Shown: piece after piece, positions 1 to 64,000 of the stretch
How positions within the stretch are numbered: position 1 is the first letter of the stretch
Layout of the letters: every line of letters starts with the position of its first letter
Source: a virus
Taxonomy: Duplodnaviria > Caudoviricetes
Length of the DNA stretch: 64,000 nt
Virus record (IMG/VR): IMGVR_UViG_3300028591_000171
Location: 1-64,000 of that record
Strand: one strand, 5' to 3'
Notes under the pieces: model-generated
The model's input: only the letters and a program-made list of their open reading frames with translations
Database searches by the model: none
What the model was told of the DNA's origin: nothing
Translations under genes and position numbers: made by a program

Positions 1-1
1 C

Positions 2-145
2 AACATACAGTCCGACAACATGTCCGTGGTCTACGAGATACCGATGATAAACATCGCCGGCGAGGAGTACCTCTTCATCCAGAACAACGACATCGAGTAC
101 GTTGTCGAAGATTACGAGGTTGACGAGGGAGGGCTCCTGCAGTGA
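2..145 (+). CDS. Partial (5'-truncated) ORF, GroES/Cpn10-like C-terminus
   Basis: Not in the ORF track. Frame 2 reads NIQSDNMSVVYEIPMINIAGEEYLFIQNNDIEYVVEDYEVDEGGLLQ*. INIAGEEYLFIQNNDI resembles the GroES C-terminal pattern (v.idgeeYlil.e.DI). Confidence 0.5.
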   Translation, partial: NIQSDNMSVVYEIPMINIAGEEYLFIQNNDIEYVVEDYEVDEGGLLQ

Positions 146-327
146 TACCCATACCTTGCAAGGATGACATGGAGCGTCTTGGTTTAGGCGTAAGGCTTAA
201 GTTCTTTGAGCCTGAGGAGCTTACGGAGGAACAGGTCCAGAGGATACTGGAGCACTATAAGTCCATTAAGGAATTCAAGGACACTTTTGACGAGTCGGCA
301 ACTGGTGTCAACACTGGCGTATTATGA
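142..327 (+). CDS. Hypothetical protein (61 aa)
   Basis: GTG start overlaps the previous TGA and its stop overlaps the next ATG (coupled operon). Confidence 0.55.
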   Translation: MIPIPCKDDMERLGLGVRLKFFEPEELTEEQVQRILEHYKSIKEFKDTFDESATGVNTGVL

Positions 328-845
328 AGCTGATAGAGTTTGACGGTATGGAGTTCAAGGTGGCTGACGAGGCTTTTCTCGTCAGGCCAATCCGTGAGCT
401 TTTCGAGGAGGACAAGACCAAGAGGAAGGAGAAATTCTGGAGACAGATATCCTACCTGTGGTTCATGTGTGACCCGAGGAGCTCGTACATGTACCTGACA
501 AACGACATCGAGCGTTCTGTCGAGGTGAAGAGGCAGGAGGGCTTTGACAAGGACTGGGAGCCTTCCGCGTTGCTTAAGGAGGCTATGGACGTGTACCGCA
601 GGCAAGTCGTCACGACGTCCGCCATTCTCCTTGAGGGTATGCGCAAGGGTATAGACAAGCTCAGCTCGTTCCTCAGCACGACAGATTTCACCGACAAGAC
701 TGTTGCGTCGATGACAAGCGCCCTCAGGCAGATACCGGAGCTCGCGAGGGCTCTCGTCGAGGCCGAGAAATCTCTCGCCAAGGACTTTGACACAGAGGAC
801 AAGGCCAGGGGCAGCGCGGTAAAGGCTGTCGGTGAGGATGTGTGA
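324..845 (+). CDS. Conserved crAss-like hypothetical protein upstream of terL (173 aa)
   Basis: Strong phage-type codon bias, coupled to neighbours, helical protein. A small-terminase role is possible from position only. Confidence 0.7.
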   Translation: MKLIEFDGMEFKVADEAFLVRPIRELFEEDKTKRKEKFWRQISYLWFMCDPRSSYMYLTNDIERSVEVKRQEGFDKDWEPSALLKEAMDVYRRQVVTTSAILLEGMRKGIDKLSSFLSTTDFTDKTVASMTSALRQIPELARALVEAEKSLAKDFDTEDKARGSAVKAVGEDV

Positions 846-846
846 T

Positions 847-1260
847 ATGAGTAGAGGGTTTATAGAGCATCTTCTTGACGATCCGATAGAGATGGAACGT
901 GTTCTCAAAGCGTATGACGCCGACATGGTGGCTTTGTGGGATGAGCATTCGGAAAGTGTTGTGTATGAACCTGTAAATAATTTGTCAGAATGTCTTGACC
1001 TTAATCTTCCGGATGTGCAGAAAAGGCCTTTTGAGGAATCTATAAACAGGGAGAGGTGGAAAAACAGATATAAGGAGATTATGGCGAATCCGAGAACAGT
1101 CGGTGAGATATTGTCCGAGTTGAATGAGAAGATACGTTCTGGTGAGCCTATACATATATGCGGATACGTATATCTTTTCGACGGTGAGGGTGTGAAGGTT
1201 TTCACGGAATATGAATTCAAGCATTTCTTCCATGGAAACGACAGTGATTCAGACGAATAG
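847..1260 (+). CDS. Hypothetical protein
   Basis: ORF 832..1260; probable ATG at 847. Fills the gap before terL. Confidence 0.55.
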   Translation: MSRGFIEHLLDDPIEMERVLKAYDADMVALWDEHSESVVYEPVNNLSECLDLNLPDVQKRPFEESINRERWKNRYKEIMANPRTVGEILSELNEKIRSGEPIHICGYVYLFDGEGVKVFTEYEFKHFFHGNDSDSDE

Positions 1261-3484
1261 GTATCAGACTCCGGTAACGAAATCGTGGCTCGAGTCGTTC
1301 CCTGACGACGTGCGCGAGCAATTCCTTGAGTTCGTGGACACCGTTCCTCTCATCAAATGGATGATAGGGGAGCGTCCTAGGGCGAAGGATCTGCCGAGGG
1401 ATGACAATGGCAGGATAATAGTAGATATCACCCATCCGCACATCCTGGAAGATATGGATTATTTCCGTCCCGCGGCTATTTTTTATGAGCAGAACGGTTG
1501 CTACTCGCTCCTTAAACCTAACTCCAACCCCAATAGCGAGTACGGGAAATGGTTCAACGAGGAGGTCAGGCGTTGCCGTGAGGGCTATGTCAGGGAATCT
1601 GACGGCGAGTGGATAACGGGCCAGATGTACTGGTACATGAACTACTGCCAGATAATGCTCAACAGGAAATCCGAGACATCGGGGGTCTATCTCAGGGTTG
1701 AGGACTTCCCTGATTTCTGGGAGGGTATCTATTACAGGTTCCATTATCTTGAGCAGGCCAGGATGCGTGGGAAGCATTGCATGGAGCTGGCGCGAAGGGG
1801 GTGTTCCAAGTCTTTCTCTCTCGCGTCGATGATGTCGCATAACCTGATACTTGGCGAGAACTCGGAGAACAAGAGACGTGTCACCTCTATCCTTACGGCG
1901 TACACGAAGGAGTATCTGGCCTCCAAGGACGGCACGCTCACGAAGTTCACGCCTATGGTGGATTTTTGCGCGGAGCACACAGAGTTCCCAAGGCTTATGG
2001 TGAAGCGGTCACAGGCCGAGATGGTGTGGCAGATGGGGTACAAGAACACAAACGGCAACATAAAGGGCTCGCTCAATTCCGTGATGGCTGTCTCCGTCAA
2101 GGATGACGAGGGCAAGATAAGGGGTAAGCGAGGATTCGTCTACTTTGAGGAGATGGGTAACTACCCGAGGTTCCTCGCGGTGTGGGATAACGTCAGGGAC
2201 TCTGTCAAGGAAGGCAGTCATGTCTTCGCCCAGTTGTACGCCGTTGGAACAGCTGGAGACAAGGAGTCTGATTTCAGCAGTATCAAGACTGTCCTGTATA
2301 ACCCGTCGGCTTATGAGGTATACGCGTTGGAGAACGTCTATGACCAGAAGGGAAAAGGCAATGATAAGTTCGCGTATTTCTTTCCGTCGTATATATCGAG
2401 GGCTGGATGCATGGACAAGGATGGGAACTCTGACGTGACAGCAGCCCTGATGGAGATCCTCATGGAGCGTTGGATGGTCAAGCAGGGCGGTGACCCGGCG
2501 TCACTTCTCTCGCGTATAGCGCAGATGCCTATAACGCCAGCGGAGGCAATATTGAAGGTCAAGTCCAATTTCTTCCCTGTCGTGGCCCTCAACGAGAGGC
2601 TCAGACAGCTCGACACTAACCCGAGGGCCTTCGATGACGTGTATGTCGGAGCGCTGGTCGATGTCGGCGGGCATGTTGATTTCAGGGTCACGGACGACGT
2701 CCCAATAAGGAAATGGCCAGTTGACAACACCGAGCAGGGGGCTCTTGAGATATACGCGATGCCTTCTTCCGGCACCATACCGAACCACAGGTACATAATC
2801 GGCGTCGACCCTGTGGACAATGACCAGGCCGAGTCGTCGTCACTCTTCTCGTGCATCGTGTTCGACATGTTCACGGATGAGATAGTCGCCGAGTACACAG
2901 GGAGGAAGCCTTTCGCCGAGGACAATTATGAGATTGTCAGGCTCTTGGGCGTCTACTATAACGCGTCCATAATGTACGAGGCGAACCGCAAGGGCATGTA
3001 CGCGTATTTCGCCAAGACGCACTCGACTTGGATGCTCGCCGATTGCCCGGAGTATCTGAGGGACAGGCAGCTGGTCAAGTACTCCATGTTCGGCAGCGCC
3101 CAGAAAGGCATCACGGTGAACGCACCGCTCATAGCGTACGCGAACGACCTGATAAGGGACTGGCTCAACAAGACATATCCGAGGGAGGTAAAGGACGAGA
3201 GGGGTGAGATCCATATCCAGCAGGTGCCGCAGCTCTACAAGATAAGAAACAGGGCCCTGCTGCAGGAGCTGGTGTCCTATGGTCCTGAGGTTAACGTCGA
3301 CCGTGTCAGGGCGTTATCACAGGTCATGCTGTACAGGGAGCAGTTCATCATACTCTATGGCGGCTCTCCTGACGCCAACGACAATGGCGGTGACGACGTG
3401 TCTGACGATGACTTCTTCGATATCGATTGGAACAGGCACAAGGCGGCGCTTGGCTCGAGATACAATTCCACTTTCAATCAGTAA
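1232..3484 (+). CDS. terL: Terminase large subunit
   Basis: Walker A-like ELARRGCSKSFS, Walker B-like VYFEEMG, nuclease motif YIIGVDPVD. About 750 aa, directly before the portal gene. ORF opens at 1211; ATG at 1232 preferred. Confidence 0.9.
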   Translation: METTVIQTNRYQTPVTKSWLESFPDDVREQFLEFVDTVPLIKWMIGERPRAKDLPRDDNGRIIVDITHPHILEDMDYFRPAAIFYEQNGCYSLLKPNSNPNSEYGKWFNEEVRRCREGYVRESDGEWITGQMYWYMNYCQIMLNRKSETSGVYLRVEDFPDFWEGIYYRFHYLEQARMRGKHCMELARRGCSKSFSLASMMSHNLILGENSENKRRVTSILTAYTKEYLASKDGTLTKFTPMVDFCAEHTEFPRLMVKRSQAEMVWQMGYKNTNGNIKGSLNSVMAVSVKDDEGKIRGKRGFVYFEEMGNYPRFLAVWDNVRDSVKEGSHVFAQLYAVGTAGDKESDFSSIKTVLYNPSAYEVYALENVYDQKGKGNDKFAYFFPSYISRAGCMDKDGNSDVTAALMEILMERWMVKQGGDPASLLSRIAQMPITPAEAILKVKSNFFPVVALNERLRQLDTNPRAFDDVYVGALVDVGGHVDFRVTDDVPIRKWPVDNTEQGALEIYAMPSSGTIPNHRYIIGVDPVDNDQAESSSLFSCIVFDMFTDEIVAEYTGRKPFAEDNYEIVRLLGVYYNASIMYEANRKGMYAYFAKTHSTWMLADCPEYLRDRQLVKYSMFGSAQKGITVNAPLIAYANDLIRDWLNKTYPREVKDERGEIHIQQVPQLYKIRNRALLQELVSYGPEVNVDRVRALSQVMLYREQFIILYGGSPDANDNGGDDVSDDDFFDIDWNRHKAALGSRYNSTFNQ

Positions 3485-3552
3485 GTGATTCGGTTACACG
3501 TTGATTTCGAGACGGATCTTTCAGTAGATTCGCCCCAGATAATTGTGTTTTT

Positions 3553-5997
3553 ATGTACTTTGATACCACATTCCCGAGACAGACGCTGCCGTACAAGTCC
3601 AAAGGTGACAAGTGGCGTGACGCCGTGATGTCTTGGGCTGAGAAGAAGACATATTTCAGCGACTCGCCTGTGAGGAAGAGCGTGGTTCACTCCAAGATTA
3701 ACTACGACCTTCTCAACGGCATAATCCATATGGAGGATGTCGCCGCCATACTGAATCCGGGTAACATATCCACAGCTTTCCTGCCGGAGAAGATACAGCA
3801 TTATCCCATCATCAACTCGAAGATCAACACGTTGAGGGGAGAGGAGGCTGGAAGGGTCTTTGACTGGAGGGTCATAGTGACCAACCCGTACTCAATATCC
3901 AAGATAGAGGAGGACAAGAGGGCGGCTTTCGACAAGTCGGTCCAGGAGATAGTCGAGGATACGTCGATAGACGCGCAGCAGGCCGAGTCCCAGCTCAGGG
4001 AGAACCAGGAGTTCTACGAGTACAGCTGGCAGGATCTGCGTGAGATAAGGGCCAATGAGCTTCTCAGGCATTACTCCAAGGAGCTGGGTTTCAAGCAGAT
4101 ATTCAACGACGGTTTCGTTGACGCGTGCGTTTGCGCCACGGAGGCTTACCAGTGCTGCATAGTCGGCGGCGAGCCGAGGATAGTAAGGATGAACCCGCTT
4201 AAGCTCAGGGCTTACTGCGCGGGATACTCCGACAGGCTCGAGGACGCCGACGTCATCATCTATGAGGACTACTGGACCAGGGGGAGGATCATCGACACGT
4301 GGTACGATGAGCTCTCCGCCAAGGACGTCAAGTGGCTGAGTGACGACATCCCGGAGTTCGGCGGCGACTCGTATCTGACACCTGAGGGGGCGTACAACGA
4401 GGCGGCTCCTTTCCTCAACGCCCGTCACATGATAGGCGAGGAGGGAATCCTCATAGGCGAGGGGAGCGGTCTCGGGTATGTCTATGACGCCTTCCCTGAG
4501 ATGGGTGGCGGATTGGGGACGACCCTTCTCCCGTATGATATAGCCGGCAATGTGAGGGTTCTCCGTGTCTGGTGGAAATCCAAGAGGAAGATATACAAGG
4601 TCAAGTCATACGACCCTGTCACCGGCGACGAGGTGTTCGACTTCTATCCAGAGACATACGTCCCCGACAAGGACGCCGGCGAGGAGGCGACGCCGCTGTG
4701 GATCAACGAGGCCTGGGAGGGCGTCAGGATAGGTGATAAGATAAACGTCGGGGTGCGCCCGTGCCTTGTGCAGCACAACTCGATATCCAACCCGTCGAGG
4801 TGCCATTTCGGCATCGTCGGCACAATATACAACATCAACGAGTCGAGGCCTTACTCCGTTGTCGACATGATGAAGCCGTACAACTACCTGTACGACGCAG
4901 TGCACGCGAAGCTCGTTGACCTCATAGCCACAAACTGGGGCAAGCTCCTCGAGATGGATCTGGCGCTCAAGCCGAAGAACTGGGAGGTTGACAAGTGGAT
5001 GTATTTCGCCAGGGCGAACAAGGTCCTCATCAAGGACTCCTTCAACGAGGGCAACAAGGGAGCCGCCACGGGCAAGCTCGCCGGAGGCCTCAACAACGCG
5101 TCGAAGGGTTATATCGACGCCGACTGGGGCAACTCCATACAGAACTACATCAGCATTCTCCAGTGGGCCAAGGACGCCATGTCGGATCTCGTGGGTATCA
5201 ACCGCCAGAGGGAGGGCAACACCTACAACAGGGAGACAGTAGGGGGCATCGAGAGGGCTGTCCTGCAGTCGTCATACATAACCGACTGGCTCTTCCAGAA
5301 GCATGACGACACCAAGAGAAGGGTTCTCGAGTGCTTCCTTGAGGAGTGCAAGGCCGCTCTAAGGGGCAGGAGCAAGAAGTTCCAGTACATACTGTCCGAT
5401 TACTCCATGAGGGTTATGGACATCGACGGCGACGAGTTCGCGGAGTCCGATTACGGGATAGTGGTGGACAACTCGACAGACACGCAGAAGCTCAACAGCC
5501 AGATAGAGACGATAGCCCAGGCGGCTGTGCAGAACCAGGCGCTTGACTTCGCCTCCATCCTCAAGCTCTACTCATCGGCATCCACGTCGGAGAAGATAAA
5601 GATAGTCGAGGTGTCCCAGAAGAGGGCGCAGCAGCAGGCTCAGGAGCAGGCCCAGCAGGCCCAGCAGCTCGAGCAGCAGAAGATACAGGCCCAGCAGCAG
5701 ATCGAGTCACAGAAGCTCCAGCAGCAGGATATCCTCAACCGGAGGGACAACGAGACAAAGATACAGGTCGCGGAGATCAACTCCAGGGCCGAGTACATGC
5801 GTCTCGGAATCTACGCTGAGGAGAACGACGAGGAGCTCGTTCACGAGAAGCTCGACATCGATAGGGAGAAGCTGCGCGAGGAGATAAGACAATTCGACAT
5901 GGAGTTGAGGCAGAAGGATAAGGAGCTTGACCAGAAGAAAGAGGTGGAACTCAAGAAGATAGCCGCGCAAAAAACTAAAGCGAGTAATAGCAAATAA
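3553..5997 (+). CDS. Portal protein (crAss-like)
   Basis: 814 aa after terL. IQHYPIINSKINTLRGEE segment typical of crAss-like portals; Q/E/K-rich coiled-coil C-terminus. Confidence 0.85.
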   Translation: MYFDTTFPRQTLPYKSKGDKWRDAVMSWAEKKTYFSDSPVRKSVVHSKINYDLLNGIIHMEDVAAILNPGNISTAFLPEKIQHYPIINSKINTLRGEEAGRVFDWRVIVTNPYSISKIEEDKRAAFDKSVQEIVEDTSIDAQQAESQLRENQEFYEYSWQDLREIRANELLRHYSKELGFKQIFNDGFVDACVCATEAYQCCIVGGEPRIVRMNPLKLRAYCAGYSDRLEDADVIIYEDYWTRGRIIDTWYDELSAKDVKWLSDDIPEFGGDSYLTPEGAYNEAAPFLNARHMIGEEGILIGEGSGLGYVYDAFPEMGGGLGTTLLPYDIAGNVRVLRVWWKSKRKIYKVKSYDPVTGDEVFDFYPETYVPDKDAGEEATPLWINEAWEGVRIGDKINVGVRPCLVQHNSISNPSRCHFGIVGTIYNINESRPYSVVDMMKPYNYLYDAVHAKLVDLIATNWGKLLEMDLALKPKNWEVDKWMYFARANKVLIKDSFNEGNKGAATGKLAGGLNNASKGYIDADWGNSIQNYISILQWAKDAMSDLVGINRQREGNTYNRETVGGIERAVLQSSYITDWLFQKHDDTKRRVLECFLEECKAALRGRSKKFQYILSDYSMRVMDIDGDEFAESDYGIVVDNSTDTQKLNSQIETIAQAAVQNQALDFASILKLYSSASTSEKIKIVEVSQKRAQQQAQEQAQQAQQLEQQKIQAQQQIESQKLQQQDILNRRDNETKIQVAEINSRAEYMRLGIYAEENDEELVHEKLDIDREKLREEIRQFDMELRQKDKELDQKKEVELKKIAAQKTKASNSK

Positions 5998-6011
5998 CTA
6001 AAGTAACAGAT

Positions 6012-6884
6012 ATGCACTTCACTAAATCACAGATAGAGGAGATAGCCAGGAGACTCGCCCTGATAACGAAGAGGGACTCCGAGCTTCCTGACGCCGAGAT
6101 TCCTCTCGACGAGTCGGAGAAGGTTCCGATCATACAGTACATACCTCTTGTGCAGGATTACGAGAACAGGCTCCTGTCTCTCGCTGATTTGAGGAGTCTT
6201 GTTCTCGCCGATGTTGACCAGACCGCCATAGCCTGCAGGCTTAAGGTCACATGTAACACTCCGGGCGCCACAGTCAAGATCAAGGGCTCGACGAGGACCA
6301 ACTATATCGGTTATTACGGCGAGATGGTTGATGTGGTTATCACGGCGAACGATTATGACGCGTGGTTCGGTGTCGTCACATTGACGCAGGACCATACTGT
6401 TGTGGTGTCGCTGAACAAGTCAGGAGGCGGATCTCCGACCCCGGGGACAACCACATACTATGTCAAGATAAACAATAACCAGAGCGCGAGGATAACGGTT
6501 AACGGAAATCAGGTCGCTTCAGGATCGATGAACTATTTCGAGTCTGACGAGCGTGTTGAGATTTACGTGACAAAGGACGGTTATACTCCATGGTCAAAGA
6601 CCATAACCGGCATAAGCTCGAACTTCACGCAAACTGTCATACTTACCCAATCCGAGGACGAGCAGGAGTCCCCTTACATAAGGTTCAATAAGGACGAGGT
6701 GAGGTTGCCGTCAATGAACGCGTCCGGATCCGCTGAGATACAGTCGAACATATCGTGGGAGATTGACGGGGATGACGCCAGGACTCCTGAGCAGGACGCC
6801 GACACCGACGAGCCGACAATCAATGACAGTGAGGTTTTGTCGACATACAACATGATTGTCGGTGAGAGTGTTGATCTTGAGTAA
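6012..6884 (+). CDS. Putative capsid/head-fibre anchor protein with Ig-like segments
   Basis: N-terminus (MHFT...KRDSELPDAEIPL...EKVPIIQ) and position after the portal gene resemble the crAss001 head-fibre trimer gene. Beta-rich repeats; BACON N-half (SNISWEI) and Big_2 N-half (MIVGESVDLE) near the C-terminus. Confidence 0.6.
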   Translation: MHFTKSQIEEIARRLALITKRDSELPDAEIPLDESEKVPIIQYIPLVQDYENRLLSLADLRSLVLADVDQTAIACRLKVTCNTPGATVKIKGSTRTNYIGYYGEMVDVVITANDYDAWFGVVTLTQDHTVVVSLNKSGGGSPTPGTTTYYVKINNNQSARITVNGNQVASGSMNYFESDERVEIYVTKDGYTPWSKTITGISSNFTQTVILTQSEDEQESPYIRFNKDEVRLPSMNASGSAEIQSNISWEIDGDDARTPEQDADTDEPTINDSEVLSTYNMIVGESVDLE

Positions 6885-6903
6885 ACAATAAAAATAATAT
6901 ATT

Positions 6904-8022
6904 ATGCCTAAGGTTTATAGAGTTAAGAACAGTAACATAGCCGAGGTTTCCAACGGTAAGTTGGTCGCGAAGTCGGCTGGACAGACCTCAATGTCGGTAT
7001 ATAATGATGTGGTGTCTGACGAGAACTATGTCGGTCAGGCGCAGATCAACGTCACATCCCAACAGGAGGCTGTCGAGACGTCGGGTATCTCGATAAGCCC
7101 GTCATCGGTAACACTCACCTTCGCCTATAATGTCGGGTTGCAGCTCAAGGCAACTATCACTCCGCCCTCGGCGTCAAGCAACGACATCGTCTGGACAACG
7201 TCTGACAAGAACATAGCGACTGTTAGCAAGAAGGGATACGTGAAGGCCGCGAAGAAGAAGGCTGGTGTCGCCACGATAACCGCCACGGCTAACGGGTACT
7301 CTGACACCTGTATAGTTACCGTTGACGCCAGCGGCACATATATCAAGTCGGTATCCCCTATTCAGTTAAGTGTGCCAGCCACGCGAAAAACAGACACCAA
7401 GATAAAGGTTGTCCAGGAGGTTCTTGGCGGATATGACTCAGGCTACACAGTGTTCTCTCCGCTTTATGATTCTGTGGAGACGTCAAGTGAGACTCCAACA
7501 GGGTTCAATCTCATCACTCCTGAGAACTGGGGAAACGCCAGGGAGTACACCGTGTATGTCCATGGAAACTACAATGATGACGAGGGATGCGAGATTAAGG
7601 TATCACAAGCCGGAAGCACGAAGGTCAAGGATTTCCGGGACAGCGACGAGGGTTATGTTGATTCTGACGGCACACCTTATCTTTATGGCGATTCACCTTT
7701 CACTGGAGCTATCTATTATGAGTGCGCCGTTGATTACGGTGCCCAAATCCTTAGTAACGTGAATGTGAGCGGGAGCTGGATACATCTTGACACCAGAAAT
7801 AGTGGTCTCGTTGGTCTCGGAACCGGTTATACCGCCACTCAGGTCAACGAGTACGCTCAACATGGGACGATTAATGGAGAGAACCCTCATTTTCAAGGCA
7901 AGACAGCTACATACTATGTTCGTGTAACATTTGACGCGAATGACGGGGCCGAGAGAACTGGAACTTTGACATTCCCTGGAAACAAGGTGTTTACAATACA
8001 CCAGGATGCTGAATCTATCTAA
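6904..8022 (+). CDS. Ig-like (Big_2) and BACON domain protein
   Basis: Big_2 signature ISISPSSVTL...LKATITP...IVWTTSDKNIATVSKKG.VKA...ATITATA; C-terminal ANDGAERTGTLTF...TIHQD BACON-like end. Confidence 0.75.
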   Translation: MPKVYRVKNSNIAEVSNGKLVAKSAGQTSMSVYNDVVSDENYVGQAQINVTSQQEAVETSGISISPSSVTLTFAYNVGLQLKATITPPSASSNDIVWTTSDKNIATVSKKGYVKAAKKKAGVATITATANGYSDTCIVTVDASGTYIKSVSPIQLSVPATRKTDTKIKVVQEVLGGYDSGYTVFSPLYDSVETSSETPTGFNLITPENWGNAREYTVYVHGNYNDDEGCEIKVSQAGSTKVKDFRDSDEGYVDSDGTPYLYGDSPFTGAIYYECAVDYGAQILSNVNVSGSWIHLDTRNSGLVGLGTGYTATQVNEYAQHGTINGENPHFQGKTATYYVRVTFDANDGAERTGTLTFPGNKVFTIHQDAESI

Positions 8023-8034
8023 TGAATATCTGAT

Positions 8035-8706
8035 ATGGCTACATATAACAACATAACATTGTCACCAGGTTCAGGCTCTGGCGACACTGGGCTGAGCGTG
8101 ACAGCGACCGACAACTGGGGTAGAAACGTGAGAAGCGCCGTGTTCACGGCTGGCAATACTGATTTGGACGTCGTGTCTGATAACAACCTTGTTGTCACAC
8201 AGAGCGGTCACGCGGCGTTCATAAGCTTGGAGAATGCGAGTGTGGGCTCATCCGGCGGGACCGTCACGATGTCCGGCTATTCGAATTACGAGACGTTGAC
8301 ATTCGCTGATCTCCCTGGAGGCAACTCCCTGTTGCAGTATTTCGACTCGGCGACCATAAGCACAGACGTTGAGATAAGTGATGTGCAGGAGTTGACATCA
8401 GGGTATTCTCCTACCGGTGATCCTGGCGGAACGAACCGCTATCCAGTCACGTTGACGTTTGACGTCCCAGGCGAGGCTGTCGCCGGAACATATTCTTTCA
8501 CTGTTAACGGCAACACTTTCACATGCGTGAAAGAGGGCGGAGTCGAGCCTGTCGGCGCTGAGATATGGTTCTCTGACGGGCAATCGTCAACACCCACGTC
8601 AATCAATTTGACAATAACACTTGATGCCGATGGTAACAGGTCTGGAGGTGCGTCAAGCCCGTATATCAACACGGATCCGGGCGGTACATCCTGGACAATA
8701 TCGTAG
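8035..8706 (+). CDS. BACON-like fibre protein
   Basis: Starts with LSPGSGSGDT.LSVTA.DNWGR..RSA..VVTQ and ends with ITLDADG...GTSWTIS. Confidence 0.7.
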   Translation: MATYNNITLSPGSGSGDTGLSVTATDNWGRNVRSAVFTAGNTDLDVVSDNNLVVTQSGHAAFISLENASVGSSGGTVTMSGYSNYETLTFADLPGGNSLLQYFDSATISTDVEISDVQELTSGYSPTGDPGGTNRYPVTLTFDVPGEAVAGTYSFTVNGNTFTCVKEGGVEPVGAEIWFSDGQSSTPTSINLTITLDADGNRSGGASSPYINTDPGGTSWTIS

Positions 8707-8732
8707 ACTGATGACTATTAAATATTAAGAAT

Positions 8733-10790
8733 ATGCCAACAAATCTACCATATAGCGGTAACGCGTCAGGGAGCGGGCAACAGAGTTTGACCGTAAATTG
8801 GGGCGCCAATCCGAGCAGAAGCTCATCAAGGAGCAGGACATACTCGGTCAACGGGGGACTCAACACGCTGACTGTGACACAGGTGAAATCGGACGCTCTC
8901 GCGGTCACGAGCTCCCAGGCATCAAAGAATACCACGAGCGGCTCGTCGTCGAAGACGGTGACGTTTGAGGGGTATGCGAACGGGAAGTATATAAGCTACT
9001 CGACATCTCTTTCTGGAGGTGTCACGGTATCGTCGGCGAAAGAGTATTCCGGAGGCACAACCGGGTCGGGCTTCTCGACAAACTGGAAGCAGGTCGACAG
9101 CTTCCTCGGCGGCACGAGCAAATACAAGTTTAACGTTACACTTAATATACCGGCGAACGCGCCTGTTAGCACAAGCCAGTTCACGGTATATACAAACGAT
9201 GTCACCACAAGCGCAGGGAAATCGAAGGCTTTCACCTTGAGGATAACAGAGTCAACCGTCGCGGTTGAGGATGTGACAGTGACTCCATCATCCGTCGCTA
9301 TTAACGTGGGTTCCAATTACAATGACTATGGCCTTGAGGCGGATGTATCTCCTAGCACGGCCACAAACAAGGACATCACATGGTCATCTGACAACACCGG
9401 CAAGGTCCTGGTTAACAGCGACGGATGGTTGAGGGGAGTGTCCGCAACATCATCGCCAGTGTCCGTATGGGCGATATCAGACGATGACCCGAGCATAAAG
9501 GATGACTGCAAGGTGTCGGTGTATAATCCGGGCAGTATCAGTTTGACAGATAACACGAGTGTCGCCAGTAGCGCCACAAGCGCCAGCATGACAATAACAC
9601 TGTCAAATATTAAGACAAGCACTCTGTCTATAAGCACCGGAAGCGCCTCGTGGATAAGCTCCGCGACGTATAACTCGTCTACCGGCAAGATAGATTTCGT
9701 TATCAGCGCCAACTCAGGGACACAGACAAGAGACACAACTGTAACAGTGACCGGAAGGGATATGGCGAACTCCATCAGGACCGATACGGCTACTTTGGCT
9801 CAATACGGCTCAGGGAGTCATGTTATTCCTCTTACGGCGCTGTCTGTAAATGGAGTCTCATCTATTGGTGACGACGGCACGATAGACCACAGGTATGACT
9901 TGACTTACACACCGTCCAACACTACGGAGACAGGAGTCACATGGGATGTTGTCGACGCCATATCAGGTAATAGCGTCGTAGGTTCTCTTGTCACGCTGTC
10001 ATCGCACTCGACTTATTGTATTGTCAGGGTAAGACCTGAGGGTCAGGCGAGCGGCGCCAATGTCAGGGTGCTGGCGATAAGTAATCCGCGACCTCTAATC
10101 TCAGGATACAAGGCTGTCACGGTTACTTACAACAGGCCTCTCGGAAATTTGACATCCGAGCCTCAGTCTGTGAATCTGAGATACAACGCCACCAATGACA
10201 GCACACCTGTCATCTCATGGGCTTACGAGACGCCAACTGTTTTAAGTTATGATGGTATCATCACAAGCGCGTCGTTGAATTCCCAGACCAATGTGCTGTC
10301 GATAACATGTACGCAGAACACAGACCCGTTCAATTACGCCTATGGTTCTGTCACGTTGGGAGGTTCGAGTTACACCTCGCTCACGATACCATATACTCAG
10401 GCGAAGGCTGATAACCCGTATGTCCACACTAGCGTGAATATCAGTAACATGTCTGTGTCAGGCAACGCTTATCCAATGTTGTCAGCCAATATAAATCTTG
10501 TCAACGGGAACGGCAACTACTATGAGTTCCCTCCCTCGTTCAGCTGGACATTGTACGGATATGAGTCATCAAGCTCATCCAATGGAACACAGATAGCGTC
10601 TGGGACAAAGACAAGCTACTCCAATTATGTCAATCCCAATTCCACTTATGCGGTGGTGCTGAACGTCACATCATCTGTGCCTACTGGGAACATGACGTAT
10701 TTCAAGCTTGAGGTTGAGATGGATAGGTACACGATATCTCCGGCTTACGCCGAGTTGGGAGATCCCGGTTCTTCCGAGATAACAGGTTAG
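8733..10790 (+). CDS. Ser/Thr-rich multi Ig-like (Big_2/BACON) protein
   Basis: Big_2 motif VTVTPSSVAINVG...ATNKDITWSSDN...VNSDG; BACON motif SWISSA...ISANSGTQTRDTTVTV. Confidence 0.75.
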   Translation: MPTNLPYSGNASGSGQQSLTVNWGANPSRSSSRSRTYSVNGGLNTLTVTQVKSDALAVTSSQASKNTTSGSSSKTVTFEGYANGKYISYSTSLSGGVTVSSAKEYSGGTTGSGFSTNWKQVDSFLGGTSKYKFNVTLNIPANAPVSTSQFTVYTNDVTTSAGKSKAFTLRITESTVAVEDVTVTPSSVAINVGSNYNDYGLEADVSPSTATNKDITWSSDNTGKVLVNSDGWLRGVSATSSPVSVWAISDDDPSIKDDCKVSVYNPGSISLTDNTSVASSATSASMTITLSNIKTSTLSISTGSASWISSATYNSSTGKIDFVISANSGTQTRDTTVTVTGRDMANSIRTDTATLAQYGSGSHVIPLTALSVNGVSSIGDDGTIDHRYDLTYTPSNTTETGVTWDVVDAISGNSVVGSLVTLSSHSTYCIVRVRPEGQASGANVRVLAISNPRPLISGYKAVTVTYNRPLGNLTSEPQSVNLRYNATNDSTPVISWAYETPTVLSYDGIITSASLNSQTNVLSITCTQNTDPFNYAYGSVTLGGSSYTSLTIPYTQAKADNPYVHTSVNISNMSVSGNAYPMLSANINLVNGNGNYYEFPPSFSWTLYGYESSSSSNGTQIASGTKTSYSNYVNPNSTYAVVLNVTSSVPTGNMTYFKLEVEMDRYTISPAYAELGDPGSSEITG

Positions 10791-10815
10791 ACAACTGAAA
10801 CATAATCTTTATGTC

Positions 10816-12753
<1,938 letters not shown>

Positions 12754-12756
12754 CTT

Positions 12757-13320
12757 ATGGACAGTCTCTTGTTGAGAAGGCGTTGTATTATAGGCGCGTT
12801 GGATAACGCCGGTCCACACGTTCCGACTGAGCGTACCGTGACTTTCCATCCGACGAGTGATGTGGTGAGCTGGGGTACTCGCGAGAAGGTCGATTACGTG
12901 TCATACGGTTATTCCGGCACGTCATCAACCACATACGCGAAGTTCAATCTTGCGGAGGTAGAGTCTGACGGTGCGCAGGTTGTGTATATATTCCAGAATC
13001 TCAACATACCGTCTGGCGCGGTTATAAAGAGCGTCACGTGCGATGTCAAGGCTGGCCTCAACTCTGACAAGCTGAAGATGTATTTTGAGTTGTGGAAATA
13101 TCCGCCATCAACCTCAAGCTCAGCCGTGGGCACATCCAAGACCGTGAAAAGAGCCGAAGTCGACATATACACTCTCGGAAACAGGGGAAGGTGGTCAGTG
13201 GAGGAGCTGAATCAGGATGTCTATATGTGGGTAGCCGCAACGAGGATTGAGGGTGAGTCAACTGGTGAGGCATACGGCATGTTTTACGGCGCGAATCTTA
13301 ATATAACATACGAGTATTAA
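12757..13320 (+). CDS. Hypothetical beta-rich protein, likely fibre-associated
   Basis: 187 aa ORF with MDSLLLRRR start, in operon between two fibre genes. Confidence 0.6.
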   Translation: MDSLLLRRRCIIGALDNAGPHVPTERTVTFHPTSDVVSWGTREKVDYVSYGYSGTSSTTYAKFNLAEVESDGAQVVYIFQNLNIPSGAVIKSVTCDVKAGLNSDKLKMYFELWKYPPSTSSSAVGTSKTVKRAEVDIYTLGNRGRWSVEELNQDVYMWVAATRIEGESTGEAYGMFYGANLNITYEY

Positions 13321-13334
13321 AATAACAGTTAATT

Positions 13335-15806
13335 ATGAAGATAATAGAGAGGATAGTTGAGTCTGATGGCTCTCCGAATCAGACCAATGACTTGTGGTTG
13401 AAAGCCAGCGGCGATAATGTCGCGCTTAAATACTTCTTTAACGGTGAGTGGAGATCTATCACCGACGGAAGCTCAGTCAGCAGCGATGATGTCGATAGGA
13501 TAATCTCGTTGACACAATCGGAGTATGACGGTTTGCCTGAGAAAGATTCTAAGTCATTGTATATCATGGCTGACACAGGTAAGATAGCTCTTGGCTCGTC
13601 AATGATATCAGGCGCCGATGGTGTCGGTGTGCAGTCTGTCGTGCAGACAACAGTGTCTCAGGAGGATGGCGGGACCAATGTCTGGACTATCACTCTCACT
13701 AACGGGCAGACGTCAACGCTTCGGGTTAAGAACGGTAATCAGGGGAACTCTGGTTACTCTGGAGCCGCAGGCGAGCTGGAGGTCGTTAACAACCTTACCG
13801 ATGGTGGTGCGACAGCCGCCTTGTCAGCCGAGATGGGAGCAGTGCTGGAAGGGGAAGTCAGTCAGTTACGCTCCGAAGTAAACACATTAGGAGACAGTAT
13901 AGGAACTGGGGCCACAAGAATAATAACATCCTCGTCTTTTCCCAACCCAGGCCGTTATCTTGCCAACGGCACATTGTCGCAGACTGGCTGGCATCATACT
14001 GACCAGATTCCGATAGGGCCTGGTGAGGTTGTCAAGACAAAACTCTATCAAGGTACAACCCCGTCAACTACCACACCCGCAATTATTTTTTATGATAGCA
14101 ACGGTGGCGTTGTCAGTTATGTACTCGCCGATGGCGGTGGTATCCATACTCAGGATTACACGACGCCAGCAAACACGGCATCCTTCCGTGTCCAGACTCT
14201 CGGAACCGCAGAGGAGATGGCACAATGCTATTATTCGCTTGATAGGTCATTTGTTGGAACGAATGTGCTGGATAAAAGACTTGAGATAGTTGAGCAAAAT
14301 CTCAATAGTGTGGCATCTTTGTTCGACTCAAAACTTTTTACAATTACAGGCTTTATTGGTGGAACTGGTTCGGTAAAAACAAATAATGGGTACAAACGCA
14401 CAGATTATCTTGATGCGTCAAATATCATTTCGGTCTCCATTTATATGGCAATCTCGGCATATCAATCGCTTGCCGCTGTCGCTTGGTTTGACGCAAATAA
14501 GGCATTCATATCATGCGAAAAAATGAGTGATGCCAACCCTGCGATTGTTACGTCGAAAAGACCAGACAATGCTCGATATGTTGTTCTATCCACCAATGAC
14601 GCAAATGTGTCATTGGTAAATGGAGAGGCGATTGTCACTTCGATCAATACCACGGTGTTTTTATCCCCGATTGGCAATGATAGCGCAAAAGGCGAGGAGA
14701 CGTCAGCATTGAAAACTTCGTTCGCCGCTAAATCCCATGCCGCGAAAGAGATCATTTTTCTGCCAGGCGATTATGATAACTTTGTCCTTGATTTCTCCGA
14801 CTTTGAGAGATATGTTTTCAGAAACGGAGCAAGGCTTATTTGCGGGATAAAGTTCGCAGAAGCCGAACTTGCGTCCGGGTATAGCCGAGTGTATCAGGTG
14901 ACTTGTGATTCAGAGCCTACGGCAAAATTCTTATGGCAGCATGATGTAGCGGATGCCGACACCTTGATACCATCCTCCGAGTACCTCCCAATGTATCATT
15001 CTGGCAGAACCCACAGACTTTCGTCAACAAGACTATATAAGGCATCAAGTGTCGCGGATATTGAGTCGGAAACATCAAAATATACTTGGTTCTGGGATAA
15101 TGGAGTCCTTTACTTTTCATGCCCGTCCACAAACTTTGCAACAAATCCCATTGTTATTCCAGATGTTTTAGGCAACCAATATGTTGCGACAAAGAAGAAA
15201 AACATTTCGGTAACAGGGATGCGATTGTACTATCGCAGGTTTAATAGCCGTCGGATCTCTGGCCACTTTGATGGCGGTTTTGTGGGGTTTGTTGATGGGA
15301 CTTGCTTTGGCTTCGACTCAAACGAGTACCTTGAGATTAACAATTTCGAGGCCGCAGGAGGTTCTACTGATGGATTCGGCGGCGGCTTTGATGAAAACGT
15401 AAGTTATCAGATTATTATGAAGAATTGCTATGGCCATGATAATGCTGACGACGGAGAATCCGGGCATGTGAAAACAAACATGACACAGTACGGCGGCCTA
15501 TATGAGTATAACGGAAGTGGTGTCACTCCGGCTGTCGGAGCTAATGGTTCATATTATAACACGATTTGTCGAAACAATGGAGTGTATGACTGGACGGTTG
15601 GATATCAAGATGGGAAGGGATTTTCCGCCGCTGCCGGGTCAGATCCAAACACCAACCTCCTTTGTGTGGGTTGTCTCTCGATAGGAAATAAGATAGGCTA
15701 TGAGGCGAGCGCTGGATCAATTTTCTTGAACTGTGTGTCAAAGGATGACGATGTGGATTTTCGTGGCACGGCTCAACAACTTAACTGTGTCACATTATCA
15801 ACATAA
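13335..15806 (+). CDS. Fibre/spike protein with C-terminal right-handed beta-helix (pectin-lyase-like) module
   Basis: Fibre-type N-terminus, two repeated beta domains, and parallel beta-helix signatures (NCYGHDNADDGES.H, GGLYEYNG, NTICRNN). A depolymerase role is inferred. Confidence 0.7.
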   Translation: MKIIERIVESDGSPNQTNDLWLKASGDNVALKYFFNGEWRSITDGSSVSSDDVDRIISLTQSEYDGLPEKDSKSLYIMADTGKIALGSSMISGADGVGVQSVVQTTVSQEDGGTNVWTITLTNGQTSTLRVKNGNQGNSGYSGAAGELEVVNNLTDGGATAALSAEMGAVLEGEVSQLRSEVNTLGDSIGTGATRIITSSSFPNPGRYLANGTLSQTGWHHTDQIPIGPGEVVKTKLYQGTTPSTTTPAIIFYDSNGGVVSYVLADGGGIHTQDYTTPANTASFRVQTLGTAEEMAQCYYSLDRSFVGTNVLDKRLEIVEQNLNSVASLFDSKLFTITGFIGGTGSVKTNNGYKRTDYLDASNIISVSIYMAISAYQSLAAVAWFDANKAFISCEKMSDANPAIVTSKRPDNARYVVLSTNDANVSLVNGEAIVTSINTTVFLSPIGNDSAKGEETSALKTSFAAKSHAAKEIIFLPGDYDNFVLDFSDFERYVFRNGARLICGIKFAEAELASGYSRVYQVTCDSEPTAKFLWQHDVADADTLIPSSEYLPMYHSGRTHRLSSTRLYKASSVADIESETSKYTWFWDNGVLYFSCPSTNFATNPIVIPDVLGNQYVATKKKNISVTGMRLYYRRFNSRRISGHFDGGFVGFVDGTCFGFDSNEYLEINNFEAAGGSTDGFGGGFDENVSYQIIMKNCYGHDNADDGESGHVKTNMTQYGGLYEYNGSGVTPAVGANGSYYNTICRNNGVYDWTVGYQDGKGFSAAAGSDPNTNLLCVGCLSIGNKIGYEASAGSIFLNCVSKDDDVDFRGTAQQLNCVTLST
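13854..13876 (+). repeat. Left cassette-boundary site, copy 1 (GAAGTCAGTCAGTTACGCTCCGA)
   Basis: Identical 23-mer at 60895-60917; 48/56 identity over 13821-13876 vs 60862-60917. Encodes EVSQLRS. Confidence 0.9.
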
Positions 15807-15811
15807 TCACA

Positions 15812-15834
15812 TAGCCCCCTAATCGACTGAGTTA
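15812..15834 (+). repeat. Right cassette-boundary site, copy 1 (TAGCCCCCTAATCGACTGAGTTA)
   Basis: 21/23 identical to 62560-62582. Confidence 0.85.
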
Positions 15835-15854
15835 ATTTAAATACGTTACTAATA

Positions 15855-15889
15855 AAAACCCCTGTCAGATAAGTTCTGGCGGGGGTTTT
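15855..15889 (+). terminator. Intrinsic terminator
   Basis: AAAACCCC-TGTCAGA / TCTGGCG-GGGGTTTT hairpin after the fibre operon. Confidence 0.75.
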
Positions 15890-15974
15890 AGCATTGTTGT
15901 CTTTCATCAGTCTGCCATGATAATTTCGTGTCAGAGTCGCGCGGCTCATGATGTGAAATTTAAAACTAAAAATT

Positions 15975-16883
15975 ATGGCAGATGTAACTTACATTCCTGA
16001 TCAGAATCAGGCAAACAACATCCTACCTTGGATGCTCGCCGGCAACAACGGGTTCGGCGGAATTGGAGGTAACGGTCTCGGCGGCGGAATCCTCGGATTC
16101 CTTCTCGGTCTTTTCTTCGGGAACGGTTGGGGAGGATTTGGTGGATTCGGCGGTTTCGGCGGAGGTAACGGAGCCGGGTTTATCTCTAACCAGATAGACA
16201 ACAACGCCGGAAGAGAGCTTCTTATGAACGCCATCAACTCCAACGGTGAGGCTTCCAGAGCCGCTATCCAGAATCTCGCGACAATGCTCGGGCAGGATTA
16301 CAGCCAGGTCAGCTCGGCTGTCTCCGCTATCCAGAGCGGGTTGTCGTCGCTCGCTCTCCAGCAGGCGGTGTCTGTTCCCCAGCTGATCAACTCTATCCAG
16401 TCCGGTAACTCGACTCTCATGTCCAAGCTTTGTGACTGCTGCTGCGAGAACAGGCTTCTCACCACGCAGCAGGGTTACGAGTCACGGATAGCGACCATCG
16501 AGCAGACCAACCAGCTCGGATCCCAAGCTGACCGCAACACACGCTCAATCACTGACGCGATCAACGCCCAGACAGTCGCGATGAACGACCAGTTCTGCGC
16601 CGCGAAGGAGCGTGACCTCCAGCTGAAGATTGACACGCAGTCTGACATCATCACCCAACTTCGTAACCAGATAAGCAACGATAAGCAGACTGAGGCTTTC
16701 ACAGCCGCTTTTAACACCCTCAACCAGAAGATAACCGAGTTGTCTGCGCGCCAGCCCAACACTGTCCCAGTCGTGTGGCCCAATCTCGCGGCTGTTAACA
16801 CCACTCCTTATGTGAGCGGCGGTTATTACCAGGGTGGATTCAACGGCTACTATGGTGGCGGTGTTCCCGGTTTCTCATTCTAA
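15975..16883 (+). CDS. Gly-rich/hydrophobic N-terminus, CDCCCEN motif, coiled-coil protein of unknown function
   Basis: 302 aa with strong codon bias; first gene of a six-gene module. Confidence 0.75.
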   Translation: MADVTYIPDQNQANNILPWMLAGNNGFGGIGGNGLGGGILGFLLGLFFGNGWGGFGGFGGFGGGNGAGFISNQIDNNAGRELLMNAINSNGEASRAAIQNLATMLGQDYSQVSSAVSAIQSGLSSLALQQAVSVPQLINSIQSGNSTLMSKLCDCCCENRLLTTQQGYESRIATIEQTNQLGSQADRNTRSITDAINAQTVAMNDQFCAAKERDLQLKIDTQSDIITQLRNQISNDKQTEAFTAAFNTLNQKITELSARQPNTVPVVWPNLAAVNTTPYVSGGYYQGGFNGYYGGGVPGFSF

Positions 16884-16894
16884 TACTCTGAGCC

Positions 16895-17239
16895 ATGTTC
16901 GGATTCAATGTAAATGTTACGACGAATGTCAACGGCATACCGTTCATCACCACTAACGGTGTCACCGTGACGGCTGATTCCGTTGACTTCGCCTTGGGCT
17001 TCAGGAGGATTCCGAAGATCGGGAAGATAATCCTTAACGTCAATGACGCCATCCCTGACGGGACTACCGGCACTCTGCCTGTGAGGTTCACGCTAAATGG
17101 AAACACAAGGAACCTGACGTACTTCGGCGGGACGAATGTGACCGCTGCTGACATAACCGGCACCGGCGTCATCGAGGCTTTGTTCAATTGGTTTGACGGG
17201 ACGTTCCAGATCACGTCTGTTCTCGCTCCCGCGGCCTGA
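16895..17239 (+). CDS. Small beta-rich hypothetical protein
   Basis: 114 aa ORF in operon. Confidence 0.7.
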   Translation: MFGFNVNVTTNVNGIPFITTNGVTVTADSVDFALGFRRIPKIGKIILNVNDAIPDGTTGTLPVRFTLNGNTRNLTYFGGTNVTAADITGTGVIEALFNWFDGTFQITSVLAPAA

Positions 17240-17267
17240 TATGTTTGATTTAAAATAATTACAAGCG

Positions 17268-17786
17268 ATGTTTCAGGGATATAACCAGAGCCTGACACCT
17301 ATAACACAAGGCTCAACCATGTACATATATGACAGGAAGGCTTTCGGAGTCAAGACAGCCATGGTAAACTCCGTGTCACAACCCCACATCTCAAAGGCGG
17401 CGCAGGGCAATCCGGCGCTGGCGTTCCAGGGATTCGTAGTTGACGTGTCACTCTCGGTTGACGGTGACACGAAGACTGTGGAGTTCCCGGTGAACAGCGT
17501 GTCCGCATCTTACGCCGAGCAGGGTTGGTTCATGAGCTACGACAGCTCCGTGGTGACGCGCGAGATAGAATCGTCGATATCGGCGGCTAAACAGTTTCTC
17601 TCACAGGTTCCGCTCAACGAGCGTATCGTCAAGGATGGACCTGAGCTGATATCGCAGCTTAACCCGTCCAAAAGGATTGAGGAACAGAGCATGAGGGAAA
17701 TAGCCGGTATACGTGAGGAGCTCGCCGAGTTCAAGAGGCTGCTCATGGGAATGTCGTCTGGCATCGCCAAAAAAGAGGAACAATAA
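17268..17786 (+). CDS. Hypothetical protein with C-terminal coiled coil
   Basis: 172 aa ORF in operon. Confidence 0.7.
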   Translation: MFQGYNQSLTPITQGSTMYIYDRKAFGVKTAMVNSVSQPHISKAAQGNPALAFQGFVVDVSLSVDGDTKTVEFPVNSVSASYAEQGWFMSYDSSVVTREIESSISAAKQFLSQVPLNERIVKDGPELISQLNPSKRIEEQSMREIAGIREELAEFKRLLMGMSSGIAKKEEQ

Positions 17787-17787
17787 T

Positions 17788-18009
17788 ATGGCAGGATTAA
17801 TCAGGATAATGGAGCGCGGTGGCGATGACTACCGCGATTACAAGTGGCACCTCAAGAACGCCAAGAAATCCATCGATGCTCTGTGCGAGCTCACAAAGGA
17901 GATGGAGGACGAGTACGGATACGGTGAGCGCGGCTATTCCGAGAGGGATTATGACCGTGACGAGATGTACGAGAGAGGCGGAAGACCCATGAGGAGACGC
18001 TCTATGTGA
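17788..18009 (+). CDS. Small charged hypothetical protein (ERGY/ERD repeats)
   Basis: ATG at 17788 follows the previous stop (MAGLIRIMERGG...). Confidence 0.65.
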   Translation: MAGLIRIMERGGDDYRDYKWHLKNAKKSIDALCELTKEMEDEYGYGERGYSERDYDRDEMYERGGRPMRRRSM

Positions 18010-18014
18010 TGACA

Positions 18015-18035
18015 GGGGAGGGGCTTTCCCTCCCC
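18015..18035. terminator. GC-rich hairpin, possible terminator/attenuator
   Basis: GGGGAGGG-gcttt-CCCTCCCC; no strong U-tract. Confidence 0.4.
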
Positions 18036-18051
18036 ATTATTCGTTTTTGTT

Positions 18052-18456
18052 ATGGAAAGGATGGATTACTATGATATTTTACCGGCTGGCATGGAGGCTT
18101 ATCTCGCCAGTCACGGGAGACATTTCTCCAAGCCGATGCTCGAGTGGGCTGTGTCCATGATGCGTGACAGGAGGGGTAACAAGGGAGTGGCCCTTGATCG
18201 GAAAAAATTTGACGAGCTCATGAAGGCGTATAACATGACACTCGAGAGGAACGAGGGCTACTATGACGGACCTTATGTCTGGGCGATGGCCAAGAGTGAT
18301 TATCTCGGGACTTCGATTGTTGACGAACAGAGGCTAGCGATGTTCGTGAAAGATTACATCGACGATGTTGACGGCAATCCCACGAGGGCTTTTGACGAGT
18401 TCTACATCAACTGTGTGGCTAAAGGTATTGACATCCCCTGGCAGGATCTGATATGA
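18052..18456 (+). CDS. Conserved Bacteroidetes-phage hypothetical protein
   Basis: 134 aa; YLASHGRHFSKPMLEWAVSMM pattern recalled from gut phage proteins of unknown function. Confidence 0.7.
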   Translation: MERMDYYDILPAGMEAYLASHGRHFSKPMLEWAVSMMRDRRGNKGVALDRKKFDELMKAYNMTLERNEGYYDGPYVWAMAKSDYLGTSIVDEQRLAMFVKDYIDDVDGNPTRAFDEFYINCVAKGIDIPWQDLI

Positions 18457-18854
18457 TACACAAGAAACTGAAGGTTGGCCACTGGGAGGTTGACTTCCTT
18501 TTCGCCGGCGAGAGGTATGACACCGATGAGGGGTTGGATTACCTCTATTACGCTGATGCCCCTGATTACGTCCTGCGTAAAGCGTATCATGTTATGGAGG
18601 ATAACAAAACCGATACAGGGTTTGCCTACAGCAACCCTGATTCCCGTATGGCTGTTGTTGTCGTCGGTCCGACATCATCAGGCGGAGAGTTCGTCAACAC
18701 GCTTACACACGAGATCTATCATGTGGCTGTGGCCATAGCGGAAAGTATTGGTGTTGAGCTTGATAGCGAGACCCCGGCGTATATCAGCGGCGACACGTTG
18801 AAGTCTTTGTTCAGCGTCATCTGCGAGCTGGGTTGCCGCGAGTGTAATAAATAA
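18453..18854 (+). CDS. Putative zinc metallopeptidase (HExxH)
   Basis: THEIYH motif; ATGA overlap with previous gene. Confidence 0.55.
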   Translation: MIHKKLKVGHWEVDFLFAGERYDTDEGLDYLYYADAPDYVLRKAYHVMEDNKTDTGFAYSNPDSRMAVVVVGPTSSGGEFVNTLTHEIYHVAVAIAESIGVELDSETPAYISGDTLKSLFSVICELGCRECNK

Positions 18855-18964
18855 GCGAACGGGTTACGATAACTAACTTTCTTAATTACCACCAAGCGAA
18901 ACAGTTATGGTGGTAATTCGTCATGCCCTGACTTTTATTTTTGCCACGACAAAACAGGAGAAAA

Positions 18965-20089
18965 ATGGAAGATTTCACATTTGACATTAACAGCGGGTTA
19001 TTGTCACCTGAGGAGGCTGAGAAGCTCTTCAGCGAGGTCCCCGAGGAGGAGGCTGACGGACAGCCCGAGGAAAAGATTACTGATAACCAAGCCGAGGAGC
19101 CTGAGGTTCCGGAGGAAGTAGGCGATGGGAATAATGACGAGATTGAGGATGATGCCGCCAAGCCTGCGGGCGACGGTGCTTCTCCAGCCAGTTTTTATTC
19201 TTCCATAGCCGAAGCTTTGAAGGATGACGGCATCTTCCCTGATTTCAACGATGACGAGATCAAGGCGGTGAAGACCCCCGAGGACTTCGCCGAGCTCTTT
19301 GAGAAGGCTGTGTCGGCAAGGTTTGACGAGAGGCAGAAACGGATTGACTCCGCGCTCGGAAACGGCGCTGATCCCGACAAGGTCAAGATGTTTGAGCAGA
19401 CTATCGAGTACCTGTCATCCATCACTGACGAGGCTTTGAAAGCCGAGACTGACGAGGGAGAGGCGCTCAGGAAGCAGCTCATCTTCAACGACCTCCTCAA
19501 CAAGGGTTACTCCGAGGAGAGGATAAAGAGGGAGATGGAGAAATCTTTCAAGTCAGGAAGTGATATTGATGACGCCAAGGACGCGCTGGCTGAGCTGAAC
19601 AAGTTCTACAAGGGAGGATATGACAACCTTGTGAACGAGTCCAAGTCGAAGGCTGAGAACGCCAGGAAAGCGCGTGAGAGGGATGCCGCCGAGTTCAAGA
19701 AGATGATTCTTGACAACGATATCCAGCTCGGCGAGACGAAGCTTGACAAGCGCACGAGGCAGAGGATATTCGACGCCGTCTCCAAGCCTGTCTACAAGGA
19801 CCCTGACACCGGTCAGCTTCTGACGCAGGTCCAGAAGTACCAGAAGGAGAACCCTCTCGAGTTCCTTAAGCAGCTTGGCATGTGGTACGTGCTGACTGAC
19901 GGCGGAAAGAGTGTTGACGGGCTTGTGAAGAGCCAGGTCAGGACCGAGAGGAACAAGGGCATAAGGGAGCTTGAGAGGAAGATCAACTCCTCCGCCCTCG
20001 GCTCAGACGGCTCTCTCAGGTACATGTCGGGAACCAATGTCGACAACGACTCGCTTCTCTCAGATGGCTGGCAGGTTGATCTCGGTTGA
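18965..20089 (+). CDS. Acidic helical protein, putative capsid scaffold
   Basis: Very acidic N-terminus, directly upstream of the MCP gene. ORF opens at 18941; ATG at 18965 preferred. Confidence 0.65.
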   Translation: MEDFTFDINSGLLSPEEAEKLFSEVPEEEADGQPEEKITDNQAEEPEVPEEVGDGNNDEIEDDAAKPAGDGASPASFYSSIAEALKDDGIFPDFNDDEIKAVKTPEDFAELFEKAVSARFDERQKRIDSALGNGADPDKVKMFEQTIEYLSSITDEALKAETDEGEALRKQLIFNDLLNKGYSEERIKREMEKSFKSGSDIDDAKDALAELNKFYKGGYDNLVNESKSKAENARKARERDAAEFKKMILDNDIQLGETKLDKRTRQRIFDAVSKPVYKDPDTGQLLTQVQKYQKENPLEFLKQLGMWYVLTDGGKSVDGLVKSQVRTERNKGIRELERKINSSALGSDGSLRYMSGTNVDNDSLLSDGWQVDLG

Positions 20090-20143
20090 CATACATGAAT
20101 TTTGTTCCAACAAAACACTTTGTTTAACTAAAAAATTACAATT

Positions 20144-21676
20144 ATGCCAGGACGTTTAGTCAATTCACAGATGACTGGTGTCACCGCGTGGAGAGGAACT
20201 GTCACAAAGGACAACCACCTTTACAGCATGTTCCGCACTAACCCGCAGATGGCCAGTGATGTCATGACTGTCCTCATGAGCAGCATGCGTCTCCCCACCC
20301 TCGACAGCTACCTCTCCAAGGAGGTTCCCGTTCGCGAGTATGAGGACGACAGCGAGCTATTCTGGGACATCGTTACCTCCTCCAGGAGGAATATCCCCCT
20401 CGTAGAGGCGCGCCGTTGCGACGGCACCCCCATCGAGGCCGCTAACGAGGACAATGTCGGTGTCGGTTTCGAGCCGTTCTACCTTGTCTTCCCCACTGAT
20501 TGGTTCGCTCTCGGAGAGGTCCTCTGGGGCAACATGAACGAGGCCTATCCTGTTATCGTCAAGGAGGCTGGTCATGCCGAGGGAACCAACACCGTTTATC
20601 TTGTAGAGCCTTTCGGCGCGCATCTCGCCAACGGTATCCCCGCCGAGCGCCTTCTCCCCGGTGAGAAGTTCTCTTGGGGTTACGCTCCTATCGAGGACAA
20701 CTTCTCCCGCAAGGTCGGTGACGTGCGTTTCAGCACTCCCGTCTCAATGCGCCAGGATTGGCAGAGGGTTCGTCTCCAGCACAAGATCGGTGGTCGCGAG
20801 CTTGGCAAGCGCCTCGCCTGTCATATCCCCGTCTCAAAGGAGGTCAACGGCAAGATGGTCCACACGACTGTCGACCGCTGGATCTACAACGTGACATGGA
20901 AGATCGAGGAGACATGGGCCGATTATAAGAACAACGCCCTTGACCGTGGTGTCAGCACCCGTTTCGAGAACGGCGAGTATTCCAACTTCGGTCTCTCCGG
21001 TCTCGCCAACCGCCAGGGCTCCGGTTTCCGCCAGCAGATGGAGTCCGGTAACCAGATGTACTACACCAAGTTCACCATGGGTCTTGTCGAGGACGCCCTC
21101 TACGGGATCAGCGCAGGCAAGGTCGATTACGGTCAGCGCAAGTTCGTCATGAGGACTGGTGAGCGCGGAGCCATCCTGTTCAGCAGGGAGGCCAAGAAGG
21201 AGATGAGCGGATGGATTCCCATCTATAGCGTCAACTCCCCGTCCTACATCACAAAGGGACCCGAGACCAACTTCACCAACGGCAACGCCGCCACCATCGC
21301 CGACCTTCAGGTCACCAAGTGGCTGGGAGCCAACGGTCTCGAGCTCACCATCATGATCGATCCTTCCAAGGATGATATCCAGACCAACAAGGTCATGCAC
21401 CCTCTGGGCGGAACCGCCGAGTCCTACAGGTTCGACATCTTCTATGCCGCCAACGAGGAGCAGCCCAATGTCCAGAAGTGTGTCGTCAAGGGTCAGCCCG
21501 AGCTTCGCGGCTACCAGTGGGGACCTTTCAGCAACCCGTTCACCGGGGAGTTCAACAACAGCTCCGCCTCCTTCGACGAGGATGCCGCCGTCGTCCACTA
21601 CAAGGCGACTCTCGGTCTGGTGATCTACGATCCTACCCGCTGTATCTCCCTTATCCCGGCGATCCTCCAGGCGTAG
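20144..21676 (+). CDS. Major capsid protein (crAss-like)
   Basis: 510 aa, strongest codon bias in the window. N-terminus (QMTGVTAWRG...DNHL) resembles crAss-like MCPs; position fits. Confidence 0.88.
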   Translation: MPGRLVNSQMTGVTAWRGTVTKDNHLYSMFRTNPQMASDVMTVLMSSMRLPTLDSYLSKEVPVREYEDDSELFWDIVTSSRRNIPLVEARRCDGTPIEAANEDNVGVGFEPFYLVFPTDWFALGEVLWGNMNEAYPVIVKEAGHAEGTNTVYLVEPFGAHLANGIPAERLLPGEKFSWGYAPIEDNFSRKVGDVRFSTPVSMRQDWQRVRLQHKIGGRELGKRLACHIPVSKEVNGKMVHTTVDRWIYNVTWKIEETWADYKNNALDRGVSTRFENGEYSNFGLSGLANRQGSGFRQQMESGNQMYYTKFTMGLVEDALYGISAGKVDYGQRKFVMRTGERGAILFSREAKKEMSGWIPIYSVNSPSYITKGPETNFTNGNAATIADLQVTKWLGANGLELTIMIDPSKDDIQTNKVMHPLGGTAESYRFDIFYAANEEQPNVQKCVVKGQPELRGYQWGPFSNPFTGEFNNSSASFDEDAAVVHYKATLGLVIYDPTRCISLIPAILQA

Positions 21677-21712
21677 GTTAATATAGGCTAAATAATAAAG
21701 GAGAAGATAATT

Positions 21713-22627
21713 ATGGAAGCGCAAACCGTTAAGACAAAGAAGAAAGAGGCTGAAGTGGCTGATGTCAGGGTAAATCCCCTTCGCAATGAGAAGGTGTATG
21801 TGAGGTTCGTCCCGAAGAACAACGGGCTGAGCAACGATCATGTCGCGTCAGGCGGCAAGGTCGACGGCGCCACGACAACGTTGTGCGTGCCTATACTCAG
21901 GTCGACAGGCAACTACAAGAATATCCTCACCAATGATGAGAAGGATTATCTTGAGGAGGTTCTCGGGATGGATTTCAACGCCTTGTCTGTATACAAGAAG
22001 GAGGACAACTACTGGGACAACTACCGCGTCACAATCAACACCAAGGAGGGGCTGACACTCGATCTCTCTAATCCGGAGGATTATATCAGGTACAAGGTTC
22101 TCGTGGCCAACAGCGACATCGTCGCCCCGTCGGTTCAGGAGAGGCTTGACAGGCCAAAGGCCACATACCAGTTCGAGATAGTCCGCAAGGAGGACGAGAC
22201 AAGGGTTGAGAACGCCAGGATGGACGCCACGATGCAGAGCTACAAGGAGTTCGGCAAGATAGACAGCGACCTGGACACCATGCGTGTGCTTGTCGAGATT
22301 CTTGACGCGAGGCCTTACTCGCCTAACGAGAAGGCTGATTTCCTCCGCTCGCGCATCAACGTGCTCATCCAGTCCGACGCGAAGAAGTTCCTGTCAGCCA
22401 TAACAGACCCTCTTCTTCATACCAAGGTCATTATCAGGAGGGCTGTCGAGCTCGGTGTCATCACCAAGAGGGGTGATTACTATTACACCAAGGACAACTC
22501 GCCGCTGTGCGAGTCAGGTGAGGACCCGACATTGTCGATAGCCGCCAAGTACCTCAACATCCCGTCCCATCAGGATCTCAAGTTCATCCTTGAGAGCGAG
22601 GTCGGCAAAAACAAGGGCAAGAAATGA
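21713..22627 (+). CDS. Conserved crAss-like protein following MCP
   Basis: 304 aa; NPLRNEKVYVRFVP pattern and synteny. Confidence 0.7.
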   Translation: MEAQTVKTKKKEAEVADVRVNPLRNEKVYVRFVPKNNGLSNDHVASGGKVDGATTTLCVPILRSTGNYKNILTNDEKDYLEEVLGMDFNALSVYKKEDNYWDNYRVTINTKEGLTLDLSNPEDYIRYKVLVANSDIVAPSVQERLDRPKATYQFEIVRKEDETRVENARMDATMQSYKEFGKIDSDLDTMRVLVEILDARPYSPNEKADFLRSRINVLIQSDAKKFLSAITDPLLHTKVIIRRAVELGVITKRGDYYYTKDNSPLCESGEDPTLSIAAKYLNIPSHQDLKFILESEVGKNKGKK

Positions 22628-23322
22628 AAACGTGTGACGAGTGGTCGAGAGAGTTCGACATCCTTTACAGCAACATAACCAGCAACCAGGCCCCAGGCTT
22701 GACTGAGTACGAGAAGAGCAAGTTCCTCACCCGCGCCCAGGAGGCTGTCGTCGTGATGCTGTACAACGGCACTCTCAGGAACTCCTTCGAGGAGACCGAG
22801 GAGGTCACTGTCTATCTCGATCCGCTTGTCGCCCAGAAGACATGCCCTGTCGCAACCGGTCTGACGCTGCCGAAGGTGTCAAGCTCGTCAAAGGTCTACA
22901 AGCTTCCCGATGACCTGTTCTTCAGGACGCTGGAGATCTGCAAGCTCAACGACCCGGAATGCGGTCTTGTGGACGCGATAGTCGTTCCTGTCACGCAGGA
23001 TGAGTACTGGAGGACGAGCAGGAACCCTTTCAAGGGCGCGAACAGGCGTCGCGTGTTGAGGTTGTCTTACGGTGAGTCGAAGGAGCAGGCTGGTGTCTAT
23101 TCCGACACCGGCTACTCCGAGCTCATCAGCGAGATACCTGTCGCAAGTTACACTGTCCGTTACATAAAGAGGCCTGACCCGATAATCCTCGAGGATCTGT
23201 CGGCTGACGGGTTCTCCATCAACGGGAAGACAGCCGCGATGACCTGCAAGCTCCACGAGGGGTTGCACCAGATGATACTGACCGAGGCGGTAAAAGCCGC
23301 CAAGACGGTTTGGGCGTCTTAG
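22624..23322 (+). CDS. Tail ring protein
   Basis: EFDILYSNITSNQAPGLTEYEKSKFLTRAQE N-terminus typical of crAss-like ring proteins. Confidence 0.7.
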   Translation: MKTCDEWSREFDILYSNITSNQAPGLTEYEKSKFLTRAQEAVVVMLYNGTLRNSFEETEEVTVYLDPLVAQKTCPVATGLTLPKVSSSSKVYKLPDDLFFRTLEICKLNDPECGLVDAIVVPVTQDEYWRTSRNPFKGANRRRVLRLSYGESKEQAGVYSDTGYSELISEIPVASYTVRYIKRPDPIILEDLSADGFSINGKTAAMTCKLHEGLHQMILTEAVKAAKTVWAS

Positions 23323-23351
23323 TTACCGAAACAATCAAAAACATTTAGTAT

Positions 23352-24338
23352 ATGGCTAATTTCAATACCTACCAGACCAGGAACCTCTACGTCGTCAAGG
23401 CCCTTCAGGATTCCGTTGACGATCTCGCCGCCGCCGGTGACATCTGCTTCGGCTCCACCGCCACCGGAGAGGCTTTCCTCACCTACAAGAACGCTGACGG
23501 TATCGTCACCCGTTCCGACCTTATCTATCCGCAGAACATCAAGAGCCTGAAGAAGACCGCCGCCGCCGATATGGACATCAAGCTCCAGCAGCACACTGTC
23601 GCCGTCGACACCAACGAGGTCACTCTCTCGAATCTTGTGGGCAAGACCCTCACCTGCGTCATCACCATCAGCGAGGTCATCAGCTACGATCCTAGTGACT
23701 CCATCACCGTGACCGCCGCTGTCGTCGGCAACTCAACCAACACCGCGAGCGCAGCCGCCTTCCATAAGGATCTCGCCATCGCCATCGCTAAGGCTCTCCC
23801 GAAGAGGGACTTCCCCTTCCTGAAGGTCTTCAGCAACGGCTCTGAGGTGACCGCAAACACCGACCCTTCAGATGTGACAGGAGCAGCCGGTGGCGTCGTC
23901 CTCGTGCAGGCTCCTCAGAAGTGGGTCCGCGGAAAGCTCAGCAACGAGCCTTTCGACTTCTCTGTCGCTTTCCATCTCCACGGCTCCAATATCGAGGACA
24001 CCGCTTGGGGTACCGACACCGTTGCTGAGAGCTCCATCTCCGGCAACACCGTGATCGCCTCCGCATACGCCCTCGCTGATCTTGAGTACTTCACCATGGG
24101 TGAGCGTGGCGATTTCTATCGCGGAAGCAACTGGCCCAACAACTATGAGCCCACCTACATGATCAATCCTTTCGACACCAGCACCACCTATGACGTCCTC
24201 TCTATCGAGTACGCGTGGCAGGGCGGCGCGGAGAATATCCAGAAGTCTCCGAGGATGATCCAGGTAGCCGGTCCCACAGCTGTTGTCGCTGAGCTCTTCG
24301 ATGATATCGAGGCTCTGCAGGCTGGAGCCAGTTCCTAA
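23352..24338 (+). CDS. Auxiliary capsid protein
   Basis: MANFNTYQTRNLYV start resembles the crAss001 auxiliary capsid protein; strong codon bias; followed by a terminator. Confidence 0.7.
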   Translation: MANFNTYQTRNLYVVKALQDSVDDLAAAGDICFGSTATGEAFLTYKNADGIVTRSDLIYPQNIKSLKKTAAADMDIKLQQHTVAVDTNEVTLSNLVGKTLTCVITISEVISYDPSDSITVTAAVVGNSTNTASAAAFHKDLAIAIAKALPKRDFPFLKVFSNGSEVTANTDPSDVTGAAGGVVLVQAPQKWVRGKLSNEPFDFSVAFHLHGSNIEDTAWGTDTVAESSISGNTVIASAYALADLEYFTMGERGDFYRGSNWPNNYEPTYMINPFDTSTTYDVLSIEYAWQGGAENIQKSPRMIQVAGPTAVVAELFDDIEALQAGASS

Positions 24339-24371
24339 TGGATCTTGTTTGGCTGAATATACATAATATTG

Positions 24372-24406
24372 GCGGGGTGGACTGATTTGTGCCATCCCGC
24401 TTTTTT
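24372..24406 (+). terminator. Intrinsic terminator
   Basis: GCGGGGTGG...CCATCCCGC followed by a T run. Confidence 0.7.
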
Positions 24407-24409
24407 ATT

Positions 24410-25159
24410 ATGGAAAAGATACTTATTGTCATACCTTACCTCAAAAATGAGGCCCAGGGTGATGAGCTCACGTTGGCTGTCACCGGCTGGAGAAAGTTCT
24501 TCAAGGAGAATTATCTTATTGTGATAGTCGGCGACTGGCATCCGGTGGTTGAGTCAGGTGATGACATAATGTTTATAGAGTGTCCAAGGGTGAAATTCCC
24601 GGGCAAGGGTAACTACTGGGCGCATATAGACCATGTGAACAAGTTCCTCAAGGTAAGGGATGCTTTCCCTGACAGCGAGGGGTTCATCTACGCTTGTGAC
24701 GACATGTACGCCACGAGGGAGTTCGACATTAGCGATGTGAAGGCGCCGAAGGTGAGGGTAAGGGATATTATCGGGTCATTCCATAGTCCTAACGCGTGGG
24801 TTAGGGACAACTATAAGACAAGGAGGAAGCTTGTGAAGAACGGTCTCCCGTCTATGAACTGGGTATGCCACCTCCCTGTCTGGTATGAGTGGGACAAGCT
24901 TCTTCAGATATATGAGAAGTATAAATGCCATAAGACAAGCTATGTCGTTGAGCAGCTTTATTTTAACACATTTCACGCTAATGATGATTATGTCGTCATA
25001 GAGTCTGAGCCTAACGATTACCAGTATAAGCTGTGGGCAAAGGGTGATAAGATTGATGATTTCGTGGCGGCGCTTGGCGAGAAGATATGGGTCTCGAACT
25101 CATGCAAGGGCTGGAGACCGGAGATGGAGGATGCCTTGAGGCGCTATTACGGCATTTAA
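24410..25159 (+). CDS. Stealth-like sugar-phosphotransferase / GT-A-type protein
   Basis: DEL.LAV.GW.K...IVIVGD.HP and SEGFIYACDDMY resemble Stealth conserved regions (ELRYSLRS; FIY.NDD). Confidence 0.5.
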   Translation: MEKILIVIPYLKNEAQGDELTLAVTGWRKFFKENYLIVIVGDWHPVVESGDDIMFIECPRVKFPGKGNYWAHIDHVNKFLKVRDAFPDSEGFIYACDDMYATREFDISDVKAPKVRVRDIIGSFHSPNAWVRDNYKTRRKLVKNGLPSMNWVCHLPVWYEWDKLLQIYEKYKCHKTSYVVEQLYFNTFHANDDYVVIESEPNDYQYKLWAKGDKIDDFVAALGEKIWVSNSCKGWRPEMEDALRRYYGI

Positions 25160-25184
25160 AGTAACACGCTTACACTTTATAATT

Positions 25185-25230
25185 AAAGGAGTTTGGGTTA
25201 AAATCCGGACTCCTTTATTGTTTATTTTTG
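25185..25230 (+). promoter_or_regulatory. Hairpin followed by a Bacteroidetes -7 element
   Basis: AAAGGAGT...ACTCCTTT stem, then TATTTTTG (TAnnTTTG) at 25223-25230 ahead of the tail genes. Confidence 0.5.
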
Positions 25231-25246
25231 GACAAACTATCAGGCT

Positions 25247-25870
25247 ATGGTCATTTTTAATGAGCTAAGGATAACGGAGGACAAGACATGCCTAATCATC
25301 GACTGTTCCGTCAGGGACCTCGAGGGATACGCCGGCATGTACATTGACTCTATAGATATCGATTACTACAAGAACGTCGAGACATACGGCATACCTTCCA
25401 CTAAGGCTATGCGACTGTACGAGAAGGGTGATGACGAGACCGGGAAGAGTGGTGTGCGAGTGGAGCTCAAGGCGGTTGACCTTGACAAGGACCTCATCGG
25501 GACTGACACGTTGGACGCCGGTCTTTTCTTTGTCACCGTCACGTGCGACGGGACACCTGAGAACCCCGAGATACTCGAGAGCTACTCATGCGGCGCGGAC
25601 AGCACGGTTGATATCGGTGTCGTCCTTGACTGGCAGGCTGTCTACAGGCTCGGCATCGGATACGCCGCGAGACTCGCCGACGGTTGCGAGCCGTCATGCG
25701 ACGTGCCTTCAGGGTTCGAGGGGTTCGTTCTTCTGTGGCACGCGTTGAGGCTGGCGATAAACGTCTGCGACTGGCCCACTGTCTCGAGGCTTTGGGACAG
25801 GTTCCTGAGATCATTCAATGGTATGGGCCCTGTCGGCGGAGTCGTGGCTGGTTGCGGATGTAACAGGTAA
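25247..25870 (+). CDS. Tail hub protein A-like
   Basis: MVIFNELRITED..LIID.SV N-terminus and Cys-rich C-terminus (GCGC); synteny with crAss001. Confidence 0.65.
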   Translation: MVIFNELRITEDKTCLIIDCSVRDLEGYAGMYIDSIDIDYYKNVETYGIPSTKAMRLYEKGDDETGKSGVRVELKAVDLDKDLIGTDTLDAGLFFVTVTCDGTPENPEILESYSCGADSTVDIGVVLDWQAVYRLGIGYAARLADGCEPSCDVPSGFEGFVLLWHALRLAINVCDWPTVSRLWDRFLRSFNGMGPVGGVVAGCGCNR

Positions 25871-25874
25871 GGCG

Positions 25875-26243
25875 ATGATGAACACAATTGACAGCAAGGT
25901 CGCGCTGAAGGTCCTCGGGAGTTATTTCGACACTCTCGGTCTTACCGGCTATGTCGGAGAGAGGCAGGTGATGAGGCTTCTCCTCTATCTCTTTCTCGTT
26001 GATTTCGTCGAGCACACATACCAGTTCTTCACAGAGGAGGACCACGCGCTGATATCGATGCTTCTGAGGAAGCTGTACATGAACGGCGGATGCCTGCTGC
26101 CTTATCCCGTGATGTGCTCCAACAGGGCCACGCTCGGCACCAATGACTATATGGGCGAGTTCAGTCTCAGGGTCACTGAGGGCAAGGAGGAGATTGACCG
26201 CATAAAGAGGATAACCGAGGACGACATATTAAGGAGGTTCTAA
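25875..26243 (+). CDS. Tail hub protein B-like
   Basis: YF.TL...GY motif and synteny; ATG at 25875 preferred. Confidence 0.6.
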   Translation: MMNTIDSKVALKVLGSYFDTLGLTGYVGERQVMRLLLYLFLVDFVEHTYQFFTEEDHALISMLLRKLYMNGGCLLPYPVMCSNRATLGTNDYMGEFSLRVTEGKEEIDRIKRITEDDILRRF

Positions 26244-26244
26244 C

Positions 26245-26979
26245 ATGGCGACATTCGGTCAGATAATATACAGCGTCCTCGATATTCTGAAGGAGCGTGT
26301 TGATGACGCGTACTACACCGAGGAGCACATCATCTTTCTAGCGGGGAAGATGAGGGCTCTTCTTCTTGAGCGTAAGTACAGGAACACGAGGAACTCCACT
26401 TTTGTGGAGATGTCCGACCAGAACAGGCAGGAGATATGCGTCTCGCTTGAGGGCGCCGACATGCTCCCGGAGGGATGCGAGGGAGGCTGGCTCAAGTCGA
26501 CAAAGAAGATACCTGACACTCTCACCGGGACTATGCCGAGGCTTCTCGCGCCCAGTGACATGATACACTCGATGGTGACTTATATCCCGGCTGAGAGGAT
26601 GCCTTATGTCGGGCACAACAAATGGCTGAGGAATATTATCTACGCCGCCAAAAGCGCTGACGGATACCTCTACCTGCACAGTGTCAACCCGAGGTTCCTC
26701 TTTCTTGAGGGGCTGAAGATGGACGCCGTGTTCGCTGACCCGGAGGAGGCCGCGGGAATGGTGTGTGATCCGGACGGAAAAGCGTGTGACATCATCAAGC
26801 AGGAGTTTCCTCTCGAGGACGCCCTTGTGGCATCATGCGTTGAGATGGTTGTGCAGGAGCTTGTAGGATCGAGGTACGCGCCGGAGGACAAGGACAACGA
26901 CGCCAAGGATGGCCTGGGTGACGCCGCCGTGACCACAGCCAAGCCGCAGAGACCGGCGGAGACAGTAAGCAGGGAATAG
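26245..26979 (+). CDS. Tail ring protein
   Basis: IIYSVLD.LK...DDAYYTEEHIIFL N-terminus typical of a crAss-like ring protein. Confidence 0.7.
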   Translation: MATFGQIIYSVLDILKERVDDAYYTEEHIIFLAGKMRALLLERKYRNTRNSTFVEMSDQNRQEICVSLEGADMLPEGCEGGWLKSTKKIPDTLTGTMPRLLAPSDMIHSMVTYIPAERMPYVGHNKWLRNIIYAAKSADGYLYLHSVNPRFLFLEGLKMDAVFADPEEAAGMVCDPDGKACDIIKQEFPLEDALVASCVEMVVQELVGSRYAPEDKDNDAKDGLGDAAVTTAKPQRPAETVSRE

Positions 26980-26982
26980 GCC

Positions 26983-27444
26983 ATGCCGCTCGCGTTCAAC
27001 AGACAGGCGAGGTATCCTGATTTCTCCGAGGCTTACGGCAGGTATGTCTCCGGGGCGAGGACGAGGGGATGTGTGGACGAGGCCACGTACAGGAGGATAT
27101 TGAGGGCGTACTGCTCGATATTGGCTGACAGGCTTGTCGATGAGGGTATGGTTGACCTGCCTTGCGACATGGGCATGATAGCCGTGGCGGAGATAAAAAG
27201 GAAAGCGAGGTATGTCAACGGGAAGTTCGCCGGATACGGAATGGTTGATTGGAGACGAGGAGGAGCTCGTGATGGTTCTCCAACTGCTCTGGGAGTGGTC
27301 TTTATACCAACAAGAAGGAAAACCGCCAACCTGAGAAGTTACGGGTTCGTCGCCAACAGGAGATTGTACCACAGGATAAAGTATGCCGTCGATTCCGGCA
27401 TGGTTGATTGGATGCCGATGGAGTTTAACGATGATATGATTTGA
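26983..27444 (+). CDS. IHF/HU-like protein
   Basis: LVDEGMVDLPCDMGMIAV resembles the HU/IHF G..V.l...G.f motif; basic; same position as the IHF-like gene of crAss-like tail modules. Confidence 0.5.
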   Translation: MPLAFNRQARYPDFSEAYGRYVSGARTRGCVDEATYRRILRAYCSILADRLVDEGMVDLPCDMGMIAVAEIKRKARYVNGKFAGYGMVDWRRGGARDGSPTALGVVFIPTRRKTANLRSYGFVANRRLYHRIKYAVDSGMVDWMPMEFNDDMI

Positions 27445-27445
27445 T

Positions 27446-28180
27446 ATGATACAGACCACTAACATAAGGAGGATTCTCGACAGGGTGATGAGGCACCCGA
27501 TGATGCGTGACATCCCGTTTGAGACAGCCGTGGAGTACACGGTTGATTTCATATCGCTCATGGGCACCCCAGCAATCTATGACGAGAAGACGGCTGTCGT
27601 CAAGGTCCATAACTGGAGAGGACAGCTGCCTTGCGATTTCGAGCAGATGATCCAGGTGAGGATGGCTGGCGGGCAGCATTCCAAGCGTTGGCTCAACTGC
27701 TGTAGGAGGACCGGGTTTGTCGGTCCAGTGTACAGGGAGTCTGGGCACTCATTCCACATGTCTGACATCAAGCCCGAGTCTCTCAACACAGGTGAGCTCA
27801 CCTACAAGATACAGGGGATGGTGATCTTCACGTCCACTAAGGATATCGATGTCGAGATAGCTTACAGGGCTTTCAGGGTTGATGACGAGGGTTATCCTGT
27901 CCTTCCTGACAACCCGAGTTTTCTCAGGGGACTGGAGAATTACATCAAGCTCCAGTGGTTCACCATCCTCTTCGACATGGGGAAGATATCAGCGCAGGTT
28001 CTCTCCAACACGCAGCAGGAGTACGCGTGGGCGGCTGGTGACGCGCAGAGCGAGTTCTCGAGACTCTCTCTCGACAAGGCCGAGACGTTGTTCAACTCGT
28101 TCAAGACACTCCTGCCGAGAAACCATGAGCACTGGAAGGCGTTCTTCACCAACGGGTCAAAGGAATTCTGGAGGCATTAG
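27446..28180 (+). CDS. Tail ring protein 1 (portal-proximal)
   Basis: NIRRILDRVMRHPMM.D..FETAVEYT.DFI N-terminus; directly before the muzzle gene. Confidence 0.7.
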   Translation: MIQTTNIRRILDRVMRHPMMRDIPFETAVEYTVDFISLMGTPAIYDEKTAVVKVHNWRGQLPCDFEQMIQVRMAGGQHSKRWLNCCRRTGFVGPVYRESGHSFHMSDIKPESLNTGELTYKIQGMVIFTSTKDIDVEIAYRAFRVDDEGYPVLPDNPSFLRGLENYIKLQWFTILFDMGKISAQVLSNTQQEYAWAAGDAQSEFSRLSLDKAETLFNSFKTLLPRNHEHWKAFFTNGSKEFWRH

Positions 28181-28183
28181 TAT

Positions 28184-31100
28184 ATGAGGCAGAAAGCGGT
28201 CACACTTGTCAACAGGGGAATGAGCCGGGATATGTCGGTCTCGAAGATCGACGGGTCGTCGGTGTATGAGAACCGTAACATCCGTATCACCGTCAGGGAT
28301 AACGACACGATGCTCTCAGTCACCAACGAGAGGGGCAACAAGGAGTACAGCCTCAACGAGTCGATACATGGTGAGCTTCTCGGATGGAATGTCCTCAACA
28401 ATCATGTCATCCTCTTCACGCACGAGGGTGATTCGACTGACAGGATATACAGGATAGATTATGAGAACGGTGGATTCACTAATCATTTACTTTATCCTAC
28501 AAATAATGAGCAGGGTAGTCTCGGGTTCGATATGGATCATCCGATTGAGTCTATCGTTTATCACGAGACCGAGGCCATCCAGAAGATATACTGGGTTGAC
28601 GGCATACATCCTCTTCGGTTCATGAATTTCATGGCCACATCGGATGAGATGTCTGGTTGGCAGAATGACTCGTTTGACTCAAACATATCATCAGACTATT
28701 CTGTAGAGGTTGATATAACAAAGGATTATTCAGGCAATAACAGACCGAATGGTGTAATCCAGTATCTTATGACATACTATAACAAGCATGGTCAGGAAAC
28801 TGGATATGTGTGGATGTCAGACCTTGTTTATTTGTCACCTAAGGATAATGGAGGCTCCGCTGACGGGACCAACACATGTAAGGTCACGTTCAGGATAAAG
28901 TTTGACGAGAATAACAGGTTCACAAATTTTAGGATTTATTCCGTTTTCAGGAGCTCACTTAATATAGCGCAGGCGTCTTATATAGTCGCGGACGGCGAGA
29001 TAGTTGATGATTATATTACCGTCGTGGATGACGGATATCATGTTGAGGCTCAGGATATAAGCAGGTTGCTTTATCTCGGTAGCCAGAACGTGAATCCAAC
29101 AACCATAACACATAAGGATCAGACGATGTTCCTTGGTGGCCTTGAGACCACTGGGCAGAATTATGGTTGGCTGAAAGACCTGATATCGTTGTATCATATA
29201 TATGACGAGGAGACCGGTCTTATCGATGAGATATATCCTGGGACACATTGGGTAGAGTTCATGCTTGATGGCGGGATTCCATATCCGGACAATACAGGCG
29301 ATTATTATTACGAGAGCCAGCTGTTGTACTCGTCGTCCGAGATATTGACATTCAAGGGTGGTGAGAAATACAGGTTCGCAATATCGCTCAAGACAAAGGA
29401 CGGGGCCATGACTCCGGCGTTCTGGATAGGCGATATGGTTAACAATCTGTATCCTGTAATTGACGAGAATAATCATGTCATACAGAGGGTAGTTGCCAGA
29501 TTCGTCATTCCGAAAGACATGTATGACGAGATAGTCAACAGAGGATTCACCGCTGTCCAGCTTATGATGGCAGAGGCGACTTATGCTGACAGGTCTGTCA
29601 AGGCCCAGGGTATAGTCAACCCAACTATGTTCAACGTGTGGGAGAGATATAACGACAGGTTATACTCTATGTCGTCATGGTTTTCAAGGCCAAGAGGAGA
29701 GGGTGTGGCCAGTGGTCATTTCAGCCCTGTGAACAACTCTATATCATCAACCGGCGAGATACAGTGTAATTATTGGGACACGGAGAAAGTGCCAACCCCG
29801 TTCTATGAGGTTGTCGGCGGTCATATAGTTGACGAGCTTGACGGCGTTTCTGATTATGATTTTCTGAAGATAATTTACAGTTATAAGCACGCCAAGAGCC
29901 ATAGGGGTTCCAACAACGATGAGTTTTACATCACTATGTTCATTATAAAGGCGTCTGGTACGGAGCCTTCCGACTCGTTCACATCGGCGGACCAGACCAC
30001 TATGCTCGGCGCGTGGGATTGGACAAACCTCAGCGTCGCCGGAGCTGTAGGTATAAGGACAAGTGAGGCGAAGGGTAATTACAAGCAGGCGTATGCATGG
30101 ATAGACAACACCCTTAACAATCTCGGTATAACGGACATCAATATGCGCCCGCTTGATTCCGAGATCAACAACTGGTATAACGCCGTAAGTGACAAGTCTT
30201 ATCATTATCAGGCGCAGGGGAGTTCGCTGCAGAACGTGACATTATTGCTTGACGCGCTCAATGATGCCGTATGGAACAGCTCAAATGGAGACCCTATAGC
30301 CTCCGCGAATAATTACACGCTGTCGCTGTATAAGAGGCATCTGATGTTTGTCGATGAGAATGTGGTCACGCTTGATTCGCCAGAACTCTCTTATGAGGCG
30401 GTAAGCATCGACATACCGGATAACGACGCTTATTACAAATTCAGGATAGTTGGTGTCGCGAAGATAACAGGTGGATACAGCGATTATACAGTGGAGGCAA
30501 CTCACGCGCACCTGTCAGGAGAGAATCTTATCAAGACCCCGTTCTCATCGAGCGGTGAAAAACGCGACAGGGGATGTCTTGTTACATGGCCTTTATGGAA
30601 AGAGAATGGGTTGGTTAAAGATAATACAGGTAATCCGCCTCCGCCTGATAAGGATGTGGAGGACAGGACTCCTGATTATTATGTGTACACGTCCAACATA
30701 AACAAGTATTGGTTGTACCCGTGGAATCATTCGGGCAAGATAGACGCTTTCACAAAGAAGGATATCGGCGATTTCTCGACGTTGAAATCCAAGACATTCG
30801 CCACATTGAGATTCTCTGGATACACGAGGTACAATTCCAATCAGTATTTTGAGGATTATATCCCTCAATCAATAAGGATGTTCAACTCGACAGGAAGCCA
30901 GTATACCGGTATAAATGTCAGTGATGACAAGAAGTATTATGACGGCTCTCCAAATATGTCGTTATCGCTGGCTGGAAAACACAAATATCCGGTATTGTTC
31001 TCAACAGGCTCTGTGGAGTCCGATGATATATTGACGGCGAATCCTCAGACAGATGCGCATTTGTTTATAAACGACCCTGTGCAGATAACGTTCATGAGCA

Positions 31101-32938
31101 ATCCTCACGCGGTGTTGTCTCTTCCGTCATATATCGATCAGACAGACAATAAATACACGCAGGAGATATTGCCGTATATATTCGACAATGACTCTGTTGT
31201 TATTGGCGGATATGCGAAGATACCATGGAACGATGAGTGGTATAAGGTTGAGCAGAGGCAAATGCACAACCCGTTCTCAATATATGACACAGAGTCGTTG
31301 AGTGAGAATGACAGGTATCTGATGATCGGTGAGATTTACTACGATTATAATGAGACCGGCGCCGTCGACAACAGATATGGCGGCGTGTCCGATTTCGCCG
31401 TTGAAAACAACAGGTTTATTCCAGCAGGTCCAATGCTCAGATTGTCGGAGCTTGATGAGTTTAAGGTGACTCCTTCTCCAGGAACGACAATACTATTCGG
31501 ATATAAGGTTCCTGGTGACAGTGGTGACACATACTTCCAGAGATGGGATTGCATGAGGACAAGACCTTATGGTGACGGTGATGAGAACAATGTCATTGAT
31601 GTAGTCTCTGTTATGCTTGAGACTCATGTGAACATAGACGGAAGGACTGACAACTATCGCGGGACAAAGTATCTGGCGTCTGTTGACCCTGAGAAGTTCG
31701 GCAATATTAATCCGGTATATTCGCAACAGGATAACTTCTTCTCCAGCCGTCATCTTGATGAGGACTTTGACCAGGACACATACCGCTCGTCAATTACATG
31801 GACTCTCGACAAGACAGACTCCGCCGATATAGACGAGTGGACTCATATCACTCTGGCCAACTCGCTGAAGCTTGACGGCGACAAGGGTGCGTGCCAGGCG
31901 TTGAGGAGATTCAACAACACCATCATAGCTTTTCAGGACAGAGCCATATCAGAGATACTGTTCAACTCAAGGACTCAGCTATCAACCACAAGCGGTGTCC
32001 CTGTCGAGATAGCCAACTCAGGTAAGGTTGACGGTAAGAGATATATAACCAACAAGTACGGCTGCGTCAACAAGTGGTCCATCATAGAAGGGAAAGCAGC
32101 CCTGTATTTCGTCGACAATATCAACAAGGCGTTCTGCGCTTTCGGCGGACAGGGGATACAGCCACTCTCTACCAAGCTCGGATTTGACGCGTGGTTCAGG
32201 AGAATCAACAGTGTCAAGCCTTGGGCTCCGGATGCTACGTTCAACAATATTGTGGCCTATTACGACAGGATACATTCTGACGTGTATCTTATCGGCACTG
32301 GCGAGGCTTACGGTGACATACCTTGTCTCGTGTACAATGAGACTCTCGGAGTGTTCACCAGCTTCTACGATTACTCTAAGGTTCCGATGATGGCCAACGT
32401 AGAGGACAGGTTTGTCTCTGTGCGTGACCACAAGCTCTGGCTCCAGAACGAGGGGATGTACTGCAACTTCTTCGGCACCGATTACGGGTACAGTGTCGAG
32501 TATAGGGCGACTCCTGACCCGTATGGTGACAAGATATGGACCAATGTGGATTACAGGGCTGATTATTACAGGCTTCTTGACAATAACGCCGACAGTGTCG
32601 TGCCTGAGCGTCTGATGATAAACGGTGAGTATTACGATGACATCGCCGGGACATATCAGGACGACAAGACCTTTGACTCGTTGAGGATATGGAATGAGTA
32701 CCAGAACACCGGCGAGGTTGCTCTTGGTATGGATTACACGACAGACAAGACCACTAGGCGCAAGTTCCGTATCTGGCACGTGGCGATTCCAAGGTCAGTC
32801 AAGACTGAGAGGAACAAGTGGGGTCTCGACAGGATTCGCAATCCTTGGATAAGCTTGCTTTTCAAGAAGAACGCCAATTCAGACAACAGAAAGGACATGG
32901 CGCAGATACATGATGTGACCGTAAGATATTTCGAATAG
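28184..32938 (+). CDS. Muzzle / tail stabilisation protein
   Basis: 1584 aa; GMSRD.SVSK...YEN.NIRIT start and DRIRNPW end typical of crAss-like muzzle proteins. Confidence 0.8.
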   Translation: MRQKAVTLVNRGMSRDMSVSKIDGSSVYENRNIRITVRDNDTMLSVTNERGNKEYSLNESIHGELLGWNVLNNHVILFTHEGDSTDRIYRIDYENGGFTNHLLYPTNNEQGSLGFDMDHPIESIVYHETEAIQKIYWVDGIHPLRFMNFMATSDEMSGWQNDSFDSNISSDYSVEVDITKDYSGNNRPNGVIQYLMTYYNKHGQETGYVWMSDLVYLSPKDNGGSADGTNTCKVTFRIKFDENNRFTNFRIYSVFRSSLNIAQASYIVADGEIVDDYITVVDDGYHVEAQDISRLLYLGSQNVNPTTITHKDQTMFLGGLETTGQNYGWLKDLISLYHIYDEETGLIDEIYPGTHWVEFMLDGGIPYPDNTGDYYYESQLLYSSSEILTFKGGEKYRFAISLKTKDGAMTPAFWIGDMVNNLYPVIDENNHVIQRVVARFVIPKDMYDEIVNRGFTAVQLMMAEATYADRSVKAQGIVNPTMFNVWERYNDRLYSMSSWFSRPRGEGVASGHFSPVNNSISSTGEIQCNYWDTEKVPTPFYEVVGGHIVDELDGVSDYDFLKIIYSYKHAKSHRGSNNDEFYITMFIIKASGTEPSDSFTSADQTTMLGAWDWTNLSVAGAVGIRTSEAKGNYKQAYAWIDNTLNNLGITDINMRPLDSEINNWYNAVSDKSYHYQAQGSSLQNVTLLLDALNDAVWNSSNGDPIASANNYTLSLYKRHLMFVDENVVTLDSPELSYEAVSIDIPDNDAYYKFRIVGVAKITGGYSDYTVEATHAHLSGENLIKTPFSSSGEKRDRGCLVTWPLWKENGLVKDNTGNPPPPDKDVEDRTPDYYVYTSNINKYWLYPWNHSGKIDAFTKKDIGDFSTLKSKTFATLRFSGYTRYNSNQYFEDYIPQSIRMFNSTGSQYTGINVSDDKKYYDGSPNMSLSLAGKHKYPVLFSTGSVESDDILTANPQTDAHLFINDPVQITFMSNPHAVLSLPSYIDQTDNKYTQEILPYIFDNDSVVIGGYAKIPWNDEWYKVEQRQMHNPFSIYDTESLSENDRYLMIGEIYYDYNETGAVDNRYGGVSDFAVENNRFIPAGPMLRLSELDEFKVTPSPGTTILFGYKVPGDSGDTYFQRWDCMRTRPYGDGDENNVIDVVSVMLETHVNIDGRTDNYRGTKYLASVDPEKFGNINPVYSQQDNFFSSRHLDEDFDQDTYRSSITWTLDKTDSADIDEWTHITLANSLKLDGDKGACQALRRFNNTIIAFQDRAISEILFNSRTQLSTTSGVPVEIANSGKVDGKRYITNKYGCVNKWSIIEGKAALYFVDNINKAFCAFGGQGIQPLSTKLGFDAWFRRINSVKPWAPDATFNNIVAYYDRIHSDVYLIGTGEAYGDIPCLVYNETLGVFTSFYDYSKVPMMANVEDRFVSVRDHKLWLQNEGMYCNFFGTDYGYSVEYRATPDPYGDKIWTNVDYRADYYRLLDNNADSVVPERLMINGEYYDDIAGTYQDDKTFDSLRIWNEYQNTGEVALGMDYTTDKTTRRKFRIWHVAIPRSVKTERNKWGLDRIRNPWISLLFKKNANSDNRKDMAQIHDVTVRYFE

Positions 32939-32939
32939 T

Positions 32940-33818
32940 ATGGCAAAGTATGAGGATATAATGAAAGGATTCAGCGGAGCTCTCGGAACCTATCCGGGGA
33001 GTCCAGCTTTCGGTCAGTCATTCCTTGACCAGTACCGTAACGCCAATAGGGCATACGGGTTCCTGAACAATTATACTGAGAATGATCTCGCGGGACTAAA
33101 GCCGGCGGAGAGGGCGAATGTTGACGTTTGGAAAGCCGGGTCAAACGCCATGAGGGGCGAGGCTGTCGCCGGAGGCGTAATCTCCGGGCTCAACGGTCTG
33201 GCCACCATAGGGGCGGGTGCTTTGCAAGCTTCGCGGATAAACGACACCACAGGATTCTCCAATCAGATAGACGATCTCAGCAGGGTCGGCACATACGGCT
33301 ATAACAATTTCGACGAGATTGCGAGGGATTACCAGAACACTGATTTCAACCAGTCGATAGACTACGATGATATCCGCGGGATGTCAACCGGACAGAAGAT
33401 AGGCAATGTAGGCACGAGCGCTTTGGCTGGGGCTAATACTGGCATGCAGATAGCCGGTCCTTGGGGAGCCGCCGCCGGCGCCGTGATAGGGGCAGGCGCG
33501 AGTCTCGCCGGTATATTGTCAGGAGACAGGAAAGCTAAGGTCGAGGAGTGTTTCCTCAACGCCAAAGCTGACATCGCGTCTGACATGGCGCTCGCCAATC
33601 TCAACGCGGCGTCAGAGAGGGTATCCGACAGGATGGACAGGAAAGGCGTGATCAACGCTGTAGCAGACGGAGGAAAGATAGGCCGCAAAAGCCAGACGCT
33701 TTTACAGTTCATGGAGAGCAAGAGCAGGAAGCCGAGGCAGAGAAGTGAGGCCACGTTAGGCAGGGTCACAAGATCTTACTGTAACGGAGGAGTTAAATTC
33801 AGGATTAGAGCTAAATAA
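32940..33818 (+). CDS. Putative cargo/ejection protein with Gly/Ala-rich hydrophobic segment
   Basis: GAGALQ and AGPWGAAAGAVIGAG segments; lies between muzzle and cargo genes. Confidence 0.6.
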   Translation: MAKYEDIMKGFSGALGTYPGSPAFGQSFLDQYRNANRAYGFLNNYTENDLAGLKPAERANVDVWKAGSNAMRGEAVAGGVISGLNGLATIGAGALQASRINDTTGFSNQIDDLSRVGTYGYNNFDEIARDYQNTDFNQSIDYDDIRGMSTGQKIGNVGTSALAGANTGMQIAGPWGAAAGAVIGAGASLAGILSGDRKAKVEECFLNAKADIASDMALANLNAASERVSDRMDRKGVINAVADGGKIGRKSQTLLQFMESKSRKPRQRSEATLGRVTRSYCNGGVKFRIRAK

Positions 33819-33821
33819 GAT

Positions 33822-36743
33822 ATGTCAAAGTTCGATACTCACGGCGGTTATTTCGCGCCGAAAGATTACATGAGGATTAACGAGGGCGGCTCCCACGAGG
33901 AGAATCCCAACGGCGGCGTCCAGGTAGGGGTCGACGAGCAGGGAGTTCCCAACATGCTTGAGGAAGGCGAGCCAGTCTATAAGGATTACGTCTACTCGGA
34001 TAATATAAAGGCCAGCAAGAGATTTCTTGAGGCTAATAATATCCCGCCAAAGTATGAGGGTATGCTCTATTCCGAGATTGCCGACTCCATTTTCGAGGAG
34101 GCTGAGGAAAGGCCTAATGACCCTATATCAAGGAATGGTCTTGAGGCCATGCTCGGCAGATTGGCTGACTCGCAGGAGCAGCAGAAGCAGGACAGTGAGA
34201 GGCGTAAGCTTGAGCGTGAGTTGTCAAAGCTCTCGCCTGAGGAGCTTGATGCCCTTCAGCAGGAGTTGGTGGCAGCGGAGGAGCAAGCCCAACCTCAAGA
34301 GATGGCTCCTGAACAGCCAGTTGCGCCAGAGGAACAGATGCCTATTGCGCAGCCTGTCGAGCAGATTCCGATGGAACAGCAGGCGCCTGTTGAACAACCG
34401 ATGCCTATTATGGCTAATGGCGGATTGCTCAAGAAATATGACGATGGAGGTTATTATGGGGGAGGACATTCTGGGCAGAGAATTCAGGTTGGAGAACCAA
34501 ATTTAATGACACCTGGTTTTATAGAATGGATTGTACCAGGAGCAAAAGCCGCTAAAGGCTTTAAATCTGCGGCTGAAATAGGGAAGCACCTTATCAGTAA
34601 GTATGGCCATGACGCTTCATCTCTCATTGGAAAGGTAAGAGATTTGGAATCGGCTAAAGCCGCTGCTGAGAAGGTTCTTAAAGAAGTAAGTTCCATGAAA
34701 CAGCCTTATAAGAGCGTCGGAACCGCTAGACAAGAGTTGCGCATCATAACCAAAGAGTTGGATAAGTTTAAGAAGGGGGCAAAAGAAGCCGAAGAACTCA
34801 TAAATTCACTTAACGCTTCTCAAGCCGCGGCTTCCGCTCCGGAAATAGTTGAGGCTGTTGAACGTGGTAAAAAAGCCGCGGCGGTTACAGACGATGTTAG
34901 AAAATCAATGAAGGGCATCGGAACTGTTCTCAAGACAACAGGGAAGGCTATTGTTGAACCAGGTAGCTTACTCAACACAGTATGGAACCCTAAAGGTGGG
35001 CTTGGAAAAATCGCCAAAGGAGCAACGCGTATTGTCGGTGACGGCGCTTATTATACTTATGGGATACCAAAGCTTGTTGGAGGGATTGGCAATGCTATCG
35101 ATATAAAAAAGGATGTGCCAGTCACGAGTGATTTCAGTGATATGGCCAATGTTGATTTGGTTGGGCCAACGCTTAATGTTAATGCGAAAGCTTGTGGTGG
35201 TACAATCAATAAGTTTGATGGCAAGACTGGATTGACTGGCCAAATGTCTCGAGGACGATTCGCTTCCGATGTTGAGGATTTACGAGACGCGATATATGCT
35301 CAGCCGACCAATGTGTTATTGCCTTTTAATATTGGAAGCACATTGTCTGATGCCAGGAACGGATTCTTAAGTGGCATATCAACTGACGGTTCTGTCGGGT
35401 CTAATCCTTATGAGACCGGTCCAATTTACTCAGGGACTGATTTTGACGAATTCCTCAAGTGGCTTTCCGCTTATAATGGAAGTAGAGACCCAGGTAGGGC
35501 TGATAATACTTATGCCCCGGATTCAAAATTTAATTACGGTACATACGGTAACATTAAGGCCCTTGAGGCCAGTGAACCTTATAGGAATTTCACGGAATCA
35601 ATAATCGACGCCATAAACGGAGATGACCCGGACGCAAGGGAGATGGCCCTTGAATATCTTAGGGCGTATGAGTCTAATATAGCCGGGAAAGCTCAAGGCA
35701 AGATATTTAAGAATCGTGATGCCGGTGAGCTTGCGGATAACTGGGTGGACCAATACAGGAAAGTAAGGACATATCAACCAGGCATAGGTCACTTGTCTGG
35801 TAATTTTAACGACCTGTTATTGAACTATAAAGCTAAGAAAGCAATTGACCGGGATAATGCTAATGTCGAAAATAGAGCCAAAGATACTGCGGCTGTCGAT
35901 CTTAGCGCGTATAACGTTATGCCGAATCCTGATTTGGAGATGGTTGAGGAATCTTTGCCTGATAGCGCTCCTAAACCACCAGTTGTTGGGAGTGGCAATG
36001 GCGCTGGTTCTAATACTGATTATGCCGGAGTTGGTCCTTTCTATCCCACATTCCCGAGGTATGCCGGGGCTATAGGTGCCGGCTTACTTGCCGCTTATGA
36101 TGCTTTCACTCCGCCAGATAGATATACCGCGACGAGAATAAATCCTTATGTCCCAGTCGGCCATATTAACTTACAGAACCAGAGATATATGTCGGTTGAC
36201 CAGAACATGATTCAGAATCAGATGCTGGCCCAAGGCAACTCAACCCAGAGGGCTTTGAGGAACTCTGGTCTTGGCCCTTCCGCCGGTGCTGCTATACTCG
36301 CTGCCGACAACAACACTACAGGTAATCTCGGTACAGGATTCCTGCAGTCTTGGCAGGCGAACAACCAGCAGCGTAACGCTGTGATAGCCGCCAATAATCA
36401 GGCTGAGGCCCAGAGGGCTCACTTCGATTACGCTGTTGATGTGGCGAGGCAAAGGGCTCTCAACGAGGCGCAGATACGCAACGCTCAGAACGACCTTATG
36501 CTACAGAGGCTGAACTATGGAGCTGAGGGTGAGAAATATGCGGCTTTGAGCAACCAGCTTAACGCGGGATTCAATGCGCTTGCCGGAATAGGCAGGGAGA
36601 ACTTCTTCCGCAATCAGGCTAACTCAAACACGGCGTTAGAGGGATATAGGACTCTTGCCGGCGGATATGGCAGGTATCTTCCTGATTATGATTTCTGGAA
36701 TACCGCCGCGTGTGGTGGACATATAAAGAAAAGTAAGAAATAG
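33822..36743 (+). CDS. Cargo protein 1-like ejection protein
   Basis: INEGGSHEENPNGGVQVG...PNMLEEGE..YKDYVYS motif of crAss-like cargo 1; Q/N/A-rich C-terminus. Confidence 0.7.
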   Translation: MSKFDTHGGYFAPKDYMRINEGGSHEENPNGGVQVGVDEQGVPNMLEEGEPVYKDYVYSDNIKASKRFLEANNIPPKYEGMLYSEIADSIFEEAEERPNDPISRNGLEAMLGRLADSQEQQKQDSERRKLERELSKLSPEELDALQQELVAAEEQAQPQEMAPEQPVAPEEQMPIAQPVEQIPMEQQAPVEQPMPIMANGGLLKKYDDGGYYGGGHSGQRIQVGEPNLMTPGFIEWIVPGAKAAKGFKSAAEIGKHLISKYGHDASSLIGKVRDLESAKAAAEKVLKEVSSMKQPYKSVGTARQELRIITKELDKFKKGAKEAEELINSLNASQAAASAPEIVEAVERGKKAAAVTDDVRKSMKGIGTVLKTTGKAIVEPGSLLNTVWNPKGGLGKIAKGATRIVGDGAYYTYGIPKLVGGIGNAIDIKKDVPVTSDFSDMANVDLVGPTLNVNAKACGGTINKFDGKTGLTGQMSRGRFASDVEDLRDAIYAQPTNVLLPFNIGSTLSDARNGFLSGISTDGSVGSNPYETGPIYSGTDFDEFLKWLSAYNGSRDPGRADNTYAPDSKFNYGTYGNIKALEASEPYRNFTESIIDAINGDDPDAREMALEYLRAYESNIAGKAQGKIFKNRDAGELADNWVDQYRKVRTYQPGIGHLSGNFNDLLLNYKAKKAIDRDNANVENRAKDTAAVDLSAYNVMPNPDLEMVEESLPDSAPKPPVVGSGNGAGSNTDYAGVGPFYPTFPRYAGAIGAGLLAAYDAFTPPDRYTATRINPYVPVGHINLQNQRYMSVDQNMIQNQMLAQGNSTQRALRNSGLGPSAGAAILAADNNTTGNLGTGFLQSWQANNQQRNAVIAANNQAEAQRAHFDYAVDVARQRALNEAQIRNAQNDLMLQRLNYGAEGEKYAALSNQLNAGFNALAGIGRENFFRNQANSNTALEGYRTLAGGYGRYLPDYDFWNTAACGGHIKKSKK

Positions 36744-36745
36744 TC

Positions 36746-38869
36746 ATGCCTAAATTCTTGGTAACAAACGGCTCAAATTTTCAGCCGTTCACTTATGAGG
36801 AGATAACAAGGCCTCTCTATGAGATGGCGGAAGCGCATCGCGCGTCTCAGGACCAATATGACGCGATTAGCACACAGACTGAGGCGTTGAGGAATTATAT
36901 AACGGATAATCCCGGGGATAAGCAGGCGAAACAGATGTATGACAATTATGTCAACAAGCTTAAGACTTTGCAGGATAATCTCTGGTCCACTGGATATAAC
37001 GCCTCAACGAGAAGGGATTTGCAGTCAGCCAGGGCTGGATTCGCGAGTGACATCAACAGGATAGGCAAGGCTATCGAGAACAGGCAGGCCAGAAGTGCTG
37101 AGTACAATAAATTCAAACACGAGCATCCTGATATGGTGATGGGTGAAGACCCTGGTCTAAGCGGTCTTGACGCTTATCTTGGTAATGATCTATACGGCAC
37201 AAACTGGTATCAGTATAGCGGTAATCAATTCACAAAGGAAGTGGCCCAAGACGCCGGTAATAGGGTTAAGGAGATGTTTAATGATCCGGAGATGAGTAGG
37301 ACTATCCCTGGGTACATAACTATAAAGAAGCAGCAAGGCGTGACCAGCGAGGATGTGGCTAAGGCGAATGAGGCTGTGTCTGATTATCTTTCTGGCAGAG
37401 CTGATGGATTAAACGGGCTTGATCCTGTGCAGTCTATATTGGCGAAAGTGTTGCTTGAGCATCTTGATTCTACTGGAGCCGCGAATAAAGTTACTCCAGA
37501 GGAATTCGCCAGACTTGTTGATTATGGCAAATCCGGGTTGTCGGCGGCTATAGGCACTTCTGAGTATCAAAATTTAAAAGACCTTGTATTCGAGGCTAAT
37601 CTCGAGTTTAATAACTGGAAGAGAAAAAAGAATTATGAACTGAATAATGGCGGGAGCGGAAGCGGTTCTTCTCAGGCTGGATTAGGAGCCTTCGATTATC
37701 ATACGAGGAAGTACACTGGCGAGAATCAGGAGAAGGCGAATAAGCAAACTCAAGCTTATGATATGAGTAGCGGTAGTTATAAGGTTACTCGCAACGGTCA
37801 GGTGATGAATGACGCTATGGCTTCAGAGCTTGTGTATAGCGGCAATCTGAGGCGAGAAGCTTACAATGTCCTTGGATTTGATATTGGTAGGAGTGAGGAC
37901 GCCAATGGATTGGCTCCCGATTTTATAGGTAACAGTATGTTGCAGGGGCATATTGAGCATAATGGCGTTGAATATGATGTAAGGTATAACCGCAAGAAAT
38001 CTTATAATGGAGAGCAGGGCGTTATTCAGACACGGAAAGCCGGTGAGGGTTGGAAGATATCTCCACAGCTAACGGATTATTACAAGGCCAAGAGATCAGA
38101 ATACGAAGAAACACTGAATGATTATAAGAATAATCATAAAGATGTTTATGATTTGGCTACCATAAATCCAGATAAGCAGTACCGCGATTATAGGAAGCAG
38201 GATGAGCCGTTCCAGACCCCGTTAACAGAATTTAGAAGTGATGTGATGAACAGGCCAGAGAACATGTCAGGTGAGATACGTGAGCCTTATATCGCCAGAA
38301 GGGGTACGGATTCTGATTATATAGACAGGTTCTCATCTTTCATATCTTCATCTTTTAATTTAAGTGCTGACAGCAAAGGAAAGGTTACAGCCGCTAATGA
38401 CAAATCATTAGACAAATATGACGGTACGTCGTCTGGTATACATCTTATAAAGAGTAATGGTGATCTGGATGATAAGACCATAACTGACCCTAGTGATGTT
38501 TTCACTTTTGATAATAAGGATTATAAGGTGACAAACATTCGTGAGTTGAGGTTATCTCCGCAGTCAATTATGGATATTGATTTGTCGGGATACTCTCCTG
38601 CTGGAGGATATATAATAGCTGAGCTTACTGACGGGAGGGAGGTTTCGTTAGGCCTGAATATGTTTGACAGCATGGCTTTATATTCCACACTCGCCAAGTC
38701 CAGGAGTAATATGGATAGGATTATTAATGATCCGGTTTTGAGTGATCGGGACAAGGCGATTGAAATGGTGATTGAAGCGAACAACGCCTCTAGGATGTTA
38801 AGGTCAGCTATAGGATATTATTTACAGCTTGGTTCGCCTTCAGGTACAAGCGCTAAAGATAATAATTGA
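36746..38869 (+). CDS. Cargo protein 2-like ejection protein
   Basis: SNFQPFTYEEI N-terminal motif and synteny. Confidence 0.6.
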   Translation: MPKFLVTNGSNFQPFTYEEITRPLYEMAEAHRASQDQYDAISTQTEALRNYITDNPGDKQAKQMYDNYVNKLKTLQDNLWSTGYNASTRRDLQSARAGFASDINRIGKAIENRQARSAEYNKFKHEHPDMVMGEDPGLSGLDAYLGNDLYGTNWYQYSGNQFTKEVAQDAGNRVKEMFNDPEMSRTIPGYITIKKQQGVTSEDVAKANEAVSDYLSGRADGLNGLDPVQSILAKVLLEHLDSTGAANKVTPEEFARLVDYGKSGLSAAIGTSEYQNLKDLVFEANLEFNNWKRKKNYELNNGGSGSGSSQAGLGAFDYHTRKYTGENQEKANKQTQAYDMSSGSYKVTRNGQVMNDAMASELVYSGNLRREAYNVLGFDIGRSEDANGLAPDFIGNSMLQGHIEHNGVEYDVRYNRKKSYNGEQGVIQTRKAGEGWKISPQLTDYYKAKRSEYEETLNDYKNNHKDVYDLATINPDKQYRDYRKQDEPFQTPLTEFRSDVMNRPENMSGEIREPYIARRGTDSDYIDRFSSFISSSFNLSADSKGKVTAANDKSLDKYDGTSSGIHLIKSNGDLDDKTITDPSDVFTFDNKDYKVTNIRELRLSPQSIMDIDLSGYSPAGGYIIAELTDGREVSLGLNMFDSMALYSTLAKSRSNMDRIINDPVLSDRDKAIEMVIEANNASRMLRSAIGYYLQLGSPSGTSAKDNN

Positions 38870-38870
38870 T

Positions 38871-41800
38871 ATGCCAGAAATGAATTGGAGGGAGCTACAA
38901 GCTCTTAATAATAGCAGGGTAGAGAACGGTAGTGATAGCCAATATGCGGAAATGCCCGATTGGCTGAATGGTTGGGACAGCTCAGCACCAGACGCATACG
39001 AGCAATATAGGGAAAGGTTTAGAAATAATCTTTCAGGGTATATTGACTCGGCTGCTGGTAGACGCAATCAAATATCCGAGCTTGTTAATGAGAGCCTTTA
39101 TGAGAGACAACCTACTCCAGATGAGATGTTGGAGGCTGGCTATGGTCAATCTAAACATGATTATGAGGTCCCGTTCAATGAGTGGGTAAAAAACCCTACA
39201 GATTATAGGGCTAACTCGCAATCAGGTTTGGCTAAAATCATGAACGGTTTCGCCAAGATGGGAGTATATACTGGTACTACTTTTTTAGACAATACTGTTG
39301 GTCTTGTAGCCGGATTAGCTGGAATAGTAGATGACGCGACAAATGGTGATAATAGCTTTACTCCGTTAACATCGTTTGTCAGTAACGAGGGGTTCGCCGA
39401 GAAGATGCAGAGTGTAAGGGACTGGTCCGAGGAGGTGTTCCCTAATTACAGGACTCAAAAGGAGCTTGACGAACAAGACCAATGGTGGAAACATCTTAAC
39501 GCGAACTTCTGGGGAGACACATTTATCAAGAATTTCGGATTCACAATTGGCGCCGGATTGTCAGGATTCGGGTTCGCGAAAGGATTCCGCGCGTTGCAGG
39601 GAAAGACGGTAAATAAAGCGTATAAAGCGGCTATGGCTGCTGCGGCTGGAGATGGTGAGGCAAACGAGGTTTTCCGTAGGGTTCTTCAAGGAGAAGCGAT
39701 GTCTAATCCGGCTGGAATTTACAAGGCGTTTGACAAAGCTAACAGATCCTTCCATAGATTACAGTGGGAGAGCCAGCTTATCGGTGGTATCGGTGGCGCG
39801 TTAGGCGAGTCCAGGACAGAGGCTATTAACGCGGCGAGGGAATTCCGGGAGGATGCCATCTCCAGGGAGACTCAAAGATACGAGAAAGCCAAAGATGATC
39901 TGGCTGCAAGTATCGCGAATGATGAGCGTTATTCCTATTACGTCAATAATGAGCCGTTTCTTAATGGCGATGGTATCGACCTGTATAATAGAGAGTTGCA
40001 GAGACTAACAGATGAGTATCAGCAATCTCTTGGGAAAATTGACACCGAGGCGACAAAACTTGCCAATAGGACATTCGCGCTTAATATGCCATTACTGACC
40101 GCTTCGAATATAATAATGTTCGGGCGCATGATGTCAGGAGGCTTCAAGACACAGGCGAGGGCTAAGGTTAAGATGAATAACTCTGGCGAGCTTTATAGTG
40201 CTGTAGGCGGTAAGCTTGGTGGCGCGGGGAAGGGTTTGATAAACGCCACGTCAGAAGGTTTGGAGGAGGTGTCACAGAAAATATTCTCTGAAGGTACTAA
40301 GCATGTCGCATCTGATAATATGGCGGCGTTCCATAATAGGCAATATGATAAGGATGCTATTAAGGAGTCGTCCGAATGGTTGCTTGATGTCCTTGAGAAT
40401 GCCGGTAGCGTAGTGAATGACCCTAAGACATGGGAGGAATTCACAGTCGGTTTTCTTACGGGAGCAATAGGAATGCCTGCTAGAGGAGGATGGGCTGGAG
40501 GTCTCTATGGCGGCTATAAGGAGGTTATGGATCAACATGACGCCGGAGTGGAAGCCGCGAGAAAACTTAATGAGAAGGTGTCTAATCCTGAGTTCATCTC
40601 GCGTTGGAAGGATGTTGTCAGGCATAAGAGCCTTGAGAATGCCAAGAACGCGGCATTGGAAAATAACGACCAGTTCACTTGGAGGACGGTTCAAGATGAG
40701 CAGCTCTTGGGCGATGTCCTTGCGTTCGCGAAGGCTGGCAGGCTTAATGACCTTGAGGCATTTGTTGATTCACTTGGTAATGTGACTGTTGACGATATAG
40801 CCTTGAATAGGTCAGCGTATGTTGATGACACTAATCCTGACTTTAACAGAATGAGCAATGAGGAGGTTCATGGCTGGTTGAAGGATAGGGTTAAGGACGT
40901 CAAGAAAACCATAAATCAATACCGTAAATTCCACGACGCTATTGATTTCATGTCTTTCGGTACGTCTGATGAGGAGGCTATTAACGAGCTTATATACAAT
41001 GAGACCCAACTGCAAAATTTCGAGGACAGGTACAATCAGATTGTAAATGAGGTCATATCTGATATAAGGCCTAGACTTGAGGATGTGTCAAGGAGATATA
41101 ATAGGGATGGTAGCCCTACGAAAGAGGCGTCTCAAGCCAAACGTCTCCTTGAGTCTGAGTCTGATTTAAGGAGACTATTTGGAGGTGTCGTGTCTGATAC
41201 CAGAGGTGATAATGTGACTGAAAATGGGGAGGAAAGAACTCCGTCGATGATAGACAAGGCCCGTCAAGAGATGGTGCTTAATACCCTTGATGAGTGGGGT
41301 GTGTTTGCCGACAAGCCCGAGACAAAACAGAAAGTGTCTGACCTTCAGAAACTTGTCAGAGGTAGGCAGGAATTCTATTCAAGGCTTTTTGACCCCAGTA
41401 GGAGAAAATTATTCGCGCAGAAATTCGACGAACAAGCCAGAACAGACGACGACGTTGTTACTGAAGTCACAGAGGAATCTCGTCAAAATAATGTTGATAA
41501 CATCTTGTCTAGTCTCCGTAAAGCGAGGAATATAAGGGAATATGTAAGATCATTATCTTCAATTGCTCCAAATGATGAGCAAGAGGCTGAGATGATTGAT
41601 AATGCGATTGGAAACGACGCTGAGCTTGAGAAATTTAACACTGTAATAAACGACGCATCTGAATTTGTCAAGGCGCTTAGTGATGAAATCGTAGAGAAGA
41701 TAAAGAACAATACTGACGTCACGATGTCTCCAGAGCTTGATGCTCTTCAAGATATTATTGACGACACTCCGATAAACGACATGCTGGCTGATATGCAGGA

Positions 41801-44486
41801 TGACGAGGAAGCTCCTGTACATATAGCCAGAAAGTTGCTTGATAAAACCGAGGGTCTTACAAGGGCTCAGAATATTTTGAGGAGCATGTTTGATGAGGCA
41901 TTCGGTGATTTGGCTAAATCAGAGGGACTTGGCGTTATAAATCCCGGTTCTGGACCTGGAACTGGCGAAGGCGCCGGTACTGGCGCGGGAGGAACTGGTG
42001 GTGGAGGAGCTGTCAGCGCGTTTGATCACATAAGTGAGCTTATTGATAATATCAGGGATAAGGATAATGATAACCTTATAAAGTATTCAAACGGAGATTT
42101 CGGTGAGCTCGGTGAGCAATTGTCTGATAACCAGAAAGCCTCTTTGGCGTCTATGGCTATCGCGAAGTTAGCCGCGCTCAAGAAAGCTGATGGTGACATT
42201 AATGACCCGGATGTCGTTGACGACGGCAGGAATGATGATCCTTCGAAGGAGAGCGATTCCAGGAAGATGGCAAGGCGTGAGCGTATAGCTAAGGAGCAGG
42301 CCTCGCTTAATGGCTCGAAGATTCAGGTTTTCGCCCCAGGAACGTCAGACGAGTCTAAGTACGATGTCAAATATGCCGACGAATGGGGATTGAGGCAGGG
42401 GTTGCGGAAGAAATTCCGCGGCAAGACCGAGGGGATGAGCGCCACATTGGCGTGGTATGACAGCCATAAGGTGCAGGATTTCGTGGATTCTGGAGCGTTG
42501 ATGGCTCTTGAGCGTTATCACATGGCTAAAAATAAGTCGCATTTGCCGATATATTTTGTCGCGAACCCTCATTATCTTGCCAATAATCAGGCGAATAACC
42601 CTTTCGTTAGCGAGAATAAAAACCCTGACTCCAAATATGTGAAATATGGGAAAATATCTCCTGAGACTCTCATGGCTGTCGAGATGGATGACGAGAATAT
42701 TGAGGCCATTAAGAGGTATAAGGGTATCGCCTTTGATGATGACTCGCTTATAACGATTGACGGCAAGCGGTATCAGGTTATAGGGGAGGTCTGGAATCCG
42801 ACAAAGGATTATATATCAGGTATTGAGAATGAGAAAGACCGTGACGGATACCAGAGGATGAAAGATTATGTCGGCAAGCTTTGGGAGAACGCTATTTATA
42901 ATAGTGTTTTACCTCAGTATGTGAACGACAAGAATGCTATGGATGAGCGCGGTAGATGGTATGTCGCCAAAGTCCATCCGCAGAAAGGTGACAATAAGGA
43001 GGATTTGGATTATTCTTCAGGCGAGAGGCTTAGCACGACTCTAAGTTATGTCATGTCTGGGAGAAATGAGACCAGGTCAGCCGCGCATCCTGAGTATCAG
43101 AAAGTCGAGTTGAGGAACTCAATGAAAACATATACGGATGTCGGTGGTGAGTATTATTTCTGTATGCCGGTTAAAGGCGCTGAGGGGTTCGTGATTTCTC
43201 CAGGTGCGGAAAGGGACGGGGCGTCTTGGACGTCGGCTATTAACGCTCCTGTCGGCTCATTATGGATGGCTACTCGAACCGCTAATGGGAATTTCTCATG
43301 GACATATATCACAATAGCCAGAACTGGAGAGTATGATTTCGAGGCTAACCGGGATAATTCTTTAATATCTAGGCTTAATGATGATTTAGATAACCTATTC
43401 AGGGAGCGTGTCTACGGAAACGAGACAGAACAAGCAAATGATTTCCAGATCAGATTGCAGGCTTGTCGTGACATCTCTGATATGTTTTATCTCGGGATAG
43501 GAAACAATATCTTGTTCTCATATACAGATACAGGAATAGAGGTGTCTATCGGTGGTAATATATGCGAGAATAAGGAAGAGGCTCTTCAGGCTCTGAAGGA
43601 TGGTAATTTCAGATTCCAGGTATCCAAGGAAGCCGTTGAGACAAGGAATGGCCTTGATGAGTTAATTGGCGCGGGCGTACTAAAATCAGAGATGCGCTCA
43701 TTTATGAGATTCGGCTCCACATTCGGTGTTAATTTCATAGAGGACCAGGATGAGAATGGGAATAAGGTCGCGCCATACGCGAAGACGGGCGATGATTCCA
43801 TTACGTTTACAGCTGGCGCGGATATCGCATCTGGTTATGTGACATCTTCCGGTATAAGCAATGTCCGTATTGGGGAGGCTGGTTATATGCTTGAGAATGG
43901 GAAAGTGTATAGGATGTCCGCAGGAAACAGACGTGGACAGGAAGTCCTAAATAAGATAACAATAGCCGAGGTTAAGGCTTTGGCTGAGGTTATGAGTCCT
44001 GACTTCAAGCGTAGCTCATATAGCGGCAGGACATGGACAATAGACAGGAAGATATCTCATGGCAAGAAAGATATAGAGTATCAGTATACAGAGCTTTACG
44101 AGAATGAGATAGATGGAGAAAGGGTCCATCTTGTCCGAAACGGAAAGAATGGCGCCTTTTTGGTATGTTGGGACGATTCGATGTGGGACTCTCTCGTACA
44201 GTACGCCAAGGAGGTCAGTATAGAGATGGATAAGTTCAGGGAGAACGGTTCCCCGGAAGCCGATGACGTGGATTTGTTGAAGATGTTTGACGAGGACAGG
44301 TCTAACGAAGGTGGGCAGATAGAGAACCCTGATAACACCGGAGGTGAGCAATTGGACGAGAGGGCTAAAAGGTCTAGAGGCAAGAAAGGGCGTGGCTCAA
44401 GATTGTCTGACCCGACTTCAGACACAAGTCAAGAAACGAGCAAGAGTGATCAAGAGGCTTTGGATGAGTTTGACTGCGGATTCTAA
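38871..44486 (+). CDS. Large cargo/ejection protein
   Basis: About 1870 aa; hydrophobic Gly-rich segments (GLVAGLAG, GGIGGALGESRTEA). ATG at 38871 preferred. Confidence 0.65.
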   Translation: MPEMNWRELQALNNSRVENGSDSQYAEMPDWLNGWDSSAPDAYEQYRERFRNNLSGYIDSAAGRRNQISELVNESLYERQPTPDEMLEAGYGQSKHDYEVPFNEWVKNPTDYRANSQSGLAKIMNGFAKMGVYTGTTFLDNTVGLVAGLAGIVDDATNGDNSFTPLTSFVSNEGFAEKMQSVRDWSEEVFPNYRTQKELDEQDQWWKHLNANFWGDTFIKNFGFTIGAGLSGFGFAKGFRALQGKTVNKAYKAAMAAAAGDGEANEVFRRVLQGEAMSNPAGIYKAFDKANRSFHRLQWESQLIGGIGGALGESRTEAINAAREFREDAISRETQRYEKAKDDLAASIANDERYSYYVNNEPFLNGDGIDLYNRELQRLTDEYQQSLGKIDTEATKLANRTFALNMPLLTASNIIMFGRMMSGGFKTQARAKVKMNNSGELYSAVGGKLGGAGKGLINATSEGLEEVSQKIFSEGTKHVASDNMAAFHNRQYDKDAIKESSEWLLDVLENAGSVVNDPKTWEEFTVGFLTGAIGMPARGGWAGGLYGGYKEVMDQHDAGVEAARKLNEKVSNPEFISRWKDVVRHKSLENAKNAALENNDQFTWRTVQDEQLLGDVLAFAKAGRLNDLEAFVDSLGNVTVDDIALNRSAYVDDTNPDFNRMSNEEVHGWLKDRVKDVKKTINQYRKFHDAIDFMSFGTSDEEAINELIYNETQLQNFEDRYNQIVNEVISDIRPRLEDVSRRYNRDGSPTKEASQAKRLLESESDLRRLFGGVVSDTRGDNVTENGEERTPSMIDKARQEMVLNTLDEWGVFADKPETKQKVSDLQKLVRGRQEFYSRLFDPSRRKLFAQKFDEQARTDDDVVTEVTEESRQNNVDNILSSLRKARNIREYVRSLSSIAPNDEQEAEMIDNAIGNDAELEKFNTVINDASEFVKALSDEIVEKIKNNTDVTMSPELDALQDIIDDTPINDMLADMQDDEEAPVHIARKLLDKTEGLTRAQNILRSMFDEAFGDLAKSEGLGVINPGSGPGTGEGAGTGAGGTGGGGAVSAFDHISELIDNIRDKDNDNLIKYSNGDFGELGEQLSDNQKASLASMAIAKLAALKKADGDINDPDVVDDGRNDDPSKESDSRKMARRERIAKEQASLNGSKIQVFAPGTSDESKYDVKYADEWGLRQGLRKKFRGKTEGMSATLAWYDSHKVQDFVDSGALMALERYHMAKNKSHLPIYFVANPHYLANNQANNPFVSENKNPDSKYVKYGKISPETLMAVEMDDENIEAIKRYKGIAFDDDSLITIDGKRYQVIGEVWNPTKDYISGIENEKDRDGYQRMKDYVGKLWENAIYNSVLPQYVNDKNAMDERGRWYVAKVHPQKGDNKEDLDYSSGERLSTTLSYVMSGRNETRSAAHPEYQKVELRNSMKTYTDVGGEYYFCMPVKGAEGFVISPGAERDGASWTSAINAPVGSLWMATRTANGNFSWTYITIARTGEYDFEANRDNSLISRLNDDLDNLFRERVYGNETEQANDFQIRLQACRDISDMFYLGIGNNILFSYTDTGIEVSIGGNICENKEEALQALKDGNFRFQVSKEAVETRNGLDELIGAGVLKSEMRSFMRFGSTFGVNFIEDQDENGNKVAPYAKTGDDSITFTAGADIASGYVTSSGISNVRIGEAGYMLENGKVYRMSAGNRRGQEVLNKITIAEVKALAEVMSPDFKRSSYSGRTWTIDRKISHGKKDIEYQYTELYENEIDGERVHLVRNGKNGAFLVCWDDSMWDSLVQYAKEVSIEMDKFRENGSPEADDVDLLKMFDEDRSNEGGQIENPDNTGGEQLDERAKRSRGKKGRGSRLSDPTSDTSQETSKSDQEALDEFDCGF

Positions 44487-44491
44487 TAACG

Positions 44492-44529
44492 AAGAAACAC
44501 ACCCGTGAAAAGGTGTGTTTCTTTTTTTT
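44492..44529. terminator. Bidirectional intrinsic terminator between convergent genes
   Basis: AAGAAACACACC-cgtgaaaa-GGTGTGTTTCTT plus a T run. Confidence 0.8.
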
Positions 44530-44541
44530 ATTGTTTTTATT

Positions 44542-47500
44542 TTATTTGAAAATATTGAACATGTAGTTGTAGTCTTTCATATCTATGACTTTCTGCACGT
44601 TATATAATGGTGTTATTGTATAAAGCGCTTTCGCTGATTTGGACCAGCCTTTATATCTTCCTGAGTTTATCTCATCCCAATATCCTCCAATATTGAAGAT
44701 CTGTGTGATGCCCTCAAGTGTTTTGACTCCAGCCGCCGGCGACTGTACCAACGTGAACACGTTTTTCACGAATGTCGGAGGCCAAGGTGACAGTGCCCCA
44801 GTCTCGAGGTTGAGCCTTTTTGCTGAATAAGCCAAAAGTCTCCGCGCCCTGTCATCGTCGTCTTTCCAACCTTTTGTCATCGCGCAAATAAGCCACAACA
44901 TACAAAGTGTGCTTATTTGGGTATACGCTATCCTTAAGGCTTTCTTATTCTCTGGAGTTAAATGATTGTTGTTTATCGCCTCTTTGATGCTCATGTTCTT
45001 CATGTCGTGTAACGTCCCCTGGAAGAACTTGAACAGGCTGTAATAAACACCCTCCCTTTGAACCCCCATCACGGCGTCATAGTAGGGTCTTGAGTATAGC
45101 TTATTATACATCCCCCACATCCATTGCCTGAACTGATTGAAAAACTGTAGCAGGACATGTTGGTTTATATTTCCCTTTTCAGCTTCGGAGTATCCGCCAT
45201 GCATGCCGGCGTTAATGTTATTGATATAAATGGCAAGACCTTCAAATAACTTATCCTTGTCCTCTTTCTTTACTATGCCATCCGAGAATCCCCTTCCTAC
45301 CAGAAACGCTTTTTTTGTGTCCAGGAATTGTATATCGTCATCGAGCTCAAGGCGCCACCCGTTTTTATCATGGACTTGCTTTATCACATCATAAAGACTA
45401 ACCTCGCTATTGTCGCTCAGTCGTTTCACTTTCTCGTGTCTCAATACCATCAGCATGCCTGACGTGTGGAGATAATGCTCACCCATACTGTTGAGGAAAA
45501 ACACGTTTCCCCTTCCCATCACTCTTTTCAACGCGCTGGGATTGAAATCCTTTTCTCTCATATCCCTGAAGAAATCCTCGCTCGAGTTGAATTGGTTTAT
45601 AAGCATATACATCTTGTCATGCCTGTTGGCGGAATTGAAATGTCCCATATATTCCGGGAGCAGTTTCCCATACTCCTTTTTAGCCCACGCGTAATCTTTC
45701 ATCCCAAAATATCTTCCTGTTGTGGCTTCCTGGAGTATTTGTGTCTCTCCCTGCGTGATATTGGTTATACCGGACAACACGTTGAATCCGATTCTGGATA
45801 CTGACGTTAACTTTAACAGGACATTCGCTATCGCGTCTCCGCTTACAGCCTTCCCTTTGATTCTGATAGGCAAATCACCAATCCGTTTCTTCGTCTCGTT
45901 AAAGAATTGCCTGTCTATGTATGTGGTTATAGCCTTGGCTGTATTTGTTCCTTCTCCACGTTTTGTCAACTGCCTGTAATATTCCCTGCCAGCCTGGATA
46001 AATGAATCAACAACGGGAATTCCACCATCGGTTTGTCTGACCTCATAGCCTTCATCTGTCGTGTCAGATACATAGTCTTGCATCAAAGACATCGCAGCCG
46101 CCAACTGGTTCATCTCGCCGTAATTGACAGCCATCGCTATATAGTTAAACATGGCATGGGTCCCGTCAGTGCTGAGGTCCTTTTGGTTCTCAAGTTTCTG
46201 TATGAAGTAGACAGGAACTCTTTTGATTTCCCTATTATTGAAATCAAGTGTCGTCTTGCGAGCCCTGTTTCCATAATCCATATTATCAGATGTGATGCTG
46301 TATTGCTTTTTCCAATTGCCCCATATTGTCCTTAACGCGTCTTTCGCTCCGTTATCGAACATTTGCGAGATCTCTTTACGGACCTGTGGAGCATTATACA
46401 ATCCCTGCATCGCAATTGGGAGCAGGCTATCCATCGCGGCTTTCATGCTTATCACGGAATCGTAATAGTTTTTCTGCTCCTGGGACCATCCCGACTGGAA
46501 GCCTCTCACTATATACATATCACTACCATCTTCCGCGTATTTTCTGGGCATCATCTCGGTGCGTCGTATACCGTTGGAGTCCGGCTCGCCAACCTCAATT
46601 TCCTCGGTATGCTCAGCATCCCATTTGTTTATCTGTTTTTGGATCGAGTAGTAATCCAGGTCGTCTCTCTCATCGAGGCTTTTGATAAACTCATTCCTGT
46701 CACGCTCGAATTTGGCGAAATCAACAGGGGCCACATAATATCCCGTAGGTATCCCATTCTCGTCTTTCTGATAGATGAATTCGCTGTCGTGTCCAGCCGC
46801 TCTCAATCTGGCGTCGGCTTCCTGGAGTTTGGCGCATTCGTTATTAATCCTGCTGTTCCGTTTGGCTTGCTGGCTTACGACGATCTTATGGATCACGTTC
46901 AGAAGGGTGTTCCTTGAGTCTCCCGCTGAAAACACGTTAGTGTCCCACCACGACGTGTCACTGCTGGCATATCTGAGAATAGTGTCAACCGATTCGAATT
47001 TAGCCCTGTCAGATGCCTCAAATGTCTCAGGCGCGTTTCCCATGTCGCCGTAATAAAGAGTGATAAGTTGTTTCAGGACGGCATATCTCAGCTGCTTCAT
47101 CTCGCTGTTTAGCAAGTTGAGTTTATCAAGGTATTCCACGGAGAACTCCGCTATTCTCTCGGCGGCTTCCGGATCCATATTAACCTCTCCTTTCTCAACG
47201 TAATCCGGCATTTTTCTCAGCGTTGTAAGATATGAAGAGTATCCGTTGATGACTGTGCTTATACGTCTCACCAACTCAGCCTCTTTACGTATCATATTAA
47301 GGTCAGTCGTGCCGTTATGGACAAACCCGAGCGTCTTGGACTCCCTTGTTATTTGTGCGGCCTCGTTACCGATATACCATAATATCCTGACGCAAGCGTT
47401 ATAATATCTTTGTTTATCAATATCATCACGGATGTTGGCTATTGATTTTCGCAAATCTTTGGTGTCAATGTCAGACTGCGTATTCTGAAGGATATATAGA

Positions 47501-48675
47501 CGTTTTGACAACATAGCCTCACCTTCCTGCGTAATCTGCTCAATCTTCTGGACCTGCTGGTTAAGATCGAATAGGTCCTCGGACTTCTCTATCAGCTCTT
47601 TGTCTATAACAGTGTCGATGTCATCGTTCTCGACCATATCAGCGATTGGTCTTAAGGCATCAGCGGCGTTGAATATCAAATCATCGACCTCATCTGTCGA
47701 GACATTCTTCCTGAATAAGTTTTTGACGTATTCCCACAGGCGCTTCAACCTGGTTATTATATCCTTCCTATCGCTGATGGAGTCTATTGCCGATGTTTGT
47801 TCCGATCCGGTGGAATACATGCCGCTATCCCTTTTTAGCATAGCGGCCAAAGCTTTACCCTCAGCCTCATCCCTCAGTCTCTCAGCCACAGGAGTCTGTC
47901 CTTTTGAGTATCTCCTGTAATAGCTGTCATATTCACTCCCCAGGACATTTCTGACCACATCATCTGTAAACAGGTTATCAAGACGCGTTTTCATCTCGTG
48001 TCCGCGCAATCCGGCTAAAACAAGGTGAGACACCTCCTCCGGTATCGAGTCTAATCCCTGTTCATTATTGGCCACCTTTATGACCGTTTTCAGATTGTCG
48101 ACATTTCGTTCCGCGTTCTTGGGACTGAATACAGCCTCGTATGACGTGTCGTCCATAAAGCTGACGTCAAATCCCATCCTATTGATCAGGTCTATCAATT
48201 TGGTGTTGAGACGCCTTCTTTTCTCATCGCGATCAGCCTCGGCTATATTTGTCGGAGTCTTTTCCTTGCGCTCAATTTTATATCTGCCGTCATTTGTCTC
48301 GGTTGTGATAGCGACTGATTCTTTGGATAATGAGTTATACCTCTCTTCTCTCGACATCGCGTCAGACGCCGAATCAAACACGGCATCTGAGCCATTATCT
48401 GACACTATCCCGGTATCTTTGGCTAATATATCGTCTTGCTTCGCTCTTGTGAGAGTGTCATCAAGTCCGATTATTTCCCTAAGCGCCTCGAATGTAATCT
48501 CACCATTCTCGTCAACGGGCTGGTCTGAGAACTCACTATTAAATAAATCTGTCCTCGTGAATCCCCATAAGCGTTTCGCGGCCTCCCTATCTTTAATGAT
48601 AGAGTTTATATCACGGAAAAGCTGGCTTGGCTTGCCGTTCCTAGCCCTCGGTATATACAGGCATTTGTTACTCAT
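44542..48675 (-). CDS. Large virion-associated protein co-encoded with the virion RNA polymerase
   Basis: 1377 aa, coupled to the upstream giant gene (1 nt gap); helical. Confidence 0.7.
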   Translation of the reverse strand: MSNKCLYIPRARNGKPSQLFRDINSIIKDREAAKRLWGFTRTDLFNSEFSDQPVDENGEITFEALREIIGLDDTLTRAKQDDILAKDTGIVSDNGSDAVFDSASDAMSREERYNSLSKESVAITTETNDGRYKIERKEKTPTNIAEADRDEKRRRLNTKLIDLINRMGFDVSFMDDTSYEAVFSPKNAERNVDNLKTVIKVANNEQGLDSIPEEVSHLVLAGLRGHEMKTRLDNLFTDDVVRNVLGSEYDSYYRRYSKGQTPVAERLRDEAEGKALAAMLKRDSGMYSTGSEQTSAIDSISDRKDIITRLKRLWEYVKNLFRKNVSTDEVDDLIFNAADALRPIADMVENDDIDTVIDKELIEKSEDLFDLNQQVQKIEQITQEGEAMLSKRLYILQNTQSDIDTKDLRKSIANIRDDIDKQRYYNACVRILWYIGNEAAQITRESKTLGFVHNGTTDLNMIRKEAELVRRISTVINGYSSYLTTLRKMPDYVEKGEVNMDPEAAERIAEFSVEYLDKLNLLNSEMKQLRYAVLKQLITLYYGDMGNAPETFEASDRAKFESVDTILRYASSDTSWWDTNVFSAGDSRNTLLNVIHKIVVSQQAKRNSRINNECAKLQEADARLRAAGHDSEFIYQKDENGIPTGYYVAPVDFAKFERDRNEFIKSLDERDDLDYYSIQKQINKWDAEHTEEIEVGEPDSNGIRRTEMMPRKYAEDGSDMYIVRGFQSGWSQEQKNYYDSVISMKAAMDSLLPIAMQGLYNAPQVRKEISQMFDNGAKDALRTIWGNWKKQYSITSDNMDYGNRARKTTLDFNNREIKRVPVYFIQKLENQKDLSTDGTHAMFNYIAMAVNYGEMNQLAAAMSLMQDYVSDTTDEGYEVRQTDGGIPVVDSFIQAGREYYRQLTKRGEGTNTAKAITTYIDRQFFNETKKRIGDLPIRIKGKAVSGDAIANVLLKLTSVSRIGFNVLSGITNITQGETQILQEATTGRYFGMKDYAWAKKEYGKLLPEYMGHFNSANRHDKMYMLINQFNSSEDFFRDMREKDFNPSALKRVMGRGNVFFLNSMGEHYLHTSGMLMVLRHEKVKRLSDNSEVSLYDVIKQVHDKNGWRLELDDDIQFLDTKKAFLVGRGFSDGIVKKEDKDKLFEGLAIYINNINAGMHGGYSEAEKGNINQHVLLQFFNQFRQWMWGMYNKLYSRPYYDAVMGVQREGVYYSLFKFFQGTLHDMKNMSIKEAINNNHLTPENKKALRIAYTQISTLCMLWLICAMTKGWKDDDDRARRLLAYSAKRLNLETGALSPWPPTFVKNVFTLVQSPAAGVKTLEGITQIFNIGGYWDEINSGRYKGWSKSAKALYTITPLYNVQKVIDMKDYNYMFNIFK

Positions 48676-48676
48676 A

Positions 48677-51600
48677 TTAGCAGATATCTAGTTCGTTAAG
48701 AATATTGTCTATGGTATTGATTACAGATTCGGCTGAGTCTGAAGATATTCCTTTCCTGTTCATGAGATCAACCAACGCGTCTGTGGGTCTGTTCGCCAGA
48801 ATCCAGTTGGCGGTTTGTATGATGAGGTTATCCATGGCTGACGCCGGGTTTATGCTGGCCTTTTCATCCGATTCCATCACATCATATATCTCATCATAGA
48901 CATCCTCTTCCATTGAGTCGATCACTTTGTCAGACAATGTGTAGGACCTGTATGATTCCCTGGCTCCAGATAAAGGATACATACGCTCACCGAACAGCTC
49001 GGCTATTTCCTCTTTACTCGCTTCCCCGTGGAGTTTCCTTTTTGCGATTGAAATGATATCTCCGATCCTGACCGGTTGCCAGGCTCTATTCCCGCTTCTC
49101 TCAGCATCCTCAGGATTCTGTCCGCCATCGTCTGGCTCATTTTCGTTTTCTCTTCCATTTGATAAACTATTTATAACATTATAGACATCATAATCACTTA
49201 TATTATCCTTTATGATAAAGTTGGCTGCTACCTTGTCTGACTTTATTAATCCCGCGCCACTCAATTCGCCCATGCTGGACTTAACTGTGTCTATTCCATT
49301 CATCATTGACGCTCTCAACGCTGTCATATCCGAAGGGTTGATATCTACGAAAAACCGCAATTCTTGCCTATTCCCATTGTATTCCCATTCCAGATGTGTT
49401 TTATTAGCGGCTGATATGACGCTTTCTTTATTCTGGGCGTATGCCTTATTATTGAGCTTCACGACAACCTCAACGGCGTTACATTCCTTTATATCTGATG
49501 TGTAAGTCTTTACTACAGGATTAATTGGTTTGTCGCTCAACGCATCCATTATGGCGGCGGTCTTGATAGCCTCACGATGCTGATCCATGGCGGAACCGTT
49601 TGGCTTGAGGTTTATGGAATACGTCGGTTTCCCGTCCTTAACCATTCTCTCAACCTGCCCATCTGACATTCCGAACAGGCTGGCTATCTTACTAATCCTC
49701 TTAAGGTGTCTTCTGCTCTCCAGGAATGCCGGCTCTCTATATGCCAACGGATCACTGGCTAATGCGTTCGGTATAGGGACCTCGACGTTATCGTCACCAT
49801 AAGGGTTGGTTGATATGAATGTCCCGGAATATGTGTCGTCGTTGACGTTGGAATTTAGATACGCGGCGAATCCGCTTTCTTCAGCGTCATCTTGCATAGG
49901 CTCTATCGCGCTTGTCTCGTCTGATGACAGATTAGGGTCTGGGGCTTGTTCGCCCGTGTTGGCGAAAAGGCTCTCTCCATTATATACATCACCGAGTTTC
50001 ACATATTCCAACATCTGGTTTGGTATACCCATTGGATCAACCATATCGACGCTTACAAGCAATTTATAATCATCGCCTTTCTTCACCCTTTCAACAGAGG
50101 TGTTGTTCACGAGGAAGAAATTACCGTCAACGTTTATCACCGGCATCGTTATGGTCAACTCGTTTTCACGTCCAGATATCCAGTTCTTTATCTTACCACC
50201 GAGTTTCTCATCTATCTCAAGGACAATTGTCTGACCACCCTCAACCTCAGCCTGTGAGAATGTGACGACCTGTCTCTTCGGCTTGTTCTCGAAATACGGG
50301 ACTATGCCTTTATCCCTTTGTGAGTTATTAAGGCACACTAAAGCCGTCAACTCGAACATGTCTTTTTCAGACATGGATGTCTTGTCGGCGTCAAAGAACG
50401 CTCTTGTGTAATTCGGTATCGCCTCCTTTATCGCCAACGGCATAACGGATATAGGTGTTGTGTTACTGAATGACGTCGACCTTGCCAAGAAATGTTTAGT
50501 TATATTTATGACAAAATCGTGTGTCTGAGGATACCTCAAAAGGTCAGCCCAGTCTTTTTGGAACATCTCAAGCTCAGGTCCCCTCAGGTAATTGATATCT
50601 GTTTTCAACATACCGAATTGTCTGTAACCATCTTTCGAATCGAGATGACCTATACCCTGTATGAACGAGTTATTCTTTATGACGGTATTATAGAACGTCT
50701 CATCACTCTTTTTAATATCATCAAGGGTGTTTGTGTAGTATTCCTCGAAATCGGTTGTATAGAATTTCACTGTTTCCGGATTAGTGAAATCCTCTATCCT
50801 GTTTTCGCCAAGGAACAGCAAATAACTCTTATACCCTTCGTATAATGTATTTAACTTGTCAACATTGTCTCCGGTCGTATCGCTGTCAAGAATACCGAGT
50901 TTCCTTGCCGCCTCAAAGAACGTCTCATTATACGTGTGCATATTCTCGAGGATGATCTGGTCCGTCATTTCCTGTTCACCGAGGATAACCCTTCCCACAT
51001 GAGGGAACATCGTGCAAAGCTTTCCGAACTCATCCTGTGTGAATTCATCAGATATTGAGATGTTATCAGGTAGCTTTATTGTACTATTCTCGCTGTTAAG
51101 GTTATTGACGAGGCGTTCAATTTTCTTGCGGGCTACAAGCCTGTCGAAAAATGACGAGCCTTTCATCGCGGTCATTGAGTTGTATCTTGCGAATGAGTCC
51201 AGATTCCTCACTTTCGCCTCTTTACCTCTGAGCGTATCAAGGACTTGAAGTATTTTAAGCTTGTCGTATAATGTCTGGCTTTCAGGATCACTAATGTTTC
51301 TGACGAGATCGGAATAACGTAACGTGATATTCTGATCATGTTTAACGTCATTGATTTTAGCTACAAAATCCGTTTGCCAATTTTCCCATGACATGTTATC
51401 AGGTTTCTCTGTCTCGGCAAGCTCACTCAACACATCATCAATGGCGCTATCCATGCCGCCATGTCCGAACGCTGAGCTGATATTTATCTTATCCATAACT
51501 CGCCTTACGACAGGCTGAGCTATAAACATCCTCGCGACATCGCTTGATATACCAAGCCTATGCATGAGTATCAGGATAGGCATTGACTGTTGCGTTATGT

Positions 51601-54600
51601 TGAGCCTGTATAGAGCCGCATCCTTCGCGGCGTCTGCCGAAGCTCCCACATATTTTCCTATCTCGGCGCTGATTAACTTGTTATCCATATCGTTAATAGC
51701 GTCAAGTGTCACAGCGCCGCTAATTCTTTTCTCTGTTTGATGCTCGGGGTCTGAGTCATTTATGACTTTGAACGATTCTGTCACTGATTTGTCACTGCCC
51801 TCTTTGAATAACAGGCGTGTCGTGTTCTCTATCCTGCCAGAGGATACGCCTTCGTCATTATATACGGATATGAACGCGTGGGCTGTGACACCGACAGCGG
51901 CTATACCTATCATCTTGCTGGCATCCATATTCTGTTTCCTCAACAAAACGTCTGTTTTGGGGTCCATAAGATCCATATCCTCGACATCCTCGCATGCCGA
52001 TTTGAGCCGTGATTTGCTCATCCCATCAAGGATGTCCTTGTCGTATCCGTTCGCAAGAAGAGTAACGTAATACGACATCGCGCTCAAGTCATCAAAATCG
52101 CCAGGACGGAATCCCTCAAGTATTCCTGAGTTTGAGCCTAAAGCAGCCCATTGCAGGTCGAATATCTCCTTATCAACATCATAATCATCAGAACCATCGA
52201 TAGGTCTCAATTCGACAAAATCAGTATCTATATCAAAGTCGGCTCCAGTGAACAGAGTTAGCTCTTTAGGATACTTGGCAACGCTTCCGGCCCATGATGG
52301 GGTGAATCTCTTGATGCGGCATTTCATTATGGAGTATTTCATCTCCGTAGGGATACGGTAACAGATAGCGTCGAATGCGGAGTCTGGTACGACCTTATGG
52401 ATCTCATCCATGTTCCAAGTCCCGTCGCTATTGAGGAACCTGTCGACACCTCCATCCGCCCTCTCGAGCATCCGAAGCACATAGTCAGGCATAGGAGCCT
52501 CTATCTCGAAATATTGATAGTTGCCGTCATTGTCAAATACTATACGTAGGTCGTCGGCGCTGGCCCATGACGTCGCCTGCACCACAACGCCGCCATTTGT
52601 TTTCTCCTTATAGTATGATTTTCTTATCTTCGAGTAGAGCATTGCCTCGACAGAAAGCTGCTGGCTCGGATCGTCAAGAGGGAGGACAAACTGGTCGACA
52701 CCATCCCTGTTCACTATTGATATCGAACGTCTCATATCAGACGTGAATCGCTGGTCTGACGCCATCGCAGACTTTAAAGTGTATGACAATCTGTGTATCC
52801 TGCTCGAATGCGGCATGTTAAGCCCGAGACTCCTCCTGAACTCTTTTTCGGAATTCATTGTCTTTTTGCTCAGCGCTTTGAAATACCTGTTTTTCAGTTC
52901 TTTGCCTGTTATCTTTTTACCATTAGGCATCACGCAGGTCTCGTCATCCTTGATGTTGTTGACGCATAGGATTTTCATTTGGGCGCCAAGTGGCTGCGCG
53001 TTATGTTTGAAGTGCTCAGGTTTCTCCTGTACTATCTTATAATCCTCTACATCATATTCAGTGACAGCTACTGGATTATCAGCGCGTCTAACCTTCTTGC
53101 CATCTTTAAGCACATAATTCCCGTTCTTGTCAGTCACATATAATGCCTCACGTAGAGCCTTTAATGTATCTTCAGCCGATAGCCCTTCGAGTTCTATCGC
53201 GTCATCATTCCCGCCGATCTTTACGGCTGAGTCGAAATTAGCGGTATCAATCCCTGTCAATTCATTATCCTCAGCTGTCTCCTCCAGGAATTTGGCTATC
53301 GCCTCAGCCTGTGAGCCAAGTTTCCCTTTTTGCTGGAACGCCGTTATGTATATCAGGGCATATTCTGAGTTCTTATGTTGCACAGGAACAGTTATCTGTC
53401 CGTCACCACGACCAGCCCTGTTCATGTTGACCATTGAATAGACGAAAGGCTTTTGTGGCTGACCGAACACATGGAGATAGTCGTATATGTCGAGTTGTTT
53501 ATTATTCTTTATCCTCTGATAGACAGCCTCGTCAGTATATATTTTAACTTCCTTCCCGTTTATTGTCGTGACACCATTGATGTCCTCGTCTCTTGAGTTT
53601 GACCTCGTCCATTTCCCCAGGCCAACCATTCTCTTGCGCAACCCTGTCAATCCTGTGAAAGCCTGTCCATCGGTAGCGTCAAATTTGGTGAGCGACTTCA
53701 GCGTGTTATCGACGGCCTTCTCCAAGACCGCTCTTTCGTTGTTGTCCGTTATTTTTTCGAGTTGCTTCCTGAGCGCTGATTCTATAGCGTCGTATGACGG
53801 GGCTTTTATTTTCTTTGTCCTTATTGTTATTGACCTGTATTTCCCGTCAGTCACTCTCGAGCCATGTATTTTAGCTGTCGGGTCTATGGGATATCCTGCG
53901 GATACGACCTGCGCGTTACGTTTCTGGAAGTTGGTGGTGTTCTTATAGAACGCCAGGTCAACATCGAATATTTCCGACATATTGGCTTTAGCCAGCCAGT
54001 TATTGTAAACGAATTCCTCGATGTCATTCTGGAAATTCGCGAGTTCCATATAATATCTGTGAACTCTCGTGTCTTTGCCGTAAGTCTCGTCGGTGTATCC
54101 GTCTTTCAGAGCCATCTGTTTGGCTGCCTCAGAGCTGAATTCATATAACCTCTTCGTATAACCTATATCACCGCTGTGCCATTCCATCATATTGCCTATG
54201 AGGTATTTCAGCGTATCAATCTTGATGTTGCCATTATCGCCGGCGTTAATCGTCTTCTTCTCATAGGCTCCGATGCTCTTCATGTAATCAGAGAATTTGT
54301 CACGCAACTCTGACATGTAGTCATGGAACACCTTTTTGTATTCAGAACTGGCCTTGGGCGTTATCACTCGTACAGGTTTGGTTGACAGATGAGAGTTGAA
54401 GATTCTGTCAACAACATATTTCCCCAATTCCGAACCTTTCTCTATCTCGTTGTTGATAAACTTGCTCATGAAGAACGAGGCTCCGGTGTTGCGGAATATA
54501 TATTTACCGTCTTTCACAACATCGTTGATTGAGACTTTCTTCTTGTCTCTCATCTTATTGATGACAGCCTCTTTCTCCGGGGTGTTTATTTCTATATCGT

Positions 54601-57088
54601 AATTGTCTACTCTCGTGCCGGTTCCAAACGCCGCGAATCTAGCTACATTCTCGGCTCTTCTTATCTCTTGTGAGAAGAAATCAACGGCCTTATCTGCTAT
54701 TATGACATGATAATTATCTTTAGCCCAACTGACAGAACCGTCAATATCCTCAATATTGTTATTTGAATATCTTCTACCGCGAATGAGTGAGTTCCTTGGT
54801 TTGTCTGACGCTATCAACGATCTGTACCAAGCCGTCCCAGGCATCTCGCCAGCCTGGTTGTGATAGTCGTTCATTATGCTCAACGCATAAGTCAGGTCGG
54901 ATAATTCAGTGTAATCCTTCCCATTTACTATTGGCTGCTCGGCGTATTCTATGATATTGCCGTTATTATGGTATATATCCTCAAGCCAATCCGAGTAGAA
55001 ATGTATGTCTTTATCAGCTTTATCCTCATTCGGTTTAATGAACCACAGCGTATCCTTGCCGTATTTGCTTTCTATATACTCACGCACTTTTTGCCTGTCG
55101 GTGTTTTTCAGTCTTGATATTATCGTGCCGATTGATGACGGGTTATTTCTCGAATAATATGATTTCCCGTTCATGTAGGCGGCGGACTCCTGCGAGTCGG
55201 TATCAACTGATGTTATCAGGTTTATCAGGTTTGAATATCCGTTTACTATTTTCCTGGTATATTGCCTTGTCGAGGCGTCTTTCCTCATAGACATGGGGTT
55301 GGTTACGGGAGTGTCCGGTATAGAACCATCCTCAATCGCGTCGCCCCATTCTATAAGTGATCTCATGATTGAATCAGCTTCCCTCTGTAATTTGAGTATC
55401 TGATTCCCAATAATGGTTGTGTTGTTCAGCCTTGTTTGGTTGTCATGTTTAGTGTTGTCATAATTACCAGTCCTTGAATACGCGTGTATCGCAGTCTTTG
55501 ACATATCAATGCCTAAAGCCTTTAATATGTTTGACAACTTTTTGGTGGCGTCTTCTATCAACTTGTTCACCTCCTCAGCTGACGCGCCGCTATTTGCCAT
55601 GCCTAACGCGTTCCTTACTATACCTTCAACCGACTTGTCGTCTTGACGTATTCTACCGACGGGGGAGGATAATTGTTTTCTTAGCTGGCGTATATTATCG
55701 AAACTGATAGCTGTATTCTCGAACATCGGCCCAGACATGCTTGCGAACATGCTCCTGACCTTGTTCATCATCCTGTCATATTTCCCTCCTGTATTGGCGT
55801 CCCTGTTTTTGAAACACATGTCACCATTATTGGCGGATGTGTATGTCGTCCTGAATCTTGTGAACGGTTTGTAAACAGACTGGAAGAACAATGTTCTCAA
55901 TTGCTCTTTTCTGTCAGAGGACATGTCGACGCCATTCATGTCAAGCGCGTCATTCGTGTCAAGCATCTGGATAATCTGGGTCATCCATGGGTAGACCTCT
56001 TGCTTGCTTCTGATAGCGTTAAAAACCTCGTCAGAGTTGGCACAATTGTCACATATCTTATGCAGGATATTCAAGGCCTTTGACACTGATATGTATGTCG
56101 GCAACCCGAACCCGAACTGGTCAGTCCTGAAATTCCCGTTGCTGTCTATATCCCTGCAATTAGCGAGGAGTATTTTTACCTCGGGGACTATTTTGGAATA
56201 CACCGATTTGTTCTGGTCGGACACGCTGAACAGACTGACAGGCATTGTCTCCTTCTCGACGTCATCGTCATCCTCAGGCCCATCATTCTCGTCATCTGTG
56301 TCATTCCTTTCAGCGGATGTTGATGTGGACCCGCTTGCCTCGCTTGTCTCATTAGGGTTCACTTTTATTCCCTCGTCTCTGAAAAGATTACCACCGTACA
56401 TGTAAATCATGGTACGGAAATTATTTATGGCGGTCTTTAATTCTGATGCCAAGTCAGAATTACCATCTTTCTCAAGTTCGGCGATCCTGTCCTTGAATTC
56501 CTCTACTATAGTCGAGATTATATATCTGTTGGCTTTAGGGTCATTGTAGTATAAAGCCCTGCTGTTTTGCTTGGATATACCATTCTCGTATCGCTCGTTT
56601 CGGTCCGTGTCTAATATTGTTATAAGCTCAGATATCCTGCGGCACATATACTGTCCGAGGAATTCCATTCTTTTAGGGCTCTTAAACCCCTTAAGCAGTG
56701 ACGCTATTTTAACTGACGATATCTTGCTCAGGTTGACAACATCCTTAATGTCGTCTTTATAGTCAATCAGATCACTCACAATCTCGTCATTGACGTCGCG
56801 CTCCAAAATCTCTCGCAAGTCATCTTTTATATCCGCGAGCTTTGAACCTCCTATATACCCGAATATGTCTGATGATTTTATCAGCTGTTCTGTATATGTT
56901 TTTAACGCGTCATTAAACTCTTGATATGACTCAAGATCATCCACTGTCATCTTATCGTAATCGAGAGCGTTATTATTGCTCTTTGCGATATTTAGGATAT
57001 TCCTTGCCTCTTTGTCGGATATCCTATACTTTTTTGCCACTTGCTTAGCGAGCGGATGGAACGTAGGAATGCACCACTTTTTTGTCAT
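48677..57088 (-). CDS. Virion-packaged DNA-dependent RNA polymerase (crAss-like)
   Basis: 2803 aa; catalytic-type motif GADFDID and RIPTE upstream, as in the phi14:2 gp66 family. Confidence 0.85.
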   Translation of the reverse strand: MTKKWCIPTFHPLAKQVAKKYRISDKEARNILNIAKSNNNALDYDKMTVDDLESYQEFNDALKTYTEQLIKSSDIFGYIGGSKLADIKDDLREILERDVNDEIVSDLIDYKDDIKDVVNLSKISSVKIASLLKGFKSPKRMEFLGQYMCRRISELITILDTDRNERYENGISKQNSRALYYNDPKANRYIISTIVEEFKDRIAELEKDGNSDLASELKTAINNFRTMIYMYGGNLFRDEGIKVNPNETSEASGSTSTSAERNDTDDENDGPEDDDDVEKETMPVSLFSVSDQNKSVYSKIVPEVKILLANCRDIDSNGNFRTDQFGFGLPTYISVSKALNILHKICDNCANSDEVFNAIRSKQEVYPWMTQIIQMLDTNDALDMNGVDMSSDRKEQLRTLFFQSVYKPFTRFRTTYTSANNGDMCFKNRDANTGGKYDRMMNKVRSMFASMSGPMFENTAISFDNIRQLRKQLSSPVGRIRQDDKSVEGIVRNALGMANSGASAEEVNKLIEDATKKLSNILKALGIDMSKTAIHAYSRTGNYDNTKHDNQTRLNNTTIIGNQILKLQREADSIMRSLIEWGDAIEDGSIPDTPVTNPMSMRKDASTRQYTRKIVNGYSNLINLITSVDTDSQESAAYMNGKSYYSRNNPSSIGTIISRLKNTDRQKVREYIESKYGKDTLWFIKPNEDKADKDIHFYSDWLEDIYHNNGNIIEYAEQPIVNGKDYTELSDLTYALSIMNDYHNQAGEMPGTAWYRSLIASDKPRNSLIRGRRYSNNNIEDIDGSVSWAKDNYHVIIADKAVDFFSQEIRRAENVARFAAFGTGTRVDNYDIEINTPEKEAVINKMRDKKKVSINDVVKDGKYIFRNTGASFFMSKFINNEIEKGSELGKYVVDRIFNSHLSTKPVRVITPKASSEYKKVFHDYMSELRDKFSDYMKSIGAYEKKTINAGDNGNIKIDTLKYLIGNMMEWHSGDIGYTKRLYEFSSEAAKQMALKDGYTDETYGKDTRVHRYYMELANFQNDIEEFVYNNWLAKANMSEIFDVDLAFYKNTTNFQKRNAQVVSAGYPIDPTAKIHGSRVTDGKYRSITIRTKKIKAPSYDAIESALRKQLEKITDNNERAVLEKAVDNTLKSLTKFDATDGQAFTGLTGLRKRMVGLGKWTRSNSRDEDINGVTTINGKEVKIYTDEAVYQRIKNNKQLDIYDYLHVFGQPQKPFVYSMVNMNRAGRGDGQITVPVQHKNSEYALIYITAFQQKGKLGSQAEAIAKFLEETAEDNELTGIDTANFDSAVKIGGNDDAIELEGLSAEDTLKALREALYVTDKNGNYVLKDGKKVRRADNPVAVTEYDVEDYKIVQEKPEHFKHNAQPLGAQMKILCVNNIKDDETCVMPNGKKITGKELKNRYFKALSKKTMNSEKEFRRSLGLNMPHSSRIHRLSYTLKSAMASDQRFTSDMRRSISIVNRDGVDQFVLPLDDPSQQLSVEAMLYSKIRKSYYKEKTNGGVVVQATSWASADDLRIVFDNDGNYQYFEIEAPMPDYVLRMLERADGGVDRFLNSDGTWNMDEIHKVVPDSAFDAICYRIPTEMKYSIMKCRIKRFTPSWAGSVAKYPKELTLFTGADFDIDTDFVELRPIDGSDDYDVDKEIFDLQWAALGSNSGILEGFRPGDFDDLSAMSYYVTLLANGYDKDILDGMSKSRLKSACEDVEDMDLMDPKTDVLLRKQNMDASKMIGIAAVGVTAHAFISVYNDEGVSSGRIENTTRLLFKEGSDKSVTESFKVINDSDPEHQTEKRISGAVTLDAINDMDNKLISAEIGKYVGASADAAKDAALYRLNITQQSMPILILMHRLGISSDVARMFIAQPVVRRVMDKINISSAFGHGGMDSAIDDVLSELAETEKPDNMSWENWQTDFVAKINDVKHDQNITLRYSDLVRNISDPESQTLYDKLKILQVLDTLRGKEAKVRNLDSFARYNSMTAMKGSSFFDRLVARKKIERLVNNLNSENSTIKLPDNISISDEFTQDEFGKLCTMFPHVGRVILGEQEMTDQIILENMHTYNETFFEAARKLGILDSDTTGDNVDKLNTLYEGYKSYLLFLGENRIEDFTNPETVKFYTTDFEEYYTNTLDDIKKSDETFYNTVIKNNSFIQGIGHLDSKDGYRQFGMLKTDINYLRGPELEMFQKDWADLLRYPQTHDFVINITKHFLARSTSFSNTTPISVMPLAIKEAIPNYTRAFFDADKTSMSEKDMFELTALVCLNNSQRDKGIVPYFENKPKRQVVTFSQAEVEGGQTIVLEIDEKLGGKIKNWISGRENELTITMPVINVDGNFFLVNNTSVERVKKGDDYKLLVSVDMVDPMGIPNQMLEYVKLGDVYNGESLFANTGEQAPDPNLSSDETSAIEPMQDDAEESGFAAYLNSNVNDDTYSGTFISTNPYGDDNVEVPIPNALASDPLAYREPAFLESRRHLKRISKIASLFGMSDGQVERMVKDGKPTYSINLKPNGSAMDQHREAIKTAAIMDALSDKPINPVVKTYTSDIKECNAVEVVVKLNNKAYAQNKESVISAANKTHLEWEYNGNRQELRFFVDINPSDMTALRASMMNGIDTVKSSMGELSGAGLIKSDKVAANFIIKDNISDYDVYNVINSLSNGRENENEPDDGGQNPEDAERSGNRAWQPVRIGDIISIAKRKLHGEASKEEIAELFGERMYPLSGARESYRSYTLSDKVIDSMEEDVYDEIYDVMESDEKASINPASAMDNLIIQTANWILANRPTDALVDLMNRKGISSDSAESVINTIDNILNELDIC

Positions 57089-57106
57089 ATAACATTGATA
57101 TTTTCA

Positions 57107-57114
57107 CAAAAATA
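57107..57114 (-). promoter_or_regulatory. Bacteroidetes -7 promoter element for the RNA polymerase operon
   Basis: TATTTTTG on the - strand, 18 nt before the ATG. Confidence 0.55.
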
Positions 57115-57208
57115 CCAAGAAAAGGGAGTGGGATATTGAAGGTAACTGATACTGTTTTACGACAATAACAAAATGACTTTATGGTGATTCATGTTACTTG
57201 ACACGTGT

Positions 57209-57321
57209 TATCTTTGTATTGAGGGACAAATTCTTTCTCATGCTTATTGAATTTGGTTAAGAGTTTCATGATTAATTATGTGTTTGGGTAACGGGATGTC
57301 GTGAGATTTCCCGTTATTTTT
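57209..57321 (+). ncRNA. Candidate small RNA unit 1
   Basis: TATCTTTG at 57209-57216; hairpin TAACGGGA-tgtc-GTGA-gatt-TCCCGTTA at 57289-57316 followed by TTTTT; no + strand ORF. Confidence 0.35.
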
Positions 57322-57361
57322 ATTATCTTTATGTGTTGTTTAAGGTTTAATAATTCTTTCA

Positions 57362-57397
57362 ATAAAGGCTGAGAGTCGTGAGATTCCCAGCCTTTAT
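57362..57397 (+). terminator. GNRA-capped hairpin (unit 2)
   Basis: ATAAAGGCTG-a-gagtc-GTGA-gattc-c-CAGCCTTTAT. Confidence 0.6.
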
Positions 57398-57403
57398 CTA
57401 TTT

Positions 57404-57494
57404 AAAAAGCCCTTCCGGTATCTCTCGACACTGGAAGGGCTGTTGCAATTCAATGATAAAACTATTTTAAAAATGCTCGACCGTCACAAATATA
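57404..57494 (-). ncRNA. Candidate small RNA unit 3
   Basis: TATATTTG on the - strand at 57487-57494; hairpin 57408-57441 with GAGA loop followed by TTTTT on the - strand. Confidence 0.35.
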
Positions 57495-57544
57495 ATAAAA
57501 AGATATTGATTATCAAATATTGAAACAATTTTGTTATATTTGTG
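57485..57544. promoter_or_regulatory. Back-to-back divergent promoters forming an 11-bp inverted repeat
   Basis: CACAAATATAA (57485-57495) and TTATATTTGTG (57534-57544), each containing TATATTTG. Confidence 0.6.
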
Positions 57545-57559
57545 TCAAATCATATCGAT

Positions 57560-57880
57560 ATGGAAAAGTCAGAGAAAAAAATGTTGCTTTTCGTCGTGAT
57601 GTTCCTAGTCGCGGCGATGACGATTGGCGGTCTCGGAAACGCCGCCGTGGTTTACCAGAAGATCTACTGGATTCCATGTGTTATTAACATCTTCGTTTAC
57701 ATCTACATCCTTTACAAAATCTTCAAGGCTGGCGACAAGGCTGGTGTCGAGGAGACAAAGGAGACCGAGAAGCCGGAGACCGGAGGAGCTCCACTGCCTC
57801 CGACTGAGAACGAGAAGATCGACAATGTTGTCGAGACCGTCGTGAAGAAGCCGTCCAAGACAAAGAAGAAGAGCGAGTAA
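57560..57880 (+). CDS. Small membrane protein (two predicted TM segments, charged tail)
   Basis: Two hydrophobic stretches, then an E/K/P-rich tail; own promoter and terminator. Confidence 0.7.
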   Translation: MEKSEKKMLLFVVMFLVAAMTIGGLGNAAVVYQKIYWIPCVINIFVYIYILYKIFKAGDKAGVEETKETEKPETGGAPLPPTENEKIDNVVETVVKKPSKTKKKSE

Positions 57881-57904
57881 CCAAACGGAGTAACAAAATC
57901 AATT

Positions 57905-57940
57905 ACATGAGATAAGCTTATCGCTTTCTCATGTTTTTTT
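57905..57940 (+). terminator. Intrinsic terminator
   Basis: ACATGAGA-t-AAGC...GCTT-TCTCATGT plus a T run. Confidence 0.75.
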
Positions 57941-57975
57941 ATTTGTGTTCCTGTATAATTTTGTCTAAAAAGAAC

Positions 57976-58374
57976 ATGGATATGAATTTTGAAGCAATAA
58001 TGGGCTATGTCGTCACGGGTATCGGAGGACTGCTCGGTGGCGGAGGCATAATGGCTCTTTTCAATTGGAAAGAGAATAAGGGCAAGGCAAAGGAAGAGGT
58101 CAAGTCTGACGCGCTTGAGAATATAAGGAAGGAGGTTGAGGTATATCAGACAATAATTGCCGACCAGAACAAGAGGATCGCAGAATTGACACAAGAGGTC
58201 GATGCTTTGAGGAAGGAGAAACGGGAGGCTGAGATCGAACATCAGCGTCAAATCAGCAATCTCCAGAAACAGATTGTCGAGATCACAAAGGCTCTTGGAA
58301 TCAAGGCTAATGAGCGTATACGCGACGAGAAAACAGGCAGGTTCATAAAGGGTGAGAAATGTATCTCGTTCTGA
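57976..58374 (+). CDS. Putative holin (N-terminal TM, coiled coil)
   Basis: YVVTGIGGLLGGGGIMALF hydrophobic segment; first gene of the lysis cluster; TAATTTTG at 57956-57963. Confidence 0.55.
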   Translation: MDMNFEAIMGYVVTGIGGLLGGGGIMALFNWKENKGKAKEEVKSDALENIRKEVEVYQTIIADQNKRIAELTQEVDALRKEKREAEIEHQRQISNLQKQIVEITKALGIKANERIRDEKTGRFIKGEKCISF

Positions 58375-58841
58375 CAAGGATATACAAGTGTGACCAGTAC
58401 ACGATAGGTCGCCTGTATCTTGAGAAGAACGGGCAGATGACCTACCTGTGCGACACTCTCGAGGATCGTGACAGGGGACTTAAGCTCAAGTGGCCTTTGT
58501 CCCAGATTTTGGCTGTCAAGGTTCCTGGCGAGACGGCTTTGCCTCTTGGCTCATATAAGATAATAAAAACCATATCACCGAAATTCAAATACCGTGTTTG
58601 GGGCAAGAAATATGGCGGATATGTACCGGAGATAACACCAGTATCAGGTTATTCGGGATTCTCTGCGACCCGTCTACATCCAGCGAACCGGGCCTCTGAG
58701 ATCGAGGGTTGTGTTGCTATTGGGAAGAACACGATAAAGGGTCAGGTGACACAGTCCCAGAAGACATACTACGACATCATGGACAAGTACATAGTCCCAG
58801 CATGGGACAATGGTGAGCCAATCTACCTCACTATAAAATGA
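58359..58841 (+). CDS. DUF5675-like putative endolysin
   Basis: LTRI...YTIG.LY...CDTLED.DR, GETA.P.G.Y, SPKF and RLHPAN...EGC..IG motifs. Confidence 0.7.
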   Translation: MYLVLTRIYKCDQYTIGRLYLEKNGQMTYLCDTLEDRDRGLKLKWPLSQILAVKVPGETALPLGSYKIIKTISPKFKYRVWGKKYGGYVPEITPVSGYSGFSATRLHPANRASEIEGCVAIGKNTIKGQVTQSQKTYYDIMDKYIVPAWDNGEPIYLTIK

Positions 58842-59176
58842 TAGTTCTTAAGAGCAGTATATTCCCCTTGGGCAAGTTCTCCGCGATCAATCTCTTCGGT
58901 ATCGTGATACTCAAGAAGAAATCTGTCGAGAGGAAATCAGTGCAGTCAATCATCAGGCTTTTGAGGCACGAGGCGATACACACGGAGCAGATGAAAGAGC
59001 TGTTGTTCATCGGATTCTATATCATTTATGTTCTCGAGTGGTTATACAGGCTCGTCTTCCACACGAAAACAGCTTACAAAGGATTGTCATTTGAGGTTGA
59101 GGCGATATCCAATCAGGGAACTTTAGGTTATCTCACAAGCAGGAGACATTTCGCGCAATGGAGAAGAAAAGTCTGA
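58838..59176 (+). CDS. HExxH-motif membrane-associated protein
   Basis: LLRHEAIHTEQMKELLFIGFYIIYVLEWL. Confidence 0.6.
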   Translation: MIVLKSSIFPLGKFSAINLFGIVILKKKSVERKSVQSIIRLLRHEAIHTEQMKELLFIGFYIIYVLEWLYRLVFHTKTAYKGLSFEVEAISNQGTLGYLTSRRHFAQWRRKV

Positions 59177-59679
59177 TACTTGGCTCTGTCCTGACCATCG
59201 TCTGTCTGGCTCTTGTTTTCTCGCTCGGTTTCATCACCGGCAATTCATTTGCGCCTGAGCCGGAGATAATAACAAAGCGTGACACGACAACCATATTCGT
59301 TCCTGTAGAGGTTGAGAAGCCCGTGCCCAAGTATATAACAAAGTACAAGACTGACACGATTGAGTTCCGTTACACGGAGATAAGGCATGACACAGTGAAA
59401 GCTCTTGTTCCGATGGAGAGACGTGTTTATGCTGAGGACTCATTGTATCGGGCTGTCGTCACAGGTTATAACCCTGTGCTTGAATCGCTCACAATCTATC
59501 CGACAATAACGACAATCACCATACATGACAAGGTAAAGACTCAGGCTCCGAGATTCTCATTCGGAGTCACTTTAGGGCCGTCAATGTTGGTCACGCCGTC
59601 TGGTGACGTGCACGCTGGAGCCGGTGTCACTGTGGGATTGCAATACAGGTTTAGGATATGGCAGAGAAGAGAAGACTGA
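59158..59679 (+). CDS. Putative spanin-like protein
   Basis: N-terminal TM, DTT/DTI repeats, C-terminal beta-strands (AGVTVGLQY); lysis-cluster position. Confidence 0.55.
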   Translation: MEKKSLILGSVLTIVCLALVFSLGFITGNSFAPEPEIITKRDTTTIFVPVEVEKPVPKYITKYKTDTIEFRYTEIRHDTVKALVPMERRVYAEDSLYRAVVTGYNPVLESLTIYPTITTITIHDKVKTQAPRFSFGVTLGPSMLVTPSGDVHAGAGVTVGLQYRFRIWQRRED

Positions 59680-59804
59680 CAATCAAATCACTGTTCGATA
59701 GGATAGTTGACAGACCTAAGCCTTCGGCTCCGAGAGCCGGGTTCAAGGCGAGCGGATCAAGGTATGACAAGGGCGGAAAGCTTAAAGGGAAAAAGACCGT
59801 ATAG
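59658..59804 (+). CDS. Small basic protein (48 aa), not in the ORF track
   Basis: MAEKRRLTIKSLFDRIVDRPKPSAPRAGFKASGSRYDKGGKLKGKKTV*, read manually. Confidence 0.5.
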   Translation: MAEKRRLTIKSLFDRIVDRPKPSAPRAGFKASGSRYDKGGKLKGKKTV

Positions 59805-60156
59805 GCTGATGCTGGTGACGCTGAAGGTGATACCGATGCTTTTGGCGTTATCGGCTATGACCGGCATGTTCCTGGATTTTCTCGGGATTGACAGTTCCGT
59901 GCTCTCTTTTGTCGGAGGTGTGTCGTTGTTCCCGCTGCTTTTCCTTTATCTGGCCTCTTATGTTTTTTGTTTCTGCGAGTATCACAGGATGTTCCTCCAT
60001 TATGTCGTGGCGAACAACCTGCTGACATATGCGGATTATTATATAGGAATCCCGATAAACGACAGGAGCCTTTTCATGGTCCATATCATTCTTATCGGGA
60101 TATTCCTTTTCCTCGTGTTGTATTTCTATAGGACTGAGAGATGTTGCGGACAATAA
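59764..60156 (+). CDS. Multi-pass membrane protein
   Basis: Three to four hydrophobic segments; ATG at 59764 preferred over TTG at 59707. Confidence 0.65.
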   Translation: MTRAESLKGKRPYRLMLVTLKVIPMLLALSAMTGMFLDFLGIDSSVLSFVGGVSLFPLLFLYLASYVFCFCEYHRMFLHYVVANNLLTYADYYIGIPINDRSLFMVHIILIGIFLFLVLYFYRTERCCGQ

Positions 60157-60434
60157 GGAGACTGCTTCTCGATATTGTCGACGACATAGACGCCGGCAAC
60201 TCCAACATGAGCGAGGATGAGGAGATGGAGCTTATCCGTGTCCTTAAGGAACTCTCCAGGAAGGACAGGCCCATGAGCAAGTATCAGGCTTACACCTATC
60301 TCAATGTCAGCAGGGCGACCTTTGACAATATGATAAGGGACGGAAGGTTGCCCAAAGGAAAGAAGGTCGCCGGCTTCAAGGAGCTGATGTGGTTCGAGAA
60401 AGACTTGAAGGATATCGCCGGTAAGAGCAAGTGA
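60141..60434 (+). CDS. HTH DNA-binding protein (AlpA/excisionase-like C-terminus)
   Basis: SKYQAYTYLNVSRATFDNMIRDGRLP...W pattern. Confidence 0.65.
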   Translation: MLRTIRRLLLDIVDDIDAGNSNMSEDEEMELIRVLKELSRKDRPMSKYQAYTYLNVSRATFDNMIRDGRLPKGKKVAGFKELMWFEKDLKDIAGKSK

Positions 60435-60516
60435 TTGTGTCTCCCGGTGTAACTGAATCGCTTACAAGTGTGATATGAGTTCTGATTTTACATACTTTTA
60501 CCCAAAATATATTGTT

Positions 60517-62562
60517 ATGGCAGGTATTGTTCAATTGAAAGACGAGAGCGGGAATTCTGTATATCCTGTGACAGGAGCTAATCTTGTAGATGGTTTGTCT
60601 GATGTCGCCAAGAGCGGTGATTATAATGACTTGGAGAATAAACCGACTATACAGACGATTAACACTGTTAATGTGTCTGTTGACAATAATACTGGGACCC
60701 CGTCTGCTACTGGTACTGTATCGGGTTCTACGATCACACTTAATTTCCATAATCTAAAAGGACAGCAAGGGCAACAGGGTCAGCAGGGAAATACCGGATC
60801 GTCAGTGGACTATCCCTATGAACTTGTGAACAACCTCATCACCGATGACGCCACGAAAGGTTTGTCAGCCGCGCAGGGTGTGGTGCTGGAGGGCGAAGTC
60901 AGTCAGTTACGCTCCGAGTTGGATGGGAATGAACTTATCGCAAAAACATCCTTTATCGGCGGGTGGTATATTTATAAGACAAACCCATATTACAAGACAA
61001 ACAATACGGCCCGCGTGGGCGTGGGGGAAATAACACTTGATGCCGGCGATATAATTTCCCTTACCGATTATTCAGCTTGTAGGATGTATGTCGGATATAG
61101 GGATGCGAATGGCTATAACACACCCGGTGCTTGGTTGACCTCTGATTATACCGCTCCGGTCTCCGGAATATATGTAATAACACTTGACGGCATCCCCGCG
61201 GTACCCGTGTCTGACACATCGGATTTGACTAAATATCTCCGGGTTATTCGAGGCTTATCACAAGTATATCGTAACGAGGTCACTCTCAATGAGCTGGAAT
61301 CAGATGTCGCAAGAAAATCCACAAATAATGACTTGTCAAATCAACTTTATTGCGAGAGTCTGACACAAGGCGTTGAGTATGAGCTGGGAAATATCCTTAT
61401 CACGAACTCCGCTTGGACGTATGAGGATTCCGTCAATCGGGTGCGTACACCATCAGACTATATTCTCCACTTGTTCCCAGGTGACAAAATCACTCTATCA
61501 AATTACTCCGGCGTGAGGTTCTATGTCGGCGCGAGGTATGTTTCCGGGAGTATGTCAATGGCTGGATGGCTGACGAGTGACTACATTGTGCAGGAGGAGG
61601 GGTATTTCTGCGTTCTTGTGGCGAACACGACGGACACGCAACAGTTATCCCCGGATACACTCGGACAACTGATTAAAGTTGTTAGGAATACCACCGTGCG
61701 GTCAATGATCGGGAGTGGCGCGGCATCGGTGATATTCAACAATACCGGGACAACGCAAGTCATAGGGAATCGGATTGATTTGGTGGGGCAAAATTACTCC
61801 GTGGCATACATCGGACAAGAGGGGGCGGGTGTAGACACAAGGCAAGGTGGCGCAATATTCGGTGATTACCTTTTCCAATTCCATAACACTCTCGAATCCA
61901 TTGTTGTGTTCAAATTGTCTACGGCTACAACCGTGCAGACGTTTTCCTTGACAGCCCAGCCAGATTGTCATGCCAATTCCGGCGGTTTCGGAAAAACTTA
62001 CCATACGGCGGGTGATCCTTTCCCGCTTTTGTATGTGTCATCGCAGTCGGAAAAAAAGATATATGTTTACAGGATCACAGGCGAGGAGGGTAATTGGTCA
62101 ATCGCATTAGTTCAAACTATCACGGTTAATGTGGATTTCTATCTCCCGAATATTGCCATAGACGCATGGAATGAACGTGGAGTCCTATTTGGCTATACAA
62201 AAAATTCCTGGTCTGACACGACCGCGAAATCCCGTATATGTTGGTTTAATCTGCCGCCACTATCCTCTGGGGATGTGACGATTTCCGACTTCAATGATTA
62301 TTTCACACTTCCATACATATACGCACAACAGGGAGCATGTGCGAGATTTGGCAAGATGTACCTGTCCTTCGGCAATACGCAACAAGGGCAGGCGACTGGT
62401 GGTATTATAGTGATAGACTACACGAATAAGAATGTCGATAGTTATCTTGACCTATATGCCATCGCTCCAGGATCGTTTGAGCCGGAGGCAATCGGTATTT
62501 GGGGCGGGGGACTAATCGTGACATCGGCAGGTGGAGGAGTATATAAATTGACAGTCAATTAG
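60517..62562 (+). CDS. Fibre/receptor-binding protein with C-terminal beta-propeller-like module
   Basis: Short GQQ triplets, ELVNNL..DDA..GLSA.QG linker, two repeated GWLTSDY domains, then QGGAI.GDYLFQF / HAN..FG / FPLLYVS blades. Confidence 0.7.
   Translation: MAGIVQLKDESGNSVYPVTGANLVDGLSDVAKSGDYNDLENKPTIQTINTVNVSVDNNTGTPSATGTVSGSTITLNFHNLKGQQGQQGQQGNTGSSVDYPYELVNNLITDDATKGLSAAQGVVLEGEVSQLRSELDGNELIAKTSFIGGWYIYKTNPYYKTNNTARVGVGEITLDAGDIISLTDYSACRMYVGYRDANGYNTPGAWLTSDYTAPVSGIYVITLDGIPAVPVSDTSDLTKYLRVIRGLSQVYRNEVTLNELESDVARKSTNNDLSNQLYCESLTQGVEYELGNILITNSAWTYEDSVNRVRTPSDYILHLFPGDKITLSNYSGVRFYVGARYVSGSMSMAGWLTSDYIVQEEGYFCVLVANTTDTQQLSPDTLGQLIKVVRNTTVRSMIGSGAASVIFNNTGTTQVIGNRIDLVGQNYSVAYIGQEGAGVDTRQGGAIFGDYLFQFHNTLESIVVFKLSTATTVQTFSLTAQPDCHANSGGFGKTYHTAGDPFPLLYVSSQSEKKIYVYRITGEEGNWSIALVQTITVNVDFYLPNIAIDAWNERGVLFGYTKNSWSDTTAKSRICWFNLPPLSSGDVTISDFNDYFTLPYIYAQQGACARFGKMYLSFGNTQQGQATGGIIVIDYTNKNVDSYLDLYAIAPGSFEPEAIGIWGGGLIVTSAGGGVYKLTVN
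60895..60917 (+). repeat. Left cassette-boundary site, copy 2
   Basis: Identical to 13854-13876. Confidence 0.9.
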
Positions 62563-62582
62563 CCCCCTAACTGACTGAGTTA
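62560..62582 (+). repeat. Right cassette-boundary site, copy 2 (TAGCCCCCTAACTGACTGAGTTA)
   Basis: 21/23 identical to 15812-15834; TAACTGACTGA is the exact reverse complement of TCAGTCAGTTA in the left sites. Confidence 0.85.
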
Positions 62583-62591
62583 TTAAATATT

Positions 62592-62822
62592 ATGAAAGCA
62601 GTAAAAGTTGAATGGTTGGATATAGCGAGCGGAACAATCCACTGGACAGATTTTGATGATCTCGAGTTTGGACCGTTGGAATGCGAGTCCGTAGGTTGGC
62701 TCGTTAAGGAGACTGATGAGTATATAGCTATAGCGCAAAACTATAACAAGGAGAATGACCTAATAGCTGATACAATGACATTCCCGAAATCAGTCGTAGT
62801 GAAGATGACTGAGCTGAAATAA
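62592..62822 (+). CDS. Hypothetical protein (76 aa)
   Basis: VKVEWLDI...VGWL pattern; clean AT-rich leader. Confidence 0.6.
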   Translation: MKAVKVEWLDIASGTIHWTDFDDLEFGPLECESVGWLVKETDEYIAIAQNYNKENDLIADTMTFPKSVVVKMTELK

Positions 62823-62824
62823 CG

Positions 62825-63301
62825 CTAAATGTAGTTGTCAAGTCTTGAAGACTCTATCTCGCCTTGGCGGAACGCCTCCTTGTCATTCTCCGAGGCGAAA
62901 ACCATATTCCCCACGTCATCGGGGTTGGCTTCCGGCAGGTAATATCCCTGATCCTCAGCCCATCTCCTGAACGCGTTTATGGCCCTTGTCATCTCGTCTG
63001 TGGTGAGGTCGGCGGAACTGCGTATATACTGTACTCTCATCCCGGTAAGCTTGTCCACATCCTCCCTGATGAATATATCCGGATTGGACATTATCTTGAA
63101 GTATACCTCCTTCGAGTATTTCTCGGTAACTCCGGTCTCTATGGCGAGTATCCTGCAGAGCACATGAAGGTATGAGTTCTGGTTGAGCGAACGCCTTGAC
63201 TCGTCAACCAGACTCGCGTTCTTGCATTTCTTCTCGAGAAGCCTGTTGGCCCTCTTGACGAACTGTTTCCTGTGTAAAGGGTTAGTCAGATCGTAATTCA
63301 T
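62825..63301 (-). CDS. NinB-like protein
   Basis: RSLNQNSYLH and RSSADLT..EM..AI..F..WA motifs typical of NinB-like phage proteins. Confidence 0.55.
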   Translation of the reverse strand: MNYDLTNPLHRKQFVKRANRLLEKKCKNASLVDESRRSLNQNSYLHVLCRILAIETGVTEKYSKEVYFKIMSNPDIFIREDVDKLTGMRVQYIRSSADLTTDEMTRAINAFRRWAEDQGYYLPEANPDDVGNMVFASENDKEAFRQGEIESSRLDNYI

Positions 63302-63534
63302 TACAGTACTTTCACCTCGCTATAAAAATAGTCACCCCATCCTGCGGAGTCCTCTAACGCGTCCAGAAGAGTCCTGAAATCTTTCTCCGTGTCCATCTTA
63401 TAAGTCCTGTAATCACCCTCGACCTTCCCGGAGTTGATGGCTCTTATCGCGCCTCTTGTAGTATGCTCATTCGCATACGAGCAAGCCTCTGTCCCATAAA
63501 AGACAGTGACCTTAAATTTATTAAGATTGTCCAT
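63301..63534 (-). CDS. Hypothetical protein (77 aa)
   Basis: Coupled to the NinB-like gene. Confidence 0.55.
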   Translation of the reverse strand: MDNLNKFKVTVFYGTEACSYANEHTTRGAIRAINSGKVEGDYRTYKMDTEKDFRTLLDALEDSAGWGDYFYSEVKVL

Positions 63535-63540
63535 ATTTTC

Positions 63541-63788
63541 GCGGAATAATACGCGGAATGACAGAACCGTCTCCGTAACTCGGTGGAAGCAACTGGATTC
63601 GAACCAGTGACCCCCTGCTTGTAAGGCAGGTTACAATCATACCGCGATTGAATAACATCTATCGCTAAGTTACTAATTTTTAATTGATTAACAAACAAAA
63701 ATCCAAATTTGTTTTTGTTTATTTTTTCTTTTTCTTTTTGATGTGCCTTCCAGATACGTGAGACACTATGCGGAATTGTTTGCAGAAT
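63541..63788. mobile_element. attP-like attachment region
   Basis: tRNA-Val 3' half as core, flanked by tandem GCGGAAT at 63541/63553 and GCGGAAT/GCAGAAT at 63770/63782; AT-rich spacer; integrase gene adjacent. Confidence 0.7.
63582..63630 (-). pseudogene. 3' half of tRNA-Val(TAC)
   Basis: - strand reads CCTGC-CTTACAA-GCAGG-GGGTC-ACTGG-TTCGAAT-CCAGT-TGCTTCC-A. Anticodon and T arms are intact; D arm and 5' acceptor strand are missing. Confidence 0.85.
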
Positions 63789-63816
63789 TTTGCTATCTTG
63801 CCGAAAAGTAAAAACA

Positions 63817-64000
63817 ATGGCGATTACAAACTTATATCTCGACATGAGGGGCAGAGCCAATGACGGCAAGGGCAGCATCCTCATAACCATCTATCACAAC
63901 AGGACGACATCTACAATCCCGATGAAAATCAGGGTGTCTCCAGAGAACTGGGACGGCAACCATATCGTCAGGATGCGCGAGGCTGACATCCTCAACGCTC
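63817..64000 (+). CDS. int: Tyrosine integrase, N-terminal arm-binding domain (3'-truncated by the window)
   Basis: MAITNLYLDMRGRANDGKGSILITIYHNRTTSTIPMKIRVSPENWD matches the Bacteroidetes integrase arm-domain pattern (LD.R...dG...i.i.i.h......i.v...W). The catalytic domain is outside the window. Confidence 0.7.
   Translation, partial: MAITNLYLDMRGRANDGKGSILITIYHNRTTSTIPMKIRVSPENWDGNHIVRMREADILNA

Follow-up and report, generated by a model that had tools for sequence, protein, structure and literature searches.

Gene boundaries that cut Ig-like domains suggest half-fold joints between proteins of a candidate crAss-like phage fibre

Phage genes that begin or end inside a domain raise the question of how, and with which partner, such a domain is completed. 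We analyzed a stretch of 64,000 nucleotides (hereafter, the window) in which four genes on the plus strand, named here by their first positions (6012, 6904, 8035 and 8733), carry parts of Ig-like domains at their ends; we refer to their products as anchor, branch, link and tip, respectively. The window was derived from a crAss-like phage, as indicated by profiles of the capsid (Crass_capsid, E 2.7e-139), the auxiliary capsid protein (crAss_AuxCP, E 5.9e-56) and the portal (phrog_6547, E 5.8e-125), and it thus holds the major capsid protein, auxiliary capsid protein and portal by which Crassvirales are recognized. There were 384 portals in IMG/VR related to that of the window. The fibre cassette is located 3' of the portal in the window and 5' of the lysis and capsid genes in the related loci L082, L084 and L085, and the cassette thus changes position as one unit. 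A DNA search of the fibre region against phages gave no match, and sequence searches detected no close relatives of 8035 in IMG/VR or among GenBank phages.

The four open reading frames are distinct genes, each with a genuine stop and its own ATG, in reading frames 0, 1, 1 and 0, respectively. The anchor gene ends with GAG TAA, followed by a 19-nt A/T-rich spacer and the ATG of 6904, which in turn ends with TAA TGA, four codons and the ATG of 8035. At the 8035/8733 junction (8704-8732, no strand assigned), TAG is followed by a 26-nt A/T-rich spacer and an ATG in another frame. The initial annotation considered read-through unlikely on the basis of the frames and AT-rich leaders, and these stops, start codons and frames bear this out. 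A single polypeptide, produced by read-through, frameshift, stop recoding or an assembly error, would be compatible with the common frame of 6904 and 8035, and stop codons are recoded in some crAss-like phages. However, both TAA and TGA are present in the gap between these two genes, read-through of the TAG after 8035 would meet a TAA four codons on, and 8733 is out of frame with 8035 and has an upstream TGA in its own frame. Identical boundaries with separate ATGs also recurred across dozens of independently assembled sequences, in both gene orders. Because the order of the link and tip genes varies among relatives, read-through cannot account for the pattern, and we regard the probability of a single polypeptide as negligible.

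The anchor protein (6012-6884, +; 290 aa), characterized by PEGA and BLASTP matches and by 20 homologous clusters, starts with a conserved attachment region (residues 1-70), followed by two PEGA/head-fibre-like beta domains (Pfam PEGA, E 9.5e-05) and two C-terminal segments that we term plugs. The C-terminal layout is identical in the 20 clusters (~290 aa). The first plug (residues 219-252; 6666-6767, +) corresponds to strands A-C of a BACON domain. When we applied a canonical BACON model of 84 positions, which was built from 25 whole repeats in long, unrelated proteins, residues 222-254 matched positions 1-33 with 12.5 bits, and no D-G half was found downstream in the same protein. The initial annotation had described an unpaired first half in 6012, and this was confirmed. 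The A-C half is kept in 20/20 family clusters and in nine cassettes. The plugs are separated by an acidic linker rich in Asp, Glu and Pro (6768-6824, +), which was read from the sequence and whose kind is conserved in the family. The second plug (6825-6881, +; …SEVLSTYNMIVGESVDLE followed by the stop) comprises the initial strands of an Ig domain resembling Big_2/HL_N-beta, as assigned by motif conservation; this C-terminal motif is conserved in eight split cassettes.

The proposal that these genes encode a capsid fibre is plausible, since 6012 appears related to the dimeric head-fibre protein of crAss-like phages: it matched the anchor of L076 (BLASTP E 1e-09), which contains four Head_fiber_dimeric repeats (PF25641, E 8.5e-42). 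The head fibres of PhicrAss001 are formed by dimeric gp29 and trimeric gp21 (PMC10172136). The C-terminal domain of gp29 is PF25641, of which three or four copies are present in the anchors of L037 and L076 (E 3e-35 for the former), and the cassettes of L082, L084 and L085 occupy the place of gp29, adjoining the lysis and capsid genes. In contrast to the cassette proteins, gp29 is a single protein of 122 aa that has one distal domain and lacks half-domains. For 6012 itself, Pfam detected PEGA but no PF25641 at E values up to 1, BLASTP gave no significant match to gp21 or gp29, and the N-termini of 6012 and gp29 did not align.

The branch protein (6904-8022, +; 372 aa; Pfam HL_N-beta and Big_2) begins with the rest of the Big_2-like domain that is cut after 6012 (residues 1-52). 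Pfam HL_N-beta matched residues 5-35 as a fragment, at profile positions 16-46 of 57 (29.8 bits). This is followed by a whole Big_2 domain (residues 61-138, Pfam) and a C-terminal domain that is apparently whole and ends with …VFTIHQDAESI. Homologues of 6012 and 6904 are cut at the identical site in eight cassettes. Further, they constitute a single ORF in L001 (…DIE-ND-MGLTYK…) and L085 (697 aa), in which the Big_2 motif continues into 6904-type sequence. These natural fusions provide Rosetta-stone support for the Big_2 joint. We did not find its equivalent for the BACON joint: the extra length of the L037 anchor is an unrelated additional domain and not a fused link, and a word-based search, which is weak evidence, detected no fused longer forms of 8035.

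The link protein 8035 begins with BACON strands D-G (residues 1-57; 8035-8205, +). Pfam BACON (PF13004) matched residues 7-56 at profile positions 12-60 of 61 (E 0.031 for the whole protein and 0.001 for the fragment), and the canonical model matched residues 7-57 at positions 37-84 with 34.6-38.1 bits. The middle of the protein (residues 58-168; 8206-8538, +) is a whole beta-sandwich with AlphaFold2 pLDDT > 90, for which cohesin and further sandwiches of the Ig type were the best solved matches (Z 7.0, rmsd 3.1 over 100 aligned residues; model residues 55-168). A wider structure search with the 8035 model matched this middle domain and nothing else, Foldseek against the PDB gave generic multi-Ig matches alone (best E 3.5e-03), and a BFVD search retrieved homologous phage proteins (TM 0.60, rmsd 8.3 Å). 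The C-terminus (residues 172-223, ending with …SWTIS; 8548-8703, +), which forms beta strands at 176-181, 194-196 and 209-214 in the AlphaFold2 model, was assigned as a divergent A-C first half by family alignment and hhalign. The match of the canonical BACON model to this segment was not significant, and hhalign of 8035-type C-termini against canonical A-C halves gave E 0.0017 with a probability of 15%, in a register that agrees with the original reading. Thus, the claim that 8035 starts with a second half stands, and the first half at its end is a divergent one, whose assignment depends mainly on end-to-end homology with relatives that possess canonical C-termini. This weak likeness to canonical A-C halves is a point against pairing in a chain.

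The tip protein 8733 starts with BACON strands D-G (residues 1-50; 8733-8882, +), as detected by a half-model (14.8 bits, E 0.003) and by the canonical model (residues 11-50 at positions 42-83, 8.3 bits). There is no A-C half before this start, in agreement with the description of 8733 as beginning with a second half only. Residues 1-175 can be aligned with the link family. The remainder (8883-10790, +), analyzed using Pfam, the canonical BACON model and alignment, consists of a middle domain resembling that of 8035 and a variable distal part, and includes a Big_2 domain (residues 177-245, E 2.4e-08) and a whole BACON-like domain (residues 274-345, canonical model positions 8-75). The link and tip genes are in a common frame in L076 and L084.

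We examined how these half-domains are distributed in relatives. The 8035 family comprises 62 clusters at 50% identity (150-270 aa), with matches to PF13004 of up to E 8.5e-11 and, at the N-termini, to Pfam BACON_2 (PF19190) at profile positions 42-94 of 94. All 62 relatives begin at positions 31-43 of the canonical model within their first 16 residues, in 32 the C-terminal end falls at positions 29-33, with 0-4 residues beyond it (16 in a single relative), and none contains a whole BACON domain. Likewise, 6012 and the N-termini of 8035 and 8733 gave half-length matches only, with no complete domain within a single chain, as had been predicted for their termini; homology to the family profile was found for the 8035 N-terminus and its relatives and was marginal for the 8035 C-terminal half. 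When the 6012 half was joined in silico to the 8035 N-terminus, one match covering positions 1-84 was obtained (58 bits). Further, we examined 867 adjacent same-strand ORF pairs from 81 loci. The C-terminal motif was present in 43 upstream ORFs and the N-terminal motif in 8 downstream ORFs; both occurred together in seven pairs, compared with 0.40 expected.

Each of nine related cassettes contained exactly one anchor, one link and one tip, with a D-G start in every tip and equal numbers of A-C and D-G halves (9/9). The tip gene is located 5' of the link gene in 4/9 cassettes, and the genes are thus not collinear with the proposed fibre. Other crAss-like phages have a corresponding series with canonical halves: in L037, an anchor of 532 aa with an A-C end is followed by a link of 554 aa (D-G to A-C) and then by a protein of 170 aa with a D-G start; L076, L028, L079 and L061 follow a logic resembling that of L037. 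Two observations speak against a chain: the gene neighbourhood is not the same throughout, given the four cassettes with the tip first, and the half counts are unequal in L028 (two A-C ends versus one D-G start within the 22 kb covered).

The halves might also not pair at all, and be decayed remnants or flexible linkers left when the gene for a long protein of BACON and Big_2 repeats was split. Proteins with BACON repeats in tandem are frequent in crAss-like phages (PMC6949934), and genes have both split and fused at the Big_2 site. However, the halves are kept in sequence and position over the 62 and 20 clusters at identities of 50% or less, the cut always lies in the same loop, and the A-C and D-G counts balance in the nine cassettes, so that we consider this explanation highly improbable.

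The structure prediction bears on a different alternative, namely that the 8035 family consists of circular permutants in which the D-G and A-C halves of one molecule fold together around the middle domain. Pairing between chains would then be limited to the 6012 A-C half with the 8733 D-G half, and 8035 would stand apart as a two-domain protein. The monomer prediction for 8035 (AlphaFold2) was confident throughout (pLDDT 94.7, pTM 0.72, both halves 89-97), compared with 79-89 for the 8733 D-G half when no A-C half was present in the model. The 8733 N-terminus was folded alone in preference to a read-through fusion of link and tip as a competition test, since MAFFT aligned every tip fragment to the link portion, which would have biased such a test. 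As in domain swapping generally, an intramolecular partner has a far higher effective concentration, and closure also accounts for the balanced half counts and for link genes that stand 3' of the tip gene. On the other hand, a closed link would have no known attachment to the virion, although each of the nine cassettes contains one link, and the 554-aa links with several intervening domains (L037 and L076) would need a large ring. Structure predictors may also self-complement proteins that, like pilins, are completed by a neighbour in nature. Identities calculated by segment between cassettes did not distinguish closure from a chain, as the values are few and mutually dependent. Considering both sides, closure appears unlikely.

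The original proposal of a fibre of variable length, in which several copies of 8035 are joined head to tail between anchor and tip, was not supported. Although 8035 has both a socket and a plug, and pairing of the two in the AlphaFold2 model, if present, would imply the mutual compatibility that a homopolymer also requires, every one of the nine cassettes has a single link gene, no oligomers or other signs of self-polymerization were seen, and no logic for capping is evident. In five scored cassettes, the anchor half and the link D-G half were nearer to the canonical profile, whereas the link A-C half and, less consistently, the tip D-G half were more divergent; this contrast lends weak support to the chain, from cassettes that are not independent of one another. 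The divergent A-C half and canonical D-G half of 8035 suggest two specificities rather than a self-match. We consider self-polymerization very unlikely.

The halves are real, conserved, located on separate genes and always co-inherited, and one of the two cuts is spanned by fusions. Pairing between chains, and the choice of partners, is our inference. The orphan halves of 6012 and 8733 cannot be completed in cis, and completion of the fold between chains would be the most economical reading of them. Further, the conservation of a cut at the gene boundary in dozens of related phages suggests that separately made proteins are clipped together by half-folds. Thus, of the original proposal, completion between chains is supported by these orphan halves and by the Big_2 fusions, and the self-polymerizing fibre is not. 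On balance, we lean toward the reading that the four genes together specify a single modular fibre of the virion, most probably a head fibre, whose subunits are joined non-covalently via Ig-like halves on different polypeptides. In such a fibre, 6012 would be held on the virion by its conserved N-terminus and display two plugs, namely the BACON A-C strands and the first Big_2-like strands. The branch protein would dock on the Big_2 plug, as it begins with the rest of that domain, and 8035 would dock on the BACON plug through its N-terminal D-G strands and present its own, divergent A-C half to 8733, which starts with D-G strands. The order would most likely be anchor, link and tip, with 6904 as a side branch. 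Since no attachment domain is present in the link itself, a chain would explain how it reaches the virion.

Joints of this kind resemble those of chaperone-usher pili (Fim, Pap and CFA/I), in which an incomplete Ig-like fold is completed by sequence of the next subunit and an anchor, a rod and a tip adhesin form an ordered, non-covalent and very stable fibre; an incomplete subunit fold was likewise seen in the 8035 family and the cassette halves. However, a single strand is missing from these pilins and is supplied by one donor strand, whereas approximately three strands (A-C) would meet approximately four (D-G) here, and neither half is therefore expected to fold alone. Pfam and PHROG scans detected no PapD-like chaperone or usher among the genes after the portal (6012-17786). 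Further, in contrast to these pili, assembly of the cassette proteins would be cytoplasmic, on the virus particle, and its subunits are unlike each other, encoded by single-copy genes and form no homopolymer. Strands of a neighbour also complete an Ig-like domain in the Type V pili (FimA/Mfa1) of Bacteroidota (PMC4789730), the host phylum shared with the cassette. These pilins are lipoproteins that are activated by a protease at the cell surface, and the cassette has no such signals; the fold, cut position and cellular setting also differ. In myomesin and obscurin-like-1, one protein supplies the missing part of an Ig domain of the other, thereby joining the two (PMC5222588), but through a single linker strand in the eukaryotic cytoskeleton and not as a recurrent plug and socket system. 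BACON-repeat proteins (PF13004 and PF19190), such as crAssphage gp64 and those of other gut phages, belong to the same domain family and occur in tail or fibre modules in phages of Bacteroidota; the internal BACON-like domain of 8733 is of this type. The repeat proteins, however, contain whole domains in tandem within a single protein (PMC6949934). The text of that paper contains nothing relevant on BACON domains cut by gene boundaries, none of the literature searched in full text describes phage BACON or Big_2 domains that are split, and we could find no paper describing the joining of virus fibre proteins by half-folds.

If the halves pair between chains, this would be a distinct mode of appendage assembly, in which one domain is folded from two proteins with no chaperone, giving joints that are ordered and in all probability very stable. 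Such joints would account for the way in which the flexible fibres of PhicrAss001, which are unresolved in the structure, could hold together, and for the cassette-wise exchange of host- or mucus-binding tips among crAss-like phages. Proteins annotated as "BACON domain-containing", "cellulase" or "hypothetical" would become links and tips of one fibre, and the halves could provide natural orthogonal split-domain pairs for protein engineering. More tentatively, gut and rumen phages, including crAss-like phages, may build fibres by obligate, chaperone-free half-fold complementation, in which BACON and Big_2, both cut at a fixed loop, act as orthogonal plugs and sockets on separately encoded proteins, set the order of assembly (anchor, link and tip, with a side branch) and let tips swap between phages as cassettes.

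The window comes from the genome of a crAss-like phage, with genes for a crassvirus major capsid protein (Crass_capsid, E 2.7e-139) and an auxiliary capsid protein (E 5.9e-56). The portal gene (3553-5997) matched phrog_6547 (E 5.8e-125) and is related to 384 portals in IMG/VR. The portal is followed by five genes on the same strand, namely 6012-6884 (290 aa), 6904-8022 (372 aa), 8035-8706 (223 aa), 8733-10790 (685 aa) and a collagen-repeat fibre gene (10816-12753). The first four are called here 6012 (anchor), 6904 (branch), 8035 (link) and 8733 (tip). The fibre protein has a Cys-rich N-terminus that weakly resembles the portal vertex auxiliary protein (Pfam crAss_PVA, E 0.026). In four related crAss-like loci (L088-L091), the gene after the cassette starts with this N-terminus and has different distal parts. 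One of these, L090, carries a 251-aa gene (3802-4557) with a faint NUMOD3 (homing-endonuclease-type) match between terminase and portal, a place where the window has no such gene.

The gene boundaries among the four genes are real. The TAA stop of 6012 is followed by an A/T-rich spacer of 19 nt and an ATG, 6904 ends in TAA TGA with an ATG four codons later, and 8035 ends in TAG. Past this TAG, the next stop (TAA) is located four codons on, and the frame of 8733 has a TGA 5' of its ATG. The stops, the spacers and the differing reading frames (0, 1, 1 and 0) therefore mean that read-through or recoding cannot join the four proteins; the initial annotation had likewise regarded read-through as unlikely. 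Within the window, 6904 and 8035 are in one frame with only TAA TGA and four codons between them (8020-8034); the C-terminal domain of 6904 looks complete, and therefore no domain is split here. Link and tip share one reading frame, with only TAA codons between, in the related loci L076 (13837-15588; gap of 15 nt with one extra in-frame TAA) and L084 (5001-7790; gap of 12 nt).

Residues 7-56 of 8035 matched positions 12-60 of 61 in the Pfam BACON profile. Because the Pfam model leaves out the first strands, we derived a model of 84 positions from 25 complete BACON repeats, taken from unrelated long proteins. In the consensus, the first half of the Ig-like domain (strands A-C) extends from …YLSVSPESISL… to …TSNVEWTAS…, and the second (strands D-G) from …SWLTVSPASGSG… to …ITVTQ. 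With this model, residues 222-254 of 6012 corresponded to positions 1-33, residues 7-57 of 8035 to positions 37-84, and residues 11-50 of 8733 to positions 42-83. When the 6012 half was fused in silico to the N-terminus of 8035, one full-length match was obtained (positions 1-84, 58 bits). Judged by these profile matches, the BACON half-domains are real. At the C-terminus of 8035, the half-domain has diverged, contains an insertion and was not detected by the canonical model; profile-profile comparison placed it in the expected register, but only with E 0.0017. We read it as an A-C half because 8035 is homologous from end to end to relatives with canonical C-termini (…SNTxWTVS, then stop).

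An exhaustive HMMER search for relatives of 8035 yielded 75 cluster representatives at 50% identity, 62 of which were 150-270 aa long, and most aligned over most of their length. All 62 short relatives started at canonical-model positions 31-43, inside the first 16 residues, and 32 ended at positions 29-33 with, apart from one exception, 0-4 residues left. The canonical model detected no whole BACON domain among the 62. Further, seven of eight ORFs with the N-terminal motif directly followed an ORF with the C-terminal motif (expected 0.40; 81 loci). The initial annotation had predicted half-length BACON matches at the termini, and these were seen, for example, in the N-termini of the relatives, which matched positions 42-94 of 94 in Pfam viral BACON_2. 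On these alignments, the cut is conserved and precise.

A second Ig fold is cut in the same region. In 6012, an acidic linker separates the A-C half from the first strands of a Big_2-like domain that come after it, a layout kept in 20 homologous clusters. When the C-terminus of 6012 (…STYNMIVGESVDLE) and the N-terminus of 6904 (MPKVYRVKNSNIAEVSNGKLVAKSAGQTSM…) are read together, they look like one Big_2/HL_N-beta-like domain spanning the gene boundary (6825-7059); residues 5-35 of 6904 matched positions 16-46 of 57 in Pfam. The homologues of 6012 and 6904 form one continuous ORF (4912-6831; …DIE-ND-MGLTYK…) in L001, a locus whose portal is 84% identical, and a single complete 697-aa protein (530-2623) in L085, and they are split at the same point in eight other cassettes. 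What lies on two genes here therefore corresponds to a single domain, and to a single physical unit in the relatives with natural fusions. The Big_2 cut supports pairing between chains.

Nine cassettes with a 6012-type anchor were compared (the window, L082-L085 and L088-L091). Anchor, link (D-G start, A-C end) and tip (D-G start) each occurred exactly once per cassette, with the link ahead of the tip in five cassettes and behind it in four. In tip-before-link cassettes, the two genes are separated by one for a small predicted membrane protein (64 or 75 aa; L083, 4801-4995; L089, 11106-11333). The cassette directly follows the portal in the window, whereas in L082 (2830-7605), L084 (2987-7790) and L085 (530-5693) all four genes are flanked by DUF7841-type genes on one side and lie just before the lysis and capsid genes. 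The cassette therefore moves as a unit and is mobile within crAss-like genomes. Its site in these three loci is that of gp29 in PhicrAss001. The arrangement recurs, with canonical halves, in more distant crAss-like loci. In L037, a 532-aa anchor has an A-C end, a second protein of 554 aa has a D-G start and an A-C end, and a third of 170 aa has a D-G start. Four other loci (L076, L028, L079 and L061) are similar. Within the 22 kb covered, L028 (17053-18241) has two A-C ends (188-aa anchor, 200-aa link) and one D-G start; either its tip gene is elsewhere or the last half is left unpaired.

Both sheets of an Ig-like sandwich include strands from the A-C set as well as from the D-G set, and therefore neither half should fold alone. 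The orphan halves on anchor and tip would need a partner in trans. In the most economical scheme, the A-C half of the anchor would pair with the D-G half of the link, the A-C half of the link would pair with the D-G half of the tip, and 6904 would branch off at the Big_2 plug. Such a joint would be akin to fold or donor-strand complementation. This scheme is favoured because the link, although present once in every cassette, lacks an attachment domain, and because some links reach 554 aa with several intervening domains. Among five cassettes scored, the anchor A-C and link D-G halves were nearer the canonical profile, and the link A-C half and, less consistently, the tip D-G half were more divergent, a pattern that weakly hints at two specificities.

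The main rival of pairing in trans is that 8035 closes on itself, its two halves forming one circularly permuted BACON domain around the middle domain, the outcome that the initial annotation had itself named as contrary to its proposal. The AlphaFold2 monomer of 8035 (58-sequence alignment) had pLDDT 94.7 and pTM 0.72 with both halves confident, whereas in a model of 8733 residues 1-175, a segment without an A-C half, the D-G part scored 79-89 and the middle domain 93-97. This difference suggests self-completion of the BACON domain in the 8035 model. Such closure may be an artefact of modelling one chain alone, and we consider self-closure unlikely. Structure searches with the 8035 model gave generic multi-Ig matches in the PDB and a cohesin-like match for the middle domain (Z 7.0). 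Nothing was found in support of the variable-length homopolymer that had been proposed initially.

In the anchors of L037 and L076, Pfam Head_fiber_dimeric is repeated three or four times (E 3e-35 and 8.5e-42). This is the distal domain of gp29, the dimeric head-fibre protein of PhicrAss001, whose N-terminus binds capsid hexons (PMC10172136). The homology between 6012 and the L076 anchor (E 1e-09) extends to the terminal A-C half, and therefore the capsid fibre of the initial annotation is plausible. Full-text literature searches, the BACON-repeat paper (PMC6949934) and the PhicrAss001 atlas (PMC10172136) gave no account of domains split across phage genes. New here are a second fold cut likewise, with natural fusions, the finding that all nine cassettes have the same set of anchor, link and tip in two gene orders, and the connection of split-BACON proteins to a crAss head-fibre anchor.

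Follow-up and report, generated by a model that had tools for sequence, protein, structure and literature searches.

The stretch of DNA analysed here, referred to as the window, covers positions 1 to 64,000 of a virus record of 78.6 kb (80% complete) and belongs to a crAss-like genome, as judged by PHROG matches to terminase, portal and capsid and by the presence of giant RNA-polymerase-block ORFs. It contains two genes on the plus strand, separated by 47 kb, i.e. fibre/spike gene 1 (13335-15806; 823 aa) and fibre gene 2 (60517-62562; 681 aa), each of which joins its own N-terminal stalk in frame to a C-terminal module. The stalk of gene 1 shows matches to PF24243 and PF22337, both below the cut-off, and that of gene 2 a match to PF22337 above it. 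A PF22337-type linker of 92 nt with 74% identity is common to both genes and ends in a 23-mer (13854-13876 and 60895-60917) being identical and in frame (EVSQLRS), exactly where a sequence-only reading of this DNA had placed it. Beyond it follow module 1 (13875-15813, plus strand, about 1.94 kb from inner arm to inner arm) and module 2 (60916-62561, plus strand, about 1.65 kb), between which no DNA similarity was found, so that their earlier description as unrelated holds. Concerning their folds, the proposed right-handed beta-helix is supported for the C-terminal part of module 1 by matches to beta-helix clusters (scores 0.93-0.94, TM about 0.77), whereas the propeller-like tip of module 2 is only a lead (PF21311, score 0.86); PDB sequence searches with both modules were empty.

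Just beyond the right site of gene 1 lies a terminator-like hairpin (15854-15889, plus strand; read directly from the sequence), in a flank being about 98% identical in the close relative L005, with the identity beginning at the site described below. Two features following fibre gene 2 probably stand outside the cassette system, i.e. an attP-like 3' half of a tRNA-Val (63580-63630, minus strand) and the start of an arm-type integrase gene (63817-64000, plus strand, running to genome position 65067; PF17293, PF13102 and PF00589), which is probably not the cassette enzyme. The tRNA-Val half matches, with 98% identity across 50 bp, a genome from the same family as a rumen Bacteroidales MAG, and the stalk is found in rumen and horse Bacteroidales MAGs, both together pointing to a rumen-type Bacteroidales family as the likely host.

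Both modules are bounded by copies of one 34-bp element with a dif/lox-like layout, which comparison with relatives resolves into a 6-bp spacer flanked by an outer arm that is conserved and an inner arm that is kept less strictly. Reading away from the module the outer-arm consensus is TAAYTGACTGASTT. The right site is the left site turned round, resulting in inner arms lying within the module and outer arms lying in the phage backbone; the left site is read in frame (SQL-xx-EV), and the right site sits at the stop codon in the opposite orientation and with a different spacer. In gene 1 the left site (13855-13888, plus strand; translated as VSQL-RS-EV) consists of the outer arm 13855-13868, the spacer CGCTCC at 13869-13874 and a degenerate inner arm at 13875-13888, and the right site (15800-15833, plus strand) of the inner arm 15800-15813 with the TAA stop, the spacer GCCCCC at 15814-15819 and the outer arm 15820-15833, a TC variant also present in L125 and L154. 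In gene 2 the left site (60896-60929, plus strand) has its outer arm at 60896-60909, the spacer CGCTCC at 60910-60915 and the inner arm at 60916-60929, and the right site (62548-62581, plus strand) combines a well-kept inner arm (62548-62561), the spacer GCCCCC (62562-62567), whose edge is overlapped by the TAG stop, and a perfect outer arm (62568-62581). Both spacers are thus the same in the two genes. Strong degeneracy of the inner arm is frequent and is seen in both left sites of the window.

The 21/23 match between the right ends (15812-15834 and 62560-62582), which we could reproduce, has a chance probability of about 1.6e-10 per offset, or about 1.6e-6 allowing 10,000 offsets. The identity of the left 23-mer has to be read against the homologous 92-nt linker in which it sits, 45 of 69 positions being identical outside the 23-mer (P about 0.004); third codon positions match between the fibre genes at 7/7 inside the 23-mer compared to 11/23 outside. 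Two arms around a 6-bp asymmetric core are the established layout of simple sites of tyrosine recombinases. Breakpoints between relatives fall at the inner edge of the spacer, and the spacer is most likely the crossover region, around which strand cleavage would occur. This revises the site as first read in three respects: the form TAAC-N7-GTTA proves to be just the outer arm of this one spacer type, a palindrome present in 3 of 29 distinct strong right sites; the proposed overlap TCAGTCA is less likely the crossover core than the 6-bp spacer (CGCTCC left, GCCCCC right), which is invariant in arrays; and the span 13821-62582 holds two separate cassettes within the crAss-like genome instead of one element.

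A stalk search yielded 158 homologues, many of which diverge directly after S-Q-L into SGNH hydrolases, metallophosphoesterases or lyase-like domains. For the codon analysis we used loci selected via the stalk protein only; in these the Leu codon is TTA in 11/11 loci with the motif (background 9% in the same genes) and the Ser codon is AGT in 5/5 loci with Ser (background 12%), showing a constraint on the DNA that goes beyond the peptide. The right site recurs in relatives and is tied to the left site (motif versus downstream right site 6/1/2/25 in 34 loci with a complete gene; Fisher p=1.4e-4), with one of the two exceptions having the left site earlier in the gene; since the sampled loci are partly kin, these p-values overstate independence. 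The site pair bounds unrelated C-terminal modules in crAss-like (e.g. L004) as well as siphovirus-like phages (e.g. L006), and numerous phages of rumen-type Bacteroidales that are unrelated to one another carry the sites. Searching viral contigs for the stalk with the single N-terminus returned nothing, and neither did a tblastn with the stalk against GenBank phages. Two candidate relatives were discarded: L001 carries a chance 17-mer and is an unrelated phage, and P0001, the top match in the search for a full-length homologue of module 1, covers stalk repeats only and has no sites.

Comparison between genomes reveals modules being exchanged at precisely these boundaries. Identity between L005 and the window is about 90% as far as the left spacer and about 98% starting at the right spacer, module 1 being replaced by an unrelated 3.0-kb metallophosphoesterase module; the same sharp breakpoints are seen in L097/L099/L100 and in L007/L016. 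Three siphovirus-like contigs have stalks 98-99% identical, each followed by another module with the same boundaries, and all 41 of 41 stalk pairs with at least 80% identity (several 98-100% on the amino acid level) have modules lacking BLAST similarity. Conversely, the same module occurs on different N-termini. Module 2 recurs in P0422 (544/553 aa identical from SQL on, with the identity starting at EVSQLRS) on a stalk differing from that of the window and lacking the common linker, so that recombination between homologous linkers is excluded as the cause of this exchange; in P0148/P0150 one module is found on two unrelated stalks, with 85% nucleotide identity from the inner arm on. An extra downstream gene lies inside the module in L006, L016, L047 and L125. 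These swaps at both boundaries support the earlier proposal of a cassette system exchanging host-range modules by a double crossover, a change of host range as such being a likely consequence for the phages concerned. Together with the constraint on the DNA and the right site in relatives, they mean that all three outcomes named beforehand as refuting the proposal turned out in its favour.

Over 28 records each left spacer goes with a particular right spacer, a pairing reached in 0 of 20,000 permutations whether or not close kin were included: GAGGCC/CGGCCC in 12 records, GGCCAA/AACCCC in 7 records plus 2 variants, CGCTCC/GCCCCC in 2, GGCCTC/GACCCC in 2, and three singleton pairs (left/right in each case). 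The pairs cut across phage types, as in crAss-like L004 and siphovirus-like L006. Within each pair left and right spacers differ at no fewer than 2/6 positions in either orientation, and at 2-5/6 in the inverted sense, suggesting that excision and inversion would be blocked and that only like-with-like crossovers would occur. One module is common to different spacer types (L094 versus L096); spacer identity is thus not strictly required, or else spacers drift over time.

In L009, L097, L084, L104, L105, L106 and L125, right-type sites repeated in direct orientation and with a single spacer separate runs of ORFs of 40-100 codons; the window has no such array. The array ORFs often begin with an ATG just past the arm and end within the inner arm that follows, and the spacer is the one invariant part of the sites. 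The terminal array site has the best-kept outer arm (0.7 versus 5.0 mismatches, p=0.001), as integration of circles at this last position would lead one to expect. No attC hairpins were found at the sites (z -1.9 to +2.5, the sole outlier being an N-run artefact), and no site has both integron R''/R' boxes.

In L033, L081, L101 and L109 a convergent gene just past the right site encodes a 336-aa tyrosine recombinase lacking an arm-binding domain. As an independent linkage test we fetched loci by this protein only, resulting in ten non-self records, nine of which have sites: the recombinase lies at the fibre-gene end with left and/or right sites in seven, and in the replication module in three, two of the latter having sites in fibre genes elsewhere. 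Where the site is clear it ends 65-104 bp from the recombinase stop; L117/L118 have the recombinase and only a diverged right arm. In one crAss-like phage of 101 kb the left site, an array and the recombinase occur together, and one assembly of this phage starts exactly at the site. The family comprises 602 proteins, 65-80% conserved, forming one clade apart from arm-type integrases. The catalytic set R-K-H-R-H/W-Y is present, R194, K217, H297, R300, H323 and Y332 being invariant in 71 sequences. The protein shows a core-binding plus catalytic fold, with a structure model (pLDDT 86.6; an earlier one from 11 sequences was poor) matching XerA, lambda Int and Cre; a sequence search against the PDB gave spurious designed-protein matches only. 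Neither TIGR02224/TIGR02225 nor TIGR02249 (IntI family) matches, GenBank phages contain distant matches only (<30%), and no close match was found in 401 host-family genomes. Based on genomic linkage, this arm-less recombinase is most likely the cassette enzyme, a candidate to which we provisionally ascribe catalysis. It was found neither in the window genome, within the 78.6 kb covered, nor in five site-bearing phages being 96-100% complete, suggesting that here it would act in trans, to which residence as a prophage could give access.

This raises the alternative that sites and double crossover are as described and that the enzyme is instead an arm-type prophage integrase, such as that at 63817-65067, or a tyrosine recombinase of the host, the arm-less protein merely being a frequent neighbour. 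An arm-type integrase is indeed present in the window genome and in 4/5 of the near-complete site-bearing phages without the arm-less recombinase, it often lies 1-2 kb from the right site, and genes for distant tyrosine recombinases are present in the likely host family. Yet these integrases are 22-56% identical to that of the window while the site is nearly constant, a constancy fitting the conserved arm-less family better, whose presence also predicts sites; sites occur in G305 (98% complete) without any integrase match, and L010, which encodes such an integrase, lacks sites. The integrase of the window, which the sequence-only reading had named for a recombination assay, comes with a tRNA-Val attP of its own and is a member of a diverse family, and we reject it in favour of the separate arm-less family as the likelier source. 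A host dif or host invertase site was rejected as well: in 301 genomes of the likely host family the site is not above control level and its matches lie in unrelated contexts, the two-arm pattern was not found in 5 genomes of that family (in both searches the MAGs are incomplete), and the predicted Bacteroidetes dif has a sequence unlike this site (PMC3025954). Taken together, we regard an arm-type or host enzyme as unlikely, although it is the strongest of the alternatives.

We consider probable a model according to which a phage-borne site-specific cassette system operates through a spacer-matched double crossover by the arm-less recombinase, acting in trans in the case of the window. The in-frame left site and the oppositely oriented right site, differing in their spacers, would as a pair neither excise nor invert. 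If two genomes of the same spacer type met in one cell, either by co-infection, as prophage and incoming phage or in the form of the window's own two loci, a crossover between left sites would generate a cointegrate, which a crossover between right sites would resolve with the modules swapped, always regenerating an in-frame fusion of stalk and tip. Since the two loci of the window have both spacers in common, an exchange of tips between the two stalks of this genome could follow the same route. Neither a circular cassette nor a swapped junction was seen. Single crossovers at right sites would add or remove small circular gene cassettes, resulting in the same-spacer stacks.

A different reading takes the sites as attL and attR of a non-autonomous integrative element, in which a left-right crossover would excise a circle despite mismatched spacers, in the style of Tn916 or CTnDOT, leaving an empty outer-outer site to be refilled. 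The integrases of Tn916 and IntDOT do tolerate mismatched overlaps, the two outer arms are inverted repeats of one another, as are the two inner arms, in keeping with B-O-P' and P-O-B', and the module common to two spacer types would also fit. Among the roughly 150 loci, which had been picked via fibre genes, site patterns or the enzyme, there was no empty outer-outer target site and no excised circle. Coupling sequences would reshuffle with every insertion, whereas the spacers stay fixed pairs across unrelated modules and arrays keep a single spacer throughout, rendering this reading improbable. An ON/OFF inversion switch or a shufflon can be envisaged from the outer arms, which form an 11-14 bp inverted pair and whose inversion would give a stop soon after SQLGG, and fibre-gene shufflons exist in Bacteroidaceae phages (PMC13596623). 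We judge it very unlikely, in line with the earlier rejection of a classical shufflon: the spacers mismatch in the inverted sense, none of about 28 left-right pairs shows a right-type spacer at the left position or an inverted module, the opposite strand encodes no alternative tip (longest open stretch 102-111 codons), every gene has one module in all loci, and inversion explains neither module replacement nor direct arrays. Just as unlikely is a conserved linker peptide or regulatory signal with swaps arising by homologous or micro-homologous recombination as at T4 PeSL, a reading that draws on the conserved PF22337 repeat preceding the left site, on described PeSL-mediated shuffling (PMC2839356) and on right-type sites often lying just before an ATG, and that is opposed by the fixed rare codons, by the motif recurring inverted and non-coding at the stop, by module 2 in P0422 without the linker, by no Bacteroidetes -7 promoter box being found near 12 sites and by the recombinase gene being linked to sites.

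Among described systems the proposed cassette system comes closest to the dif modules (pdif) of Acinetobacter plasmids, sharing two different arms, a 6-bp spacer, inversely oriented bounding sites, replacement of single modules with left and right spacers kept (one exception here, L094/L096) and alternating module and backbone segments (here in L004 and L006); cointegrate formation and resolution is the route proposed for single dif modules, which are described as unique to Acinetobacter plasmids (PMC13141974). In contrast to these, the arms here are not XerC/XerD-box-like and have a reversed polarity beside the spacer, no chromosomal dif corresponding to the site was found, a single protein encoded by the phages is the candidate enzyme, translation runs through the left site and yields protein fusions, direct same-spacer stacks are common and the carriers are phages. 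Shufflons, i.e. Rci/sfx of IncI1 pilV and that of the BV01-like phage (PMC13596623), also use an in-frame site joining a constant N-terminus to variable receptor-binding C-termini, with the recombinase gene adjacent; here, however, no alternative tips are stored at the locus, no inversions are seen and diversity comes from other genomes, and BV01 has local inverted cassettes and an unrelated 10-bp motif. Integrons (IntI, attI, attC) resemble the arrays of the related phages in stacking small cassettes of one gene each next to a tyrosine recombinase gene, including the best site lying at the recombinase end, and differ from them by attC hairpins, paired R''/R' boxes and IntI, in place of which we see 34-bp simple sites of double-strand type, an invariant spacer and a usually convergent enzyme gene. 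T4-type PeSL cassettes likewise partition small phage genes by repeated short sites driving modular shuffling, yet PeSL is a promoter plus stem-loop for which no dedicated recombinase is described (PMC2839356), in contrast to the in-frame site with an inverted partner, the lack of a promoter box and the linked recombinase found here. The system is thus dif-module-like in logic, shufflon-like in output and integron-like in its stacks, and lacks a defining feature of each. In engineered cassette exchange with heterospecific lox or FRT sites, differing spacers allow like-with-like crossovers only, resulting in clean replacement; the system described here would be a natural version, with spacer types common to unrelated phages.

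No description of this site or enzyme was found in the literature searched, which leaves most subscription papers aside, and we regard the cassette system as real and widespread and, to all appearances, as undescribed. Reviews of crAss-like phages attribute tail variation to diversity-generating retroelements only and treat these phages as non-lysogenic (PMC10136315, PMC12386605); fibre shuffling is not described in the crAss002 paper. An independent phage version making protein fusions would widen the dif-module concept, and the small recombinase without an arm-binding domain, together with the several spacer types found in nature, may serve as a cassette-exchange tool. Tail-fibre mosaicism between unrelated phages is usually ascribed to recombination of the illegitimate or micro-homologous kind. 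In the present case the exchange boundaries coincide with a defined 34-bp site accompanied by a candidate enzyme, rendering the old question of how receptor-binding domains pass from phage to phage directly testable. Most likely these phages trade host-range modules from a shared pool. With somewhat less assurance than for the mechanism itself, we lean towards one recombination standard being common to unrelated rumen-type Bacteroidales phages, both crAss-like and of several siphovirus-like groups, in which the recombinase would be a public good that moves receptor-binding and capsule-degrading domains in frame and stacks accessory genes, a few spacer types would set the trading partners and some phages would join without encoding the enzyme.

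The recombination-type sites delimit small cassettes in addition to fibre modules. Integron-like stacks of up to ~7 tiny ORFs, with same-spacer sites as delimiters, were found in other phages at L009:5560-7060 and in the early-gene region of locus L105, in both cases standing apart from any fibre gene. Among the 101-kb crAss-like contigs L125-L127, a right site forms the very start of the L127 assembly, whereas the sequence upstream of it is different in L126, a hint that the array may vary within populations. A 45-codon cassette ORF (L097:10251-10398) shows 56% identity over 25 aa to a portion of one of the window phage's ordinary early genes (genome positions 65688-66431, beyond the window). 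Judged from this sequence resemblance, the cassettes may be captured fragments of phage early genes.

The gene for the arm-less tyrosine recombinase, the candidate cassette enzyme of related phages, is itself subject to gain or loss, since the near-identical phages L033 versus L048/L083 differ by its presence or absence just beyond the right site. One recombinase subclade (L113, L115, L116, L128-L137) is located within a VapE/SNF2 replication module, and the phages encoding it have their sites elsewhere in the genome.

Concerning the sites, the left spacer GGCCTC (L004, L006) is the reverse complement of the left spacer GAGGCC (L007, L016-L018), and the GGCC core shifts its position by 0-2 bases among spacer types. 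At L002:700-800 two right sites with unlike spacer types and 59 bp between them lie 3' of a fibre-like gene, in which no left site was detectable. A short rearrangement at L096:1930-1975 frameshifts the module common to L096 and L094 (with L094 as reference), being either real or an assembly error.

In the window, a small HTH_17-like ORF (60141-60434; E 9e-4, below the cut-off) immediately precedes fibre gene 2, and similar ORFs were found repeatedly close to cassettes in other phages. Upstream of fibre gene 1 we identified a collagen-repeat fibre gene (10816-12753) and Ig-domain (Big_2) genes (6904-10790), with no cassette sites found in either. Two giant minus-strand ORFs of 1377 and 2803 aa (44542-57088) face the 1885-aa ORF, accompanied by a GC-skew switch.

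The window ends in an attP-like tRNA-Val 3' half adjoining an arm-type integrase (63580-64000, the integrase running on to genome position 65067); the top host match of this half is G054, with 98% across 50 bp. It contains the hexamer GACCCC (63609-63614), identical to a right-site spacer, and the tRNA-Val half of L016 (L016:6158-6163) holds CGGCCC, L016's own right spacer. The register is offset by one base, and the agreement with right-site spacers may be due to chance. The attP-like half adjoining an arm-type integrase suggests the window phage being a temperate crAss-like phage, which is not expected according to the non-lysogenic view reviewed for this group (PMC10136315, PMC12386605).

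Follow-up and report, generated by a model that had tools for sequence, protein, structure and literature searches.

A putative attachment site derived from tRNA-Val(TAC) beside an integrase gene in a free Crassvirales genome

crAss-like phages are among the most abundant viruses of the gut, and how they persist is an open question, as the cultured members reportedly have no integrases and cannot lysogenise by integration (PMC8375218). Carjivirus communis has been described as a non-integrating phage-plasmid (bioRxiv 10.1101/2024.03.20.585998). Annotations of integrases, excisionases and repressors are enriched in Intestiviridae from the mouse gut and in the zeta group, and such modules are rare in Steigviridae, according to one study (PMC13503771). 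Steigviridae is the family nearest to the phage considered here. One further paper notes that some crAss-like phages have integrases (PMC9980608, citing Yutin 2021), and another cites a 'temperate crAss-like phage' (PMC8776839). In the literature text that was accessible, mentions of Crassvirales integrases are at the level of annotation, and no description of attP, arm sites, tRNA cores or their spacing in Crassvirales was found.

Described systems that may be compared with the present one come from other genetic elements. IntN1 and IntN2 of NBU1 and NBU2, and IntDOT of CTnDOT, are integrases of mobilisable or conjugative elements of Bacteroides, not of phages. The insertion targets of NBU1 and NBU2 are tRNA-Leu and tRNA-Ser genes, at their 3' ends, and the attachment sites of these elements have flanking repeats. 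The common cores of NBU1, NBU2 and CTnDOT are short, about 13-14 bp, and lie at the extreme 3' end of the tRNA. In contrast, when set against these elements as they are generally described, the window (the whole stretch of 64,000 nucleotides analysed here) contains tRNA likeness that starts at the anticodon stem.

The locus resembles the lambda Int/attP system in several respects. The integrase has N-terminal arm-binding, core-binding and catalytic domains, arm-type repeats lie on both sides of the core, and the int gene is adjacent to attP. However, no sequence similarity between lambda Int and the window integrase is detectable beyond the catalytic motifs, and a tyrosine replaces the first histidine of the HxxR motif in the latter. 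Unlike lambda attP, the site in the window has one tandem pair of heptamers per arm, both in the same direction, and its core is the anticodon stem-loop of a tRNA; no accessory sites of the IHF or Xis kind were recognised in it. A further comparison is provided by the integrase of the cultured temperate Bacteroides phage BS-TP2 (PQ571275), which is 37% identical over its full length, has the same YxxRH...LGH...Y motifs and is likewise preceded by a tandem heptamer pair. The BS-TP2-type heptamer is GGTGCAAAT with a period of 11 bp, whereas that of the window is GCRGAAT with a period of 12 bp. BS-TP2 and the Bacteroidales integrases adjacent to tRNAs differ from the present case in their carriers, which are 30-60 kb long and not crAss-like.

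The window corresponds to bases 1-64000 of a linear IMG/VR virus record of 78,633 bp, rated by CheckV as about 80% complete. The remainder was analysed as a separate locus, L002, covering positions 63001-78633 of the record. The large terminase subunit, portal and major capsid proteins match the crAss-type PHROG families phrog_6681, phrog_6547 and phrog_11589. All 88 GenBank matches of the capsid protein are crAss-like, the best being at 51% identity to Bacteroides phages DAC15/DAC17. More generally, PhiCrAss001, DAC15/DAC17, crAssBcn and Carjivirus communis belong to the same order as the window phage, have capsid proteins 48-51% identical to its own, and share with it structural genes and giant open reading frames, which in this genome are 2803, 1885, 1584 and 1377 aa long. 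No match to GenBank phages was observed at the DNA level (megablast, 20 kb of the genome). The candidate attachment site is preceded on the left by a 77-aa gene, NinB, a tail-fibre gene and structural genes, and the integrase is followed on the right by small minus-strand genes encoding a DnaA-C-like HTH protein, DUF551, RusA, an exonuclease VIII-like protein and an ATPase. Thus phage genes lie on both sides of the site. These protein families and this gene content confirm the assignment to Crassvirales and support the free, unintegrated state of the genome, both of which had been proposed in an earlier reading of the DNA by itself (below, the sequence-only reading).

The genome also carries a lambda-like set of recombination genes, namely NinB (window 62825-63301), a RusA-like resolvase (L002 9963-10328) and an exonuclease VIII-like gene (L002 11727-12770).

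The features of the locus, in window coordinates, are as follows.

60141..60434, plus strand: gene encoding 97 aa, immediately before the tail-fibre gene; the product may be a regulator or a directionality factor
63541..63559, plus strand: left arm-type pair GCGGAAT-N5-GCGGAAT (predicted), starting 81 nt from the centre of the anticodon loop
63584..63630, minus strand: 3' part of tRNA-Val(TAC), candidate attP core region, from the anticodon arm to the discriminator, with no 5' acceptor strand and no regular D arm
63614..63630, no strand assigned: anticodon stem-loop CCTGC / 7-nt loop / GCAGG, loop centre at 63622; proposed core-type Int sites flanking a 7-nt overlap
63631..63769, plus strand: AT-rich spacer of the P arm, with a hairpin at 63690-63719 and then a T-rich run at 63720-63739, as read from the sequence
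63770..63788, plus strand: right arm-type pair GCGGAAT-N5-GCAGAAT (predicted), 47 nt before the integrase ATG
63817..64000, plus strand: 5' part of the tyrosine integrase gene, which extends to 65067 of the full record (416 aa)

We consider it likely that this stretch represents the attP site and the integrase gene of a free Crassvirales genome, with Int recombination at the tRNA-Val(TAC) gene of the host.

The tRNA-derived part is a fragment. ARAGORN predicts no tRNA in the window, nor in the 15.6 kb that follow it on the right. The Rfam tRNA model matches positions 63584-63646 of the minus strand at 33.3 bits; in this match the D arm is largely absent and the 5' acceptor strand is unpaired. 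Read by eye, the segment 63584-63630 contains an anticodon arm CCTGC-CTTACAA-GCAGG with anticodon TAC, a variable loop, a T arm, an acceptor strand TGCTTCC and the discriminator A. These 47 nt, together with the two C's that follow, account for the 49-bp 3' half of tRNA-Val(TAC) without a 5' half that had been noticed earlier. The flanking tandem GC(G/A)GAAT repeats of the same reading proved to be specific for this site: the 64 kb contain exactly two copies of the pattern GCRGAAT-N5-GCRGAAT, one on each side of the core (63541 and 63770) and both on the plus strand, with none expected (100 shuffles). The AT-rich spacer between core and integrase was also seen again.

The uniqueness of the repeats bears on the possibility that the enzyme acts on the tail-fibre genes, by inverting them or exchanging cassettes. 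Inversions made by tyrosine recombinases are known from Bacteroidales. However, the heptamer pair pattern is found nowhere in the window outside the att site, and the integrase is at a fixed distance from a tRNA-derived core in all relatives, so that this role appears very improbable. We retain the reading of the locus as an attachment site, with the heptamer pairs as predicted arm-type sites for the N-terminal domain of Int. The right pair probably overlaps the integrase promoter.

The integrase gene (63817-65067) is complete in the full record. Its product exceeds the Pfam cut-offs for PF17293 Arm-DNA-bind_5 (29.8 bits) and PF13102 Phage_int_SAM_5 (46.1 bits), falls just below that for PF00589 Phage_integrase (25.5 bits against a cut-off of 27.1), and matches PHROG 1, 'integrase', with E = 1.9e-27. 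The arm-domain integrase suggested to start at 63817 is thus full-length and has three domains. By profile matches and alignment it is shown to be a heterobivalent tyrosine recombinase of the Bacteroidota type, with predicted N-terminal arm-binding, SAM-like core-binding and catalytic domains. The catalytic residues were identified on the extended record: R264, R353, H376 and Y386 do not vary among the 25 homologues that were aligned, and they match the corresponding residues of the XerA structure (4a8e). In the same alignment to XerA, Tyr350 occupies the usual position of the first histidine of HxxR. The resulting YxxRH motif is also found in the integrase of BS-TP2 and in integrases adjacent to tRNAs on large bacterial contigs. 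Since the same substitution occurs in these enzymes, Tyr350 is best read as a variant of the family and not as a sign of decay.

Integrase homologues at 52-60% identity were observed on many contigs of 90-103 kb, and no contig longer than 103 kb was observed among the carriers of the best 120 integrase homologues. Genomic contexts of relatives were taken from ENA, Logan, IMG/VR and JGI. The gene order common to the relatives is a giant open reading frame, NinB and a small gene on the minus strand, an intergenic region, int on the plus strand, and minus-strand genes. The capsid proteins of five IMG/VR relatives are 79-85% identical to that of the window phage. Three of these five have direct terminal repeats, are rated complete, and are 94-100 kb long. 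The terminal repeats and the completeness indicate that these relatives are free, whole phage genomes with the att site inside.

In 18 relatives, with integrases 47-60% identical to that of the window, the same order was observed: heptamer pair, 3' part of a tRNA, heptamer pair, int. Reading toward int, these regions contain a pair TTTGCAGAAT-N5-GCAGAAT, a spacer of about 55 nt, the tRNA 3' part, a hairpin with a T run, and the second pair, typically TATGCGGAAT-N5-GCAGACA, at 38-59 nt upstream of the ATG. The tRNA likeness sets in at the anticodon stem, and the tRNA part is directed toward int. The cores of the relatives derive from tRNA-Ala(TGC), in two variants, tRNA-Pro(TGG), tRNA-Val(TAC), tRNA-Val(GAC) and tRNA-Lys(CTT), that is, five tRNA identities. 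In 18 of the 19 loci, window included, 81 nt separate the beginning of the left pair from the middle of the anticodon loop; in the remaining locus the distance is 83 nt. The distance from the loop centre to the right pair is 139-152 nt in the 19 loci, being 148 nt in the window.

The layout and the 81-nt spacing, kept across the lineage, support the arrangement of arm pair, tRNA-derived core and arm pair as a true, if predicted, attP architecture. The anticodon stem-loop may be the core itself, with its stems as core-type sites and its loop as the overlap region. This is suggested by the fixed spacing to the arm pairs, by the start of tRNA likeness at the stem in every relative, and by the retention of the spacing in the window despite the inverted polarity of its tRNA part. 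On these comparisons, the att-integrase module is a real trait of the lineage. It is maintained by selection, as the substitution rates given below indicate.

The occurrence of the module in complete relatives with terminal repeats also argues against the integrase belonging to a separate small integrative element inserted in a phage-borne tRNA gene. Integration into tRNA genes carried by phages is known in principle. However, there is no intact or second copy of the tRNA to the right of the integrase and no foreign cargo there, which the sequence-only reading had named as the mark of such an element; genes of phage replication and recombination follow directly, in the same order as in the relatives. 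We regard this explanation as extremely improbable, and the module as part of the phage.

A stem of the form CTGC-N7-GCAG was considered as a common property of all cores. This is contradicted by locus L087 (Val-GAC), which has TTGC/GCAA, and by L088 (Lys-CTT), which has ATTGA/TCAAT.

The distances from loop centre to right pair cluster either at 139-141 nt or at 148-152 nt, a difference of about one helical turn (loci L003, L045, L052-L056, L081, L083, L085, L088, L089, L166-L171).

An additional element, TATGTGACTGTCATGTGATTAAGCGGAGA, is conserved between the left pair and the core at about -250 to -215 from the int ATG (loci L003, L045, L052-L054). It holds ATGTGA twice, 11 nt apart, and a similar ATGTGAC occurs just before the right pair in several loci. 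This element may be a site for an accessory protein. The left copy of an element of this type is absent from the window.

The window differs from all relatives examined in one respect that had escaped the earlier reading: its tRNA part is directed away from the integrase. Among the loci compared, an inverted core was found in the window and in its 97% sister only. The latter is the Logan contig L051, whose integrase is 97% identical to that of the window and which has the same inverted core. The arrangement is not a plain flip of the segment between the arms, as the spacers of the window are unrelated to those of the relatives; when compared in inverted orientation, they showed homology nowhere except in the tRNA part and the right arm pair.

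The inverted core could in principle be a crippled arrangement. One possibility is that attP is a relic in this genome, the tRNA inversion having broken the site, and the integrase being kept for some other reason or having not yet decayed. The restriction of the opposite-strand core to the window and its sister fits this reading, and so does the lack of an exact match to the acceptor strand among Bacteroidales-like genomes. On the other hand, comparison of the integrase genes of the window and L051 gives dN/dS of 0.034 at dS of 0.47, which places the integrase under strong purifying selection. The approximately 190 non-coding nucleotides from the core to the right arm pair contain five differences between the two, far fewer than the divergence of synonymous sites would predict. 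These two values argue that both the gene and the att site are constrained in the inverted arrangement. Moreover, the spacings of 81 nt and 148 nt to the loop centre are exactly preserved, as would be expected if the stem-loop were the functional centre. A relic is thus distinctly unlikely, and the inverted site is more readily seen as a functional one. By the same ratio of substitutions the integrase looks active, and the degenerate enzyme that would have spoken against the sequence-only reading was not encountered.

The fact that the spacing is the same whichever way the tRNA is directed may be explained by a core formed by the near-palindromic anticodon stem-loop.

We then consider the possible target. 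No exact match to the full 47-nt core was found in 185,579 species genomes, nor to the 30-mer at its 3' end in JGI metagenome contigs. The 25-mer comprising the T arm and acceptor strand has one match among the species genomes, in G001 (L047 / G001:C3:45588-45807). The tRNA-Val(TAC) of this genome is identical to the fragment at 45 of 47 positions, the sole difference being a compensated pair in the anticodon stem. A search for the core with at most three mismatches in a sample of 400 Bacteroidota genomes yielded three matches; the assignment of the sampled genomes to this phylum was inferred from matches to Arm-DNA-bind_5 in all five genomes tested. A tRNA-Val(TAC) with an identical anticodon arm was found in 94 of 151 sampled genomes of one Bacteroidota order. 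Many of these tRNA-Val(TAC) genes have 38 contiguous nucleotides identical to the fragment and differ from it only in the 7-nt acceptor strand. In addition, the Val core of one relative (L083) and the tRNA-Val of genome G471 agree in 45 of 46 nucleotides; they differ at the first base of the anticodon stem. The 38-nt identity and this second match identify the fragment as a genuine tRNA-Val end of the Bacteroidota type. Thus the host tRNA expected to match the core was found in part, over 38 nt in many genomes of one order and at 45 of 47 positions in G001, but not at all 47 positions. The host is probably a member of Bacteroidales with a tRNA-Val acceptor stem GGAAGCA/TGCTTCC.

The genome G001 was rejected as a convincing host. 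It has a GC content of 64%, lacks a related integrase and has no other real match to the phage. It is a metagenome-assembled genome labelled 'uncultured Chryseobacterium sp.', and the GC content of the contig is far above that of the genus; the label or the binning may be wrong. A 26-nt match between G001 and the phage was considered as a CRISPR link and rejected, as it lies in coding DNA and not in a CRISPR array.

Integrated copies were sought in the clade and in more distant members of the family. No intact tRNA was found by ARAGORN upstream of int in about 27 loci of the clade, where the sole call is a 67-nt arm-less fragment (L004). A search of 401 sampled genomes from one Bacteroidota order yielded no integrase of the clade at E <= 1e-90. 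The expectation that genomes carrying the phage at tRNA-Val would be found was therefore disappointed for the loci and the 401 genomes searched. The situation is different for family members with integrases 34-39% identical to that of the window. These were found in 16 loci, on contigs of 91-379 kb that mostly exceed the length of one phage genome. In 14 of the 16, an intact, co-oriented tRNA (Gly, Pro or Glu) ends about 130-215 bp upstream of int. In position and direction, these tRNAs form the attL layout expected for the relatives. A tandem TGCAAAT-like pair with a period of 11 bp is present just upstream of int in the integrated family members, as well as in BS-TP2.

These results are to be weighed against another possibility, that the recombination system works and is not used for stable lysogeny. 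Integration might be transient or rare, or the system might resolve multimers of a circular, plasmid-like form. This would explain why only free genomes are seen. Indeed, attP forms only were recovered, no repressor family was matched among the 20 open reading frames neighbouring the integrase, and the prototypic crAssphage is reported to be a non-integrating phage-plasmid (bioRxiv 10.1101/2024.03.20.585998). On the other hand, multimer resolution needs neither arm sites nor the 3' part of a host tRNA that switches among genuine tRNA ends, and the members of the family on bacterial contigs are integrated at tRNAs. We consider this possibility unlikely. The most likely function of the module, as far as it can be read from the comparisons, is integration at tRNA-Val(TAC). 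The ability to integrate into the host tRNA-Val that was proposed in the sequence-only reading is thereby supported in its components, namely the intact integrase, the conserved attP and the 38-nt match to the tRNA, but not by an inserted copy or an exact attB.

The sole excisionase-like candidate near the site is the 97-aa protein encoded at 60141-60434. It has a weak match to the PHROG 'excisionase and transcriptional regulator' and scores 19.8 bits with HTH_17, below the cut-off of 27.

Integration could proceed as follows. Firstly, the genome would circularise, and Int bound at the arm pairs would bridge to the arms of the anticodon stem (CTGC/GCAG). Secondly, strand exchange would occur within the 7-nt anticodon loop of the host tRNA-Val(TAC) gene. 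Finally, the T arm and acceptor strand of the phage would replace those of the host, so that the tRNA would be whole at one end of the prophage. As the tRNA part is inverted in the window, the rebuilt tRNA would mark the NinB side of the prophage and the integrase the opposite side, the reverse of the situation in all relatives. Int may also regulate itself, since its likely promoter and the right arm pair overlap.

A wider proposal, which we put forward tentatively and to which we assign somewhat less than an even chance, is that a branch of crAss-like phages at the level of a genus or subfamily is temperate and retargets tRNAs (Ala, Pro, Val, Lys) by swapping cassettes at a fixed position between constant arm sites. 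The near-palindromic anticodon stem-loop would be the centre of recombination, and a cassette could be captured in either polarity with the geometry of the recombination complex unchanged. The constant 81-nt spacing, the interchangeable cores and the one inverted core constitute a natural experiment on the retargeting of heterobivalent integrases.

A selected integrase-attP module in a phage close to the cultured Steigviridae allows for a concrete test, integration at a named tRNA gene. Such integration, if true, bears on the assignment of hosts, on persistence, and on the handling of these phages by prophage-calling tools. The module could also become an integration vector for Bacteroidales, like the pNBU2 vectors.

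Two minor observations concern possible traces of integrated forms. Two short Logan contigs, L051 and L046, start (L051:1, corresponding to window position 63602, and L046:1) within the core, 30 nt from the end of the tRNA likeness. If these assemblies use k = 31, such starts are to be expected from a branch of the assembly graph caused by a co-occurring identical tRNA, which might belong to attB, attL or attR.

The other observation is a contig of 7,028 bp from ENA (ERZ1029112), which contains an integrase 54% identical to that of the window together with the usual right-hand phage genes. On its left side, a gene encoding a 280-aa ABC-type ATPase and a gene of 383 aa replace the 2581-aa gene of the phage. 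This contig may contain an attL junction or come from a variant phage whose cassette differs.
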